A DNA stretch of 41,044 nucleotides. Origin: an uncultured Erysipelotrichaceae bacterium (GTDB lineage Bacteria > Bacillota_I > Bacilli_A > RF39 > UBA660). Numbering within the stretch: the first letter of the stretch is position 1; each line of letters starts with the position of its first letter. Of the stretch, positions 1-41,044 are shown one piece after another. The position numbers were made by a program, and so were the translations under genes. The notes beneath the pieces are model-generated. The model was not told the DNA's origin. It saw only the letters and a list, made by a program, of their open reading frames with translations, and did no database searches. The stretch is from assembly GCA_902783985.1 (NCBI GenBank), contig CACZTI010000050.1, positions 1 to 41,044 on the forward strand. Direction: 5' to 3'.

Positions 1-1
1 C

Positions 2-1261
2 TTATCAATGGTTTCAATAATCATTATTTTTGCTATTCCTAAATTTAAAAAGATTCAAAAGTTAACTGATAATTTAAATAGAATAACCAGAGAAAATTTA
101 ACTGGTATTAAAGTAGTTAGAGCTTATAATGCAGAAAATTATGAAGAAAAGAAGTTTACTAATGCTAATAAAGAATTAACCAATACTCATTTATTTGTTG
201 GTAAAATAATGTCTTTAATGAATCCTGTAATGACTCTTGTTATGTCAAGTTTATCTCTTGCTATTTATTGGGTTGGTGCTGGTTTAATTAATAGTGCTAA
301 TATGCTGGATAAAATAGGGGTATTTAGCAATATGGTAGTATTCTCAAGTTATGCTGTTCAAGTAATTATGTCCTTTATGTTCTTAGTAATGATCTTTGTA
401 ATATATCCAAGAGCAGCTGTATCAATGGGAAGAATTAGTGAAATATTAGATACTGATTCTAACATTAAAGATGGTAATGTAAAAGAAACCGATAATAATA
501 AAGTTGGAGAAATCGAGTTTCGTAATGTATCATTTAAATATCCTGATGCTGATGAATGTATTCTAGAAAATATTAGTTTTACTGTTAATAAAGGGGAAAC
601 TCTAGCGATTATTGGAGGTACTGGTAGTGGAAAATCAACCGTTATTAATTTAATCCCAAGATTTTATGATGTAACAGAAGGTGAAGTATTAATCGATGGT
701 GTTAATGTCAAAGATATGGAATTAGAAAACTTACATAATAAACTTGGATATGTATCACAAAAAGCTGTCTTATTTAAAGGAACCGTGCTTAGTAATTTAA
801 GACTTGGTAAAACGAATCGAAAAGAAGTTACCATAAATGAAGCGTGGAAAGCTCTTGATGTATCACAAAGTACTAATTTTGTAAAAAAAATGGAGAAAGA
901 TTTAAATAGCGAAATATCACAAGGTGGTACTAATGTATCAGGTGGTCAAAAGCAAAGACTATCTATTGCTCGTGCCATTGCAAGAAATCCTGAAATATAT
1001 ATCTTTGATGATGCTTTTTCAGCGCTTGACTTTAAAACAGATTATATATTAAGACGTGAATTAAATAAAGAATGTCATGATGCTACCAAAATAATTGTTG
1101 CAAGTAGAATAGGTACCATTAAAGATGCTAATAAAATACTTGTTTTGGATAGTGGTAAATGTGTTGGTTTAGGAACTCATGATGAACTTCTTAAAAATTG
1201 TTCAGTTTACCGAGAAATAGCTGAATCACAACTTGGAGAGGAGGTACTAAAAAATGCATAA
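2..1261 (+). CDS. ABC transporter, fused permease/ATP-binding subunit (N-terminus lies outside the window)
   Basis: The frame is open to the 5' edge. A hydrophobic TM-rich part is followed by an NBD with Walker A GGTGSGKST, ABC signature VSGGQKQRLSIARA and Walker B IYIFDDAFSALD. The stop overlaps the next ABC gene. Confidence 0.9.
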   Translation, partial: LSMVSIIIIFAIPKFKKIQKLTDNLNRITRENLTGIKVVRAYNAENYEEKKFTNANKELTNTHLFVGKIMSLMNPVMTLVMSSLSLAIYWVGAGLINSANMLDKIGVFSNMVVFSSYAVQVIMSFMFLVMIFVIYPRAAVSMGRISEILDTDSNIKDGNVKETDNNKVGEIEFRNVSFKYPDADECILENISFTVNKGETLAIIGGTGSGKSTVINLIPRFYDVTEGEVLIDGVNVKDMELENLHNKLGYVSQKAVLFKGTVLSNLRLGKTNRKEVTINEAWKALDVSQSTNFVKKMEKDLNSEISQGGTNVSGGQKQRLSIARAIARNPEIYIFDDAFSALDFKTDYILRRELNKECHDATKIIVASRIGTIKDANKILVLDSGKCVGLGTHDELLKNCSVYREIAESQLGEEVLKNA

Positions 1262-3041
1262 TCGAAGAAATAATATGGATAGTAAAGCAAAAGATTTCAC
1301 AGGATCAATAAAGAAAATTATTAAATATAATCGTCCATTTATTGTATTAATTATTATTGCTTTAATTCTTTCTTTTGCCGCAAGTATTCTATCCATTGTT
1401 GGACCTGATAAATTAAAAGATATTACTAATACTATTCAGGAAGGAATAATGACAGGTATTGATTTAGAAAAAATCAAAAATATTGGTTTATTATTAGCAA
1501 TAATGTATGGTTTTAGTGCAATATTTAATTATTTACAAGGATTTATAATGACCATTGTAAACAATAAATTTCAATTAATGATGAGAAGTGATATTGACAA
1601 GAAGATTAATCGTTTACCACTATCATATTTTGATAAGACAACAGTAGGTGATATTCTATCAAGAATTACTAATGATGTTGATACAATAGGTTGGACAATG
1701 AATCAAAGTTTAAGTGGTTTGGTAAGTTCTCTAACAACACTTTTAGGAGCTTTATTTATGATGTTTTATACCAATTGGATTTTAGCATTAATATCTGTAT
1801 TCTCTAGTTTATTTGGCTTTATGTTTGTAACCATAATATTAGTAAAGAGTCAAAAATACTTTAATGAAGTACAAGATTCTCTTGGTGATATTAATGGTCA
1901 TATTGAAGAAGTATTTTCATCTCATAATATCATTAAAGTTTATAATGCCGAAGAAGAGACAAATAAAGAATTTGATAAAATAAATAAACGTTTATTTGAA
2001 AACGGAAGAAAAAGTCAATTTTTATCTGGACTTATGCATCCATTAATGGGATTTATTGGTAATTTTGGTTATGTCTTAGTTTGTGTTGTTGGTGCTATTT
2101 TAGTTATTAATAATACCATATCTTTTGGAGTAATAGTAGCTTTTATGATTTATATAAGATTATTTACGCAACCACTAATGAACATTGCTCAAAGTCTAAC
2201 AGGATTTCAAAGTGCAGCTGCCGCTGGAGAAAGAGTATTTGAATTTCTAGAAGAAAAAGAAATGGATGATGAAAGTAATTTAAAAGAAAAATTAGAAATC
2301 AATGATGCTAAAGGTAATATTGAATTTAAAAATGTTTCTTTTGGATATAATAGTGATAAATTAATTATTAAAAACTTTGATGCTAAAATACCTTGTAATA
2401 GTAAAATTGCTATTGTAGGACCAACAGGTGCTGGTAAAACAACCATTGTTAATTTACTTATGAAATTTTATAATATAAATAGTGGCGATATTATTATAGA
2501 TGGTCATTCAATAAATAAATTAACAAGAGAAAATGTTCATGAACTATTTAATATGGTATTACAAGATACATGGATTTTTAATGGAACAATTAAAGAAAAT
2601 ATTAAATATAATAAAAAACATATTACTGATGATGAAATAATTAATGCTTGTAAAAATGTTGGACTTCATCATTTCATTAAAACACTACCAAAAGGTTATG
2701 ATACTATCATTAGTGATGTGGATACATTATCAAGTGGGGAAAAGCAATTACTGACTATTGCTCGTGCTATGATTAGTGATAAACCTTATTTAATATTAGA
2801 TGAGGCAACAAGTAATGTTGATACTAGAACAGAAGAGTTGGTTGCTCGTGCTATGGATAAACTTGCCAAGGATAAAACATCATTTATTATTGCTCATCGT
2901 TTATCCACTATTAAAAATGCTGATATGATATTAGTTATTAATAATGGCAATATTGTTGAACAAGGAAATCATGAAGAATTATTAAAGAAAAAAGGGTTTT
3001 ATGCGGATCTTTATAATTCACAATTTGAAGAAATTAAATAA
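1254..3041 (+). CDS. ABC transporter, fused permease/ATP-binding subunit; probable heterodimer partner of the upstream gene (multidrug/lipid exporter type)
   Basis: GGAGAGGAGG RBS 9 nt upstream of the ATG. N-terminal TM domain, Walker A GPTGAGKTT, signature LSSGEKQLLTIARA, Walker B YLILDEATSNVD, H-loop IIAHRLSTI. There is an 8-nt overlap with the previous gene. Confidence 0.9.
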   Translation: MHNRRNNMDSKAKDFTGSIKKIIKYNRPFIVLIIIALILSFAASILSIVGPDKLKDITNTIQEGIMTGIDLEKIKNIGLLLAIMYGFSAIFNYLQGFIMTIVNNKFQLMMRSDIDKKINRLPLSYFDKTTVGDILSRITNDVDTIGWTMNQSLSGLVSSLTTLLGALFMMFYTNWILALISVFSSLFGFMFVTIILVKSQKYFNEVQDSLGDINGHIEEVFSSHNIIKVYNAEEETNKEFDKINKRLFENGRKSQFLSGLMHPLMGFIGNFGYVLVCVVGAILVINNTISFGVIVAFMIYIRLFTQPLMNIAQSLTGFQSAAAAGERVFEFLEEKEMDDESNLKEKLEINDAKGNIEFKNVSFGYNSDKLIIKNFDAKIPCNSKIAIVGPTGAGKTTIVNLLMKFYNINSGDIIIDGHSINKLTRENVHELFNMVLQDTWIFNGTIKENIKYNKKHITDDEIINACKNVGLHHFIKTLPKGYDTIISDVDTLSSGEKQLLTIARAMISDKPYLILDEATSNVDTRTEELVARAMDKLAKDKTSFIIAHRLSTIKNADMILVINNGNIVEQGNHEELLKKKGFYADLYNSQFEEIK

Positions 3042-3043
3042 AA

Positions 3044-3080
3044 AAATGAAGAAACTATATTCCTTCTTCATTTTTATTTT
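3044..3080 (+). terminator. Rho-independent terminator after the ABC pair
   Basis: Perfect 10-bp stem aaatgaagaa / ttcttcattt followed by a T-run. Confidence 0.75.
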
Positions 3081-3099
3081 GTTATTTTTTAAACAACAA

Positions 3100-3129
3100 T
3101 TGACATTATAAATTACCAAATGATATACT
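3100..3129 (+). promoter_or_regulatory. Sigma-A-type promoter for the LRR surface protein gene
   Basis: TTGACA (3100-3105), 18-nt spacer, extended -10 TGaTATACT (3121-3129). Confidence 0.6.
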
Positions 3130-3149
3130 ATTATAGTAGGAGAAAAGAT

Positions 3150-6098
3150 ATGAATTATGAAGAAAATAATAAGAATAATAATAAAAAGAAAAATACTATT
3201 TTAATAGTAATAATGGCAACATTAGTAGTAATACTTGGTGGAGTAACCTATGCTTTTTTTAATTACACAAGAACAGGTGAGACAAATCTTTTAACTGTTG
3301 GAAGCATATCATTTAATTCAACCCAAGAAACTGTAAATTTAACAAATTTATTTCCCGTTAGGTCTGAGGAATTAGATGAATACATTGAGAATGTGGATAA
3401 AATATCAGTATCTATAACAGGAAATACTGATTATGAGGAAGGTTTAGAATATCGAATGTCTTTTGTCGATGTTAATAATTCTTTTTTTGATAAAACTGTT
3501 CCACTATCATATCGTGCAACCGCAACAAATATTGGAACTCCTATTTCAAATAATGAATACGATTTATCAAAAGGTGGAACTACACAAGTTTATTCGATGA
3601 ATGAAACTGGAGTAATAGAAAATGATAATTACTTTTTAACTGGATATATTCCAACTGGAGTAAATGCTAATGGAACTGTTGAAATCGCTGCTTATATTGA
3701 TGGAAATAAAATAGCAATAACTGATACATATAATAATTATCATACAACTGATACATGTTTTACATTTAATAATGGAACAATAACAAATTATGATGCCAAT
3801 TGTGAAAAAGATGTTGTAATTCCAAGTATGATAAATAACATTCAGGTAACATCAATAGCTGATAATGCATTTAAAGGTAAACAACTAAAAAGTGTGGTAA
3901 TACCAGATACTGTTACATCAATTGGAAACAATGCTTTTGAAAATAATAATCTTACAAGTATTAAATTATCGAATAATTTAACTACTATTGGTTCTGAAGC
4001 ATTTCAAAATAATAAACTTACGAGTGTCACTATCCCTAAGGGATGTGAAGTACTTAATTATGCTTTTAAAAGTAACAGTATACAAAAAATTATTTTAGGT
4101 GAAACAGGAACAGGACCTATACGTATTTATTCTGGGGCATTTTTCCTTGAGGGTAAATATTATATTGAAAATAATAAATTAGCAATCATTGTTAATAAAA
4201 CGGGTCAATCATTCAATTGGGGAAGTATTCTTCAAGATGAACCTGAGGCAAATAGTGAGTTTGTAACTGGAACATATACATTAGGAACATGTACTGTTGA
4301 TATTGTAGAAGAAGATACATATCCTTCAATTGGAAATGTAAGTCCACCAACTAGAGGAACATCTAGTAGTTGGGTTAATGGTAGAACAGTCTTTACCACT
4401 AATGAATGGAATAATTTTGGTACAAATGGCAATATATCATTTAAAATAAAAGTTGAAGCAGTTGCTGGAAATTTACCAAAAGTTATGCCTCCGTTTACTA
4501 ATGAAAGCTGTTTTACAACGAGTGGTAATACAATTACAGATTATGATGCAAGTTGTGGAACAGTTGTTTCAATACCAAATACCATTAATGGTACAACAAT
4601 AACTACTATCGGAGAAAGAGCATTTAATAACAAAGGATTAACCAGTGTTTATATACCTGATTCAATTACAACAATTTCTATGTATGCATTTTCTTATAAC
4701 AATATTGAAACACTACAATTAGGTTCTGGCGTAACAACAATTGGATATCAATCATTTATAAGTAATAAAATAAAAATGTTACAAATAGGACCAAATGTAA
4801 CAACAATTGAATATGGATCATTTTCATATAATGATTTAAGAATGGTTCAAATTGGAAAAGGAGTAAGAGAAATAGATGGTGATGCCTTTTATTCAGATCC
4901 TGCCGATGATGGATCAAATGTTAATCTTCGAACAATAGATAATCTTACCAATAAACCTTTTGATTGGGGAGAAATCATAGGAAATGAAAGTAAAACATTT
5001 ATCACTGGTGACGTAACAATTAGTGATTATACCGTAACAATTACAAATAGTCGTCCAAATACGACACCACAATTAGTAAGTGAATCATGTTTTACTACAA
5101 GTGGAAGTACAATAACAGATTATAATACAAGTTGTGGTGGATCATATATCATAATACCAAGTACAATAAATGGTACGACAATAACGGAAATAGGAAGTTA
5201 TGCATTTAGTTCAAAATATTTAAAGAGTGTTGTTATACCTGATTCCGTTACAACCATTGGATATAATGCATTTTCTGATAGCAATATTGAAACGCTTCAG
5301 TTAGGTTCTGGTGTTACAACTATAGGTGAAGAAGCATTTGCAAATAATAATATCGAAACAATAGAAATAGGACCAAATGTAACCACGATAGAGTCTAGAG
5401 CATTTAAGAATAATGATTTAGTTTCGGTTCAAATTGGTGAACACGTAACACAAATATATAGTGAAGCCTTCTATTCTAGTCCTGATGATGGAGGATCAAA
5501 CACAAGACTTCGTAGCATAGATAACCGTTCAAATAGACCTTTTGATTGGGGAGAAATTTTAGGAACAGAAAGCAAGACATTTGTCACAGGTGAAGTAACA
5601 ATTAGTGATTATACCGTAACCATTACAAATAGTAATGCTAGTACATCACCACAATTAGTAAGTGAATCATGCTTTACTACAAGTGATGGAAGAATAACAG
5701 ATTATGATATGAGTTGTGGTGGAAATATCATAATACCAAGTACAATAAATGGTACGACAATAACGGAAATAGGTAATTATGCATTTGATTCAAAATATTT
5801 AACAGGTGTTATTATACCTGATACTGTTACTTCGATTGGGACTTGGGCATTTTATGGAAATGATTTAACTACTGCAACAATTGGTTCTGGTGTAACACGA
5901 ATTGGTAGTGGAGCCTTCTTCTCTGATCCAGAATATGGTGATGGAACAAATGTAAATCTCCGTACGATAATTAATAAAACAAATCGTTCTTTTGATTGGA
6001 TGTCAGTTTTAAATGGTCATGCAGGTGGTGCAAGTACAACATTTGTAACAGGACAAATTACTATTGGTAGCTATATCATAAATATTACAAATAATTAA
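3150..6098 (+). CDS. Exported BspA-type leucine-rich-repeat (LRR_5-like) surface protein with a SipW-type signal peptide and a TasA-like N-terminal module
   Basis: I place the start at ATG 3150 (AGGAG RBS), because the ATG at 3120 lies inside the promoter. Basic N-terminus, TM, then GGVTYAFFNYTRTG, which resembles the TasA cleavage region. It has four LRR blocks with the pattern IP.(S/T)VT.IG..AF..N.L. There is no LPXTG or C-terminal anchor. Confidence 0.85.
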   Translation: MNYEENNKNNNKKKNTILIVIMATLVVILGGVTYAFFNYTRTGETNLLTVGSISFNSTQETVNLTNLFPVRSEELDEYIENVDKISVSITGNTDYEEGLEYRMSFVDVNNSFFDKTVPLSYRATATNIGTPISNNEYDLSKGGTTQVYSMNETGVIENDNYFLTGYIPTGVNANGTVEIAAYIDGNKIAITDTYNNYHTTDTCFTFNNGTITNYDANCEKDVVIPSMINNIQVTSIADNAFKGKQLKSVVIPDTVTSIGNNAFENNNLTSIKLSNNLTTIGSEAFQNNKLTSVTIPKGCEVLNYAFKSNSIQKIILGETGTGPIRIYSGAFFLEGKYYIENNKLAIIVNKTGQSFNWGSILQDEPEANSEFVTGTYTLGTCTVDIVEEDTYPSIGNVSPPTRGTSSSWVNGRTVFTTNEWNNFGTNGNISFKIKVEAVAGNLPKVMPPFTNESCFTTSGNTITDYDASCGTVVSIPNTINGTTITTIGERAFNNKGLTSVYIPDSITTISMYAFSYNNIETLQLGSGVTTIGYQSFISNKIKMLQIGPNVTTIEYGSFSYNDLRMVQIGKGVREIDGDAFYSDPADDGSNVNLRTIDNLTNKPFDWGEIIGNESKTFITGDVTISDYTVTITNSRPNTTPQLVSESCFTTSGSTITDYNTSCGGSYIIIPSTINGTTITEIGSYAFSSKYLKSVVIPDSVTTIGYNAFSDSNIETLQLGSGVTTIGEEAFANNNIETIEIGPNVTTIESRAFKNNDLVSVQIGEHVTQIYSEAFYSSPDDGGSNTRLRSIDNRSNRPFDWGEILGTESKTFVTGEVTISDYTVTITNSNASTSPQLVSESCFTTSDGRITDYDMSCGGNIIIPSTINGTTITEIGNYAFDSKYLTGVIIPDTVTSIGTWAFYGNDLTTATIGSGVTRIGSGAFFSDPEYGDGTNVNLRTIINKTNRSFDWMSVLNGHAGGASTTFVTGQITIGSYIINITNN
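4500..6098 (+). repeat. Three tandem in-frame repeats of about 579-582 nt (about 193 aa) inside the LRR gene
   Basis: Each unit starts with (N/S)ESCFTTS..(T/I)ITDY..SCG and ends with TFxTGxxTIxxYxxxITN. Stretches of near-identical DNA occur one period apart, e.g. ccacaattagtaagtgaatcatg(t/c)tttactacaagtg at 5067 and 5649. Confidence 0.9.
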
Positions 6099-6105
6099 AA
6101 AATAA

Positions 6106-6150
6106 AAAGGGTGTTGAAAATTAAATAACAAAATTTTCACACTCTTTTTT
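6106..6150 (+). terminator. Rho-independent terminator after the LRR gene
   Basis: Imperfect stem aaagggtgttgaaaatt / aattttcacactcttt (one mismatch, one bulge) followed by TTTTTT. Confidence 0.6.
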
Positions 6151-6204
6151 ACTTATTAGTTTGATAAATTATAGACAGGTGTCTTAAAATTTAGTACAAT
6201 AAAT

Positions 6205-7821
6205 ATGATGGATATGGAGTATTTAAAAAAACATAAATTATTAATTTTAATTATCATTTTTACCTTAATAAGATTTTTTCTAAGCTATCATTTACCTAAT
6301 TTTTATTATGAAAATTTAGGATTTGATGATGGATTAATGATAAAAGAATTTGAAAGTCTTATAAGCGGAAATTATCTAGGTACATATAATAATATTATAT
6401 TAACTAAAGGAATTATTTATCCTTTATTTTTAACTATAATTCATTACATTCATTTAAATTATAATGTCGTATTTACTATTATATATATTTTATCTTGTGC
6501 TTTTTTTACAAAATCTTTTAAAAATATTATCAATAACAAGAAGATATTATTAATATTATATATTATTTTACTTTTTAATCCGATAAGTTATTCTAGTGAA
6601 TTATTTCAAAGATTATATCGTAATTCTTTATCAATAATTGAAATGCTATTATTTCTTTCTTTAGTAATTAGAATAATATCAAATAAAAAAACAAAAATAT
6701 CTTTATATTTATTTCTTGGAATCATTAGTTCTATTATGCTTTTAACAAGAGAGGATAATATATGGATATATATTGTCTTTATCACACTGTTTATTTATAA
6801 TATTTATCATAATCATAAAGTCAAAAATATTATAATTAATTTGGTTCCATTGCTTGTTTTAATAATTAATTTGAATATTTTTTCATTCATTAATTATAAA
6901 AATTATGGAGTATATACATATAATGAACTTACCAATTCTAGTTTTAAGGATGCTTATATTAAAATTATGCAAATAAAAGATGATAAAAAAATTGATAAAG
7001 TTTCTATATCAAAAGATGTTTTAAATAAGTTAATTGATGTTTCAGAAAAATTTAATATAGAGAAAGATAATCTTGATAAAATGTATGATAGATTAGGTGA
7101 TGATAATGGAGAGATAAATAATGGTAATATTATATGGTATTTAAGAAATACTATATATGTTAAAAATCAATTTCTTGAAGCAAAAGATGCCAATAAATTC
7201 TTTAAAGAGTTAAAAGAAGAAATTGATACATTGTTTAAAGAAGGTAAATTGGAAAAAGAATTTGTTATTCCATCAGTTTTGATAAATACACCAACAATTA
7301 ATGAAATAAAAGAACTTCCTAAAAACTTCTTAAAAGCCATAATATATACATCATCATATCAAAATGTAAGATCTTTTTCAAAAACTGATTTATTAAAATT
7401 AAATAATGGTTCTTTTGACGATGATGTTAATTCTTATATAATAAAATGTACTGATTATCATAATACCGAAAATATTATAAAAGATAATAATTTTATATAT
7501 GAAGTTATTAGAATTATCTATAAATATTTAACAATAATATTATCAATTTATGCGCTATTTATTTACATCAAAAAAATCAAAGAAAAAAATAAAATAAATT
7601 TTATTATTAGTTTAATATTAATAATTTATATTGTTATATTATGTGGTATAACCTATACAGATACTACAGCATTTAAAGCTATTAGATATTTTTATTTAGG
7701 AAATATATATATATTACAAAGTGTTTTTATATTTTTAAATATATGGAGGGAATATGGAAAAGGATTTAACAATATTAATGCCTTGTTTAAACGAGGAAAA
7801 AACAATCAAAAAATGTATTAA
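6205..7821 (+). CDS. Polytopic membrane protein, possible GT-C-fold (ArnT/PMT/YfhO-like) glycosyltransferase
   Basis: It has many hydrophobic segments at both ends, an acidic motif (LGFDDGL) after the first TM and a large soluble loop in the middle. It sits directly upstream of, and overlaps, a GT2 gene. The family assignment is inferred from architecture only. Confidence 0.45.
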   Translation: MMDMEYLKKHKLLILIIIFTLIRFFLSYHLPNFYYENLGFDDGLMIKEFESLISGNYLGTYNNIILTKGIIYPLFLTIIHYIHLNYNVVFTIIYILSCAFFTKSFKNIINNKKILLILYIILLFNPISYSSELFQRLYRNSLSIIEMLLFLSLVIRIISNKKTKISLYLFLGIISSIMLLTREDNIWIYIVFITLFIYNIYHNHKVKNIIINLVPLLVLIINLNIFSFINYKNYGVYTYNELTNSSFKDAYIKIMQIKDDKKIDKVSISKDVLNKLIDVSEKFNIEKDNLDKMYDRLGDDNGEINNGNIIWYLRNTIYVKNQFLEAKDANKFFKELKEEIDTLFKEGKLEKEFVIPSVLINTPTINEIKELPKNFLKAIIYTSSYQNVRSFSKTDLLKLNNGSFDDDVNSYIIKCTDYHNTENIIKDNNFIYEVIRIIYKYLTIILSIYALFIYIKKIKEKNKINFIISLILIIYIVILCGITYTDTTAFKAIRYFYLGNIYILQSVFIFLNIWREYGKGFNNINALFKRGKNNQKMY

Positions 7822-8443
7822 TGAAGCCAAAAAATTTCTAAGTGAAAATAGAATAAATGGAGAAATATTAATTGTGGATAATGGATCAACTGATAAATCG
7901 TTAAAATTAATAAAAAAAAGTAAAGTTAGATTGATTAATTGTCCTGATAAAGGATATGGAAATGCTTTACGCTATGGAATTAATAATAGTTATGGAAAAT
8001 ATATTATTATGGGTGATAGTGATGCAAGTTATGATTTCTATCATCTAAATGACTTTATTAAATATTTAGAGGAAGACTATGATCTTGTAATGGGTAATAG
8101 ATTTAAAGGGAAAATTGATAAAGGTGCCATGCCATTTTTAAATAGATATATAGGAAATCCCATATTATCAAAATTTGGTAAAATCATGTTTCCGTGTAAT
8201 ATTAATGATTTTCATTCTGGATTAAGAGCTTTTAAAAAAGATAAAATAATTGATTTAAATTTAAAGTCAACTGGTATGGAATTTGCTAGCGAAATGGTAA
8301 TAGAGTGTGTAAAAAACAAATATAAAACCATTGAGGTTCCAATTAATTTAATGAATAATGGATTAAATAGAAAACCTCATTTAAGACCATTTCGTGATGG
8401 ATTAAGACATGTTAAATTAATAATGAAATTGAAATTCAAATAA
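7754..8443 (+). CDS. Family-2 glycosyltransferase, polyprenyl-phosphate sugar synthase-like (DPM1/GtrB/CsbB type)
   Basis: GGAGGG RBS before the ATG. Motifs ILMPCLNEE, IVDNGSTDKS, GYGNAL and MGDSDASYD (DxD) are typical of GT2. Confidence 0.8.
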   Translation: MEKDLTILMPCLNEEKTIKKCINEAKKFLSENRINGEILIVDNGSTDKSLKLIKKSKVRLINCPDKGYGNALRYGINNSYGKYIIMGDSDASYDFYHLNDFIKYLEEDYDLVMGNRFKGKIDKGAMPFLNRYIGNPILSKFGKIMFPCNINDFHSGLRAFKKDKIIDLNLKSTGMEFASEMVIECVKNKYKTIEVPINLMNNGLNRKPHLRPFRDGLRHVKLIMKLKFK

Positions 8444-8471
8444 AAAAATCCAAAATAATTTGGATTTTTTT
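8443..8471. terminator. Bidirectional terminator between the GT2 gene (+) and rpsI (-)
   Basis: Hairpin aaaaatccaaa-ataa-tttggattttt, flanked by an A-run on one side and a T-run on the other. Confidence 0.75.
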
Positions 8472-8885
8472 CTATCTCTTACTAAATTGTGGAGCACGTC
8501 TTGCTTTCTTAAGACCATATTTCTTTCTTTCTTTAACTCTAGCATCTCTTGTAATCATACCAGTTGTTTTTAGTGATTTTCTTAAACTATTTTCACTATC
8601 TTTAGTTGCTTCATCATATTCAAGTAATGCTCTTGTAATTCCAAGTCTTACAGCTCCAGCTTGACCACGGAATCCACCACCAGTAACTTTAGCATCTACA
8701 TCAAAAATTTCAGTAGTATTAGTTATTTCAAGTGGTTGTGATAAATCCATAACTAGTGTTTCGAAAGGAAAATATTCATGAACATCTTTTCCATTAACAG
8801 TTATTTTTCCAGTACCATTAACTAATGTTACTTTAGCGATAGCACCTTTTCTTCTTCCTGTACCATAATAAGTATTCTTTTTCAT
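8472..8885 (-). CDS. rpsI: 30S ribosomal protein S9
   Basis: YYGTGRRK near the N-terminus, GGG(F/I)xGQAGA, and a C-terminal [21 protein letters not shown]. Confidence 0.97.
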
Positions 8886-8893
8886 ATTTCCTC

Positions 8894-9325
8894 CTATTTA
8901 ACCTCAATGCTAACTGGTTTTTGTGCAGTATGTGGATGAGTTTCTTCAGCATAAACGAATAACTTCTTTCCCATAGCTCTTCCTAGTCTATTATGAGGAA
9001 GCATTCCATTAACAGCTCTTTCAAGCATCTCAACAGGATAATTTTCTCTCATAGTTTTAGCATTTCTTTCTCTTAATCCTCCTGGATACATAGAATGATT
9101 ATAATACATCTTATCTTCTAATTTGTTTCCAGTTAAATTAACTTTTTTTGCATTAATAATAATAACGTAATCACCACAATCAATATGTGGAGTAAATGTT
9201 GGTTTATTCTTTCCACGTAATATATGTGCAGCAAGTGTTGCAACTCTACCTAAAGATTTTCCATTAGCATCAATTACATACCAAGAACGAACAACATCTT
9301 CTTTTCTTTGCATATAGCTTTTCAT
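8894..9325 (-). CDS. rplM: 50S ribosomal protein L13
   Basis: WYVIDA..K.LGR.A...A..LRGK.KP.FTPH.D.GD.VI..NA is the classic L13 N-terminus. It lies immediately upstream of rpsI. Confidence 0.97.
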
Positions 9326-9399
9326 ATTTTCTCCTTTTCCTTATTAAACTTGGTGTTCCCAATACCAAATTTATGGGGAATTTCAATGTACCGATAAAG

Positions 9400-9428
9400 A
9401 TTATACTAGTTTTACTTATGATTGTCAA
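9400..9428 (-). promoter_or_regulatory. Consensus sigma-A promoter of the rplM-rpsI operon
   Basis: The minus strand reads TTGACA, a 17-nt spacer, then TATAAT (perfect hexamers), about 75 nt upstream of the rplM start. Confidence 0.8.
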
Positions 9429-9463
9429 TTATATTTGTTGTTTTTTTAAGTATTTTATGCGAA

Positions 9464-9499
9464 ATTTATAAAAAAAGAAGAATTTTTTTATTCTTCTTT
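9464..9499 (-). terminator. Terminator of the 214-aa minus-strand gene
   Basis: 10-bp stem aaagaagaat / attcttcttt with a T6 loop, and a T-run on the minus strand. Confidence 0.7.
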
Positions 9500-9502
9500 A
9501 AA

Positions 9503-10147
9503 TTATGCTGCTAATGTGTCTACAGCTTTTGCCTTAGCTTTTTCAGTAATATCGATTTCAGTTTCTATATATGATGCTAATGATGATGTTAGTGTTACAA
9601 TCATTTGTTCAAATTGCTCAATAAATTCGGATACGCCTCTATTATAAGTATCCAATAAGTTACCTTCTACATCATAAAATGAGATTCCTAGAGGTACACT
9701 TCTTAGTAAATTTAAAGAGTTTTTAATGTCTTCATTAAAAGTATCTAAAGCATTTTTTACATCATCTTTTACCATACCAACGCCAATCTTTAAACTATCT
9801 GAACAAACATCAGCATCCAAATTAAATGGAATATTTCCTGGTTCATAATATTTCATTGGCATACTTGTTCCATGAGCACTTGCAAGTATAACAGCAGCTT
9901 CATTAGCTCTAGATAATATTGTTTTGTATTTAAAAATGTACTGTGTGATTTTCTCAGATATGATTGATTTTTGTTCTGTAGTAAAATCAACTGCTTTAGG
10001 TGAACCCCATGTCTTACGCAATGTGTCAAATAATTTTTGGAAAGCATCGATAAAAGATCTTTCTGTAGTCTTACAACTATCATAAAAATAATCAAGTTCC
10101 TCTAATACCTTTGAGACATTTAACCCAATAATTCTTTCTTCATTCAT
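9503..10147 (-). CDS. Hypothetical cytoplasmic, mostly helical protein (214 aa)
   Basis: Long ORF with its own terminator and a GGAG-type RBS (aaggagaattacgaaaATG on the minus strand). No signal peptide and no motif I can recognise with confidence. Confidence 0.6.
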   Translation of the reverse strand: MNEERIIGLNVSKVLEELDYFYDSCKTTERSFIDAFQKLFDTLRKTWGSPKAVDFTTEQKSIISEKITQYIFKYKTILSRANEAAVILASAHGTSMPMKYYEPGNIPFNLDADVCSDSLKIGVGMVKDDVKNALDTFNEDIKNSLNLLRSVPLGISFYDVEGNLLDTYNRGVSEFIEQFEQMIVTLTSSLASYIETEIDITEKAKAKAVDTLAA

Positions 10148-10336
10148 TTTCGTAATTCTCCTTTCATTTTAATTATATATTGAATAAAATATGTAGTCAA
10201 TTGATTTTACTATATATTTAACATAGTTGACATTTAATATTTTATATAGAAATATCTAATAAAAACATGTGTCAAAAATAAAAATTAATTTACTTTGTTT
10301 TCTATTTATGTTATATTATTATTATGGAAGGTAGAT

Positions 10337-10822
10337 ATGAAGAAGAAAATTATTGAAATTGTATTAGTTTTATTTATTATTTTTGAATTTATGGCAACAT
10401 ATTGTTTATTATCATTTGATAATTATAATGTTTTAAATACCAATAACAATTATTATTTAATCTATAATGGTAATGAATTATTTAAGAAAGGATCTCTTAT
10501 CAAATTTAAAAAAATTGATAATTGTGTAAATCTTCAAGAAGGAAAGGAAGTATATTATACTTTAAGTCCTGATGTTGTTTTAAAAGGTGAAGTTTCTAAA
10601 AGAGATGAAAATATGGATAATGATGCCATGATTATCTCAGGTAATTATATTAAATGTGATAGAATGTTAGGTAATGAATTTAAAGAATACAAAAATATTG
10701 GTAGTTTTATTAATTTTATAACTAATAAAAAAGTATATTTCTTTTTAATATTATTACCAACAATTGGTTTATTGGTATATGAAATATTCTTAATAAAAAA
10801 CAATATTAAGAAAGAAAACTAA
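10337..10822 (+). CDS. SipW-shaped membrane protein lacking the catalytic Ser/His (pseudo-signal-peptidase)
   Basis: Start moved to ATG 10337 (GGAAGG RBS). It has an N-terminal TM, a soluble domain of about 110 aa and a C-terminal TM (FFLILLPTIGLLVYEIF), as in SipW. NGNELFKKGSLIKFKK occupies the place of SGSMEP..GSLILVKE, and there is no THR(I/V) motif. Confidence 0.55.
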   Translation: MKKKIIEIVLVLFIIFEFMATYCLLSFDNYNVLNTNNNYYLIYNGNELFKKGSLIKFKKIDNCVNLQEGKEVYYTLSPDVVLKGEVSKRDENMDNDAMIISGNYIKCDRMLGNEFKEYKNIGSFINFITNKKVYFFLILLPTIGLLVYEIFLIKNNIKKEN

Positions 10823-10823
10823 T

Positions 10824-11753
10824 ATGAAAAAGAAATTTAAATTAAATAAAAAAATTGTATTTTTAGGAATAGCAATAGTTCTTTGTTTAATAATGGTTAT
10901 CTTTAATCCTGTAACTATTGCTAGATATGTTTATAATGCTATTAGAAATTATTATTTAGAAACCCAAGATTTTTATTTTAATTGTGATAAGATGTCTCTT
11001 AATAATTCTTTATATCAAATTGATAATTGGGATGGAGTAGAAGATTTTTCTGTTACTTTTAATATGAATAGTATTAAGAATAATTTGGTTGTTTCTAAAA
11101 GTGATATTTCTTATAATTTAAGTTATACATGTTCCAGTAATGTAGTATGTACAGCAAGTAAAAATAATGGTGTTATAGACGCTCAAAGTAATCGTGATTA
11201 TTTTATTATAAATATTCACCCTATTGTTTCATTACAAGAGGGTGATTCCGTATGGTTAAATGTTTCATCAACATCAATTAGTCCCTATGTTCAAACGATT
11301 AGTGGTAGAATTCAATTAAATGTTGGAATTCCTGGTTTAACATATGAAATAATGGATGAAGCGAATAGACCTTATTTAAATTTTTCTCTTACTAATACTT
11401 TTGATTTTTATAAAGTAATAAGGGCTTATGGAAATCATGCAGTAGGGGAAGAAATATCAAGTTCTGCTTATCGTAATTTACCTAGTTCAGAAAAAGAAAA
11501 TTATGCATCTGCTTTGATTACCTTATCATTTGATCCACATGTGGTACTCTTAGATTTGACAAGTGAGTTTTACCAAGATGCCGTATCTCATACTGAAATA
11601 GAAATAGATGGATATCAATATGTTAACAGTATAACTTTTAAAGTTGATCCAATATCCAGTGAAATGATAAGATTTTATAAAAAAAATGCTAGTATGAATT
11701 ATACATACCCATATGGCACTAATACACCAATAATTAGTTTTTCAGCTAGTTAA
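10824..11753 (+). CDS. Exported beta-rich protein of unknown function with a signal-anchor ending in TIARYVYN
   Basis: Basic N-terminus plus TM, and a beta-rich Ser/Asn/Thr composition. The gap to the upstream gene is 1 nt. Confidence 0.6.
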   Translation: MKKKFKLNKKIVFLGIAIVLCLIMVIFNPVTIARYVYNAIRNYYLETQDFYFNCDKMSLNNSLYQIDNWDGVEDFSVTFNMNSIKNNLVVSKSDISYNLSYTCSSNVVCTASKNNGVIDAQSNRDYFIINIHPIVSLQEGDSVWLNVSSTSISPYVQTISGRIQLNVGIPGLTYEIMDEANRPYLNFSLTNTFDFYKVIRAYGNHAVGEEISSSAYRNLPSSEKENYASALITLSFDPHVVLLDLTSEFYQDAVSHTEIEIDGYQYVNSITFKVDPISSEMIRFYKKNASMNYTYPYGTNTPIISFSAS

Positions 11754-11766
11754 GAAAGGAATAAAT

Positions 11767-12756
11767 ATGAGTCGTAATGTTGTAAAAGATTGTTTAGATT
11801 TTGATCGTAAAAATACTATAGAATACCTTAAATTAATATTTAATGGTAAGACTACCAAGGGATTATCTAATCAAATGGTCGATTATTACTTTGATTTAAG
11901 ATATTGTAATATAGAAGACAATAAGAATATCATAAATAATATTATTAATAATGTTAAAAAGAAAACATACGACTACGTAAAGAATGAGAATATTAAAATA
12001 GATAATATTCATGATGAAATAAATAATTCTTTATGGATATTAAAATATATTCTTTGTTTTGAAAAAGCTTTAAACGATAAAAAAATAATGAAACTACTAA
12101 ATGGTTTAGAAGAAAAAGTAAGTAAGAGAAATCAAAAACAAGATGTTTTAAAAGTAAAATTATTTCCAATGATAAAAAATAATTATGAAATAAAAGAGAA
12201 ATTTGTCAAAAAATGTTCTTGTAAAGATTTTGAACTTGATATAAAGAGTACTAATATTTTAAATGTTTTTTATACTACATTAAAAAGTAATGTTAAAATA
12301 CCAGAATTATTTAGTACTTTAGCTGCTAATAAAGTTTATAATAGTGGTACAGTTAATGAAGATAAACTATTGGTTTTATATACTTTAATTAGTATTAAAA
12401 TAATGGAAGATGTAAATAATTTTGATTATGATAAAAAATATGTTATATCATTTGATAGTAATTTACTTAATAAAAAGAATAAATGTAAACAATTGTTTAA
12501 AATATTTGATTTAGATTTTCTAAAAGACCGAATGATTATGGAAATATCATATGATGATTTTATAAATAATAAAGATTTAGTTTATGATCTTATTAGAGAA
12601 GGATATAAATTTGGGGTTATCATAAATGATGAATTTAGTGATAATATTCAGTTATTAGAAGTATTTGAATTTATTTTGTTAAATGGTAAATTAGAGAAGT
12701 TACCTAAATTAAAGAAAATAGATAATGTTATTATAAATGAATTGATTGGAGTATAG
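11767..12756 (+). CDS. Cytoplasmic protein of unknown function; possible degenerate EAL-like fold
   Basis: No TM segments. The C-terminal half shows a pattern like EAL beta strands (YVISFDSNLL ; IMEISYDDFI ; GYKFGVIINDEFSDN ; FEFILLNG) but lacks the catalytic residues. This is a weak call made by eye. Confidence 0.5.
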   Translation: MSRNVVKDCLDFDRKNTIEYLKLIFNGKTTKGLSNQMVDYYFDLRYCNIEDNKNIINNIINNVKKKTYDYVKNENIKIDNIHDEINNSLWILKYILCFEKALNDKKIMKLLNGLEEKVSKRNQKQDVLKVKLFPMIKNNYEIKEKFVKKCSCKDFELDIKSTNILNVFYTTLKSNVKIPELFSTLAANKVYNSGTVNEDKLLVLYTLISIKIMEDVNNFDYDKKYVISFDSNLLNKKNKCKQLFKIFDLDFLKDRMIMEISYDDFINNKDLVYDLIREGYKFGVIINDEFSDNIQLLEVFEFILLNGKLEKLPKLKKIDNVIINELIGV

Positions 12757-12758
12757 TT

Positions 12759-14279
12759 ATGCAGACTTTTTTTCGATTTTTATTTGAATTTTTAAGACAG
12801 TTTTTTGGTGGCTTTTGGACAATTATTAAAGGTCTATATACTGGAATTATTGAGATTTTTAATGTTGTTGATTATGCAGCGATTGTGTCTTTTTATCGAG
12901 ATGATTTTAATGGTGCTGAATGGATATTTGTTGTTGTTGCTGTTTTAATTCTTTTAGTACTTTTAGGATCAATTGGTTTTTTAATATTTTATTTAGTTCG
13001 TAAATATATTCGTTTTAGAAAAACATTAGTTGAACAAGAATCAATGCTAGAGGAAATTGCAACTTTAAATAAAGATGTTCAAGTGTTAATGAAAGAAAAA
13101 CAAGATATTCTAGCGATGAAAGTATCTCAACTAGGTCTTAAACCTGGAGAGGATGCTGAAGTAGAAGTAAGTGAAAATAATGAAAATCAAAATGCTGATG
13201 GTATTCGTTTTGCTAAACTTAATAATATTGATGAATTAATGGCTAATTATAAAATTCAAAATTATAATAATTCCTTTACTTTAGAAGAATTAGTAGAATT
13301 ATTTCGTAATTTTGCAGCTTCCAAGTTAAAACTTTATTATAAAACCGAAATGATTAGATTATTTATATCATCTCTTGCAAGTACGAAACTTGTTATTTTA
13401 CAAGGTATCTCTGGTACTGGTAAAACATCTCTTGCTTATGCTTGGGGAAAATTTTTAAAGCATGACTCTTGTGTAGCCTCTGTTCAACCATCATGGAGAG
13501 ATCGTACGGAGTTATTTGGATATTTTAATGAATTTACCAAAAAGTTTAATGAAACAGAAGTTTTAAAAGAAATGTATCTTGCTGGATATACAGATGATGT
13601 TTATACCGTTATTCTGGATGAGATGAACATCTCTCGTGTCGAATATTATTTTGCAGAAATGTTATCTATTCTTGAAATGCCTAATAAAGATGAATGGATT
13701 GTTGAACTTGTATCTAGTTCATGGCCCAATGATCCTAAAAAGTTAATTGATGGTAAACTAAAAATACCACCTAATATGTGGTATATTGGAACTATTAATA
13801 ACGATGACTCAACCTTTATGGTTACTGATAAAGTATATGACCGTGCCATGCCAATAGATATCAATGATAAAGGTGAAGTGTTTGAACCAATTGATACTGA
13901 AGCTCAAGATATTAATTATTCATACCTTGATTCATTATTTCAAAAAGGAATGAGTGACCATCCAATGTCTAAAGAGATGCTTGATAAAATAGAAGAAATG
14001 GATAATTATGTTATTCAACATTTCCGTATTGCTTTTGGTAACCGTATTGTTATGCATATGAAAAAGTTTGTTCCAATTTATGTCGCTTGTGGTGGTGAAG
14101 AAATAAATGGCGTTGATTATTTTATCGCTCGTAAGATTCTTCGTAAATTTGAACAGTTAAATGTTTCATATATTCGTGATGAAATAGATGGATTTGTTGA
14201 ATTTTTAGATAAAACATTCGGTAAAGGCAAAATGAAAGAATGTGAGGAATACGTTTTAAGACTTAAAAAATTATCATAA
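12759..14279 (+). CDS. Membrane-anchored McrB-family AAA+ (AAA_5) GTPase-like protein
   Basis: The N-terminus has a hydrophobic segment WIFVVVAVLILLVLLGSIGFLIFYLV followed by RKYIRFRK and a coiled-coil-like stretch. Walker A LQGISGTGKTS. Walker B plus McrB signature VILDEMNISRVEYYFAEMLSILE (compare E. coli McrB IIDEINRANLSKVFGE..MLME). IPPNMWYIGTINNDDS...DKVYDRA (compare VPENVYIIGLMNTADRS...ALRRRF). Confidence 0.8.
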   Translation: MQTFFRFLFEFLRQFFGGFWTIIKGLYTGIIEIFNVVDYAAIVSFYRDDFNGAEWIFVVVAVLILLVLLGSIGFLIFYLVRKYIRFRKTLVEQESMLEEIATLNKDVQVLMKEKQDILAMKVSQLGLKPGEDAEVEVSENNENQNADGIRFAKLNNIDELMANYKIQNYNNSFTLEELVELFRNFAASKLKLYYKTEMIRLFISSLASTKLVILQGISGTGKTSLAYAWGKFLKHDSCVASVQPSWRDRTELFGYFNEFTKKFNETEVLKEMYLAGYTDDVYTVILDEMNISRVEYYFAEMLSILEMPNKDEWIVELVSSSWPNDPKKLIDGKLKIPPNMWYIGTINNDDSTFMVTDKVYDRAMPIDINDKGEVFEPIDTEAQDINYSYLDSLFQKGMSDHPMSKEMLDKIEEMDNYVIQHFRIAFGNRIVMHMKKFVPIYVACGGEEINGVDYFIARKILRKFEQLNVSYIRDEIDGFVEFLDKTFGKGKMKECEEYVLRLKKLS

Positions 14280-14297
14280 TATGGAGGGTGTGATATT

Positions 14298-15461
14298 ATG
14301 CAGGAAGGAAATATCATTGATTTATATCATAGTACAGATAGTAACATTATTAATAAATTTTCTAATAATGTTGATTCTAAAGTTCATGTTAGTCTTGATA
14401 TTGATAGAGTAAACGCTGACTATGAATGGTTAGATATTATCGAAGATACGATAGTTTATATAGATAATATTTTGAGAAATCCTAATCGTTTTATAATTAA
14501 TGAAGAAGATGTTGTTAAAATAGAACTTGCAAGAAGAATAACTGTTGATAGTATTAAACATTTATCAAGAAACACTAACTTAATTCAAGATTATGATAAG
14601 AAAACAGGGGATGTTAAACCATCGAAAATATTAAATATCAATAAAGAAGAAAGTTTTAATACATCTGAAAACCGTTTTATCTATAGTTTAATTGAAAACA
14701 TGTCTTTATTCATAAGTCGTAAAAAACAAAAAATTGTCCTAGCGAATAAAAATAAATGTCAAAAAAAAGTTGAATATAATGCTTTTTCTAAAGTAGGAAG
14801 AGAAAATGTTAATATTAATTTTTCTATTGATAGTTTAATAGATACTAATAGTAATATTATGGAAGATGGATTAAATATTGAAGAAAGAATTAACAAAGTA
14901 GAAATGCGAATAAGAGATCTTAAAAGTTCTGAAGTATACAAAATGATTCATAAATTACATATTACTTTAGTAACATCTCCTATTAAAAAAACCAATGTTA
15001 TTTTAAAAAATGTTAACTTTCAATATGCAGTAAAGTTATGGAATTATTTACAAGAACATTTTGGTGAGGAAACAAATAAAGAGAATAAAGAAAAAAAAGA
15101 TTATGATGATAATGGTAAATTAAAACAATATTATGATGAGAGTTTTTTACTTGACTATTTAGTCCTTAATTCTATTGATGAAAATAATTTTAAAGATTTA
15201 TCTGTATCTAAAGAAGAATTAAAAGAAAGATTAGTTGGTAATATTGTTGAAAAAATAATTGATATTGATAATAAGATATCAGAGGAACAATTAAGTGAAA
15301 TTGTTGCTAAACAATTTGTTGTAATTAAAAATAAATATGTGGCTAGTGATAATAAGATTAAAGAAATATATCATAATGCTATCAATAAATATATGGATAA
15401 AATTATGGATTTAAAATTGGAGGATAATGATGAAGAATTTGAAAGAAAAGATAGAGAATAA
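14298..15461 (+). CDS. McrC/DUF2357-like partner protein (N-terminal region only recognisable), Lys/Glu-rich helical C-terminal half
   Basis: It lies immediately downstream of the McrB-like gene. The motif EESFNTSENRFIYSLIENM resembles the conserved (D)TxENRF element of McrC/DUF2357 proteins. I could not recognise a convincing PD-(D/E)xK nuclease motif by eye. The 3' end overlaps sipW by 35 nt. Confidence 0.5.
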   Translation: MQEGNIIDLYHSTDSNIINKFSNNVDSKVHVSLDIDRVNADYEWLDIIEDTIVYIDNILRNPNRFIINEEDVVKIELARRITVDSIKHLSRNTNLIQDYDKKTGDVKPSKILNINKEESFNTSENRFIYSLIENMSLFISRKKQKIVLANKNKCQKKVEYNAFSKVGRENVNINFSIDSLIDTNSNIMEDGLNIEERINKVEMRIRDLKSSEVYKMIHKLHITLVTSPIKKTNVILKNVNFQYAVKLWNYLQEHFGEETNKENKEKKDYDDNGKLKQYYDESFLLDYLVLNSIDENNFKDLSVSKEELKERLVGNIVEKIIDIDNKISEEQLSEIVAKQFVVIKNKYVASDNKIKEIYHNAINKYMDKIMDLKLEDNDEEFERKDRE

Positions 15462-16002
15462 TAAAGCTTTAAAAATATTGATTAAAGTATTTAAAACGAT
15501 AGCAATGGTAATAGTAATTTGTTTACTTTTAGTTATTGTTGTTCAAAAAGTATCATCTAATAATGTTAATTTAGGAGGATATGGTGTTTATACCGTAGTA
15601 ACTGGAAGTATGGATCCAACATTAAAAGTTAAAGATATGATTTTATCTAAAAAAGTAGATCCAGAAAGTTTAAATACTGGAGATATCGTTGTTTATAATG
15701 GAAATGAAGGTAGTTTTTCTGGTAAAATAGTAACTCATAGAATTATTAAAAAAGAAAAAAGAGATAATGTTTTGTATTTTACAACAAAGGGTGATGCTAA
15801 TCAAATAGAAGATAAAGAAATCACTGCTAGCCAAATAGTTGGTAAGTTTGTTACTAAATTAACAATATTAAGTCTTATAAGTCATATTATTAACAATACC
15901 GTAGGTTTCTTCTTTATTGTTTTTGTTCCCTTTATTATCTTTGTTTTTTGTGAAGTTATAAGTGTTAAGAATGAAATTGATAAAGAAAAAAGTGAGAGTT
16001 GA
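15427..16002 (+). CDS. sipW: Signal peptidase I, archaeal/ER type (SipW-like), copy 1
   Basis: GGAGG RBS. N-terminal TM, TGSMDPTL (catalytic Ser), VTHRII (catalytic His), TKGDAN and a C-terminal TM. This is the architecture and motif set of B. subtilis SipW. Confidence 0.85.
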   Translation: MMKNLKEKIENNKALKILIKVFKTIAMVIVICLLLVIVVQKVSSNNVNLGGYGVYTVVTGSMDPTLKVKDMILSKKVDPESLNTGDIVVYNGNEGSFSGKIVTHRIIKKEKRDNVLYFTTKGDANQIEDKEITASQIVGKFVTKLTILSLISHIINNTVGFFFIVFVPFIIFVFCEVISVKNEIDKEKSES

Positions 16003-16007
16003 TTTTT

Positions 16008-16613
16008 GTGAATAAAAAAGAAATTAAAATTGTCTTAAAAAAACTTAAAAAAACTTTAGGTTTAAAAACACTCTTAATTCTTATTGTTTTGCTTTCATTT
16101 AATACATATGCTTGGTTTGTTTTTTCTAGTCATGTTGATACTGAAATGGGCGCTAAAGTAAGAGCTTGGAATATTACTTTTACCCAGGATGATCAAAGTA
16201 TTATGCAATCATTAACATTTGATATTGATGATATTTATCCAGGAATGAATAATTATCATGATGAAGTTATGATGACTAATAATGGTGATACCAATGCCTT
16301 AGTTAGCTTTGAAATAAATTCTGTAAGAATTCTTGATACTACATATACAGTTTCTGATAGTTTAACTAGTGATGATATCATTGATATGTTAGAAAATGAT
16401 TTCCCTTTTAAAATACAAATTGGTGTTAATCATGATGTTATAGCTCCTTCGGCATCTTCTATTTTTGCAGTAGAAGTTATCTGGAATTTTGAAGAAAATG
16501 AAGATAGTGTAGATACCTTATGGGGAGAAAATGCCTATACTTATAATCATACACATACTGGTATGCCAAGTATTTCCATTAATTTAACAATTCATATTGA
16601 TCAAACGAATTAA
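16008..16613 (+). CDS. TasA/camelysin-like exported protein (about 201 aa)
   Basis: Likely GTG start at 16008, preceded by GTGAGAG. The signal peptide ends in NTYAWFVFSS. The DIYPGM......NNGDT strand motif resembles TasA LKPGDK...ENNGS. C-terminal SISINLTIHIDQ. Confidence 0.65.
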   Translation: MNKKEIKIVLKKLKKTLGLKTLLILIVLLSFNTYAWFVFSSHVDTEMGAKVRAWNITFTQDDQSIMQSLTFDIDDIYPGMNNYHDEVMMTNNGDTNALVSFEINSVRILDTTYTVSDSLTSDDIIDMLENDFPFKIQIGVNHDVIAPSASSIFAVEVIWNFEENEDSVDTLWGENAYTYNHTHTGMPSISINLTIHIDQTN

Positions 16614-16615
16614 AA

Positions 16616-16641
16616 AAATAAGTACTTTTTAGTACTTATTT
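16616..16641. terminator. Bidirectional terminator between convergent TasA-like genes
   Basis: Stem aaataagtac / gtacttattt, T-rich loop, with A- and T-runs on either side. Confidence 0.7.
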
Positions 16642-17225
16642 TAATTTGCTTTTTGAATGAAATGTAAGTTAACATCCATTTTAGCAGTAGCATTATCACC
16701 AGTTGTATTAGTATCAGCTTCATTATTCATGGTGGAACCTTCACCATCATTCCATGTAACAAATACTCTAACTTGTTTTGTTTTATTAGCATCAGTCTTA
16801 TTTATAGTTCCTGTTATATTACTGTTATTATAATTTATTACCTCACCATTATCTAATGAATAACCAGTTATAACTAAATCAACAACTTGATTACTTGCAT
16901 TTTGATTAAGTGATATTTGATAATCAAATGTTACATCAGTTTCAGTTGCATCAATTATAATGTCAAAATAACCATTAGCTGTAGGGGCAATATAACCATC
17001 ACTTATATTATTATTACCACTAAATACTGGTTGAATAACAGTTTCAGCTGATAAATCATTTCTTACATCAAAATTATTTACAAGAATACGCCATCTTGCT
17101 ATTGACATATTTGATGTAGCATTATTGGAGGTTGAATATTTGGCATATGTTTCTTGCATTGTCAAAATACATAGTAAAATAGATACACAAAATATTAAAA
17201 AGATTATTTTTTTATTATATCTCAT
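16641..17225 (-). CDS. TasA/camelysin-like exported protein (194 aa), paralogue of 32611..33189
   Basis: AGGAGG RBS. The signal peptide ends in QETYAKYSTS. IARWRILVNN and YIAPTANGYFDIIIDATETDVTFDYQI match IAKWQIKVNN and LIAPGVGAYFDIDIDPNNTSVSIRYDI in the locus-2 protein. Confidence 0.7.
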   Translation of the reverse strand: MRYNKKIIFLIFCVSILLCILTMQETYAKYSTSNNATSNMSIARWRILVNNFDVRNDLSAETVIQPVFSGNNNISDGYIAPTANGYFDIIIDATETDVTFDYQISLNQNASNQVVDLVITGYSLDNGEVINYNNSNITGTINKTDANKTKQVRVFVTWNDGEGSTMNNEADTNTTGDNATAKMDVNLHFIQKAN

Positions 17226-17288
17226 TACTTCCTCCTAATTGTAGTTTACCATTTTAAAAAAATGATGTAAATATAATTGATAAAATAT

Positions 17289-17329
17289 TGTAAAATATAA
17301 ATGTAAATATATGTAAAATAAAATGTAAA
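17289..17329. promoter_or_regulatory. Four phased direct repeats of TGTAAA(A/T) in the divergent intergenic region
   Basis: TGTAAA occurs at 17289, 17302, 17312 and 17324 (spacings 13, 10 and 12 nt). On the minus strand it reads TTTACA. Confidence 0.5.
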
Positions 17330-17371
17330 AATGATTACCTGTTGATTTAAATGAATAATTTGTCATTTTTC

Positions 17372-17400
17372 TTGAAAATACCTTGCTAATATGGTAAAAT
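17372..17400 (+). promoter_or_regulatory. Sigma-A-type promoter for the 17422..28644 gene string
   Basis: TTGAAA, a 17-nt spacer, then extended -10 TGgTAAAAT. It sits 22 nt upstream of the GGAGTAGG RBS and ATG 17422. Confidence 0.6.
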
Positions 17401-17421
17401 GTTTATAGTATGGAGTAGGTT

Positions 17422-18201
17422 ATGGCAAAAGAAGGATATGTTGTTTATACAGCGGATAAGATTAAAAATAGAAAGAAAAGAGCTAAAAGATATCGTATTA
17501 TTATTGTAATTTCGATTATTTTCTTAATGAGTTTATTTGTCGTTTTAAGTTTAGCTTATAATGGTGGAAGTTTTACAGTAACACTTGATCCTAACTTTAG
17601 ACTTGAATCAGGTCTTGCTATTTATACGGAAAAAGAAGTACATAAACATGTTCGTAAGTTATATGCGGATGAACTTAAATTTATGGATAATATATCAATT
17701 GATTGGCTACCTAAAAATATTAAAGATTTTTCCGGTGGTGGACATAATGGTGATAATTATATTGCTTATACTTTCTATATTGATAATCAAGGTGTTGAAA
17801 TACAAGATTATTGGTATAAAGTAGTTATTCAAGATGTTATTAAAAATGTTGATGAAGCGATTAGAATTATGATTGTTTTAAATGATACTGAAACAGTTTA
17901 TGCGAAAGCTAATCCCTTAACTGGAGAAGCTGAAAAAGGCACCAAAGCTTTTTATAAAAATGATGTTCCCATACTTGAAAATAGAGCTAAGTTAAAACCT
18001 GGTGAAATCGATAAAATGACCGTAGTTATTTGGCTTGAAGGAGATGATCCTGAATGTGTGGATAATCTTTTAGGTGGCGAAATAAAAATTGGTATGAATA
18101 TTACGGATGAGCATTTTGATGAAGAAACAAGAAACTATATTAACAATAATAAAAATAGTGTTAATGCCGATATTCCAACTATTCCGGATGAGAAAGAATA
18201 G
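17422..18201 (+). CDS. Membrane-anchored or exported protein of the W-[LI]-E-G-[QD]-D family (259 aa)
   Basis: A basic cytoplasmic N-terminus (RKKRAKRYR), then a TM ending in LSLAYNGGSFTV. The C-terminal motif MTVVIWLEGDDPECVDNLLGGEIKIGMNIT is shared with 18210.. and 34611.. Confidence 0.65.
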   Translation: MAKEGYVVYTADKIKNRKKRAKRYRIIIVISIIFLMSLFVVLSLAYNGGSFTVTLDPNFRLESGLAIYTEKEVHKHVRKLYADELKFMDNISIDWLPKNIKDFSGGGHNGDNYIAYTFYIDNQGVEIQDYWYKVVIQDVIKNVDEAIRIMIVLNDTETVYAKANPLTGEAEKGTKAFYKNDVPILENRAKLKPGEIDKMTVVIWLEGDDPECVDNLLGGEIKIGMNITDEHFDEETRNYINNNKNSVNADIPTIPDEKE

Positions 18202-18209
18202 GTGATATC

Positions 18210-19208
18210 ATGAAGGAAGAAAAGAAAAAAAGAAGAAAGTTTTTGTTTTTACTATTATGGTTTTTTATTGTCGGAATATTTCTAGCAACTTCAACATACG
18301 CTTGGTTTTCTACTAATAGAATTACGGATATTGAGTTTGTTGATGTTCATGTTGAAACAGATGGTGGTATTGAAATATCAACTGATGCTTTGGATTGGAA
18401 AAGTGTTTTAAGTGTTAATGATATAGTAGAAGCTTATAAAACATATGGAAATAGTACTAACCAAGTTCCAGCTAATGTCATGCCAATGTCAACTGCAGGA
18501 ATAACGGATAATAATGGATACTTATATATGTTTTATGGTAACTTAGAAAATGTTGCTTCTGGTGAATACATTTTATCTAGTAAAAGACAAGTAGAAACAA
18601 GATGTAGTGGGGAAGATTGTTCAGGAAGTTTTATTTCCTTTGATGTCTTCTTTCGTACTAGTGTTGATCGAAAATTATTTTTAAGTAGTGATTCATTTGT
18701 AACCTATTTAGGTGAAGAAAGTTTAGGTATTGAAAATTCCGCAAGAGTTGCTTTTGTATTGGAAGGTAATGTATCGCAAGATGCGAATATCAATGTCGCT
18801 CAAAATCTAAATGGTGGAAGAAATGATGATGTCTATATTTGGGAACCTAATTATGATGTTCATACAAGAACTGGTGTATCAAATGCCTTATCCACATTTA
18901 ATATCGTAACTACTGAAGAAAATGGAGAAATAATTCCTTATGATGGTGTCATTAATCCCATATTACTTTCTCAAAACATTGATATTAGAAATGCTAATAG
19001 TATAAATTATCCTAATTATTTTAAACCAGTAAATGTTAAAGTTTATACTAAAAGTAACAATGATACTAATCAAGAATTATTTGATATTAAAAGAGGTATT
19101 ACTAAAGTAAAAATATATATGTGGTTAGAAGGACAAGATGTTGATAGTGAAAACAATGCATCTTTTGGTGATATCAGATATAATTTGCAATTTACTTTAA
19201 ATCCATAA
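18210..19208 (+). CDS. Large TasA-like exported protein (332 aa), paralogue of 34611..35837
   Basis: The signal peptide ends in TSTYAWFSTNRITD. The C-terminus VKIYMWLEGQDVDSENNASFGDIRYNLQFTLNP resembles the TasA C-terminus (..NKYQGNSIKLQFSFEATQ). Confidence 0.7.
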   Translation: MKEEKKKRRKFLFLLLWFFIVGIFLATSTYAWFSTNRITDIEFVDVHVETDGGIEISTDALDWKSVLSVNDIVEAYKTYGNSTNQVPANVMPMSTAGITDNNGYLYMFYGNLENVASGEYILSSKRQVETRCSGEDCSGSFISFDVFFRTSVDRKLFLSSDSFVTYLGEESLGIENSARVAFVLEGNVSQDANINVAQNLNGGRNDDVYIWEPNYDVHTRTGVSNALSTFNIVTTEENGEIIPYDGVINPILLSQNIDIRNANSINYPNYFKPVNVKVYTKSNNDTNQELFDIKRGITKVKIYMWLEGQDVDSENNASFGDIRYNLQFTLNP

Positions 19209-19227
19209 AAAAGAAGGAGGATAGCTA

Positions 19228-22200
19228 ATGAAAAAGATTGTTAAAAATAAAAGTTTATTTAATCGTTTAATAGTAATTTTTTTCGTTATTGCTATTATCC
19301 TTTTTTTGTCAATAAATTTATTTAGGACTTTTTCTGAAGATGTCTCTGATACTAGTTCTCATATTACTGGAGACACTGTTTATGTTAATGATTTAGTTAG
19401 TGACTATAATTATTATTTAGGAATGAATTATGTAGGTGATATTGATTCCAACAGTGTTTCATATAGTGATAGTAATCTATCTAGTGTAACAATTGTTTAT
19501 CATGGATATGATAGTAGTGTTAATAATTGTGATGATACTTTATGTGGTTATGTTTCTTTAACAGAAAGACAAAACAAATTTATATATTATAAATATTATC
19601 CCGTTGTTAATAATGAAATGACCATCGAACTTATTGATAATCCATTTAGTGATCGCCCAACTAATAAAGCTTTTGGTGGATGGACTAGTACTGATGGTGT
19701 TATTACAAGAAATAATAATACTAATGTTCAAACAATCAAGGTTGTTAAATCAGGAAATAATCAAGTAGTTAATATTTATGCTAATTGGATAAATGCTCAT
19801 GTTGTTTATTTAAAAGGTAGTTTAGGTGATGATAATTTTGATGGTAGTACAGAAGATGATGCTGTAGCTTCCTGGGGAAGAGCATTCTCTCTTTTAGAAA
19901 GTAATAGTACAAATCCAGATGATCGTGAAAGAAATATCATTGTTTTAACTGGTGATATTGCAATGAGTCCAAATTACTCTCAAACTGTAACTCATACTTA
20001 TGATATAACTGTTAATTATAATGATAAAACAAATTTTGATGATACTCCTCATATTATTGAATATAAGAATGGAAATACACGATATGCCCTAACTGATAAT
20101 AATGGAGTTAGTTATACAACATTATCTTTAAATACCGAACCCCTTGATAATACCAAATGGATAATTAGAGAAGAAAATGGTTCATATACCATTCAAAACT
20201 ATGATACTAATAGATATTTATCGTATAGTGTTAATGGTAGTAATGTCACTTTAAATATGACTAATACTAGTACATTATGGAAATATGATAATAATTTAAG
20301 AAAATTCTATGTACCAATTGATTTATCTTATTATGAATACACTTATAATGATGTAAATAATATTACAAGTGGAGAAGAATATTTAATAACTAGTGGTTCA
20401 GAGAATAATACTTTAAATAGTAATTTAGCTAATATTAGTTTCAATAATCGTAATTTTAATAATAATGCCTTATGGACATTTACTAATGAAAATGGTGGAT
20501 ACTCCATAAAAAATGGTAATAATTATTTATCAAGTGTTGATGGTGGTAATAATGGAGCTGCTCTATATTTTTCAAGTTCTCTGGCAACTTGGCGTTATGA
20601 TGATACCAATCATGCATTTTATAGACAAACATTAATTAATTATGTAACTTATTCCTATAATCATGCTAATTATATTAATAGTGGAAGTAATTATTATATT
20701 ACAAATGGTGATAATAATAACTTAATTGCTTTATCAGTAAATGGTAATAATTTAACTTATTTTGATATGACAGATAATGAACCAACTAATACTAGTTCTT
20801 GGTTATTAAATAATTATAATGGTGGTTATACTATAAGAAATGTAAGTAATAATAGATATTTATATTGTAGTAATAATGGAACTTTATCTACTAATACTAA
20901 TTCAAGAACATGGATGTATGATGCTAATAATCATCGTTTATATTATCAAAGAAATTATAATAATAGATATTATCTTCGATATAACAATGGAACTTGGTCT
21001 ACAACAACTAATGCTAATCAAGCTACAGAATTATATTTTACAACAAGAGTTACTAATAGTAGTTATCAAAATACTAATGTATATTTATCATTTGATAATA
21101 ACAGGTGGGGTTTAGTTGATACTTTAGGGGATAATACGACAATAACTTTAAAAACTGTTGAAAGTAATTATGTTAATAATACAGTTAATTATTATGTAAG
21201 ATATAATAATGGTTTTGAAATAAGTGATATTGATTCTAATAATCGATTAAATTTTGCAACATATACTATTGATAGAGAAATAAGAACTACTAATACTGGT
21301 AATATTGGTACTAATAACTATAATACAAATAATAATAATCTTGCGGTAACTATTACCAGTCTTTATAATCACATTGATTATCGTAATAATGCTTCAATTG
21401 ATTTAACAGATGATGTTAATAATGGATATGATTTTGTATCTGCTTATAATGATTTACAAATGGAATATTTAAGTATTAAAGCGAATGGATTTAATGCAAT
21501 TAGTAATGATACAACCACAACTAATTATAGTGGAACATATGCAGCTTTAGAAGGAAATTACCATAATGTTAGAATAGGAAGAGGAATGAATACTACTTCT
21601 TGGACTAATGATTCCGCATCTATTTTTAGTTTTGCTTATGGTGGAAGTGATAGTACATCTCTTGGAAGTAGTAATAATCACAATAATGACTATCGTTTTG
21701 TTATTGAAACAGGAAGATATTCATCAGTTATGGGTGTTCGTATTGCTAATGATGGAAATTATAGTAATTATAATACAGTTGATTATTATGGCAAAATGAC
21801 CTTTGTTTTAGGTAATGATTATGATCGAGTATCAAATATTCATAATCGTCTTCAAGTATATTATCGTGCAGGTAGTTCTAATAATTATGGTATTGTTGGT
21901 AAAACTAATTCTAATAATCCCGCTTATTTAATTAATGTTAAAAGTGGTAATATAGGATATGATTATTTTAATAATAATCCGAGTGATGATAATAGAGCTT
22001 ACTCTGGACTTTATGTTGGTGGACTAACTGTTAATGCCACGAATTCCACTACTGATATTTCACCAAGAGTTTTAGTAATGGAAGGAGGCTATATCGCCAA
22101 TATTGTTGGTGGTCTTCGTCTTTATGAAAATTATCAAAACACGGTTCCTACAAAGATTTATGTTAAAGGTGGTACTATCTCTAATATTGTAGGAGGTGCC

Positions 22201-25200
22201 GGTGTATCAACAACATATGGTAATCGATATATTTCTGTTACTGGTGGTAGTATTGAATATAGTGTATCTGGTGGTAGTAATGGAGTTTTTGCTACTGATT
22301 CCACAGGACAACAAAGTGGTAAATTACAAGGTAATAGTTATGTTCATATAGGTGGAAATGCAAGTATTGGAACCAATAATTCTGGTGAATTATATGGAGT
22401 TAGTTATGGTTCTGTATTAGGAGCTGGTAATGGTAATAGTGATGTTCCAAATTCTGGTCAAGTTATTAAAACCAATGTTTTCATAAGTGGTGATGCTAAA
22501 ATATATGGAAGTGTCTATGGTGGTGGAAATTATGGTAATGTTACCGATGATGTTCACTTAGATATTTCAGGTGGTACTATTTATGGAAGTGTTTATGGTG
22601 GGGCTAATAAAAATGGTATCGGAAGTGTTACTATTCAAGAAGGAATGGGAGAGACAGTATCCTATGTTAATCATGAAAATATTACATCTGGTAATGGATA
22701 CTTGATTGTTAAAGAAAATGGTTCAACAATGAATGCTTTATCTTTAAATAATAATTCTATTACTAATAGTGTTTTAGGAACAACCACAAGTGCCCCTTTA
22801 AGAAGTTTTTGGACAATTACTAGTCAAGATAATGGTTATACTATTAAGAATGTTAGTAATAATATGTATTTAACACATGAAACAGGTTTAAATAATCCAA
22901 CATTAAAATTAGATACTAATCCAGCGGTATGGCAATATGATACAAGTAATAAATCCTTCTATAAACAAGCAAGTTATTTTAATGATTATACAGTATCTTA
23001 TAACTTTAGTACATCAATGATTACCAATGAAGAAATATTATTAACAAATTCTAATTCTAATACCGCTAATTCAATGGCAATTACTAATAATAATTTATCT
23101 AATATAACTTTAAATAGTACTAGTATTCCGTTGGATAATTTATGGATTATTGAAGAAAATAATGGTGAATATGCTATTAAAAATGTTAATACTGGATTAT
23201 ATTTAAATATGGAATCAAGTGGTTGGTTTAATTATAATTTAACTTTAGGTAATAATCCAACATATTGGCAAAGTGATGGAAGAAACTTCTATTATGGAGC
23301 TTTCTTTAGAACATATTATTTAACATATAATAATGGTTGGACAACAACTACTACGGCATCATCAGGAACTAATTTCTATTTTGGAAAATATAATATTAAT
23401 TACAATGAAATAGAAGATACTTTCTATTTAGGATTTAATAATAACTGGGTATTAACAAGAACTAATACTTCGGTTAATAGTTTAACTTTTAAAACACAGA
23501 ATGTTTCTACAAACTTTGTTCAAACAGCAACCAATAGATTAAATGGTGATGTAACAATCAATATGACAGGAGGAGAGATTAAGAAAACTCTTTATGGTGG
23601 ATCTTGTGAAAAAGGTAATGTTGCAGGTGATGTTATAATCAATATTTTAGGTGGTACTATTAATTATGATGATAATAATCATGGAAGTTTATTTGGTGGT
23701 GGATATGGTGAAGAAACATCTATCGCTGGTAATATAAATGTTTCCATTGAAGATAATAATAAAGTCATGATTAAAGGAGATTCCTATGGTGGAAGTGCTT
23801 TAGGAACAGTAATTGGTAATATTCAATTTGATATTGATGATACTTCAAGTACTCCTACAATTACAATAGATGGTGATACATATTGTGGAAGTATGGGAAA
23901 TAAACTAGATAGTACCTTAGGTAACATTATGGGAAATTGTTCTCTAAATATTAAAGAAGGAGACTTTACTAAAAACTTCTATGGTGGAAATAATTCTGGT
24001 GGTGGAGCCTATGGTAATATCACGGTTACTACTGGTGGATATAATACTGATGCTAAAATAGGTAATGTCTATGGTGGTGGAAATGAAGCTGATTCACTAA
24101 GTAATAATGTTACAGTTTATGTTAAAGATAAATCTAATATAACCAATGTCTTTGGTGGTGGTAATTTAGCTACTGTTTCTAATACCAATGTTTATTTACA
24201 AGGTGGTACTGCTACCAATACCTTTGGTGGTAGTAATAAAAGTGGAGCTGATGTAACCAATGTTTATTTACAAAATGGTAATTTCACTAATATTTATGGT
24301 GGAAGTAATGAATTAGGTGAAGTATTAGCAACTAATATTACTTTAACAGGAGGTAGAGCGACTACTGTTTATGGTGGTAATAATATTGGTGGAACAACAA
24401 CAAATAGTAATGTTTTATTAAATGGATCTAATGTTGATACTATTTATGGTGGAGGAAATGAAGCCCAAACAACAACAACCATTGTTAATATTAATAATGG
24501 TACAGCAAGTAATGTCTATGGTGGTGGTAATAAAGCTTTAACTGATACGACTAATGTTAATTTAAATGGTGGAACAATTACTAATACTTATGGTGGTGGT
24601 AATGAAGCTGGTATTATTACCAAAACCAATGTTAAATTAGCAGGAAGCACTACAACCAACATTTTTGGTGGAAGTAATACAAGTGGTGTTGTACCAATAA
24701 GTAATGTTTTAGTAAACTCTGGAACATCTTCTAATATCTATGGTGGTAACAATGTTGGTGGAAGTACTACAGAATCTTTTGTAACAATGAATGGTGGTAC
24801 TATTAATACTATTTATGGTGGAGGTTTACTTGCAAGTACTGGTAAAACCAATGTTACAATAAATAATTCTTTAACCAATGTTTATGGTGGTGGAGAATCT
24901 GCTAATGTAACAGGTAGTAGTAATATCCAAATGAATAGTGGAACAATAAGTAATATTTATGGTGGAAGTAATACAAGTGGTGTTGTTAATAATAGTAATA
25001 TAACTATTGATGGTGGAACAATAACAACCATTTATGGTGGTAATAATGCTGGTGGAAGTACAACCGTTAGTAACTTAAATATTAATGATGGTACCATTAA
25101 TACTATTTATGGTGGTGGATCAAGAGCAAATCATGGAACATCAAATATTAATTTTAATACAGTATCTAATAATTCGGTATCCGCTATTTATGGTGGTGGT

Positions 25201-28200
25201 ATGGAAGCATCTTGTACTACATCAAATGTAAATTTAATTAAAGGAAAAGCCAATTATGTTTATGGTGGAAGTAATACAAGTGGTGTAGTAACTACAGCAA
25301 ATGTTAATATAACAGGTGGTACATATACAGACATTTATGGTGGAAATAACGCTGGTGGTACAACAACTAATACCTTTATTGATTATCAAAATGCTACAGT
25401 ATCTAATATCTATGGTGGTGGAAATAACGCTGATGTATCAGGAAATACTAGTGTTAAATTAGCAAATGGTACAATATCTAATAATATTTTTGGTGGTGGA
25501 AATAACGCTAAAGTATTAGGAAATACCAATGTTTTAATTAATGGAACTACTATTAATGGTAGTGCTTATGCTGGTGGAAATGGTGCTAGTGCCACAGTGG
25601 TTAAAGATACATATATCTTAGTAGAAGGAAATACTAATATTTTAAATCATGTCTTTGGTGGTGGAAACGCTGCTTATACTGGTATTGTTACCAATAATAA
25701 TTCCAAGGGATCAGTAAATATTATTGGTGGAAGAATAAATGGCAATGTTTATGGTGGTGCTAATACATCAGTTCTATATGGTGATACCACAGTAAATATT
25801 GGTTATAATGCGGTTTTAAATAATAATGCTAATTTAGATTCTAGTACTCTTTCAAAAGGAGATATTTATATTGGTGGAACTGTCTTTGGTGGAGGAGAAG
25901 CTAACGCTAGTGGATCAGAAGACTATGACTACTCATTTATTAGTGTAACAGTTGGTATTATTATAAATATTGATGGAAGTAATCATGATCATTTTGATAT
26001 ATCTGGTTCCATCTTTGGAAGTGGTAACGCTTCAAGTACCACTGGTTATAGTAGAATATATATAAGTAATTATGGTAGTTTAGATGATGTTAAAGAAAAT
26101 ATTTCCATTCAAAGAGCAGATTTAGTTGTTTTAAATAATACTAATATTGAACTATCTGGAGCAACCGATAGAACTAATGAATACTCTAGTGTCTTATTTA
26201 GTGTAAGTCGTATTGATGAGTTAGATTTAGTTAATAATAGTACCATTTATTTCCAAAATGGGGCTAATCTTCTTAAGAAATTTAGAAGTTTAAAAGATAA
26301 TAATACTTTAGCAAGTGTTGTAATTGATGAAGATAATGGTACAGTAGTAAAAAATGTTAATAATCGAATCTATATGTTAGAAGATAAAATCTTAAATATT
26401 GCAACAAATCAAAATATCACATCATATGGTGAAGTAGATGGAATGACTTTCTTAGGAATGTATAAAAAAGAAAGAACAGGAGAAATAGTTGTTGCAATGT
26501 ATGATACTAGTTATAATTATGGTGATCATGCTGATGATAATGATATTTATTATTTCTCTGGAGGAACTTATGTTTTAGGATTACATGAAGATAATCATAA
26601 TATCGAAGTAGATGGTTTCTATTCTAATTTTGCATCAACGGAAGAAGGAGAAGAAAATACATTAGAAGTTAAATATATTGTTCCTACACCAGAAGATTCT
26701 AGTTACTATATGTGGATTATTGGTACATCAGTAACTTCTTATGAAGTAGACCTTGTTGCTTCAAAATATTCAACACTAGGTACTTATGAACTTCCTTTAA
26801 TTGATTATACAACGGCTAATACCTATTTTTCTGTTGTTGGATTCCAATATGAAAATTTAAATAGTGAAGTATCATTAGTATCTCCTAATAGTATTCCAAG
26901 AATTGCAAGTAATTCCAATGATGCTGATAATAAATTAGGATTATCCATAAGACCTGGTACAGAAGGATGGATTACTTTAGGATCAACTGACTTCTTAACT
27001 GAAAGTGAAAATAATATTTCTGGTACCACAACATACTATACAGAAAACTCATCCTTAGCTCCTAGTTTACTATTCTATTTATATCACTCAAAAAATTTAG
27101 CAACCGATGGTAATTTAGGTTATGTAACAATTAAATTACTTGCTATAACTCCAATTAATGATTTGGAAAAAGAAACAACCAGAATTGATATTGTTGTTAA
27201 TTTATCAAGAGCAATATATCAAGGTGATTTCTATGAAGCTGCTATGACACCAGGAAGACAATATGAATTCTTCTCGTCAAGTCCAACAAGAATTACATCA
27301 AAAAGTAGTTTAAGTGCTTATTATGCTTTATATGTAAATTCAGATACTAATATTTATCGTAATGGATATCATCATGCTTTAGTATCAGATAAGTTATTAC
27401 CTGTAAATACTAAAATAACAATGATTGATTTTGCAAGTGGTACAAGTCCTGAATATTATTACTATATTACAAACGCTCAAGATAATATTGATATTATTAA
27501 TAAATATAATTTATATTTAACATATTCCTATGATTTAAGTAAATTTATTAAAATGGGAAGTTCTAGTACAAATAATACTTATGATGAAGAAACATTAAAG
27601 AATATTTATTATAATTCGGAAAACAAAATGGCCGTAGAAGAATTTATCTTTATTGTTGATTTCTGTGATGCTGAAATAGCAAGTAATTATTTAGAAACAT
27701 CATTATTAATGGAAATTAGAACTTCTACAGAACAAACTATTTATTCTGTTTTAGGTACCCAACATGATAGTATGAAATATGATTTATATTATAATTCAGA
27801 TGGTATTATTCATGTAGATGCCGAGTTAAATAATAATGTTATTCATATAGGTAATGATACTACATTAAGAGTAACAACATCTTTTGAACAAAAGAAAGAT
27901 AATAGTAACAATAATATTATTGATACTACATATTATGATAATAAATTAGGTATTAAATTAACGATATATGATGAAAACAATAATCAAGTAAATGGTGTGG
28001 ATTTAATGGGTGTATCATTTGTATATAATGGAATAACTCATTATCCGAGAAGTGATGGTACAGTAAGAATTAATTTAGCAGAGAAAGTCGCTAATGTTTA
28101 TTCAGCTATTGTTATTGATACTAGTGATGGTAACTTATCTGGTGGTAATTATACTTTAAAAGTAGAATCATTCTATTCACCTGATGGTATATATTATGGT

Positions 28201-28644
28201 ATTGAATCATCTGATGAATGTGATGTTCCATTTAAAATAATGGAAAAGAATTATGGATTAGATATTGATATTGATGATAAATATTTAATTATTGATCATG
28301 AAACAAGTAATAATTTAGATGGTAATAAAGATTTTAATTTCAATATTTTATATTCATCTACCCTAGATAATCCAAATCTTCGTATTGCCCTATTTAGAAG
28401 AACTTATAATAATATATATGATTTATCATATAATCTTGTAGATGTTAAAGATTATCTTGATGGAACACTAAATACTACAAGTGATGATAAAGTATATAAA
28501 TTCTTTACTAATCCAGGATCTAATGTAAATAATAGTTATACTTTAAAAGATAATTTAAAAACCGGAACATATAAGTTAGTAATATATCTATATGATGGTG
28601 ATGTAAATGTTGGTAATATCTATCAATACTTTGTTATCAAATAA
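19228..28644 (+). CDS. Giant (3138 aa) exported protein with ricin-type beta-trefoil-like blocks and a long parallel beta-helix repeat region; putative adhesin
   Basis: AGGAGG RBS. The N-terminal signal-anchor ends in NLFRTFSED. It has two blocks of W.I....G.Y.I.N....(R)YL.....W.YD modules (about 20060-21280 and 22660-23520) and two beta-helix blocks rich in (I/V)(Y/F)GG(G/S)N (about 22080-22640 and 23540-26070). The C-terminal third is beta-sandwich-like. There is no LPXTG. Confidence 0.85.
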   Translation: MKKIVKNKSLFNRLIVIFFVIAIILFLSINLFRTFSEDVSDTSSHITGDTVYVNDLVSDYNYYLGMNYVGDIDSNSVSYSDSNLSSVTIVYHGYDSSVNNCDDTLCGYVSLTERQNKFIYYKYYPVVNNEMTIELIDNPFSDRPTNKAFGGWTSTDGVITRNNNTNVQTIKVVKSGNNQVVNIYANWINAHVVYLKGSLGDDNFDGSTEDDAVASWGRAFSLLESNSTNPDDRERNIIVLTGDIAMSPNYSQTVTHTYDITVNYNDKTNFDDTPHIIEYKNGNTRYALTDNNGVSYTTLSLNTEPLDNTKWIIREENGSYTIQNYDTNRYLSYSVNGSNVTLNMTNTSTLWKYDNNLRKFYVPIDLSYYEYTYNDVNNITSGEEYLITSGSENNTLNSNLANISFNNRNFNNNALWTFTNENGGYSIKNGNNYLSSVDGGNNGAALYFSSSLATWRYDDTNHAFYRQTLINYVTYSYNHANYINSGSNYYITNGDNNNLIALSVNGNNLTYFDMTDNEPTNTSSWLLNNYNGGYTIRNVSNNRYLYCSNNGTLSTNTNSRTWMYDANNHRLYYQRNYNNRYYLRYNNGTWSTTTNANQATELYFTTRVTNSSYQNTNVYLSFDNNRWGLVDTLGDNTTITLKTVESNYVNNTVNYYVRYNNGFEISDIDSNNRLNFATYTIDREIRTTNTGNIGTNNYNTNNNNLAVTITSLYNHIDYRNNASIDLTDDVNNGYDFVSAYNDLQMEYLSIKANGFNAISNDTTTTNYSGTYAALEGNYHNVRIGRGMNTTSWTNDSASIFSFAYGGSDSTSLGSSNNHNNDYRFVIETGRYSSVMGVRIANDGNYSNYNTVDYYGKMTFVLGNDYDRVSNIHNRLQVYYRAGSSNNYGIVGKTNSNNPAYLINVKSGNIGYDYFNNNPSDDNRAYSGLYVGGLTVNATNSTTDISPRVLVMEGGYIANIVGGLRLYENYQNTVPTKIYVKGGTISNIVGGAGVSTTYGNRYISVTGGSIEYSVSGGSNGVFATDSTGQQSGKLQGNSYVHIGGNASIGTNNSGELYGVSYGSVLGAGNGNSDVPNSGQVIKTNVFISGDAKIYGSVYGGGNYGNVTDDVHLDISGGTIYGSVYGGANKNGIGSVTIQEGMGETVSYVNHENITSGNGYLIVKENGSTMNALSLNNNSITNSVLGTTTSAPLRSFWTITSQDNGYTIKNVSNNMYLTHETGLNNPTLKLDTNPAVWQYDTSNKSFYKQASYFNDYTVSYNFSTSMITNEEILLTNSNSNTANSMAITNNNLSNITLNSTSIPLDNLWIIEENNGEYAIKNVNTGLYLNMESSGWFNYNLTLGNNPTYWQSDGRNFYYGAFFRTYYLTYNNGWTTTTTASSGTNFYFGKYNINYNEIEDTFYLGFNNNWVLTRTNTSVNSLTFKTQNVSTNFVQTATNRLNGDVTINMTGGEIKKTLYGGSCEKGNVAGDVIINILGGTINYDDNNHGSLFGGGYGEETSIAGNINVSIEDNNKVMIKGDSYGGSALGTVIGNIQFDIDDTSSTPTITIDGDTYCGSMGNKLDSTLGNIMGNCSLNIKEGDFTKNFYGGNNSGGGAYGNITVTTGGYNTDAKIGNVYGGGNEADSLSNNVTVYVKDKSNITNVFGGGNLATVSNTNVYLQGGTATNTFGGSNKSGADVTNVYLQNGNFTNIYGGSNELGEVLATNITLTGGRATTVYGGNNIGGTTTNSNVLLNGSNVDTIYGGGNEAQTTTTIVNINNGTASNVYGGGNKALTDTTNVNLNGGTITNTYGGGNEAGIITKTNVKLAGSTTTNIFGGSNTSGVVPISNVLVNSGTSSNIYGGNNVGGSTTESFVTMNGGTINTIYGGGLLASTGKTNVTINNSLTNVYGGGESANVTGSSNIQMNSGTISNIYGGSNTSGVVNNSNITIDGGTITTIYGGNNAGGSTTVSNLNINDGTINTIYGGGSRANHGTSNINFNTVSNNSVSAIYGGGMEASCTTSNVNLIKGKANYVYGGSNTSGVVTTANVNITGGTYTDIYGGNNAGGTTTNTFIDYQNATVSNIYGGGNNADVSGNTSVKLANGTISNNIFGGGNNAKVLGNTNVLINGTTINGSAYAGGNGASATVVKDTYILVEGNTNILNHVFGGGNAAYTGIVTNNNSKGSVNIIGGRINGNVYGGANTSVLYGDTTVNIGYNAVLNNNANLDSSTLSKGDIYIGGTVFGGGEANASGSEDYDYSFISVTVGIIINIDGSNHDHFDISGSIFGSGNASSTTGYSRIYISNYGSLDDVKENISIQRADLVVLNNTNIELSGATDRTNEYSSVLFSVSRIDELDLVNNSTIYFQNGANLLKKFRSLKDNNTLASVVIDEDNGTVVKNVNNRIYMLEDKILNIATNQNITSYGEVDGMTFLGMYKKERTGEIVVAMYDTSYNYGDHADDNDIYYFSGGTYVLGLHEDNHNIEVDGFYSNFASTEEGEENTLEVKYIVPTPEDSSYYMWIIGTSVTSYEVDLVASKYSTLGTYELPLIDYTTANTYFSVVGFQYENLNSEVSLVSPNSIPRIASNSNDADNKLGLSIRPGTEGWITLGSTDFLTESENNISGTTTYYTENSSLAPSLLFYLYHSKNLATDGNLGYVTIKLLAITPINDLEKETTRIDIVVNLSRAIYQGDFYEAAMTPGRQYEFFSSSPTRITSKSSLSAYYALYVNSDTNIYRNGYHHALVSDKLLPVNTKITMIDFASGTSPEYYYYITNAQDNIDIINKYNLYLTYSYDLSKFIKMGSSSTNNTYDEETLKNIYYNSENKMAVEEFIFIVDFCDAEIASNYLETSLLMEIRTSTEQTIYSVLGTQHDSMKYDLYYNSDGIIHVDAELNNNVIHIGNDTTLRVTTSFEQKKDNSNNNIIDTTYYDNKLGIKLTIYDENNNQVNGVDLMGVSFVYNGITHYPRSDGTVRINLAEKVANVYSAIVIDTSDGNLSGGNYTLKVESFYSPDGIYYGIESSDECDVPFKIMEKNYGLDIDIDDKYLIIDHETSNNLDGNKDFNFNILYSSTLDNPNLRIALFRRTYNNIYDLSYNLVDVKDYLDGTLNTTSDDKVYKFFTNPGSNVNNSYTLKDNLKTGTYKLVIYLYDGDVNVGNIYQYFVIK
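23540..26070 (+). repeat. More than 35 tandem repeats of about 24-25 aa (72-75 nt) of the form x(I/V)(Y/F)GG(G/S)Nxxxxxx(T/S)N(V/I)x(L/I)xGG, with a higher-order period of about 300 nt
   Basis: The 23-mer ggtggaagtaatacaagtggtgt recurs at 24667, 24961 and 25264 (spacings 294 and 303 nt). The rung types GGSNTSG / GGNN(A/V)GG / GGG.. / GGG.. cycle in the same order. Confidence 0.9.
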
Positions 28645-28646
28645 TC

Positions 28647-28677
28647 AAAAAGTAGTTGAAAAACACTACTTTTTTTG
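28647..28677 (+). terminator. Rho-independent terminator after the giant gene
   Basis: Stem aaaaagtagt / actacttttt with an 8-nt loop, then a T-run. Confidence 0.7.
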
Positions 28678-28707
28678 ATATTCTTATAATAGAAGGAGAA
28701 AAGAATT

Positions 28708-30042
28708 ATGGAAGAAAAGAAAAAGAAATTTTTAATAAAAAGTTATAAACAAATGTTTATGGTAATAGGAATATTTACCTTAATTTTATTAGTTGGTGGA
28801 ACAACATATGCATTTTTTAATTATACAAGAACCGGTTCTGCCAATACTTTAAGAACAGGAAGAATTTATTTTAGTACAGAACAAACAAATCAAAATACGA
28901 TTACATTAAATAATATTTTTCCAATGACTAAAGAACAAGCACTTGCTGATACAAGTACAAATGGCACATTAGTAGTAACCTTTACTGGAGATACCACATA
29001 TACTGAAGGAATAGAATATTTATTAACAATAGATTCAGTAACAAGAACAGCCAATGTACCAATAAGTTTAATCATGGATGTTAATGTAGAATCAAGAACA
29101 GCAGGTGAAACACCAACAGTAACCACATTAACTGAAAATGTTGATTATTATTCAGCAAGAGAAGCTAAAACAACATCAATGTATAAAGCAGAAGGAAATG
29201 ATACCACAATAAATAGTACAACACATAAAGTAATAACTGATATCGAAACAGGAAAATATTTACTTGCAGGATACATTAAAAGTGGAACAGATGTTGTAAA
29301 TGGAACAGTAACCATAAAAGCATTTATAGATGCTGATAATCTTTTAATTACTGATACCCCAAATGATCAATCTAAAGCTCCAACTGGATATACAGATGGA
29401 ACAGTAACAACAGGAAAAACTGTCATATCAACAACTGATTGGAATTCTCTACAATCAACGGGAGTAAGTTTTAAAGTAAAAGGAGAAGCAAATCCAGGAA
29501 TCTGGGTACCAGAACCAAGTCAAGGAACAATTGATTCATGTCCGGGATGTAAATTTATTTACTCAACAACTCAAATGTGGACAACATGGAATACTGAAAG
29601 TGAAACACCAACACAAATAACAAGTGGATATAGTGAAAATTATAATGATATCGTAACAAGTAGTGGAAAGAATTACTTTTTAGGAGTGGTAACAAATAAT
29701 AATAATGAAGTAACAAATGACTATGCATGTGGAATAAAAGATGGAACACCATTTTGTATCGAAGGAACAAATGATGGATCAAAATATACAGCAAATCAAG
29801 GACTAATAAATGGAGCAAGTCTATGGAATAACACATGTAATATACAAACTGGTAAAGGTAGTGTTGAAGTAACAATATGTGGACCATGGGATGACACCTC
29901 TGTTTCTGCTGCTGCTGGCTCTGATGGCATTGCGGATGCTGGCGTTGGTGATGACGACTACTGTGAAGTGGACATATATGGCCGTTTCATGTGCTATGGG
30001 TCTGTTCATGAGGAGCCTGCGCCTCTTGGACCACAGTCGTAG
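28708..30042 (+). CDS. Exported protein (444 aa): the same N-terminal TasA-like module as the LRR protein, fused to a Cys-rich C-terminal domain
   Basis: AGGAG RBS. GGTTYAFFNYTRTGSANTL matches GGVTYAFFNYTRTGETNLL in 3150... Further shared blocks are (L/I)NN(I/L)FP, TGDTTYTEGIEY / TGNTDYEEGLEY, Y(L/F)L(A/T)GYI and (V/I)SFK(V/I)K.EA. The last 170 aa contain 10 Cys. The last 54 codons (about 162 nt) are G+C-rich. Confidence 0.8.
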   Translation: MEEKKKKFLIKSYKQMFMVIGIFTLILLVGGTTYAFFNYTRTGSANTLRTGRIYFSTEQTNQNTITLNNIFPMTKEQALADTSTNGTLVVTFTGDTTYTEGIEYLLTIDSVTRTANVPISLIMDVNVESRTAGETPTVTTLTENVDYYSAREAKTTSMYKAEGNDTTINSTTHKVITDIETGKYLLAGYIKSGTDVVNGTVTIKAFIDADNLLITDTPNDQSKAPTGYTDGTVTTGKTVISTTDWNSLQSTGVSFKVKGEANPGIWVPEPSQGTIDSCPGCKFIYSTTQMWTTWNTESETPTQITSGYSENYNDIVTSSGKNYFLGVVTNNNNEVTNDYACGIKDGTPFCIEGTNDGSKYTANQGLINGASLWNNTCNIQTGKGSVEVTICGPWDDTSVSAAAGSDGIADAGVGDDDYCEVDIYGRFMCYGSVHEEPAPLGPQS

Positions 30043-30205
30043 TCCCGCCAGCTGATCCAATCTCACAATCTTGAATCAAGCATTTTCGTTAAGAAAATGT
30101 GCATGAGGACAAAATCTTTTAGATTTTGGTCCGAATAAAGTGCTGAACGAAAGACGAGGCACAAGGGGTCTCTTGGCACTATTATATAAATAGTGCCAAG
30201 AGATA
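29881..30205. other. G+C-rich compositional island spanning the 3' end of the 444-aa gene and about 160 nt downstream
   Basis: My hand counts are 34/60, 30/60 and 35/60 G+C for 29881-30060, against about 25-30% in the flanks. The downstream part carries at least three perfect or near-perfect hairpins. Confidence 0.7.
30169..30203 (+). terminator. 15-bp perfect stem-loop (possible terminator of the 444-aa gene, or part of a structured RNA)
   Basis: tctcttggcactatt-atata-aatagtgccaagaga. The downstream sequence is A/T-rich but is not a clean T-run. Confidence 0.4.
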
Positions 30206-30363
30206 ATAATTATGTTATAAAAAACTAGAGTTCTTTATAAAGGGATATTCTAATTTATGTGGGCTGCTTTTATCTTGAATAAATTAATAAAATACATGTA
30301 AAATATGTATTTTTATTTTGTTTTATGATATAATTTTTTTATAAATACTTGGAAGGTGAAGAT

Positions 30364-30468
30364 ATGAATGATATTTCAAATAGTGATTTATTAGATATAT
30401 ATAAATTAGTAAGTGACTATATAAAAGAATTAACAAAAGATAAAGAAAGTTTTCATGATGGTGAATAG
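30364..30468 (+). CDS. Small ORF (34 aa) whose stop abuts or overlaps the start region of the 519-aa gene
   Basis: GGAAGGTGA RBS 4 nt before ATG 30364. MNDISNSDLLDIYKLVSDYIKELTKDKESFHDGE. Its TAG (30466-30468) lies 1 nt before ATG 30470 of the next ORF. Confidence 0.35.
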   Translation: MNDISNSDLLDIYKLVSDYIKELTKDKESFHDGE

Positions 30469-32014
30469 TATGTTAGATGATGTTAAAAATAAAATAGAAA
30501 ATGATAAAGAAATATTAAGTGTATTACCTAAAAACAATTTGAAAAATAGAAAAAATTATTTAGAAAAAGTAACATCATTAATTAATGAATATCAAGGTAT
30601 TAATGATAATGTATTAACTGAAATAGAAAAAAGATATCATAGTTTATGTGATATAAAAGATGATAATATTAGTAATAATACAACTGAATTATTAAATGAT
30701 TTTAATTATCTAAATAGTTTAACTTCACCAATGGAAATACTTAATTTAGATAAAATGTTAGATATAATTAATTCATATGAAAATGAAAATCTTGATATTA
30801 TTAATGAAAATATTTTAAATATTATTAAAGTGTTTAATGATGTTGGTATTGTTTTAAATAAAGAATCATTTGATTTTAATGTTTACGCTAGTGAATATAT
30901 TGATTTTTTACTTAAAGAAAAAGATAATAATAAAATACATGAATATTTTGAAAAATTATATTGGAAATGTCCTAATATTTTAAAATATCTTGTGGTTAAT
31001 TTCTATGATTTATATTTTAAAAATAATAAGAAATTTATAAGTTATATTGAAAATCAAAAATCAAATAAATTTTCTAAATATGAAGATAAAAAGAATAGTG
31101 GATTTAGTATATTTAGAAAAAAGAGTTCTAATTATTTAGATAATGTTAATAAAGAATATCAAAAAAGAATTATTAATTATGATAATTTAATTAGTAAATC
31201 AAGAAAAAGATATTTAGATATGTTTTTAAATAATGAATTAGATATTAAAGATTATGATAAAGTTAAAATAGATAAAATGATTAATGATTATACAGAAAAT
31301 TCGATTGTTAATGATAAAAAAAGTTTATTTATTAATTTAAGAAATTCTCTTAGAGAATATCAAATGATTAGTAAATACCATTATATAATTGATGAATGTC
31401 ATGAATTATATAATAATAAAAATGATTATAAGAGTGTTTTAAAAAATAAACTTAAAGATATAGATAAAATATCTAATGAAATAAAAAAGAATAATGTTAA
31501 AGCTAAAAAGATAATGGATAATGATAATAATGAATTTCTTAATAAAAATGATTTACTTTTAAATGATTTATTAAATTTATATAGTGAATATGATTTAGAT
31601 ATTATTAAAGATCGAATATATAATTATATTGATGATAATAGTAAGTTATCTCTTTATTTAGAACTTGGTATTAGTAGTTATTTGTTTTTAAAAAGGGTAT
31701 CTTCTAAATATCAAATTGAAATGGATCTAAATGATATTTTAAAAGATATTAATACATTTATTCATAGTCCATATGTTACATTAATAAATAATGAAGGTTA
31801 TAGTGATTTAGAAAAATTAAATTCTATTGTTGTAGATAAATATAAATTATTAGGATTTAATATTAATTTAGATTATTTAGAAGAAGGTAATATTGATAAT
31901 TTTATTAAAGTTATTGATAACATTGTTAATTATCATTATATGAATGATATTAATATTAATTTTGATGATATAAGTTTTATTTTAAAAGCAAGGGAGATTT
32001 TAGAAGGGAAATAG
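30455..32014 (+). CDS. Cytoplasmic Asn/Lys/Asp-rich helical protein of unknown function (519 aa; the start could be 30455, 30458 or 30470)
   Basis: Long ORF with no TM segments and no recognisable motif. It heads SipW locus 2. Confidence 0.6.
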   Translation: MMVNSMLDDVKNKIENDKEILSVLPKNNLKNRKNYLEKVTSLINEYQGINDNVLTEIEKRYHSLCDIKDDNISNNTTELLNDFNYLNSLTSPMEILNLDKMLDIINSYENENLDIINENILNIIKVFNDVGIVLNKESFDFNVYASEYIDFLLKEKDNNKIHEYFEKLYWKCPNILKYLVVNFYDLYFKNNKKFISYIENQKSNKFSKYEDKKNSGFSIFRKKSSNYLDNVNKEYQKRIINYDNLISKSRKRYLDMFLNNELDIKDYDKVKIDKMINDYTENSIVNDKKSLFINLRNSLREYQMISKYHYIIDECHELYNNKNDYKSVLKNKLKDIDKISNEIKKNNVKAKKIMDNDNNEFLNKNDLLLNDLLNLYSEYDLDIIKDRIYNYIDDNSKLSLYLELGISSYLFLKRVSSKYQIEMDLNDILKDINTFIHSPYVTLINNEGYSDLEKLNSIVVDKYKLLGFNINLDYLEEGNIDNFIKVIDNIVNYHYMNDININFDDISFILKAREILEGK

Positions 32015-32017
32015 TTA

Positions 32018-32046
32018 TTGCATAAGATTTTTGATTATGTTATACT
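32018..32046 (+). promoter_or_regulatory. Sigma-A-type promoter for the locus-2 sipW operon
   Basis: TTGCAT, a 17-nt spacer, then TATACT preceded by TGt (extended -10). It sits 15 nt upstream of ATG 32062. Confidence 0.6.
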
Positions 32047-32061
32047 TTTAATGGTGATAGT

Positions 32062-32607
32062 ATGAAGGTTATAGGAAATATTTTTAGAACAATTTTATTT
32101 GCATATTTAGTTATTTGTGCTTTTGCAACTTTTTGTTTATTAAAAACAAATGATAAGGGTGTTGTACAAATTGGTGATACATCACTTGTTGTTATGGAAA
32201 ATGATGTATTAAATTATTATAAAAAAGGAGATTTAGTTATTGTTAAATATCCTGATTTAAATAGTATCGGTAAGGGAGAACCAGTATTATTTTATGATAC
32301 ATCATTTAATAAAAATACTGTAACACTTGCTAAAGTTACAGATAATAAGTATGTTAATGAAAAAGAACACACATTCTCATATAAAAATGAAAGTAATGAA
32401 GATAAAGCTTTTTCTAGTGAATATTTAATTGGAAAAGTAAATGGAAGTAGTAAGATGGGATTTGTTGGTAGTGTTTTAAAGACAATGACATCAAGATGGG
32501 GATTTTTATTCTTAGTTATTTTACCATTTCTAATTGTATTTTTATATGAAGTTTATGTTATTGTTAAGGAATTTAAAAAGACTCTTAAAGAAGTAAGAGA
32601 AGAGTAA
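32062..32607 (+). CDS. SipW-shaped membrane protein lacking the catalytic Ser/His (pseudo-signal-peptidase), copy 2
   Basis: N-terminal TM, soluble domain and C-terminal TM (WGFLFLVILPFLIVFLYEVYV). SLVVMENDVLNYYKKGDLVIVKY occupies the place of SGSMEP...GSLILVKE. TLAKVT occupies the place of THRIV. Confidence 0.55.
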   Translation: MKVIGNIFRTILFAYLVICAFATFCLLKTNDKGVVQIGDTSLVVMENDVLNYYKKGDLVIVKYPDLNSIGKGEPVLFYDTSFNKNTVTLAKVTDNKYVNEKEHTFSYKNESNEDKAFSSEYLIGKVNGSSKMGFVGSVLKTMTSRWGFLFLVILPFLIVFLYEVYVIVKEFKKTLKEVREE

Positions 32608-32610
32608 TTT

Positions 32611-33189
32611 ATGCGAAAAATACTACTTTTAGTCGTATTATTATTTCTTTCTTTAACTATTATGGAAATCAGTAATACTTTTGGTTTATTTGAAACTAAT
32701 AATGTTATAACAGTAGATAATAATATTGCTAAATGGCAAATTAAAGTTAATAATAGTTTGATTAAAGATCCTGTTCATTTTACAGTTAATAATTATAATA
32801 TTGATAGTGATTCCAATGTTAAAGAAGGATTAATAGCTCCTGGAGTTGGAGCTTATTTTGATATTGATATTGATCCTAATAATACATCAGTATCCATTAG
32901 ATATGATATTACTTTTGATTTAACAGGATTAGAAAATGATAAGATAAAAATAGTTAATATTGAAGAATTAGGTGGCAATACTTTAGTTAATAATAATGAT
33001 ACTTATACGGGTATTATCCCTATTAATAATAGTTCTATTCATCATATTAGAGTACATATTGAATGGGAAAATGATGAAGAAAATAATGAAATTGATTCAA
33101 AGTTTGGGGTTACAGGTGAAAAAGAAATTAATATCGCTACGAATATTAAATTTAGTCAATATTTAGGGGAAACAATTACAAATAATTAA
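32611..33189 (+). CDS. TasA/camelysin-like exported protein (192 aa)
   Basis: The signal peptide ends in SNTFGLFETNN. IAKWQIKVNN, LIAPGVGAYFDIDIDPNN and IRVHIEWENDEEN. It is a paralogue of 16641..17225. Confidence 0.7.
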   Translation: MRKILLLVVLLFLSLTIMEISNTFGLFETNNVITVDNNIAKWQIKVNNSLIKDPVHFTVNNYNIDSDSNVKEGLIAPGVGAYFDIDIDPNNTSVSIRYDITFDLTGLENDKIKIVNIEELGGNTLVNNNDTYTGIIPINNSSIHHIRVHIEWENDEENNEIDSKFGVTGEKEINIATNIKFSQYLGETITNN

Positions 33190-33210
33190 AGAATAAAAAG
33201 AGGTGATGAT

Positions 33211-33951
33211 ATGTTAAATAAATCTCATAAGATTGTTAATATTATAGTTAATATTTTAATAACTATCGTCATCTTGATTATTCTTTTTTGTTTATATAGT
33301 TTTATAAGTTTAAAAATAATGCAAAAAAAATATGTTAATATCTTTGGATATACATATTTTCAAGTAGCAACTGGTAGTATGAAAGACTATATAAATGAAG
33401 GTGATGTTGTTATTGTAAAAATAAATAGTGATTATAATGAAGGTGATGTTGTAACTTATATATCTGGTAAGGATTTTGTAACTCACCGTGTTATTGAAAA
33501 GAATGATGATTATATCATAACAAAAGGTGATAATAATAATACTAATGATAATCCCATTGATAAAAGTTTAGTTTTAGGTAAAGTTACTAAGATTATTCCA
33601 AATGTTAAAGCGATTAAAGAAGTTTTATTATCTCCTAAAGTTATTATTTTAATCTTTGTATCGCTATTTTGTTTAAGTTTATTATTTTCGTATAATGGAA
33701 ATAAAGAAAAGGTTATTAAAGAGGATAAAGAAAAAGATAAAATAGAAATAAAAGAAAAAGAAGAAAAGAAAAAAGATAAAGATACTGAAATAGTTAAAGT
33801 TAAAGAAGTACCTTCTAAAAAGAAAAAAGTTTTAGATGCTACTCAAGTTATAGATATAACTGAAATAAAAAAAGAAGTTAAAAAATCTAAAAAAGTATTA
33901 GATGCAACGCAAATAATTGATATAAATGAGATAAAAAATAAGGTGAAATGA
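33211..33951 (+). CDS. sipW: Signal peptidase I, archaeal/ER type (SipW-like), copy 2, with a Lys/Glu-rich repeat-containing C-terminal tail
   Basis: GAGGTGA RBS. N-terminal TM, ATGSMKDY (Ser), VTHRVI (His), TKGDNNN and a C-terminal TM. A tail of about 80 aa follows, containing two copies of KKVLDATQ(V/I)IDI(T/N)EIK. Confidence 0.85.
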   Translation: MLNKSHKIVNIIVNILITIVILIILFCLYSFISLKIMQKKYVNIFGYTYFQVATGSMKDYINEGDVVIVKINSDYNEGDVVTYISGKDFVTHRVIEKNDDYIITKGDNNNTNDNPIDKSLVLGKVTKIIPNVKAIKEVLLSPKVIILIFVSLFCLSLLFSYNGNKEKVIKEDKEKDKIEIKEKEEKKKDKDTEIVKVKEVPSKKKKVLDATQVIDITEIKKEVKKSKKVLDATQIIDINEIKNKVK

Positions 33952-34532
33952 TGTCAATATTTAATAAAAAAAAGATTATTGAATTTAATAAAATAACAAT
34001 ATTACTTGTAGTTTTAATACTTTTATTATGTTTGATACCATTAACTTTTTCTCGTTTTGAAACTGAAAAAGAAGGGGATATCATTATTCCTCATGCAATA
34101 TATTTACTTGAAGATACGGTAATTTCTGAAACAGTCAGTCTACCAGAAATCATACCTAGTAATAATCAATATTTATATTATTTTACTATTAGTAATTTCA
34201 ATGAAGAAAGAAGAACTGAGACTAATCTTAAATATGATTTATCGATTAGGACAACAACTAATATTCCTATAACCTATGATTTATTTAAAGGAACTACAGT
34301 AAATAATAATACGAGTATTGTTACAAGTAATCAAGTTATAACGGATGATGATGGGACTTTTTTTAGGATAATAGAAACAAATACAGAGTATTTTAATTAT
34401 AGTGAAAATCAAACAAATAGTTATGTTTTATTAATAACTTTTCCAGCTGGTTATAATGATTCTGACTATCAAGATTTATTTGAAATGATAGAGATAAATA
34501 TAAAATCTCATCAAGTTTTATCAACTGATTAA
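33948..34532 (+). CDS. Exported protein (194 aa) with a signal-anchor ending in LTFSRFETEKE
   Basis: ATGA overlap with sipW-2. It has a TM followed by a beta-rich domain of about 150 aa. Its size and position correspond to the small TasA-like gene after sipW-1. Confidence 0.6.
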   Translation: MMSIFNKKKIIEFNKITILLVVLILLLCLIPLTFSRFETEKEGDIIIPHAIYLLEDTVISETVSLPEIIPSNNQYLYYFTISNFNEERRTETNLKYDLSIRTTTNIPITYDLFKGTTVNNNTSIVTSNQVITDDDGTFFRIIETNTEYFNYSENQTNSYVLLITFPAGYNDSDYQDLFEMIEINIKSHQVLSTD

Positions 34533-34610
34533 ATATTAAGGAATTTTTAAAAAAAGTATTGAATTCGACAAAAAAATATGATAACATTATATAGTATAAG
34601 GGAGAGATGT

Positions 34611-35837
34611 ATGAAAGAAGAGTTATTAGTAAAGAAAAGTGATAACAGAAAGAAACAAGAAAAGGGTTTTTGGTATGTTTTAATGCACCGCAATAAGAAG
34701 GGAAGAAAAAGCTTAGTATTACTTTTATTTCTATTGTTGACAGTAGTATTATTAAGTACATCAGTTTATGCATGGTTTACAGCAAACTATGTTGTATCAG
34801 TTACCGATTTGGATGTTACTGTTGCTAGTGGATCAGGTATTCAAATTTCAACTGATGCTATAAATTGGAAGTCTTTAGTTACATCTTCTGAATTACTTGC
34901 TGCAAGTTCAACATATGCTGATGCTGTTAATCAAGTACCTACAAGAGTAAATTCTGGAACTATTCTTAACCCAGTATCAACTGTTAATACTGTAGCTGCA
35001 GTTAACGGATATAAAGTTGGTGGAGAAAACACTAAGAGTTTACAAGGATTAAAGATGTATCTTGGTAGTGTTACTAATAATAGTTTAGGTAATTATATTT
35101 TAACTGCTACAGAAGAAAATGATCGTAATGGAGCAAGTGGTAACTATTTAGCATTTGATGTATTTATTAAATCAGATTTTAGTGAAAATACAACTCTTTA
35201 TTTAACAAAGAATACTAGTGTTAAAGGATATACTGTAAATAGTGGTATTGATACCGATATTGAATATGCTTCTCGTATTGCTATTATTGATGAAGGTAAT
35301 ACTGCTTCAAGTTCAACAACATCAACGATGCAAGCTTTAAATGATGGTACATCAGCAATCTTTATTGAACCAAATTATGATGTTCATACTGCTACTGGAG
35401 TAAACCATGCAAGCAATGTTTATGGTATTACAACATATGCAACAACTGCTGCTTATAATACAGCAAATGATTCTAGTGTAACATATCAACCTGCACTTGC
35501 ATATTCAGGTGTTAAAGCTCCTATTGCTGCAAATCAAGCAGATTATTCAACCGGTGCAAATACTGGTGTTAAATGGGGCGATGCTACTGCTACAAATTAT
35601 GGATCACTATTTGGTGATGTAACAATCAATAAGTTAATTGCATCTGATAATGATACTGCTGAAAGTGGAACTCATACTGAATTAATGACTTTAAAACCTG
35701 GTGTTACAAAACTTCGTATTTATATGTGGATTGAAGGACAAGATATTGACTGTGAAAATAAAGCATCTGGTGGAACATTAATTTTTAACTTAGGATTTGA
35801 AGTTAATGAACCAGGTACTACTCCAGTTACACCATAG
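34611..35837 (+). CDS. Large TasA-like exported protein (408 aa); candidate major structural subunit
   Basis: I place the start at ATG 34611 (GGGAGAG RBS). The signal peptide ends in TSVYAWFTANYVVS. The C-terminus LRIYMWIEGQDIDCENKASGGTLIFNLGFEVNEP places it in the same family as 18210... Its Ala/Thr/Ser/Gly/Val-rich composition is unlike its neighbours. It has its own candidate promoter (TTGAAT at 34559, TGaTAACAT at 34579) and a strong terminator. Confidence 0.75.
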   Translation: MKEELLVKKSDNRKKQEKGFWYVLMHRNKKGRKSLVLLLFLLLTVVLLSTSVYAWFTANYVVSVTDLDVTVASGSGIQISTDAINWKSLVTSSELLAASSTYADAVNQVPTRVNSGTILNPVSTVNTVAAVNGYKVGGENTKSLQGLKMYLGSVTNNSLGNYILTATEENDRNGASGNYLAFDVFIKSDFSENTTLYLTKNTSVKGYTVNSGIDTDIEYASRIAIIDEGNTASSSTTSTMQALNDGTSAIFIEPNYDVHTATGVNHASNVYGITTYATTAAYNTANDSSVTYQPALAYSGVKAPIAANQADYSTGANTGVKWGDATATNYGSLFGDVTINKLIASDNDTAESGTHTELMTLKPGVTKLRIYMWIEGQDIDCENKASGGTLIFNLGFEVNEPGTTPVTP

Positions 35838-35849
35838 AAATTAATAATT

Positions 35850-35877
35850 AAGCAAACTTATGTTTGCTTTTTTTTTA
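35850..35877 (+). terminator. Rho-independent terminator
   Basis: aagcaaac-ttat-gtttgctt followed by T9. Confidence 0.85.
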
Positions 35878-35904
35878 TCTTTGTGTTAAGATAATTTTGT
35901 ATTT

Positions 35905-36095
35905 AACGAAGAAATAGTCTTTAATTATTAAACTCGTTTAAGAGAGTTAGTGGGTGGTGCAAACTAACAGGTTTAATAAGGAAATTACAACTATGGAGTT
36001 AAAACGGTAATTCCGTTATAATATGAGTGCATAGAATTCTATGAAGTAGGGTGGTACCGCGATAAATCGTCCCTATTTTATAGAATTTTTATTGT
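35905..36095 (+). promoter_or_regulatory. T-box riboswitch leader (probable Tyr specifier) upstream of deoC-tyrS
   Basis: AGAGAG (35941). Distal stem-loop gttagt-gGGTGGTGCAA-actaac. Candidate specifier region GGAAATTACAAC with UAC at 35986-35988 followed by A. F-box CCGTTA (36013). Hallmark T-box motif AGTAGGGTGGTACCGCG (36045-36061). Terminator arms aattctat..aggg / ccct..atagaatt followed by TTTTT (36036-36090). Confidence 0.85.
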
Positions 36096-36111
36096 TAAAA
36101 GGAGGATTTTT

Positions 36112-36813
36112 ATGAATATAATGGAGTATATTGATAGTACTAATTTATCAAAAGTTGCTACAGCAGAAGATATTATGAAGCTTTGTGATGATGCTAAAAA
36201 ATATCATTTTCCAGCTGTTTGTGTTAGTCCTTATTATGTTAAGGCTGCCAGTGAATATTTAAAAGGAAGTACAGTAGAAGTTTGTACAGTTATTGGTTTT
36301 CCTAATGGTTATAGTACAAAAGAGGTTAAACAATATGAAGCTATTGATGCTATTAATAACGGTGCTAAAGAAATTGATATGGTAATAAATATTAATGCTT
36401 TAAAGAATAAAGATTATGATTATGTTAAAGATGAAATAGAAATGATAAGGGATTCCATTGATGGAAAAGTCTTAAAAGTTATTATTGAAACTTGTTTATT
36501 AACAGATGATGAAATTATCAAAATGACGGAAATATGTAATGAAACTTTTGTTAACTTTATTAAAACAAGTACGGGTTTTGATAAGAGTGGTGCTTGCATT
36601 CATGATATTGAATTAATTAAGAAACATAAAAATGATGTTTTAGAGATTAAAGCTAGTGGTGGAATAAATACTTTAGATAAAGCCATGAAATTTATTGAAA
36701 TGGGAGTAACTAGAATTGGAACTAGTCATGCTGTAGATATTGTTAATGGAAAAGAATCTGAAGAAGATTGTTGTTGTCATGATAAAAAATGTAAATGTAA
36801 GGAGGGAAAATAA
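36112..36813 (+). CDS. deoC: Deoxyribose-phosphate aldolase with a short Cys-rich C-terminal tail
   Basis: AGGAGG RBS. IDSTNL, PAVCV.P, VCTVIGFP.G, EIDMVIN, KVIIETC.LTDDE, FIKTSTGF (Schiff-base Lys) and IKASGGI. The tail is EEDCCCHDKKCKCKEGK. Confidence 0.9.
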   Translation: MNIMEYIDSTNLSKVATAEDIMKLCDDAKKYHFPAVCVSPYYVKAASEYLKGSTVEVCTVIGFPNGYSTKEVKQYEAIDAINNGAKEIDMVININALKNKDYDYVKDEIEMIRDSIDGKVLKVIIETCLLTDDEIIKMTEICNETFVNFIKTSTGFDKSGACIHDIELIKKHKNDVLEIKASGGINTLDKAMKFIEMGVTRIGTSHAVDIVNGKESEEDCCCHDKKCKCKEGK

Positions 36814-38042
36814 TGACATTATTTGAAGAGTTAAAGTGGCGTGGTTTAATTAAAGATACAGCAGGAGATGACTTAGAAAAAGTCATAAATAGTTTGGATG
36901 CTACTTTTTATTGGGGAACAGATCCTACTGCTGATAGTTTGCATATTGGCCACTATAGTAGTTTAATTACTGTAAAACGTCTTGCTAAGGCCGGACACCA
37001 TCCAATACTTCTAGTAGGTGGAGCTACAGGACTTATTGGAGATCCAAGACCAACGGCTGAAAGAGAAATAATATCATTTGAGGCAGTTCAAAAAAACTTT
37101 CAAGGAATCAAAAAACAAGTAGAAAGTATCTTTAATGGAAATGTTGAAGTTGTAAATAACTATGATTGGACAAAAGATATTAATATCTTGGAATTCTTAA
37201 GAGAAGTTGGAAAATACATTAATGTTAATTATATGTTAAATAAAGATATTATTCAAAGAAGACTTGATACTGGTATTACTTTTGCTGAGTTTGCTTATAC
37301 GCTTTTACAAGGATATGATTTTTTACACTTATATGAAACAAGAAATTGTATTATGCAAGTAGAAGGAAGTGATCAGTGGGGAAATATTACTACGGGAATT
37401 GATTTAATTAATAAAAAATTAGGTAAAAATGCTTATGCTTTTACAATGCCTTTAATATTAGATAGTAATGGTGAAAAATTTGGTAAAAGTGCGGGTAATG
37501 CATTGTGGCTTGATAAAAATAAAACAAGTTCATATGAATTATATCAATATTTAATTAATTCTGATGATAGTAAAGTTGAAGAATATTTAAAAGTATTTAC
37601 TTTCCTTACTCCAGAAGAAATAATGGAGGTTATGAGGAAACATCAAGAAAAACCAGAAGATAGAGTTGCGCAAAAAACATTAGCAAAAGAATTTATTACT
37701 GATTTACATGGTGAAGAAGAATACTTAAAAGCATTAAGAATTAGTGAAGCCTTATTTAGTGGAGATATTAAAAGTCTTAAAGAAGAAGATATTCATGATG
37801 CTTTTAATAGTTTACCAAGTTATGAAGTAAATACTGATAAAAATATCATTGATTTACTAGTAGAAGCAGGTGTTTGTTCAAGTAAAAGAGAAGCAAGAGA
37901 ATTTGTCGGTAATAATTCTATTAGTATTAATGGTGATAAAATAAATGATTTAGATTATGTTATAAGTAAAGATAACGCTATCGGAAGTTTTACAATAATT
38001 AGAAAAGGTAAAAAGAAATATTTCGTTATTAAACATGTATAG
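36813..38042 (+). CDS. tyrS: Tyrosyl-tRNA synthetase
   Basis: TAATG overlap with deoC. HIGH motif (SLHIGHY), GGATGLIGDP, KFGKS (KMSKS-type) and a C-terminal S4-like domain (SKREAREFV..NSISING). Confidence 0.93.
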   Translation: MTLFEELKWRGLIKDTAGDDLEKVINSLDATFYWGTDPTADSLHIGHYSSLITVKRLAKAGHHPILLVGGATGLIGDPRPTAEREIISFEAVQKNFQGIKKQVESIFNGNVEVVNNYDWTKDINILEFLREVGKYINVNYMLNKDIIQRRLDTGITFAEFAYTLLQGYDFLHLYETRNCIMQVEGSDQWGNITTGIDLINKKLGKNAYAFTMPLILDSNGEKFGKSAGNALWLDKNKTSSYELYQYLINSDDSKVEEYLKVFTFLTPEEIMEVMRKHQEKPEDRVAQKTLAKEFITDLHGEEEYLKALRISEALFSGDIKSLKEEDIHDAFNSLPSYEVNTDKNIIDLLVEAGVCSSKREAREFVGNNSISINGDKINDLDYVISKDNAIGSFTIIRKGKKKYFVIKHV

Positions 38043-38048
38043 GTTTTT

Positions 38049-39143
38049 ATGAAAAAAGAATTATTAAAAGAACTTTATGGATTAAGAAAACAAATAATGT
38101 TTTTGCCCAATAGTATTAAAAGAGATTATTTACTTTTAGATTATTCTCATTTATATAAATATCTTGAATATTTAAATTTAAATCTTGATGATGATTTATT
38201 AGATTTTGATAATACTGATAGAGTTAATAAAATAACTGATGATGGAATATATTTACAAATAGGGGAATTTATTTTAAATAATGATTATCTATTAAGAAGA
38301 ATTAATGAAATATTAAAAACTTATCATAAGCATAACTTTTATGCGGAAAATAGTTTACCTACTAAGATTAATCAAAAAGATATTGGAAAAGTACTAGATG
38401 ATTTCTTTAAATATTTAGGTAGTGATATTTATAAGTTATACCGAAGACTTTTAAAGGAAACATTTATAGGATATGGAGTATCGATGGATGCTGATGCTTT
38501 AACATTTCATCGAATGTTTGATAAATTATCCAATGTTATGATGTGTTGTGATGGTAAAGAATTACTTGATTATAATTCATTTGTTCATGAAATAGGTCAT
38601 GTATATCAATTCTATCTTCAAAGAAATGGTAATTATCTATCTGATCTTCATTATGGAACCGAGATTACATCAAGATTATTTGAAAAATTATTTAGAAAAT
38701 ATTTATTAGATAATCATTTATATAATAAACAAATAGATAATACCATTAGTTCATATCACTATCAAAATATCAATATGTATGGCGTATGTTCCTTAATTTG
38801 TGAAATAGTAAGAACTGGTAATTTTATGATAGATGATACTTTAGTTAAGAGTGAATTAGATGAAGAAGAATTAAGAAGAAGATTAATGAATAAAATTGGA
38901 TTTATCTATGATTATACATTAGATTTAGATTATAATAGTTTTCTATATGTTATAGGAGATATTATATCAAGTAATTTTTATAAAGAAATAAATGATAATA
39001 AAGAAGAAGGTTTTAAAAAACTAAGAGATTATCTTGTTAGATTAGATGATTTAAGTATTAAAGAATCTTTTAAATTATATGGCAATATGGATAATGCCAA
39101 AGAATATATTAATAATGATATCAAAATACTAAGAAAGGTTTAA
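38049..39143 (+). CDS. Putative zinc metallopeptidase-like protein (HExxH)
   Basis: HEIGHVYQ motif in a helical 364-aa cytoplasmic protein. The family (possibly M3/PepF-like) is not established. Confidence 0.4.
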   Translation: MKKELLKELYGLRKQIMFLPNSIKRDYLLLDYSHLYKYLEYLNLNLDDDLLDFDNTDRVNKITDDGIYLQIGEFILNNDYLLRRINEILKTYHKHNFYAENSLPTKINQKDIGKVLDDFFKYLGSDIYKLYRRLLKETFIGYGVSMDADALTFHRMFDKLSNVMMCCDGKELLDYNSFVHEIGHVYQFYLQRNGNYLSDLHYGTEITSRLFEKLFRKYLLDNHLYNKQIDNTISSYHYQNINMYGVCSLICEIVRTGNFMIDDTLVKSELDEEELRRRLMNKIGFIYDYTLDLDYNSFLYVIGDIISSNFYKEINDNKEEGFKKLRDYLVRLDDLSIKESFKLYGNMDNAKEYINNDIKILRKV

Positions 39144-39145
39144 TT

Positions 39146-39598
39146 ATGAATGAATATATAAAATTAAGTATTAAAGGAAGAAAAGATATTTTTTCTAATA
39201 ATTATGAAATTAAAAATAAAGATATTTTAGATAAAATAGAAGATTTATTTAAAAGAATAGAAGATTTTGGTAAAAACTTTTCTGATGCTATGGAATTTGA
39301 ACAAAGTTTTATGGCAAGTCCTTTAAATGAAGAATATAATAATTTGTTAAGTGAAGTAGCTAGTAAATGTAAATTTATTATGCCTGATGAATTTAAAGAA
39401 GAATATAAGGAAGATATGAAAAGACAAGCTAAAGAAGATTTAAAAAGTGATGCAAAATACGTCATGGAAAGTTTATCGATGCCTGCAAGAAGAAAAGCCA
39501 GAGAAGAATTGGATAGTAAACTTCGTGATACACCTTTAGGTACTTTAGAACAAATTAGTAATATGAAACATTTATTTAACAGATTTAAGAAAAAATAA
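39146..39598 (+). CDS. Hypothetical Lys/Glu-rich helical protein (150 aa)
   Basis: It starts 3 nt after the previous stop. I prefer it over the antisense 140-aa ORF, whose Leu/Ser-rich translation is typical of the reverse complement of K/E-rich coding sequence. Confidence 0.5.
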   Translation: MNEYIKLSIKGRKDIFSNNYEIKNKDILDKIEDLFKRIEDFGKNFSDAMEFEQSFMASPLNEEYNNLLSEVASKCKFIMPDEFKEEYKEDMKRQAKEDLKSDAKYVMESLSMPARRKAREELDSKLRDTPLGTLEQISNMKHLFNRFKKK

Positions 39599-39617
39599 AA
39601 AAAATTTAATAAAAATC

Positions 39618-39646
39618 TTGACAAGAAATAAATGATATTGTATCAT
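39618..39646 (+). promoter_or_regulatory. Sigma-A-type promoter of the rpsL-rpsG-fusA (str) operon
   Basis: TTGACA, a 17-nt spacer, then TATCAT. Confidence 0.6.
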
Positions 39647-39664
39647 TATTCATGTTTATGAATT

Positions 39665-39689
39665 TTAGGTTTTGCTTGGCAAAGCCTAA
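39665..39689 (+). promoter_or_regulatory. Stem-loop in the rpsL 5' leader
   Basis: ttaggttttg-cttgg-caaagcctaa (10 bp including one G-U pair). Confidence 0.3.
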
Positions 39690-39739
39690 GTTTAATAAAG
39701 AAAATGACACACCAGGATATGTGTTAGAAAGGAGTATTT

Positions 39740-40156
39740 ATGCCTACAATTAATCAATTAGTTAAAAAAAGAAGAGGTAATAAGGTTAGAAAACCAAAAT
39801 CACCAGTATTATTAGTTGGAGTAAATAATATTCAAAAGAAACAAACAAAAATTAATTCTCCACAAAAAAGAGGTGTTTGTGTACGTGTTGGAACAATGAC
39901 TCCAAAGAAACCTAACTCAGCTCTTCGTAAATATGCTCGTGTAAAATTATCTAATGGTATGGAAGTAACTTGTTATATTCCAGGAGAAGGACATAATTTA
40001 CAAGAACATAGTGTTGTATTGATTCGTGGTGGACGTGTACCAGATTTAATCGGTGTACGTTATCATATAATCCGTGGAACACTTGATACACAAGGAGTTA
40101 AAGATAGAAAGCAAGGTCGTAGTAAATACGGAACTAAAAAAGAAAAGAAAAAATAA
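39740..40156 (+). CDS. rpsL: 30S ribosomal protein S12
   Basis: [50 protein letters not shown] and GVRYHI.RG. Confidence 0.97.
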
Positions 40157-40184
40157 TAATTAGTATTTGAAGGGAGGAATTGAA

Positions 40185-40652
40185 ATGCGTAAAAGACGTG
40201 CAGAAATACGTGATGTTTTACCAGATCCAATATATAAATCTAAAGTAGTTACTAAACTAGTTAATAGAATTATGTTAGATGGTAAAAAAGGTGTTGCTGA
40301 AAAGATTTTATATGAAGCATTTGATATCGTTAAAGATAAAACAGGAGAAGATCCTGTAAGTGTATTTGAAAAAGCACTTGAAAATATTAAACCACAACTT
40401 GAAGTTAAATCTAAAAGAGTTGGTGGAAGTAATTATCAAGTACCAGTTGAAGTATCAGCTACAAGAAGTCAAACTTTAGGACTTCGTTGGTTAGTTAATT
40501 ATGCAAGACTAAGAAATGGTCATACAATGGCTCAAAATCTTGCTGATGAAATAATTGATGCAAGCAATGGTACAGGTAATGCTGTTAAAAAACGTGAAGA
40601 CACACATAGAATGGCAGAAGCTAATAAGGCTTTCGCTCATTATCGTTGGTAG
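40185..40652 (+). CDS. rpsG: 30S ribosomal protein S7
   Basis: I place the start at ATG 40185, 7 nt after GGGAGG. The TTG at 40167 in the ORF track is unlikely to be the start. RKRRAE.R....DP.Y.S..V.K..N..M..GKK..AE.I.Y.A. and a C-terminal ..AFAHYRW. Confidence 0.95.
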
Positions 40653-40666
40653 AAAGGAATTAAGTT

Positions 40667-41044
40667 ATGGCTCGTGAAACGTCATTAGAGATGACAAGAA
40701 ATTTTGGAATCATGGCTCATATTGATGCTGGTAAAACAACTACTACTGAAAGAGTTTTATTCCATACAAAGAAGATTCATAAAATTGGGGAAACTCATGA
40801 TGGTGAATCACAAATGGACTGGATGGAACAAGAACAAGAACGTGGTATTACAATTACTTCAGCTGCTACTACTGCTTACTGGAAAAAGTATCGTTTTAAT
40901 ATAATTGATACTCCAGGACACGTAGATTTTACTGTTGAAGTTAGTCGTTCATTACGTGTTTTGGATGGTGCTGTTGCATTACTTGATTCACAAGCAGGTG
41001 TTGAACCTCAAACTGAAACAGTTTGGAGACAAGCTACTGAATTC
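40667..41044 (+). CDS. fusA: Elongation factor G (N-terminal 126 codons; continues past the window)
   Basis: Translated by hand: [69 protein letters not shown]......[24 protein letters not shown]. This frame is absent from the ORF track because it has no stop inside the window. Confidence 0.97.

Follow-up and report, generated by a model that had tools for sequence, protein, structure and literature searches.

The block between 10.3 and 35.8 kb of the window, the 41,044-nucleotide stretch of DNA analysed here, forms a single functional system, about 25.5 kb long with 17–18 genes. Its probable task is to export, trim and assemble a set of surface proteins, a giant adhesin among them, by means of dedicated signal peptidases and, unexpectedly, a membrane-bound GTPase. 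We favour, with a probability of about 0.55, a multi-subunit, SipW-dependent and GTPase-assisted surface fibre or adhesin system of the CoCoPALM class, probably built through donor strands. The original prediction had described two SipW-centred loci within one large neighbourhood; the neighbourhood stands, but the two loci are one system. Dozens of genomes of uncultured Bacilli/"Tenericutes" have the whole block either syntenic or permuted with linkage kept. Its hosts are uncultured, small-genome gut Bacilli. The GTPase, its McrC-like partner, two cytoplasmic proteins and two pseudo-peptidases, all absent from the earlier reading, are conserved as well as the substrates or better, and including them alters the type of system.

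Layout and conservation of the gene block

Genes are named by their start coordinates, and arrows mark predicted cuts.

3120–6098, plus: accessory LRR (BspA-type) adhesin, signal GGVTYA↓FFNYTRTG; LRR_5 7.7e-82
10295–10822, plus: pseudo-SipW A, weak SipW match (E 0.003), BLAST matches to 15427 and 32062; true start likely the ATG at 10337
10824–11753, plus: exported 309-aa protein, T-I-A↓R-Y; orthologues in 48 loci
11767–12756, plus: conserved cytoplasmic protein, no family assignment, no hydrophobic helix; syntenic in 48 loci
12759–14279, plus: membrane-tethered McrB-family AAA+ GTPase
14298–15461, plus: McrC-like partner, DUF2357 N-terminal domain only (PF09823 44.5 bits, cut-off 23.3)
15427–16002, plus: SipW-type (archaeal/ER-type) signal peptidase I, copy A, predicted active; TIGR02228 89.3 bits
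15999–16613, plus: small exported protein, N-T-Y-A↓W-F
16641–17225, minus: small exported protein, putative jelly roll, E-T-Y-A↓K-Y
17422–18201, plus: type II membrane protein, predicted uncleaved; helix 26–44 preceded by a basic stretch
18210–19208, plus: exported 332-aa beta-rich protein, T-S-T-Y-A↓W-F-S-T-N-R
19228–28644, plus: giant 3,138-aa exported adhesin, same signal type, no C-terminal anchor
28708–30042, plus: strain-variable accessory exported protein, signal GGTTYA↓FFNYTRTG
30455–32014, plus: conserved cytoplasmic 519-aa protein, no family assignment, no hydrophobic helix
32062–32607, plus: pseudo-SipW C, SipW topology; TIGR02228 30.2 bits, under cut-off
32611–33189, plus: small exported protein, putative jelly roll, N-T-F-G↓L-F-E-T
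33211–33951, plus: SipW-type signal peptidase I, copy C, predicted active, Lys/Glu-rich C-terminal tail; TIGR02228 74.7 bits
33948–34532, plus: small exported protein, L-T-F-S↓R-F-E-T
34578–35837, plus: exported 18210 paralogue (34% identity, BLAST 5.8e-62), S-V-Y-A↓W-F; start likely at 34611
35850–35869, plus: terminator-like hairpin and T run, cluster end

The genes are tightly packed, with overlaps of 35 nt between 14298 and 15427 and of 4 nt between 15427 and 15999. Gene order from 10295 to 32611 is identical in most of 20 genome loci compared. Upstream DNA extends for 9 kb or more in 52 loci; the McrB-like module lies immediately upstream in 40 of them, and in the other 12 it is not directly upstream and may sit elsewhere in the genome. 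Three loci (L081, L091 and L104) have the modules permuted yet still adjacent, and upon module rearrangement the McrB-like pair moves together with the pseudo-SipW gene, 10824, 11767, SipW and 15999. At least 12 metagenome loci retain a module of pseudo-SipW, 32611, SipW, 33948 and an 18210-like gene, in which 33948 keeps its position after SipW copy C and 34578 is conserved as the last gene. The membrane protein 17422 is present in all 80 loci and the giant gene in 60 of 61 with sufficient downstream DNA; 30455 is invariably flanked by the giant gene on one side and pseudo-SipW C on the other. The accessory gene 28708 is missing at the same site in the 99%-identical locus L001. The LRR adhesin at 3120–6098 sits outside the range covered by the original prediction.

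Export signals and substrate families

Eleven proteins had been credited with a shared signal motif, and ten of them combine a basic N-terminus and one hydrophobic helix with T-[Y/F/W]-[A/G/S]↓x-[F/Y]. The strict form [ST][YFW][AGS].[FY] stands at the helix end in seven (3120, 15999, 16641 on the minus strand, 18210, 28708, 32611 and 33948) and has only three further occurrences across 32 ORFs that total 12,939 residues. Relaxed matches are VYAWF in 34578, TIARY in 10824 (T-Y-G-R-Y in orthologues) and TFSED in 19228 (T-Y-G-D-F or T-F-S-D-Y in orthologues). The eleventh, 17422, was rejected as a cleavage-motif protein: its conserved YKGGxFTVTLD does not fit the motif, and the family form (V/I)YKGGxFT(V/I)TLD breaks the –3/–1 rule. 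Judged from its sequence, 17422 is probably uncleaved and a candidate base or anchor, and it has a C-terminal motif in common with 18210 (hhalign of its C-terminus against the 18210 family, probability 71%). Each of the eleven has just one hydrophobic segment, at its N-terminus; a C-terminal hydrophobic segment or LPXTG-like motif was found in none, which agrees with the earlier claim that they lack a C-terminal anchor.

Across orthologues drawn from as many as 80 species, no part of the N-terminal region is as well conserved as the cleavage motif, with W32 and F33 invariant in the 18210 family and T-Y-A-K-Y nearly invariant in the 16641 family. The likeness to the TasA cleavage region, as originally proposed, was borne out: the layout is that of the mapped site GGGTWA↓AFND, which follows from the start of the fibre structure 8AUR at A28. 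The donor strand of TasA consists of the residues that directly follow its cut, with F29, I32 and F39 (bioRxiv 10.1101/2022.03.14.484220). We infer cleavage of the cluster proteins at the predicted motif.

Comparing the substrates with each other reveals that 15999, 16641 and 32611 belong to one superfamily. The 15999 family aligns with the 16641 family (hhalign probability 93.7% over 171 columns) and 15999 with 32611 (93%), while 32611 is a paralogue of 16641 (BLAST 2e-20; hhalign probability 100%). The 16641 family comprises 2,625 representatives (E≤1e-3), and A38, W39, P81, G82, M83 and Q202 are invariant in the 15999 family. A small jelly-roll domain is possibly also contained in 10824 (hhalign probability 62% with the 16641 family, 57% with the 15999 family). 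The giant protein has an N-terminal 16641-like domain (82% over 162 columns) and beyond it repeats that resemble lectins and, with YGG(G/S)N, beta-helices; RicinB and Fascin match it weakly. The N-domains of 3120 and 28708 are paralogous (32% identity over ~260 aa, E 8e-31), and this domain is fused elsewhere to LRR_5, DUF285, Big_2 or Flg_new. Such N-terminal modules, common to adhesin-type proteins, support the prediction of dedicated adhesin subunits.

Alphafold2 models of 18210 (pLDDT 86, residues 27–42 below 50) and 16641 (pLDDT 79, first 12 mature residues disordered) both show 12–16 disordered residues past the predicted cut, then a confident β-domain. For 16641, Foldseek returned TasA (5of2, probability 0.94), whose TM of 0.38 is the highest among its fold matches, and FimG (probability 0.84–0.91). 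For 18210, a candidate major subunit, there is no PDB match at E<0.01; the Sulfolobus thread subunit appears at probability 0.51 and TasA lies outside the top 50. Overall, every match has E≥3e-3 and TM<0.4, and generic jelly rolls score as high as TasA. The jelly-roll matches, though weak, point towards donor-strand proteins (TasA, FimG, the Sulfolobus thread subunit).

We propose that at least nine proteins enter the membrane through an N-terminal signal-anchor helix and would be cleaved after T-aromatic-small by the two SipW-type peptidases. The new N-terminus (x-aromatic...) would probably act as donor strand, like TasA residues 28–38. By analogy, such strands could join the small jelly-roll proteins 15999, 16641, 32611, 33948 and perhaps 10824, together with the larger 18210 and 34578, into a polymeric surface fibre. 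The giant adhesin 19228 and the strain-variable adhesins 28708 and 3120, which have the same N-terminal modules, would be placed within the fibre or at its tip, and uncleaved 17422 would form the membrane base.

Alternatively, the proteins could be exported and SipW-processed and stay unpolymerised, as a non-filamentous coat or adhesion complex holding the giant adhesin, with the conserved mature N-termini serving only as peptidase recognition sites. Substrate recognition alone could explain the conservation of P1'–P6', the families have no model matches and no TasA or pilin fold match is significant; on balance, though, this arrangement is less likely than the fibre. The many small paralogous jelly rolls, the adhesin-fused module and the disordered post-cleavage segment fit known donor-strand systems, and a released coat protein without an anchor must somehow remain on the cell.

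The searches do not support membership of the core substrates in TasA/Peptidase_M73, or a TIGR04088 signal. No core substrate reaches the cut-off of PF12389, TIGR04088, TIGR04089 or TIGR04090, whereas the TasA control does (38 bits on TIGR04088). PF12389 has no matches in the core families 18210, 16641 and 15999 (29–50 members each), hhalign finds no match between the 18210 or 16641 profiles and TasA, and none of 456 homologues of 18210 has a Pfam domain. The TasA-like strand motifs can be seen by eye (YPGM...N.G in 15999; W-x-[DE]-G...F-x-Q at several C-termini), but no model recognises them. It is improbable that the cluster is an enlarged operon of true TasA/camelysin proteins diverged past HMM detection, even though the N-domain family of 28708 and 3120 has sub-threshold PF12389 matches in 22 of 46 members (best 1.4e-4) and an hhalign match to TasA (E 2.7e-4), the N-terminus of 16641 weakly matches the TapA model and TasA is the best TM for 16641. 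The PF12389 similarity is consistent only in this accessory N-domain, the likeness to TasA does not extend past the signal peptide and the one or two strands that follow, 18210 fails to place TasA among its leading fold matches, and tasA operons have no counterpart of the GTPase pair or the pseudo-peptidases. Of the multi-subunit TasA-like fibre with adhesins originally envisaged, the SipW-type multi-protein neighbourhood and the adhesin modules remain; TasA membership is unsupported and the fold evidence is weak.

Signal peptidases and the GTPase pair

Both SipW genes are catalytically plausible, as had been proposed: they exceed the TIGR02228 cut-off of 51.85 bits and contain the GSM, THR and GDxN boxes (catalytic Ser, His, Asp), which in copy A are kept across 55 orthologues. 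Two further SipW paralogues, overlooked before, are catalytically dead to judge from their sequences. Pseudo-SipW A keeps the SipW topology with N- and C-terminal helices, yet none of the catalytic Ser, His and Asp is present in the alignment and orthologue consensus; the corresponding boxes are found neither in pseudo-SipW C nor in its orthologues. These paralogues may bind signal regions without cutting and so act as assembly platforms.

The GTPase 12759 has a helix at residues 58–76 and a heptad-like stretch at ~88–124; GISGTGKTS and ILDEMN are its Walker A and Walker B motifs, and INNDD aligns with NTAD of McrB. It matches McrB (PDB 6ut6, E 3.3e-4, residues 143–368) and the PADLOC model PDC-M26A (1.1e-32); homology of its N-terminus to FtsB was not detectable. 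It is the most conserved gene of the block (76% median identity across species, mean column conservation 0.83). The alignment of 14298 contains conserved blocks; no nuclease domain was detected, and its C-terminal half lacks any match. Pfam, NCBIfam and PADLOC searches with 11767 gave no match. The GTPase, the nuclease-less McrC-like partner and the two cytoplasmic proteins might control or energise assembly from the cytoplasmic face. We know of no fibre system that uses an McrB-like GTPase, and any role given to it here is therefore a guess.

A patchy distribution and variable sequence are typical of defence genes, whereas the GTPase pair is better conserved than the rest of the block. Chance proximity of a surface-protein locus and an inserted McrBC-type anti-phage defence module is highly improbable: although 12759 finds its best matches in McrB and in a PADLOC defence-candidate model and McrC has DUF2357 as its N-terminal domain, a membrane helix takes the place of a DNA-binding domain in the GTPase, its partner has no detectable nuclease, the pair overlaps the SipW gene and stays with its neighbours through rearrangements, and the same association was independently published, in brief, as CoCoPALM (PMC11090510).

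Relation to known systems

In one paragraph, Bell et al. 2024 gave the name CoCoPALM to McrBC associated with signal peptidases and pilus assembly (PMC11090510). As far as that paragraph goes, the cluster fits this class, which was named yet is without later description. In both, signal-peptidase-family genes adjoin those of an McrB-family GTPase, which has a heptad stretch and, at its N-terminus, a membrane helix, and of a partner with DUF2357, the N-terminal domain of McrC. The single paragraph holds no substrate list, mechanism or described example, and makes no mention of TasA-like signals, pseudo-peptidases or adhesins.

Like tapA-sipW-tasA of Bacillus subtilis and sipW-tasA-calY of B. 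cereus, the cluster places an archaeal/ER-type signal peptidase I gene beside its substrates. It shares with tapA-sipW-tasA the cleavage layout T-aromatic-small↓x-aromatic, the absence of a sortase signal and β-sandwich or jelly-roll subunits, which in the cluster are predicted. Whereas tapA-sipW-tasA has three genes, the cluster has 17–18, with two predicted active and two predicted dead peptidases, the 3,138-aa substrate, the McrB-like GTPase with its partner, the two cytoplasmic proteins and core substrates that fail PF12389 and TIGR04088. The original view that its scale exceeds the three-gene paradigm holds, and by far: many neighbouring, conserved genes encode proteins that bear SipW-type signals and are grouped around their dedicated peptidases. 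The peptidases score 83 and 52 bits, far short of the Bacillus SipW equivalog cut-off of 190.

Tafi are multi-subunit filaments that rely on a dedicated signal peptidase I (PMC11821415). In Haloarcula hispanica tafi and the Sec-type taf-like clusters of Thermococcales/Archaeoglobus, this peptidase (TafD) is likewise encoded among several substrates, which are 150–300-aa β-sandwich proteins modelled as tip/initiator, adapter, core and anchor with donor-strand exchange. The peptidase gene is also paired with that of a second membrane protein, in tafi a DUF5305 protein (TafG) rather than a dead peptidase; no DUF1102 or DUF5305 match was found in the cluster. Unlike the cluster, tafi are archaeal, have 5–7 genes, use Tat export in haloarchaea and lack a GTPase and giant adhesin (PMC11821415).

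Chaperone-usher pili and the thread or bundling pili of archaea use donor-strand complementation of β-sandwich subunits, with minor subunits and tip adhesins. The logic may be common, as an analogy only: Foldseek matches to FimG and the Sulfolobus thread subunit are weak, and the cluster has no periplasmic chaperone, usher or sequence relationship to these pili.

With the McrBC type IV restriction system, the cluster shares the AAA+ GTPase core (Walker A, B and Asn/Asp motif) and the DUF2357 partner; in McrC, DUF2357 plugs into the McrB ring and stimulates it. In contrast to McrBC, a membrane helix replaces the DNA-reading domain, a nuclease domain is undetected, and the pair is embedded in an export/assembly operon and conserved like a housekeeping gene.

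Signal regions and the signal peptidases of the cluster

The window encodes eleven exported or membrane proteins, named here by the start coordinates of their genes, which had been predicted to share a cleavage motif at the end of an N-terminal helix. Inspection, a regular expression and the orthologues bear this out for ten of them; the exception is 17422, a probable uncleaved membrane protein. All eleven have a single hydrophobic segment, located at the N-terminus. The pattern [ST][YFW][AGS].[FY] stands at the helix end in seven proteins, and three more (the exported proteins 34578 and 10824 and the giant 3,138-aa adhesin 19228) match the motif once their orthologues are taken into account. 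Since the pattern occurs just three further times in 12,939 residues, a chance motif was rejected. Across orthologues of many species, the motif is also one of the best-conserved stretches of each protein. The 17422 family carries a conserved YKGGxFTVTLD instead, which violates the -3/-1 rule. The complete SipW-type layout (basic N-terminus, one helix, small residues at -1 and -3, flanking aromatics and a SipW gene nearby) is found in the other ten. The motif provides a handle for finding such substrates in other genomes.

The proposed resemblance to the TasA cleavage region proved correct when compared with PDB 8AUR. Because this fibre structure begins at A28, the TasA cut lies between GGGTWA and AFND, and TasA and the substrates in the window share Thr at -3, aromatic residues at both -2 and +2, and a small residue at -1. 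In TasA, the residues following the cut, 28-38, form the donor strand, with F29, I32 and F39 (bioRxiv 10.1101/2022.03.14.484220). None of the N-termini tested against TIGR04088, the 34-position model for SipW-dependent signal peptides, reaches its cut-off of 19 bits: the accessory adhesin 28708 scores 12.7 bits and the other eight are unmatched, with TasA as a control at 38 bits.

Two catalytically plausible SipW genes had been proposed, and both are confirmed. The products of 15427-16002 and 33211-33951 score 89.3 and 74.7 bits with TIGR02228, the model for archaeal/ER-type signal peptidase I, which is SipW's type (cut-off 51.85 bits). Both have intact boxes for the catalytic Ser (GSM), the His (THR) and the Asp (GDxN), and 55 orthologues of 15427 retain them as well. 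With NF046067, the Bacillus SipW equivalog model, the two peptidases score 83.1 and 52.5 bits, far below the cut-off of 190 bits, and we therefore regard them as SipW-type enzymes rather than orthologues of B. subtilis SipW. The cluster also holds two dead SipW paralogues that the original prediction overlooked, 10295-10822 and 32062-32607. Both keep the two-helix topology, but they fall below the TIGR02228 cut-off and have lost all three catalytic boxes, as have their orthologues, and are thus pseudo-peptidases. We bring them forward as possible assembly factors.

The substrates encoded next to the first active peptidase (15999, 16641 and 18210) share Y-A before the predicted cut and x-[F/Y] after it; those next to the second (32611 and 33948) share F-[G/S] before it and x-F-E-T after it. 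As the motif differs between the two neighbourhoods, the enzymes may have different substrate sets. The second peptidase, 33211-33951, ends in a Lys/Glu-rich C-terminal tail (residues ~165-246) with two copies of the repeat KKVLDATQ(V/I)IDI(T/N)EIK, a tail that 15427 lacks.

Two other fibre systems were considered and rejected. A type IV pilus or pseudopilus would carry its motif before the helix and not after it, and prepilin peptidase, PilB and PilC were undetected in the cluster. As predicted, all eleven exported proteins are devoid of an LPXTG-like sorting signal and of a C-terminal hydrophobic tail or helix, which argues against sortase-dependent Gram-positive pili. The tafi/taf-like markers DUF5305 (TafG) and DUF1102 have no Pfam match on any cluster protein.

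Substrate families and their predicted folds

Profile comparison joins the small proteins 15999, 16641 (minus strand) and 32611 over their full length with probabilities of 93-100%. The link of 10824 to this small family is weaker (57-62%), and the first ~200 residues of the giant adhesin align with it at a probability of 82%. The larger proteins, 18210 and its paralogue 34578 (E 6e-62), have a C-terminal W-x-E-G-x-D...F motif in common with 17422 (probability 71%). The third family, of 108 proteins, is the N-domain of the accessory adhesins 28708 and 3120, fused elsewhere to LRR_5, DUF285, Big_2 or Flg_new. At E<=1e-3, the 16641 family comprises 2,625 representatives in a library of 50%-identity clusters, of which the best 150 hits were inspected; Pfam scans of its long or fused members returned nothing informative. 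No substrate family has a Pfam or NCBIfam model, and sequence and profile searches of PDB sequences with 18210, 16641, 28708 and 15999 found no match.

The original prediction of a multi-subunit TasA-like fibre stands in so far as the system is conserved, has multiple substrates and possesses dedicated peptidases; its core substrates, however, miss the TasA models. The TasA/camelysin family is represented by Pfam PF12389 (Peptidase_M73) and NCBIfam NF046066, with 5OF1, 5OF2 and 8AUR as reference folds. No window protein reaches the PF12389 cut-off, and this model is unmatched in 45 scanned members of the 16641 family and 29 of the 15999 family. Singly or as families, the core substrates have no match to PF12389, TIGR04088, TIGR04089 or TIGR04090. 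The accessory N-domain family alone gives consistent sub-threshold PF12389 matches (22 of 46 members, best 1.4e-4); its hhalign match to TasA (E 2.7e-4) covers the signal peptide and first strands only. Profiles of 18210 and 16641 are unmatched against the single TasA sequence in hhalign.

Of two structure predictions, that of mature 16641 (pLDDT 79) shows a jelly roll whose first 12 residues are disordered. Its Foldseek matches, all of them weak, place TasA (5of2) at rank 12 with an E-value of 8.5e-3, a probability of 0.94 and a query TM of 0.38, the highest of the top 50; they also include FimG at probabilities of 0.84-0.91. In the Alphafold2 model of 18210 (pLDDT 86), residues 2-27 form a helix, 27-42 are disordered and the body is beta-rich. 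For this model, Foldseek returned nothing at E<0.01 and TasA lay outside the top 50, the highest match probability being that of the Sulfolobus thread subunit (0.51). As the Foldseek matches are weak, the predicted folds of 16641 and 18210 are compatible with a donor-strand subunit without proving it. The disorder just after the predicted cut in both models is the sole indirect sign of polymerisation through a mature N-terminal donor strand.

A membrane-anchored McrB-family GTPase and a model for assembly

The best-conserved gene of the cluster, 12759-14279, encodes a McrB-family GTPase (median identity 76%, mean column conservation 0.83). Its product has a strong membrane helix at residues 58-76, a heptad-like stretch and an AAA+ core. 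The heptad pattern at residues 88-124 was recognised by eye, and a crude, insensitive coil heuristic scored it negative; a DivIC/FtsB Pfam match was not found at the N-terminus. Over 226 residues, among them Walker A and B and the Asn/Asp motif for GTP, this core can be aligned to E. coli McrB from the PDB (E 3.3e-4); it also matches the PADLOC McrB-like model PDC-M26A at 1.1e-32. The conserved INNDD fits either NxD, the clade of the McrB GTPase tree expected of CoCoPALM, or NxxD.

The next gene, 14298, adjoins the GTPase gene in every locus in which the latter occurs, and has a 35-nt overlap with the SipW gene. Its product contains DUF2357 (PF09823, 44.5 bits; cut-off 23.3), the domain through which McrC enters the McrB ring and stimulates it (PMC11090510). 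Searches of PDB sequences with 14298 gave no match. In McrBC restriction systems, McrC carries a nuclease and McrB a DNA-binding domain, whereas the N-terminus of 12759 is a membrane anchor and HMMs detected neither a PD-(D/E)xK nuclease in 14298 nor a DNA-binding domain on 12759. The proteins 11767 and 30455 are conserved and cytoplasmic, with no family match.

One paragraph of Bell et al. describes a "large clade" of McrB-like GTPases with an FtsB-like membrane and coiled-coil fusion, a class that is named CoCoPALM there and deferred to a later paper (PMC11090510). Our literature search found no follow-up paper on CoCoPALM, and two supplementary files of PMC11090510 do not mention it. The cluster combines three features of this class: a McrB-family GTPase, a DUF2357 partner and an association with signal peptidases, which are present in the block as two active and two inactive genes and whose association with the GTPase pair is conserved. 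It offers a specific and dissected case of a class so far known by name only.

Beside the observed gene content, motif, catalytic residues, homologies and conservation, we infer a series of processing and assembly steps. Sec would insert the substrates via their N-terminal helix, both active peptidases would cleave after the T-aromatic-small motif, and each released N-terminus would complete the sheet of an adjacent subunit. The main subunits are possibly 18210 and 34578. The small subunits may be initiators, adapters or terminators, as has been proposed for TapA (bioRxiv 10.1101/2022.03.14.484220) and for TafC, TafE and TafF (PMC11821415). The giant and accessory adhesins would join through their pilin-like N-domains, and the uncleaved 17422 may anchor the base in the membrane. 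The dead peptidases may retain signal regions without cleaving them, and the GTPase pair would act at the cytoplasmic side. By analogy, the cluster would join the logic of a dedicated signal peptidase and donor-strand subunits, as in TasA/tafi, to the McrBC-derived module of CoCoPALM.

In its most novel form, this model has a membrane-anchored McrB-type AAA+ GTPase ring, activated by a nuclease-less McrC-like plug, coupled mechanically or allosterically to a fibre that depends on signal peptidase I for its processing, with the dead peptidases as an usher-like platform. We give this reading a probability of about one in five. If true, this machine for surface filaments or giant adhesins would be driven by nucleotides and form a new class, apart from the pathways of type IV, chaperone-usher, sortase and TasA systems; it would also be a core trait of a major gut lineage that is uncultured. 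The model links the idea of a TasA/tafi donor-strand fibre to a GTPase recruited from restriction systems, and it is testable. The cluster is probably the main means by which these bacteria attach to a host, to particles of food or to other cells.

One conserved system and its genomic setting

The region had been described as two SipW-centred loci; comparison across loci shows instead one system, whose modules are syntenic or permuted yet adjacent. In tblastn searches with the window proteins, each gene from 10295 to 32611 was found in 36-80 of 80 genome loci, mostly in unchanged order where loci were laid out. In metagenomes, a scan that took the second pseudo-peptidase as its anchor recovered the order 30455, pseudo-peptidase, 32611, SipW, 33948 and 18210-like gene in at least 12 loci. 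Of 52 loci with enough upstream DNA, 40 have the first module directly upstream. Three loci (L081, L091 and L104) have permuted modules that remain adjacent. With 528 relatives among species representatives, the cluster is conserved in hundreds of species. It takes up ~2% of a ~1.25-Mb genome in a lineage known from metagenomes only.

The sole variable gene is that of the accessory adhesin 28708, which is absent at the same site in the 99%-identical locus L001. Together with its 3' tail, it forms a ~1.7-kb insertion (window 28647-30310) missing in L001 (20431-20600). The tail (30040-30210), whose G+C content is unusually high for this genome, terminates in a perfect hairpin, TCTCTTGGCACTAT...ATAGTGCCAAGAGA, that is unmatched in Rfam. 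In another locus (L064), the 18210 orthologue is followed by a protein with a 28708-type N-domain. Locus L025 has a tandem pair of 18210-like genes (10001-12577) ahead of the giant gene, and the copy number of the large subunit therefore varies between lineages.

The cluster's boundaries are marked by the following features.

Features flanking the cluster
5' boundary of 10337-35837: divergent 214-aa gene; rpsI and rplM
35850-35869: terminator-like hairpin, bounding the cluster downstream
35900-36077, + strand: T-box leader just 3' of the cluster (Rfam, 98.4 bits, above the gathering score)
36112-36813: deoC-like gene, downstream of the T-box leader
36813-38042: tyrS, downstream of the T-box leader and the deoC-like gene

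A prophage or mobile island was rejected: ribosomal-protein genes, deoC and tyrS flank the cluster, its composition is in line with that of the flanks and it is vertically conserved. The T-box leader, outside the cluster, was the sole match of the Rfam scan, and in this AT-rich DNA predicted promoter sites were no commoner than in shuffled sequence.

The window DNA has 19-32% G+C. Locus L001, on a contig titled as an "uncultured Clostridia bacterium" MAG, shares 97-99% protein identity with it. Other relatives, among them a closed 1.26-Mb chromosome, are labelled uncultured Bacilli, Tenericutes, Mycoplasmatota, Erysipelotrichaceae or Clostridium sp. CAG:451, CAG:628, CAG:914 and CAG:609. We take these relatives to belong to RF39-type orders in GTDB. 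A cell wall is predicted for most species of the RF39-type order (PMC10868615).

Three further observations concern the flanks. The divergent 214-aa protein (9503-10147, minus strand), pointing away from the cluster's first gene, is helical and belongs to no family. Adjoining 364-aa and 150-aa proteins, neither with a Pfam match, are encoded 3' of tyrS (38049-39598, plus strand). At 6205-8443 (plus strand), a gene for a 538-aa polytopic membrane protein without a Pfam match overlaps one for a family-2 glycosyltransferase (PF00535, 4.8e-27); lying directly 3' of the LRR adhesin 3120, the two may be a surface-protein glycosylation pair.

Follow-up and report, generated by a model that had tools for sequence, protein, structure and literature searches.

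What role does a GTPase of the McrB family, with a McrC-like partner, play inside an operon for exported proteins? The question is posed by the window, the whole 41,044-nucleotide stretch of DNA analysed, where a first-pass annotation had placed a membrane-anchored McrB-McrC pair next to a SipW-type signal peptidase and had offered two guesses at its function: a motor for export or fibre assembly, or a new defence module lodged in the locus. Open reading frames for all three genes were found in the window where they had been placed, and the two members of the pair are called B and C below.

12759..14279, + strand: B, 506 aa, predicted membrane-anchored McrB-type GTPase of the NxD branch
14298..15461, + strand: C, 387 aa, McrC-like partner, nuclease domain not detected
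15427..16002, + strand: SipW, 191 aa, predicted active SipW-type (archaeal/ER-type) signal peptidase I

The tight spacing described earlier was reproduced. Gaps between consecutive genes starting from 10822 measure 1, 13, 2 and 18 nt, C shares 35 nt with SipW, and SipW in turn shares 4 nt with the gene that follows it, which encodes a 204-aa protein. GGAG or GGAGG Shine-Dalgarno boxes lie upstream of B, C and SipW and, together with the two overlaps, are consistent with co-translation.

The McrB motif set claimed for B was located in full. Walker A (GISGTGKTS) spans residues 216-224 (13404..13430, + strand), DEMNISRVEYYFAEMLSILE begins at residue 287, PPNMWYIGTINNDDS at residue 337 and DKVYDRA at residue 357. 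Walker B and the signature motif are placed as follows.

13605..13622, + strand: Walker B of B, TVILDE, residues 283-288, aligning with the Walker B of McrB
13797..13808, + strand: NxD signature of B, N347-N-D349-D350, a shortened form of NxxD in McrB

In an alignment of 38 diverse homologues of B, with identities down to 28%, Walker A, Walker B, N347, D349, R362 and R429 do not vary; the invariant positions include G216, G219, G221 and K222 in Walker A and D287 in Walker B, E288 being almost invariant. In the homologue alignment, position 348 is N, K, S, H, R or V and position 350 is D, E or Q. With D, E or Q after it, this NxD motif places B in the NxD branch of McrB GTPases, which includes the clade named CoCoPALM by Bell, Makarova, Wolf and Koonin (eLife 2024, PMC11090510). 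A single-sequence phmmer search of the PDB returned E. coli McrB as sole match (6ut6, E 3.3e-4), and a profile of the 38 sequences matched McrB alone among NTPases (6hz4, E 2.4e-5). The match to Pfam AAA_5 alone is weak (E 0.075), and the PADLOC model PDC-M26A matches only the GTPase half (E 1e-32). The remainder of B comprises three segments.

12759..12869, + strand: hydrophobic/amphipathic N-terminal segment of B, residues 1-37, pattern conserved
12921..12998, + strand: predicted transmembrane helix of B, residues 55-80, KD19 peak 3.17
12999..13133, + strand: charged helical linker (stalk) of B, residues 81-125, read from sequence, with LGLKPGE at its C-terminal end

This N-terminus had been described as a membrane segment followed by a positive stretch and a coiled-coil-like linker, and the first two elements stand. 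The Kyte-Doolittle 19-residue mean exceeds 1.6 only in windows centred on residues 57-75, and RKYIRFRK directly follows the helix, which by the positive-inside rule would put the GTPase in the cytoplasm. The coiled coil did not emerge from a crude heptad heuristic, where residues 81-125 scored no higher than shuffled sequence; a coiled-coil-like linker is plausible. The pattern of residues 1-37 persists in homologues down to 34% identity at a hydropathy below the transmembrane threshold, and the segment is possibly a first membrane helix or an in-plane helix. Judged from its sequence, B belongs to the McrB-type GTPases and has a membrane anchor where the DNA-reader domain would be. LGLKPGE at the stalk end presumably resembles the C-terminal motif of FtsB/DivIC; alignment of the stalk with E. 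coli FtsB by hhalign gave a weak local match (E 0.037), and B does not match Pfam DivIC/FtsB even at E<=10. The coiled coil of FtsB is extracytoplasmic, whereas the charge bias of B would place its stalk and GTPase on the inside.

C divides into a conserved N-terminal domain and a helical tail.

14421..14768, + strand: DUF2357 (McrC N-terminal) domain of C, residues 42-157, from Pfam
15117..15458, + strand: Lys/Glu-rich, all-helical tail of C, residues 274-387, from AF2 secondary structure

The match to Pfam DUF2357 (E 1.5e-11, 44.5 bits against a cutoff of 23.3 bits) joins that of the B profile to McrB in bearing out the proposed McrB/McrC homology. DUF2357 is the best-conserved part of C, with invariant runs between residues 54 and 134, and the ENRF element noted at first begins at residue 124. 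In the AF2 model (pLDDT 69), a hairpin ends at residue 186 and is followed by a single beta-strand (260-271). Across DUF2357, pLDDT is low (45-55), which may fit a segment whose folding depends on its partner. The suspicion that C lacks a nuclease is strengthened: neither PD-(D/E)xK, PF04411 nor PF10117 matched C, even with the C-terminal half at E<=10, a profile search of the PDB returned nothing, and a fold search of the PDB with the AF2 model gave no match at E<1e-3. By sequence and model, C is a McrC-like protein of the DUF2357 type, and profile and fold searches revealed no nuclease in it.

SipW matches TIGR02228 above the family cutoff (E 2.3e-25), and its Ser61 and His104 are retained in each of 78 orthologues. 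The surrounding genes are listed below.

10295..10822, + strand: 175-aa membrane protein, SipW paralogue without catalytic residues (putative pseudo-peptidase)
10824..11753, + strand: 309-aa protein with N-terminal membrane/signal segment, opening the invariant core block
11767..12756, + strand: 329-aa putative cytoplasmic protein, fast-evolving, invariant core member
15999..16613, + strand: 204-aa secreted protein with SipW-type signal NTYAWF, closing the invariant core
16641..17225, - strand: 194-aa secreted beta-sandwich protein with signal ETYAKY, candidate fibre subunit
17422..18201, + strand: 259-aa membrane-anchored or secreted protein, C-terminal motif in common with the 332-aa protein
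18210..19208, + strand: 332-aa secreted protein with SipW-type signal STYAWF and conserved WxEGQDxDxE motif
19228..28644, + strand: 3138-aa giant surface protein, N-terminal anchor, Gly/Asn-rich repeats, putative adhesin
28708..35837, + strand: second, paralogous fibre cluster (putative) without B or C, from hmmsearch with orthologue HMMs

The 175-aa protein aligns with the SipW family by hhalign (98.3% probability, E 2.5e-14) and matches the NCBIfam SipW model weakly (E 0.003); in its family of 37 orthologues, the catalytic Ser/His columns are mostly gap, E, G, A or other. An intact SipW accompanied by a dead paralogue recalls streptococcal SipA, a signal-peptidase-like protein that is inactive yet required for pili to polymerise, and for which a chaperone function has been suggested (PMC2797073).

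The secreted neighbours had been called TasA-like substrates, a label supported only in part: their signals are of the SipW type. Signal peptides of the small secreted proteins end in T-Y/F-A-W/Y/K-F/Y, which we take to be like the SipW-cognate class. Among 24 orthologues of the 332-aa protein, whose invariant residues include A31, W32 and F33, four match TIGR04088 (SipW-dependent signal peptide), the best at E 0.0019. TasA/camelysin homology was found neither by PDB profile searches of the secreted neighbours nor by fold (194-aa model), and Pfam Peptidase_M73 was absent from the 204-, 194-, 259- and 332-aa proteins and from the 24 orthologues of the last. The AF2 model of the 194-aa protein (pLDDT 70.6) is all-beta past the signal helix; Foldseek returned no match at E<1e-3 and just generic beta-sandwiches at E>=6.5e-3, with FimG at E 0.028 and the archaeal bundling pilin 7ueg at E 0.11. 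By hhalign, the 204-aa protein matches the 194-aa family over its full length (91.6% probability), the 309-aa protein shows distant kinship with that family (73%), and the 259-aa and 332-aa proteins align over their C-terminal 35 columns (84.5%). Pfam and NCBIfam gave no match for the 309-aa protein, and Pfam no family at its cutoff for the giant. The 329-aa protein is taken as cytoplasmic because its translation and orthologue alignment, read by eye, contain no hydrophobic or signal-like segment, and no domain was found in it by Pfam (24 orthologues), PDB profile search or hhalign to an EAL protein. The second cluster holds a 444-aa secreted protein, a 519-aa protein of unknown type, a dead SipW paralogue (E 6.7e-49 with orthologue HMMs, as for the values that follow), a paralogue of the 194-aa protein (4.5e-41), an active SipW paralogue (4.4e-18), another 194-aa secreted protein and a 332-aa paralogue (5.1e-93).

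Gene neighbourhoods were sampled at 80 loci, each from a different species genome (at least some of them RF39), with counts for outer genes depending on contig reach. C lies 3' of B in all 80 (median identity 52%) and SipW directly 3' of C in 79; B, C and SipW are adjacent and collinear in 79/80, in line with the suggested co-occurrence of sipW with B homologues. The block 309 aa-329 aa-B-C-SipW-204 aa keeps the same order wherever the contig reaches: the 309-aa protein is 5' of B in 73/80 loci with its order never changed, the 329-aa protein is present in 74/80 (median identity 29%) and the 204-aa protein in 77/80. The 194-aa, 332-aa and giant genes are outer genes that switch sides of this core among loci; homologues of the giant occur on either flank in 51/80, and the 259-aa protein in 51/80, a count limited by flank length. 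B is the best-conserved protein of the cluster, with a median identity of 76% versus 29-54% for each neighbour, and its orthologues at 72-98% identity extend to about 170 species genomes. The carriers of this conserved, putative surface-fibre operon are small-genome gut bacteria.

The linkage to SipW reaches beyond these orthologues. SipW-like genes and relatives of the 332-aa and 259-aa genes also adjoin B, in differing gene orders, at the loci L083, L088/L089, L090 and L093, where B is 34-49% identical. Two multi-TM relatives (L085, L086) have a partner gene and no SipW nearby, which counts against a fibre-assembly role. No full-length B occurs in 50,697 phage and 72,556 plasmid records, where matches cover the GTPase domain only at <=38% identity. 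Taken together, the fixed block, the conservation of B, the recurring SipW link and the absence from phages and plasmids favour a role in fibre assembly over a defence module lodged in the locus, and the former is the better supported of the two initial guesses.

It is fairly probable that this pair is a CoCoPALM-type module, that is, a McrBC pair without DNA recognition and nuclease that was co-opted by a surface-fibre biogenesis operon. The domain identities, the intact NTPase motifs, the membrane helix with its following charge bias, the strict gene linkage and the vertical conservation are observed. The N-terminal hydrophobic segments of B would anchor it in the membrane with the NxD-type GTPase domain towards the cytoplasm, where B may form a hexameric ring by analogy with McrB. 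DUF2357 of C, by analogy with McrC, may insert into this ring and boost GTP hydrolysis. The GTP cycle would not pull DNA; it would be relayed via the helical stalks and membrane helices to co-encoded membrane partners, namely the active SipW, its dead paralogue and pre-proteins that remain tethered through their SipW-type signal peptides. It would in this way gate or drive the steps in which fibre subunits are cleaved, released and polymerised and the giant adhesin is displayed. B and C would be physically coupled to SipW and the pilin-like proteins, and the secreted proteins of the cluster would form a fibre. Such a logic would approximate that of type IV pilus machines, with their cytoplasmic hexameric NTPase, membrane platform and dedicated prepilin peptidase, built from unrelated parts.

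An unlikely but partly overlapping account makes B and C a GTP-dependent regulator or quality-control device, a membrane switch or unfoldase rather than an assembly motor, that controls SipW access to substrates or clears uncleaved or jammed signal-anchored precursors; the fast-evolving and putatively cytoplasmic 329-aa protein could be its sensor or adaptor. The linkage data fit this account as they do fibre assembly. TasA fibres assemble extracellularly by donor-strand exchange without a dedicated NTPase, which counts against a motor. So does the second SipW/pilin-like cluster of the window, whose lack of B and C is easier to explain by a shared regulator than by a dedicated motor. At locus L091 (B 40% identical) a homologue of the 329-aa protein again lies directly 5' of B (E 9.5e-11), and at L090 B and the C-like gene are separated by a gene for an EAL-domain protein (c-di-GMP signalling), a hint at regulatory input. 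In the 329-aa family, however, neither EAL nor any other sensor domain was detected, and sequence gives no discriminator between regulator and motor, the former being partly a refinement of the fibre-assembly reading.

It is also improbable that B and C form a membrane-associated defence system, a CoCoNuT-like derivative of type IV restriction or abortive infection that senses phage or invading nucleic acid at the membrane, perhaps where the fibre is a phage receptor, and triggers an effector. The family does descend from McrBC restriction systems, and a phage holin gene adjoins the related locus L091. Among relatives of the GTPase that are not membrane proteins, the closest (42% identity) are encoded in operons of the CoCoNuT type alongside a UPF1-like helicase, VWA, kinase and PP2C, and PADLOC lists a related GTPase, PDC-M26A, as a defence candidate; both observations also count against a fibre motor. 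Defence genes are typically patchy and fast-evolving, whereas B is the slowest-evolving gene of a cluster whose order is kept across the 80 species genomes. The PADLOC scan, which covered the 309-aa and 329-aa proteins, B and C, gave no match between C and the partner model, and Pfam and NCBIfam revealed no nuclease or other recognisable effector in C or in the nine other cluster proteins scanned. The missing full-length B in phage and plasmid collections and the SipW/secreted-protein linkage, recurring in distant lineages with shuffled gene order, likewise weigh against defence and in favour of fibre biogenesis. A divisome or envelope role with the fibre genes as mere neighbours, which the core-gene-level conservation of B, the LGLKPGE stalk end with its weak FtsB match and the FtsB-like designation of the N-terminal module by Bell et al. 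(PMC11090510) might suggest, is very improbable given the profile and topology results for the N-terminus above, the absence of division genes nearby and a SipW/secreted-protein linkage that survives rearrangements in several lineages.

With E. coli McrB/McrC (6ut6, 6hz4, 7vsr), B has in common the AAA+ GTPase fold family, Walker A and B and an Asn/Asp signature, and a McrC N-terminal (DUF2357-type) partner is likewise encoded directly 3'. Unlike the canonical pair, B carries a membrane anchor instead of an N-terminal DNA-binding domain and NxD rather than NxxD, no PD-(D/E)xK nuclease was found in C, and the pair is neither mobile nor patchy and sits in a secretion/fibre operon. CoCoNuT (CnuB/CnuC) shares the NxD GTPase branch with B, to which a 756-aa coiled-coil homologue is 42% identical in the GTPase domain, and the McrC homologues of CoCoNuT often miss an active nuclease (PMC11090510). 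However, the coiled coils of CoCoNuT GTPases run to several hundred residues and a membrane helix is lacking, and these GTPases always occur with nucleases (HEPN or other), helicases and the like, none of which are present at the B-C locus.

The Bacillus tapA-sipW-tasA operon also has a dedicated archaeal/ER-type signal peptidase with the Ser/His pair intact, encoded, as for archaeal bundling pili (AbpA), among several small secreted beta-rich proteins. The secreted neighbours here differ from TasA/camelysin in having no detected sequence or fold homology (AbpA itself at the E given above), and the Bacillus operon contains no NTPase, McrC-like protein, dead SipW paralogue or giant adhesin. Like streptococcal SipA/LepA, the 175-aa and 181-aa proteins lack Ser and His and lie in a fibre cluster. 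Streptococcal pili, in contrast, are sortase-polymerised LPXTG proteins, and no sortase or LPXTG was seen at this locus; the peptidase paralogues of this locus belong to the SipW (Ser/His) type and not to the bacterial Ser/Lys type. The likeness to the type IV pilus/archaellum (PilB/ArlI, PilC, PilD) is one of logic only, in that a membrane-sited cytoplasmic NTPase, presumably hexameric here, a dedicated peptidase for special signals and several pilin-like substrates occupy one locus. There is no homology: the NTPase of this locus is a McrB-type AAA+ protein where the pilus machines have a secretion ATPase of the PilB type, SipW is a serine peptidase whereas PilD is aspartyl, and the substrates carry C-terminally cleaved SipW-type signals instead of the class III signals of type IV pilins.

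The closest counterpart is CoCoPALM, which was covered in one paragraph, without experiments, as a McrB GTPase bearing the NxD motif, a membrane helix, a helical stalk, coiled coils and an FtsB-like N-terminal module, linked to signal peptidases and independently tied to pilus assembly (PMC11090510). A search of the accessible literature found no follow-up paper. The B-C arrangement is real but was already named in 2024, and the first-pass statement that it fits no known system does not hold, B having the diagnostic N347-x-D349. B corresponds to CoCoPALM in its NxD-variant McrB GTPase, N-terminal membrane helix and helical stalk replacing the DNA reader, C in being a DUF2357 McrC homologue with no nuclease found, and the signal peptidase gene in being directly adjacent. 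It departs from the published description in that the coiled coils of B are short and not statistically confirmed, and FtsB homology is below detection with the methods used. New here are the invariant six-gene core, kept in order in 80 species genomes wherever contigs reach, the core-gene-like conservation of B and the recurrence of the SipW link in distant lineages; new for this CoCoPALM member are the active SipW with its dead paralogue, a third conserved protein of 329 aa that appears cytoplasmic, a putative giant adhesin and a second cluster without B or C.

The pair of genes considered here, termed B and C, is best read as encoding a membrane-anchored GTPase device derived from McrBC. 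Both lie, next to a gene for a SipW-type signal peptidase, in a region of fibre and adhesin genes (10295-35837) that includes a gene for a 3138-aa giant protein and is bordered by rplM/rpsI and by deoC/tyrS. An independent check of the open reading frames returned exactly the genes and coordinates described in the first-pass annotation:

12759-14279, forward strand: B, predicted membrane-anchored McrB-type GTPase, 506 aa
14298-15461, forward strand: C, predicted McrC-like partner, 387 aa
15427-16002, forward strand: SipW signal peptidase, predicted active, 191 aa

The close packing reported earlier was re-measured with the same result: successive intergenic gaps starting at 10822 are 1, 13, 2 and 18 nt, and C overlaps the signal peptidase gene by 35 nt. 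The latter in turn overlaps the next gene by 4 nt, and GGAG or GGAGG boxes are found upstream of B, C and the peptidase gene. The window has a G+C content of ~26%; at that composition a promoter and terminator scan, with 84 promoter-like sites against 87 expected in shuffled sequence, is uninformative.

B is classed as a McrB-type GTPase (AAA+, AAA_5 clade). When compared with every PDB chain by phmmer, its sole match is E. coli McrB (6ut6, E 3.3e-4), and a profile built from 38 homologues, with identity down to 28%, retrieves McrB (6hz4, E 2.4e-5) as the sole NTPase family matched. These searches uphold the homology first proposed from motifs; the four motifs quoted for B, and the ENRF element in C, were also recovered at the same positions. 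Pfam AAA_5 by itself gives E 0.075 on B, below cutoff. The catalytic motifs are intact. Walker A (GISGTGKTS, residues 216-224) fits GxxGxGK[ST], Walker B (TVILDE, residues 283-288) fits hhhhDE, and G216, G219, G221, K222 and D287, likewise N347, D349, R362 and R429, are invariant in the 38-homologue alignment. The Asn/Asp signature column reads N-[NKSHRV]-D-[DEQ]-S-T in homologues. A major McrB branch has been described whose signature is one position shorter, NxD instead of NxxD, and generally continues with E or another D (Bell, Makarova, Wolf, Koonin, eLife 2024, PMC11090510); by that description, N347-x-D349 of B is exactly this variant. By analogy, B may assemble into a hexameric GTPase ring, which C would stimulate.

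The N-terminal part of B contains one strong membrane helix (residues 55-80; KD19 hydropathy peak 3.17), directly followed by the basic run RKYIRFRK, and a helical stalk (~45 residues) lies behind the helix. By the positive-inside rule, this charge bias would place the stalk and the GTPase in the cytoplasm. The first 37 residues are conserved as a hydrophobic or amphipathic stretch, perhaps an initial membrane helix or one lying in the membrane plane. The heptad score of B, by our own crude heuristic, does not exceed that of shuffled sequence. No Pfam match to DivIC/FtsB appears in the N-terminus at E<=10, and alignment to E. coli FtsB (hhalign) covers 24 columns at E 0.037 and a probability of 1.4%. 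Just upstream of the GTPase domain lies an RFxxLxxID motif (residues 150-158, window 13206-13232), whose F151, L154 and D158 are invariant in 38/38 homologues, including long-coiled-coil proteins of the CoCoNuT type.

The McrC homology of C is borne out by a match of residues 42-157 to PF09823 (DUF2357, the McrC N-terminal domain) at E 1.5e-11, with 44.5 bits against a gathering cutoff of 23.3, and the same annotation is carried by 120/120 C homologues among the matches listed. No nuclease is detectable, in agreement with the earlier remark that no PD-(D/E)xK motif was visible: nuclease families of Pfam and NCBIfam give no match in C, even at E<=10 on its C-terminal half, a profile search of the PDB is empty, and the invariant columns of the C alignment contain no D...(D/E)xK pattern. 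In the AF2 model of C (pLDDT 69), residues 149-186 fold into a long beta-hairpin, and the tail is purely helical from residue 274, with several helices of ~20 residues. In Foldseek, the model has no fold match in the PDB at E<1e-3; the candidates returned were spurious helical or beta-hairpin matches only, such as TolC and capping protein, and were rejected. We therefore read the nuclease domain as probably absent rather than mutated. The heptad score of C reaches the 95% shuffle level at best (residues 177-211, crude heuristic). The most conserved stretch of the protein, residues 54-134 (window 14457-14699), includes the invariant runs NILRNPNRF and NTNLIQD and has the lowest AF2 confidence (pLDDT 45-55). 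Folding of this stretch only when bound to the B ring would fit.

SipW belongs to TIGR02228, the archaeal/ER-type signal peptidases (E 2.3e-25, above cutoff), and all of 78 orthologues keep its catalytic Ser61 and His104. The first gene of the cluster (10295-10822) encodes a 175-aa SipW paralogue (hhalign 98.3%), whose orthologues have other residues or gaps at the positions of the catalytic Ser and His. A second such protein, encoded at 32062-32607, is of the same family (E 6.7e-49; catalytic positions judged by eye). Both retain the two terminal membrane segments and look like pseudo-peptidases.

The secreted neighbours, named here by length, are related to one another. The 204-aa protein is paralogous to the 194-aa protein over the full length, and N- or C-terminal segments of these two recur in the 309-, 259- and 332-aa proteins (hhalign). 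Their hydrophobic N-termini end in a conserved (S/E/N)TYA(W/K)(F/Y), and TIGR04088, the SipW-dependent signal peptide, is the commonest NCBIfam match among orthologues of the 332-aa protein (4/24; best E 0.0019). The 194-aa protein, modelled by AF2 from a shallow alignment at moderate confidence (pLDDT 70.6), appears as a beta-sandwich with generic Foldseek matches, among them FimG (E 0.028) and the archaeal bundling pilin AbpA (7ueg, E 0.11), and nothing at E<1e-3. The searches detect no kinship with TasA behind the label TasA-like: Pfam finds no Peptidase_M73 (TasA/camelysin) match, profiles of the 194-aa and 332-aa families retrieve nothing from the PDB, and TasA lies outside the top 50 Foldseek matches. 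The evidence supports a description of these neighbours as putatively SipW-dependent secreted beta-sandwich proteins.

A second, paralogous fibre-type cluster at 28708-35837 contains neither B nor C.

Proteins encoded in the second cluster (28708-35837)
444 aa: secreted protein, signal GGTTYAFFNY
519 aa: no obvious hydrophobic segment
181 aa, 32062-32607: apparently dead SipW paralogue
192 aa: paralogue of the 194-aa protein
246 aa: SipW paralogue, predicted active, with a Lys/Glu-rich tail
194 aa: further secreted protein
419 aa: paralogue of the 332-aa protein

The giant protein (19228-28644) has no Pfam family above cutoff and a weak Fascin-like match (E 0.0049). It contains long repeat runs of the (G)GxN/GGS type, which are suggestive of a beta-helix. 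Relative to the core block, its homologues are found on different sides in different genomes. Upstream of the cluster, a 992-aa protein (3120-6098) carries BspA-type leucine-rich repeats (LRR_5, E 7.7e-82) and is another putative surface adhesin.

Conservation of the locus was assessed among relatives of B, with one genome per species. A relative is encoded by 170 genomes, and the best 80 of these, in which B is 72-98% identical over its full length, formed the synteny set. They are uncultured low-GC gut MAGs labelled 'Bacilli', 'Tenericutes' or 'Mollicutes' together with CAG genomes (CAG:914, CAG:628, CAG:609, CAG:451, CAG:567, CAG:884), and two are single contigs of ~1.256 Mb. CAG-914 is placed by GTDB in Bacilli_A; RF39; UBA660, and at least some of the examined genomes are RF39. 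All proteins of the window were compared with the 80 loci by tblastn.

Occurrence and median identity of cluster proteins in the 80 loci
B: 80/80 loci, 76%
C: 80/80 loci, 52%
SipW: 79/80 loci, 44%
204 aa: 77/80 loci, 35%
329 aa: 74/80 loci, 29%
309 aa: 73/80 loci, 42%

The order 309-329-B-C-SipW-204 is preserved in these species genomes wherever the contig reaches, and B far exceeds all other cluster genes in conservation. This is the pattern of a vertically inherited core operon rather than of an inserted defence cassette. The genes for the 194-aa, 332-aa and giant proteins follow the block in most genomes and precede it in others.

More distantly, an exhaustive search of cluster representatives yields 8354 relatives of B, 762 of them at E<1e-30. 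Gene contexts were sampled from loci L081-L083, L085, L086 and L088-L093, each from a numbered lineage (P).

Gene contexts of distant B relatives
L088/L089 (P0247, 44% to B): six or seven paralogues of the 332/259/204-aa proteins, SipW-like, B, long C-like
L090 (P0242, 49% to B): 332-like, SipW-like, B, EAL-domain protein, C-like
L093 (P0251, 42% to B): 259/332-like, SipW-like, B, C-like
L083 (P0265, 34% to B): 259-like, 332-like, B, SipW-like
L092 (P0274, 38% to B): B, C-like, followed by a gene that weakly matches the dead-SipW family
L091 (P0254, 40% to B): 329-like, B, C-like, adjoining a phage holin gene
L085, L086 (P0354, P0366; multi-TM): partner gene amid housekeeping genes, no SipW or other signal peptidase gene nearby
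L081/L082 (P0283; GTPase 42% to B, with a long coiled coil but no TM): CoCoNuT-type, with UPF1-like helicase, VWA, kinase and PP2C

The neighbourhood comparison suggested at first pass thus finds SipW-like genes flanking B in L083, L088, L090 and L093, and the linkage survives gene-order shuffling across deep divergence. The B family also has membrane-anchored forms outside the SipW context: L085 (8001-14009) encodes an 841-aa multi-TM homologue followed by a 1158-aa, weakly C-like partner near gatCAB, and L086 (213-3072) a 570-aa multi-TM homologue followed by a 376-aa partner near clpXP and tig. In L091 (2686-5777), the 329-like/B/C-like triad stands directly downstream of the phage holin gene and a DUF859 gene, a site that may be a prophage border. 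The L090 protein between B and the C-like gene (3396-4373, 325 aa) belongs to the EAL family of c-di-GMP phosphodiesterases and hints at a cyclic-di-GMP input. The 329-aa protein, which appears to be cytoplasmic, occupies a comparable slot, and this position and its sequence raised the suspicion of a degenerate EAL domain. That candidate was rejected, since neither Pfam (24 orthologues) nor a profile search of the PDB nor hhalign against the L090 protein gave a match.

The main rival explanation, now weakened, is that B and C serve a membrane-associated defence function. Their ancestry speaks for it, as does the GTPase of B, which by its sequence is close kin to that of defence-type CoCoNuTs. 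No effector was found in C or in nine further cluster proteins scanned against Pfam and NCBIfam, however, and the proposal that a defence module had lodged in this locus fits poorly with an order fixed in 80/80 species genomes, with the slow evolution of B and with its absence from mobile elements; in phage and plasmid collections no full-length B was found, the matches covering the GTPase domain only at <=38% identity. Chance adjacency of B-C with SipW is rejected on the synteny data.

The McrBC-derived device is instead envisaged to act on signal-anchored precursors together with both SipW-family proteins, either driving assembly as a motor or serving as a gate. The motor for fibre assembly imagined at first pass is favoured. 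The analysis shows the domain identities, the intact catalytic motifs, the lack of a detectable nuclease, the membrane helix with its charge bias, and the gene linkage; we infer that B forms a hexamer, that C stimulates it and that the pair is coupled to the fibre proteins. In the examined genomes the module is central to a ~25-kb cluster that also encodes the putative 3138-aa adhesin, and it probably bears on attachment to hosts or partner cells. Textbooks present McrBC as the restriction enzyme that runs on GTP. If this reading is true, a lineage that has stripped the GTPase ring and the activator of DNA recognition and nuclease, and has fixed both in a surface-fibre operon, would clearly exemplify the recruitment of a defence motor for cell-surface biogenesis. 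A bolder version, which we consider possible though rather unlikely, is that B-C is an exapted McrBC engine powering, and not just regulating, the extraction and polymerisation of SipW-processed subunits. It would then drive an unrecognised NTP-driven pilus or fibre pathway of Gram-positive or wall-less bacteria and serve the main surface-attachment apparatus of RF39. RF39 are abundant, uncultured gut bacteria with small genomes, and such an apparatus would take up ~2% of a 1.25-Mb genome.

Canonical McrBC differs from this locus: B begins with a membrane anchor and stalk instead of a DNA-binding specificity domain, C lacks a recognisable nuclease, and the patchy, mobile, defence-island distribution of McrBC contrasts with the fixed order seen here. 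CoCoNuTs have a long coiled-coil GTPase and an adjacent HEPN or other nuclease, neither of which was found in this cluster. The match to PADLOC PDC-M26 is partial, with B residues 177-314 only aligning to profile positions 301-438 of 724, and PADLOC gives no matches on C or the two upstream proteins (309 and 329 aa). As in SipW/TasA fibre operons, an archaeal/ER-type signal peptidase with catalytic Ser and His (predicted active) is present. The 175-aa SipW paralogue without these residues recalls SipA of streptococci, a pilus assembly factor that resembles a signal peptidase but is inactive (PMC2797073), and the 181-aa paralogue looks similar. The closest counterpart is found in 'another large clade' of the NxD branch, in which an FtsB-like transmembrane and coiled-coil domain is fused to the GTPase, both McrB and McrC homologues 'usually' carry coiled coils, and signal peptidase family genes are associated; it was named CoCoPALM, and its analysis was deferred to a future paper (PMC11090510), of which a literature search found no trace. 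The architecture that had seemed to fit no known system was therefore already named in 2024. B shares the NxD-branch GTPase, and the SipW gene overlapping the 3′ end of C provides the peptidase linkage. Because overall architecture and peptidase linkage fit, the locus is filed as a CoCoPALM member, with FtsB homology and coiled coils unconfirmed by the tools used. It offers a compact, well-conserved exemplar with a defined parts list (an active, as predicted, and a dead SipW, the apparently cytoplasmic 329-aa third protein, and proteins with SipW-type signals), and is a new, well-defined member of a named but uncharacterised kind.

Follow-up and report, generated by a model that had tools for sequence, protein, structure and literature searches.

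A G+C-rich, adenine-poor cassette ending a surface-protein gene of an uncultured Erysipelotrichaceae bacterium as a probable DGR-type variable repeat

The G+C-rich island found in the AT-rich DNA analyzed here, a stretch of 41,044 nucleotides hereafter called the window, is probably a variable repeat (VR), the hypermutated target of a system of the diversity-generating retroelement (DGR) type, placed at the 3' end of a gene for a secreted surface protein. In a DGR, a reverse transcriptase (RT) copies a non-coding template (TR) into cDNA and misreads the template adenines, and the cDNA then replaces the VR; this exchange is directed by the IMH, an element at the 3' boundary, together with a hairpin close by. 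If template adenines are scrambled in this way, adenines would be confined to the codons meant to vary, written as AAY in the template, and since any template A is scrambled, the constant codons would be written without A (TCT, GTT, GCT, GGC, TGC). In a genome of 25% G+C, such A-free writing would therefore produce a G+C-rich, A-poor patch with seemingly foreign codons, and the patch would stop at the stop codon, with hairpins and a conserved boundary segment lying beyond it.

The island (29881-30060) has 52-56% G+C against 25% for the genome, and sliding windows reproduce the jump described over this interval in the first-pass annotation: in 120-bp windows, G+C is 0.525 at 29880-29999 and 0.542 at 29940-30059, and it is 0.16-0.37 in the flanking windows. 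Genome-wide, windows of this size have a mean G+C of 0.252 (sd 0.059, n=10879), with 0.18% of them at 0.47 or above, and the island, whose peak is 0.558, is one among 33 islands of at least 0.47 in 1.31 Mb. The shift is strand-asymmetric, because A on the coding strand falls from 0.437 in the gene body to 0.167 in 29881-30042, whereas T shows no depletion (0.257 versus 0.290). The codon choice of the tail had been called foreign to the rest of the window, and it does stand apart at synonymous positions: four-fold codons ending in A account for 119/165 in the gene body and 0/16 in the cassette scaffold (Fisher p = 8.5e-9).

The gene that carries the island (28708-30042, forward strand) was annotated from the outset as a 444-aa ORF with its stop codon at 30040-30042, which our ORF analysis bears out, and it is a candidate DGR-type target coding for a secreted surface protein. 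The N-terminal part of the protein contains a TasA/camelysin-like (SipW-type) signal region, with a weak match to Peptidase_M73 of Pfam over residues 26-81 (E = 0.024, below cut-off), and numerous paralogues of residues 1-270 occur in the genomes of relatives. Residues 270-444 (29515-30039, forward strand) correspond to a Cys-rich, mostly beta C-terminal domain bearing the variable cassette, which AlphaFold2 models as one compact domain spanning the G+C step (mean pLDDT 93.9, pTM 0.87). A homologue search among 1.84 billion proteins gave 257 cluster representatives for this domain at E <= 1e-3, and among the matches listed, most end at or near their own C-terminus. Pfam and NCBIfam contain no family for it, nor for the canonical DGR target of the same genome; the PDB sequence search returned nothing better than E 0.098, the best hit of the BFVD fold search had E 0.036, and no relatives of the domain were found in viral_contigs and the phage collection. 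In a fold comparison, the variable domain did not match a C-type lectin, whereas the canonical DGR target did. Matches in the ESM Atlas, RCC1_2-like clusters by features (0.91, 140 shared) and beta-propeller-like ones by structure (TM <= 0.41), were treated as uninformative. The cassette core is separated from the stop codon by a C-terminal tail of variable length, VHEEPAPLGPQS (30004-30039, forward strand), and the type of this tail differs among homologues.

An abrupt G+C step accompanied by a shift in codon use would also result if the 3' end were foreign, acquired horizontally or by recombination from a G+C-richer donor, or if the assembly were chimeric. Both explanations had been put forward in the first-pass annotation, and both are now extremely improbable, because only A is depleted and not T, because the single compact domain is modeled across the boundary (pLDDT 93.9), and because the same scaffold occurs in two genomes of the same genus (G002 and G007), in one metagenome contig, and in 50 database proteins. 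The G+C-rich scaffold is shared by orthologues and paralogues from AT-rich relatives, and the junction of the island is identical in three other assemblies. Sequencing runs were examined as Logan contigs, and in two runs from other studies, contigs that span both edges cross the island: a 993-nt contig over 29789-30167 (X4) and a 586-nt contig over 29694-30074 (X6). No sign of current change was seen in the window strain, for which zero-mismatch contigs over 29283-29943 and 29831-29987 contain the window's own cassette; they stem from two runs belonging to the study that also includes the best holder, and because they end inside the cassette, at 29943 and 29987, with depths of 4-8, they were not counted as evidence.

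The variable-repeat core (29899-30003, forward strand) is made of 35 codons, in which 19 A-free scaffold codons are interleaved with 16 hypervariable ones, the hypervariable columns being defined on 43 distinct homologous tails. In those tails, the 16 columns show entropies of 2.2-3.5 bits and 8-15 residue types each, and the columns between them are near-invariant. Codons containing A make up 0/19 of the scaffold, 13/16 of the hypervariable positions, and 338/387 of the body of the window gene, and each of six cassettes compared has 0-2 A among 57 scaffold bases, so the window cassette displays the DGR pattern in which A occurs only in diversified codons and invariant codons are free of it. 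Pairwise differences among five VRs at codon positions 1, 2, and 3 amount to 0.62, 0.54, and 0.35 in hypervariable codons against 0.03, 0.06, and 0.17 in scaffold codons. The hypervariable columns are dominated by D, Y, S, G, N, and F, mostly NNY-encoded residues, and 69 of 79 hypervariable codons end in T or C; K, E, Q, M, and W together account for 36 of 715 residues at these columns compared with 405 of 2798 upstream. Selection for a paratope-like mix of residues could explain part of this spectrum. Two database proteins, P0010 and P0017, are identical at 367/367 upstream residues and 17/17 scaffold positions but at only 4/16 hypervariable positions, which is the discrete hypervariation, with the rest of the gene unchanged, that is looked for in DGR targets; it was seen here in relatives of the paralogue type found on another contig of the genome (C98) rather than for the window allele. 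P0009 and P0010 agree at 362/367 upstream residues and 5/16 hypervariable positions.

The first-pass annotation had noted that orthologues with the same conserved tail would make the island simply a constrained domain; the G+C-rich scaffold is indeed kept in relatives, but the 16 positions interleaved with it are hypervariable. In its full form, this reading supposes that strong diversifying selection acts on a constrained domain of the ordinary kind, the composition of which follows from its content of Gly, Ala, Val, Ser, and Cys or from mRNA structure, while the non-coding copies described below are pseudogene fragments. It would agree with a family wider than the G+C-rich sub-clade, as the 257 representatives indicate, with distant members that have a similar tail and little or no A depletion (A = 0.36 in L104), and with the lack of any template-like copy in the 500 nt downstream of distant members. 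We nevertheless consider it quite unlikely, because amino-acid content does not explain the synonymous choice (0/16 A-ending codons in the scaffold versus 119/165 in the gene), because two proteins identical at all 367 upstream residues differ at 12 of 16 cassette positions, and because pseudogene decay does not explain five AAY codons located exactly at hypervariable sites.

The region that follows the core may be arranged like a DGR target site, with the VR at the 3' end of the ORF, then a 41-nt boundary, and then a hairpin, the G+C stretch of the boundary being short and the stems A+T-rich. The IMH-like boundary segment (30034-30074, forward strand) includes the stop codon and a G+C-rich stretch, and its 41 nt are shared, with 98% identity and one mismatch by eye, with the 3' end of a non-coding cassette (C98:626-666). 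In contigs of other strains, five different joints were found, all of which resume at 30033-30035. The G+C-rich stretch of the boundary is shorter and less pure than the (GC)14 element that the Bordetella phage has, and an exact 31-nt pattern of the boundary had 0 matches in genome_contigs. Three hairpins had been proposed downstream, and all of them fold as described: hairpin 1 (30081-30099) with a 7-bp stem and a 5-nt loop, hairpin 2 (30107-30132) with 11 pairs and one bulge, and hairpin 3 (30169-30203) with 15 perfect pairs. The additional long-range pairing of ggacca with tggtcc was not borne out, being absent from both the minimum-energy and the centroid folds. When 30036-30210 was folded as DNA, none of 200 shuffles matched the stability of its fold (-32.4 kcal/mol, z = -5.86). 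Hairpin 1, a candidate target-site hairpin or cruciform, starts 6 nt past the end of the homology to the template-like cassette and is found in 4/4 related loci, with one pair altered on both sides in 2/4; its position agrees with DGR targets, in which a hairpin lies just beyond the end of homology (PMC3240598). Hairpin 2 is retained in C98 copy 1, where letters are changed while pairing is kept (by eye), but alignment shows only the 5' arm and the beginning of the 3' arm in L012 and a truncated form in G007, and the consensus fold of the related loci does not predict it. Hairpin 3, whose place is taken by a different hairpin in other loci, is probably the end of the transcription unit. The promoter/terminator scan gave no terminator-type site, being blank at hairpin 3 because no T-run follows the stem, and promoter-like sites were no commoner than in shuffles.

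The unusual degree of structure in this region (z = -5.86) and the conservation of about 70-100 nt in four loci, with one compensatory pair, might suggest that the main feature is a structured ncRNA or 3'-UTR element, to which the coding tail is incidental, as was also considered in the first-pass annotation. Such a view is very improbable, because G+C peaks within the ORF, the downstream element is missing in G002, which has the cassette, and covariation was seen in only 1 of 13 predicted pairs and among 4 sequences only. A search of Rfam yielded no family at E <= 10, its three matches being at chance level and far under gathering scores, and ARAGORN found no tRNA or tmRNA in the window, which leaves a structured RNA without support in the coding part. 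The conserved downstream hairpins would fit a role either at a DGR target site or in termination, and in the DGR interpretation they may serve target recognition, although their A+T-rich stems make for a weaker fit to the DGR model.

A template-like cassette exists on contig C98 (about C98:480-666), where it is non-coding, 5'-truncated, and promoterless and lies beside a paralogue of the target gene. It has AAC or AAT at five hypervariable codons, columns at which Asn occurs in only 1-9 of 42-43 VRs. Within its codons 1-17, mismatches concentrate at adenines, with 7/11 A and 0/40 non-A positions mismatched against the VR of G007, 6/11 and 0/40 against that of L012, and 6/11 and 1/40 against C98 copy 1. 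Its codons 18-35 are without AAY, and 13-17 of 42-44 non-A positions there are mismatched against every VR. The cassette looks like a recombinant that joins the 5' half of a TR to the 3' half of a VR. A working TR usually differs from the VR in its 3' flank, unlike this cassette, whose 3' flank is near-identical to that of the VR (98%, 41 nt). Against the window VR it has 43 mismatches, 28 of them non-adenine, plus a 15-nt gap, and the mismatches by template base are 15/34 for A, 10/38 for C, 9/43 for G, and 9/47 for T. Judged by its sequence, the C98 cassette is not the template of the window VR, for which no cognate template differing (almost) only at adenines was found.

No further copy of the cassette beyond that on C98 is present in the assembly, which is 94.6% complete, and neither G002 nor G007 yielded an additional one. 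Searched with a degenerate pattern for an AAY template, genome_contigs gave 19 loci, of which only the RGIG5749 contig was relevant and the rest belonged by title to other phyla, and viral_contigs gave 0; a degenerate cassette pattern retrieved only the G002 and G007 loci from genome_contigs, plus a single metagenome contig that lacks a template in its vicinity. A second lineage (L074) also contains a non-coding cassette rich in AAY, which lies about 290 nt beyond the stop codon of a gene encoding this domain. In the window, 30239-30262 (forward strand) aligns with the sequence directly before the C98 cassette, and no cassette follows it, as in an "empty site." A shared motif upstream of templates was considered and rejected, because its short form is widespread and its extended form, which occurs in the genome only at C50:30239 and C98:452, is specific to these two homologous flanks.

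The C98 copy might instead be a silent donor, and the cassettes might be switched by gene conversion, that is, segmental recombination without reverse transcription. A promoterless, 5'-truncated copy beside a paralogue, which has its 5' edge, central core, and 41-nt 3' edge in common with expressed cassettes, would suit such a mechanism, as would the contigs of other strains in which the whole stretch from about 29917-29965 to 30033-30035 has been exchanged but the sequence on either side still aligns. Silent-cassette antigenic variation is known from Neisseria pilE/pilS, Borrelia vlsE, and Treponema tprK, and these systems share with the window a truncated, non-expressed copy near an expressed surface-protein gene and variation confined to the cassette. 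They differ from the window in that it has a single extra copy and varies codon by codon, and the adenine rule is foreign to their mechanism. Gene conversion is, on balance, unlikely: with one extra copy in this genome and none found in G002 or G007 there is no donor array, few donors could not yield 8-15 independently varying residue types per column, and the A-free scaffold, the NNY spectrum, and the AAY run in the silent copy are not predicted. Among the explanations first offered, a remnant of a mobile or retro-element target site or a recombined 3' cassette came closest to the DGR interpretation, in that the anatomy of a DGR VR target is there, but no intact template has been found.

A textbook, working DGR does exist elsewhere in the genome, on contig C29, which carries the sole RT gene of the genome along with an Avd-like gene and a TR/VR pair; its cassette is different from that of the window. 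The RT, the sole RVT_1 gene of the genome (66.9 bits and 65.4 bits in two profile searches), contains by eye the IGxxxSQ motif, a DGR hallmark; the Avd-like gene falls under the cut-offs (NF033474, E = 6.9e-5; PF22296, E = 2.5e-4), and 20 of 23 mismatches between TR and VR are at adenines. Thus, an RT of the DGR clade and an Avd accessory gene are both encoded in the genome. The target gene of C29 is cut off at the contig start, and several decayed or remote VR copies are scattered on other contigs. In the G007 orthologue of this DGR (L031), the N-terminal residues 8-270 of the diversified protein match the window protein, so the window shares with it an N-terminal domain family as well as the G+C-rich, A-poor look of the cassette, whereas the C29 cassette is unrelated in sequence and belongs to another C-terminal domain. 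In the C29 type, TR, avd, and RT lie in cis, with a TR-avd spacer conserved between C29 and G007, but the window type has none of these. The idea that the C29 RT acts on the C98 cassette was rejected with nothing in its favor, because the conserved spacer is absent after that cassette. No RT was found within 10 kb at the family loci examined, except at the canonical-type L031, nor in G002 (82% complete) or G061, and no RT is linked to a template of the window cassette family. We infer that the window VR was written by a DGR-type retroelement and that it is now an orphan, because the only RT of the genome belongs to a DGR with a different cassette; it would be either frozen, its template having been lost, or served by a template on unassembled or unbinned DNA. 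DGR targets that are not adjacent to their retroelement are known (PMC5758913).

Seen beside the VRs of established DGRs, those of Bordetella phage BPP-1 mtd, Treponema denticola tvpA with its remote targets, and Legionella ldtA, the window has in common a cassette at the 3' end of a surface-protein ORF, the limitation of A to diversified codons, AAY in the template-like copy, and an NNY-type spectrum. A conserved 3' boundary followed by a hairpin past the end of homology may be a further common point (PMC3240598). It differs from them in that the assembly holds no template differing only at adenines and no nearby RT. Roux et al. (2021) describe VR regions as systematically C-Lec (PMC8144416), and the Cys-rich beta domain modeled for the window apparently has a different fold. 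One possibility, which we raise tentatively and think less probable than not, is that it represents a second class of DGR variable domains that has not been described before, one built on a small beta fold rich in disulfides instead of a C-type lectin, in which alternate strand residues and turns are rewritten by adenine mutagenesis and the template and enzyme lie away from the target. The single RT of the genome might then work with two templates unrelated to each other, or the template might come from a mobile element that is not in the bin, and recombinants of TR and VR, like the cassette on C98, would show how such systems die.

If a confidently modeled, Cys-rich beta domain does carry the complete DGR signature in its sequence, the range of scaffolds that withstand massive variation would grow beyond the C-type-lectin folds on which DGR targets are reported almost always to lie (PMC8144416), which bears on surface recognition in gut Bacilli with tiny genomes and on protein engineering. 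In AT-rich genomes, a short G+C-rich patch that is poor in A, normal in T, and placed at the end of a gene for a surface protein can point to a DGR target, and this rule is applicable even where the RT and the template are unassembled. The chimeric C98 cassette, in turn, offers a concrete picture of how a DGR may be disabled and leave frozen VRs behind.

The G+C-rich island at the 3' end of the 444-aa surface-protein gene (28708..30042, plus strand) is probably a variable repeat (VR) of the diversity-generating retroelement (DGR) type, with its boundary and hairpins; at some point in the past it was probably written through adenine mutagenesis. The jump in G+C noticed in the first-pass annotation was reproduced in 120-bp windows, which gave 0.525 at 29880-29999 and 0.542 at 29940-30059 against 0.16-0.37 in adjacent DNA, and the ORF with its stop codon at 30040-30042 was confirmed. 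Across the genome (GCA_902783985.1; 1.31 Mb, 101 contigs, 25.2% G+C), 120-bp windows have a mean G+C of 0.252 (sd 0.059), and only 0.18% of them are at or above 0.47, while the island peaks at 0.558. Behind the compositional shift lies a depletion of coding-strand adenine: A falls from 0.437 in the gene body to 0.167 in 29881-30042 and T goes from 0.257 to 0.290. When the 16 hypervariable and 19 constant (scaffold) codons of the cassette were set by aligning 43 distinct tails of homologous proteins, independently of the window DNA, A-containing codons made up 0/19 of the scaffold, 13/16 of the hypervariable codons and 338/387 of the gene body. The odd codon choice remarked on earlier was also borne out: A-ending codons account for 119 of the 165 four-fold codons of the body and for none of the 16 of the scaffold (Fisher p = 8.5e-9). 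The scaffolds of four other VR DNAs and of a non-coding copy are likewise A-poor (0-2 A per 57 scaffold bases). This is the pattern expected of DGRs, which are established to scramble the adenines of the template (Guo et al., PMC3240598), so that constant codons have to avoid A.

The consensus of the tail, CGPWDNSGSxSAxAxSxGxVxAGVGxxxxCxVxxxGxFxCxES, contains 16 x columns that have entropies of 2.2-3.5 bits and 8-15 residue types among the 43 tails, and the intervening columns are nearly invariant. D, Y, S, G, N and F dominate the x columns, where K, E, Q, M and W account for 36 of 715 residues, compared with 405 of 2798 upstream. Pairwise differences among five VR DNAs at the three codon positions are 0.62/0.54/0.35 for hypervariable and 0.03/0.06/0.17 for scaffold codons, and T or C is the third base in 69 of 79 hypervariable codons. 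At the protein level only, the database proteins P0010 and P0017 match each other at 367/367 pre-cassette and 17/17 scaffold positions but at only 4/16 hypervariable ones; P0009 and P0010 agree at 362/367 upstream and 5/16 hypervariable positions, and all 28 pairs whose upstream parts are 90% or more identical, two of which have identical tails, show a mean identity of 0.28 in hypervariable versus 0.89 in scaffold columns. Another database protein, P0002 (433 aa), matches the window protein fully up to ...SVSAAAGSDG and then carries an unrelated 26-residue tail, either another allele of the cassette whose frame has changed or a junction of contigs within the cassette.

Three copies of the cassette exist in the genome: the window VR at the 3' end of the 444-aa gene, copy 1 in a paralogue's tail at the beginning of contig C98, and the non-coding copy 2 about 250 nt beyond copy 1 (C98:~480-666). 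Five hypervariable codons of copy 2 read AAC or AAT, and at these sites Asn is found in 1, 4, 9, 3 and 2 of 42-43 VRs; arithmetic from these column counts gives a probability of ~1.5e-6 that one VR has all five. Over codons 1-17, mismatches with the VRs of the related genome G007, the metagenome contig L012 and copy 1 occur at 7/11, 6/11 and 6/11 adenines of copy 2 and at 0/40, 0/40 and 1/40 other positions, respectively, and are thus confined or nearly confined to adenines, while the VR of the related genome G002 gives 6/11 and 5/40 and the window VR 8/11 and 6/40. Codons 18-35 contain no AAY and show 13-17 mismatches per 42-44 non-A positions against every VR, and the 3' flank has 98% identity to window 30034-30074 over 41 nt. 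Copy 2 is a template-like cassette, yet it is not the template of the window VR. As an alternative to its being the template of a VR absent from the assembly, we read copy 2 as a probable recombinant between the 5' half of a template repeat (TR) and the 3' half of a VR; a crossover in the common GCTGGCGTTGGT core would also have deleted the sequence between TR and VR. The longest exact runs common to the copies are ~18 nt at most, as judged by eye, which would make a de Bruijn-graph chimera unlikely. The stretch just 5' of copy 2 recurs in the window at 30239-30262 with no cassette after it, as if the cassette had been precisely lost or gained. The 7-mer ATCTTGA is found at the far junction of both loci (window 30239-30280; C98 452-500). 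The same layout was found in a distant Bacilli MAG from sheep ileum (L074), in which a gene that shares the C-terminal domain of the window protein is followed, after ~290 nt, by an AAY-rich non-coding cassette, with mismatches at 10/22 A and 8/35 non-A positions. This cassette (L074:10604-10690) is truncated, and the preceding gene joins the domain to a different N-terminal part.

Downstream of the gene, the three hairpins (30081-30099, 30107-30132 and 30169-30203) fold as first described, and 30036-30210 is far more structured than shuffled sequences (z = -5.86; 0/200). No Rfam family, tRNA or tmRNA is present, and the suggestion of a structured ncRNA is unsupported for the coding part. In other-study run contigs, five different joints depart from the window at 29917-29965, in one case with 89 other letters replacing 104, and all rejoin at 30033-30035; the variable segment therefore finishes directly ahead of the stop codon, where the conserved boundary starts. 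At window position 30038, 4/4 runs have A in place of C, making TCG a second TAG; the C98 cassette likewise has A there. Homology of the window to copy 2 spans 29898-30074, and hairpin 1 starts 6 nt past its end; it is present in 4/4 loci, with one pair altered on both sides. For the Bordetella phage, Guo et al. (PMC3240598) showed that a hairpin right after the VR, past the TR/VR homology, is required, and that what counts is its structure and not its sequence. The stems found here are A+T-rich and the G+C stretch is short, and we therefore only infer a target-recognition role for the hairpins. The entire downstream element is absent from G002.

The sole reverse transcriptase (RT) of the genome is encoded on contig C29 (L005:1-2631), in which a VR (66-194) at the 3' end of a gene truncated by the contig start is followed in a row by a TR (519-644), an Avd-like ORF (762-1178) and the RT (1159-2631); of the 23 TR/VR mismatches, 20 fall on adenines. 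The genome thus has a DGR of its own, complete on C29 apart from the truncated target gene, but with a different cassette than that of the window VR. Seven more C29-type copies, partly decayed and 65-79% identical to the TR, are located at C12:167-298, C7:23323-23443, C86:5218-5343, C10:444-549, C88:2270-2381, C31:7400-7511 and C90:3778-3862. Their mismatches are enriched at adenines, though not exclusively there, and they look like a series of remote targets that ranges from possibly live to decayed. In the C-terminal extension of the RT (L005:1159-2628), residues 361-399 weakly match the Pfam model of MutS domain I (PF01624; 22.4 bits versus a cut-off of 20.6). An orthologous DGR in G007 has an RT of 47% identity and targets a protein of 756 aa that matches the window protein over its N-terminal residues 8-270; the TR-avd spacer is conserved between C29 and G007 and absent after C98 copy 2. 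An RT was found in G007 but neither in G002 (82% complete) nor in the 0.9-Mb genome of L074, and none of the cassette-family loci examined has an RT within 10 kb.

The predicted model of residues 270-444 (mean pLDDT 93.9, pTM 0.87) has four short strands joined by turns in the VR core, and the way variable and constant residues alternate would fit one exposed sheet face. According to Roux et al. (PMC8144416), VR regions are systematically C-Lec. Foldseek against the PDB gave a best E of 0.33 for the window domain, and the C-type-lectin match obtained only with the canonical DGR target is no more than suggestive of a difference because all scores are low. No title or abstract found in a literature search on DGRs described this domain as a target.

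A search of 1.84 billion proteins found the domain in 257 cluster representatives at E <= 1e-3, and most of the matches listed reach the C-terminus or stop just short of it. The GTDB species representatives that have it are a few Bacilli MAGs with small genomes, of which several come from sheep or rumen by isolate name, and the window is held by runs of bovine and sheep gut metagenomes. In distant members, adenine is depleted little or not at all, and the 500 nt of downstream sequence inspected contained no template-like copy; the DGR signature is therefore that of a sub-clade. Residues 1-270 of the window protein place it in a very large family of paralogues (loci L019-L078), with dozens of copies on varied C-terminal domains in each of the 1.3-1.5-Mb genomes of G002 and G007. 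A 3138-aa repetitive surface protein (19228-28644), a SipW-like signal peptidase (32062-32607; E about 4e-7, below cut-offs) and a small protein (32611-33189) that has no family match but, by eye, a hydrophobic signal-like segment at its N-terminus together point to a SipW-dependent surface-protein locus.

The genome yielded no cognate template for the window VR, which is an orphan in this assembly and, under a strict TR/VR membership rule, is not a full class member. Zero-mismatch contigs in two runs of the same study carry most of its cassette. On these two grounds, the window VR may be frozen here while its relatives are still being diversified.
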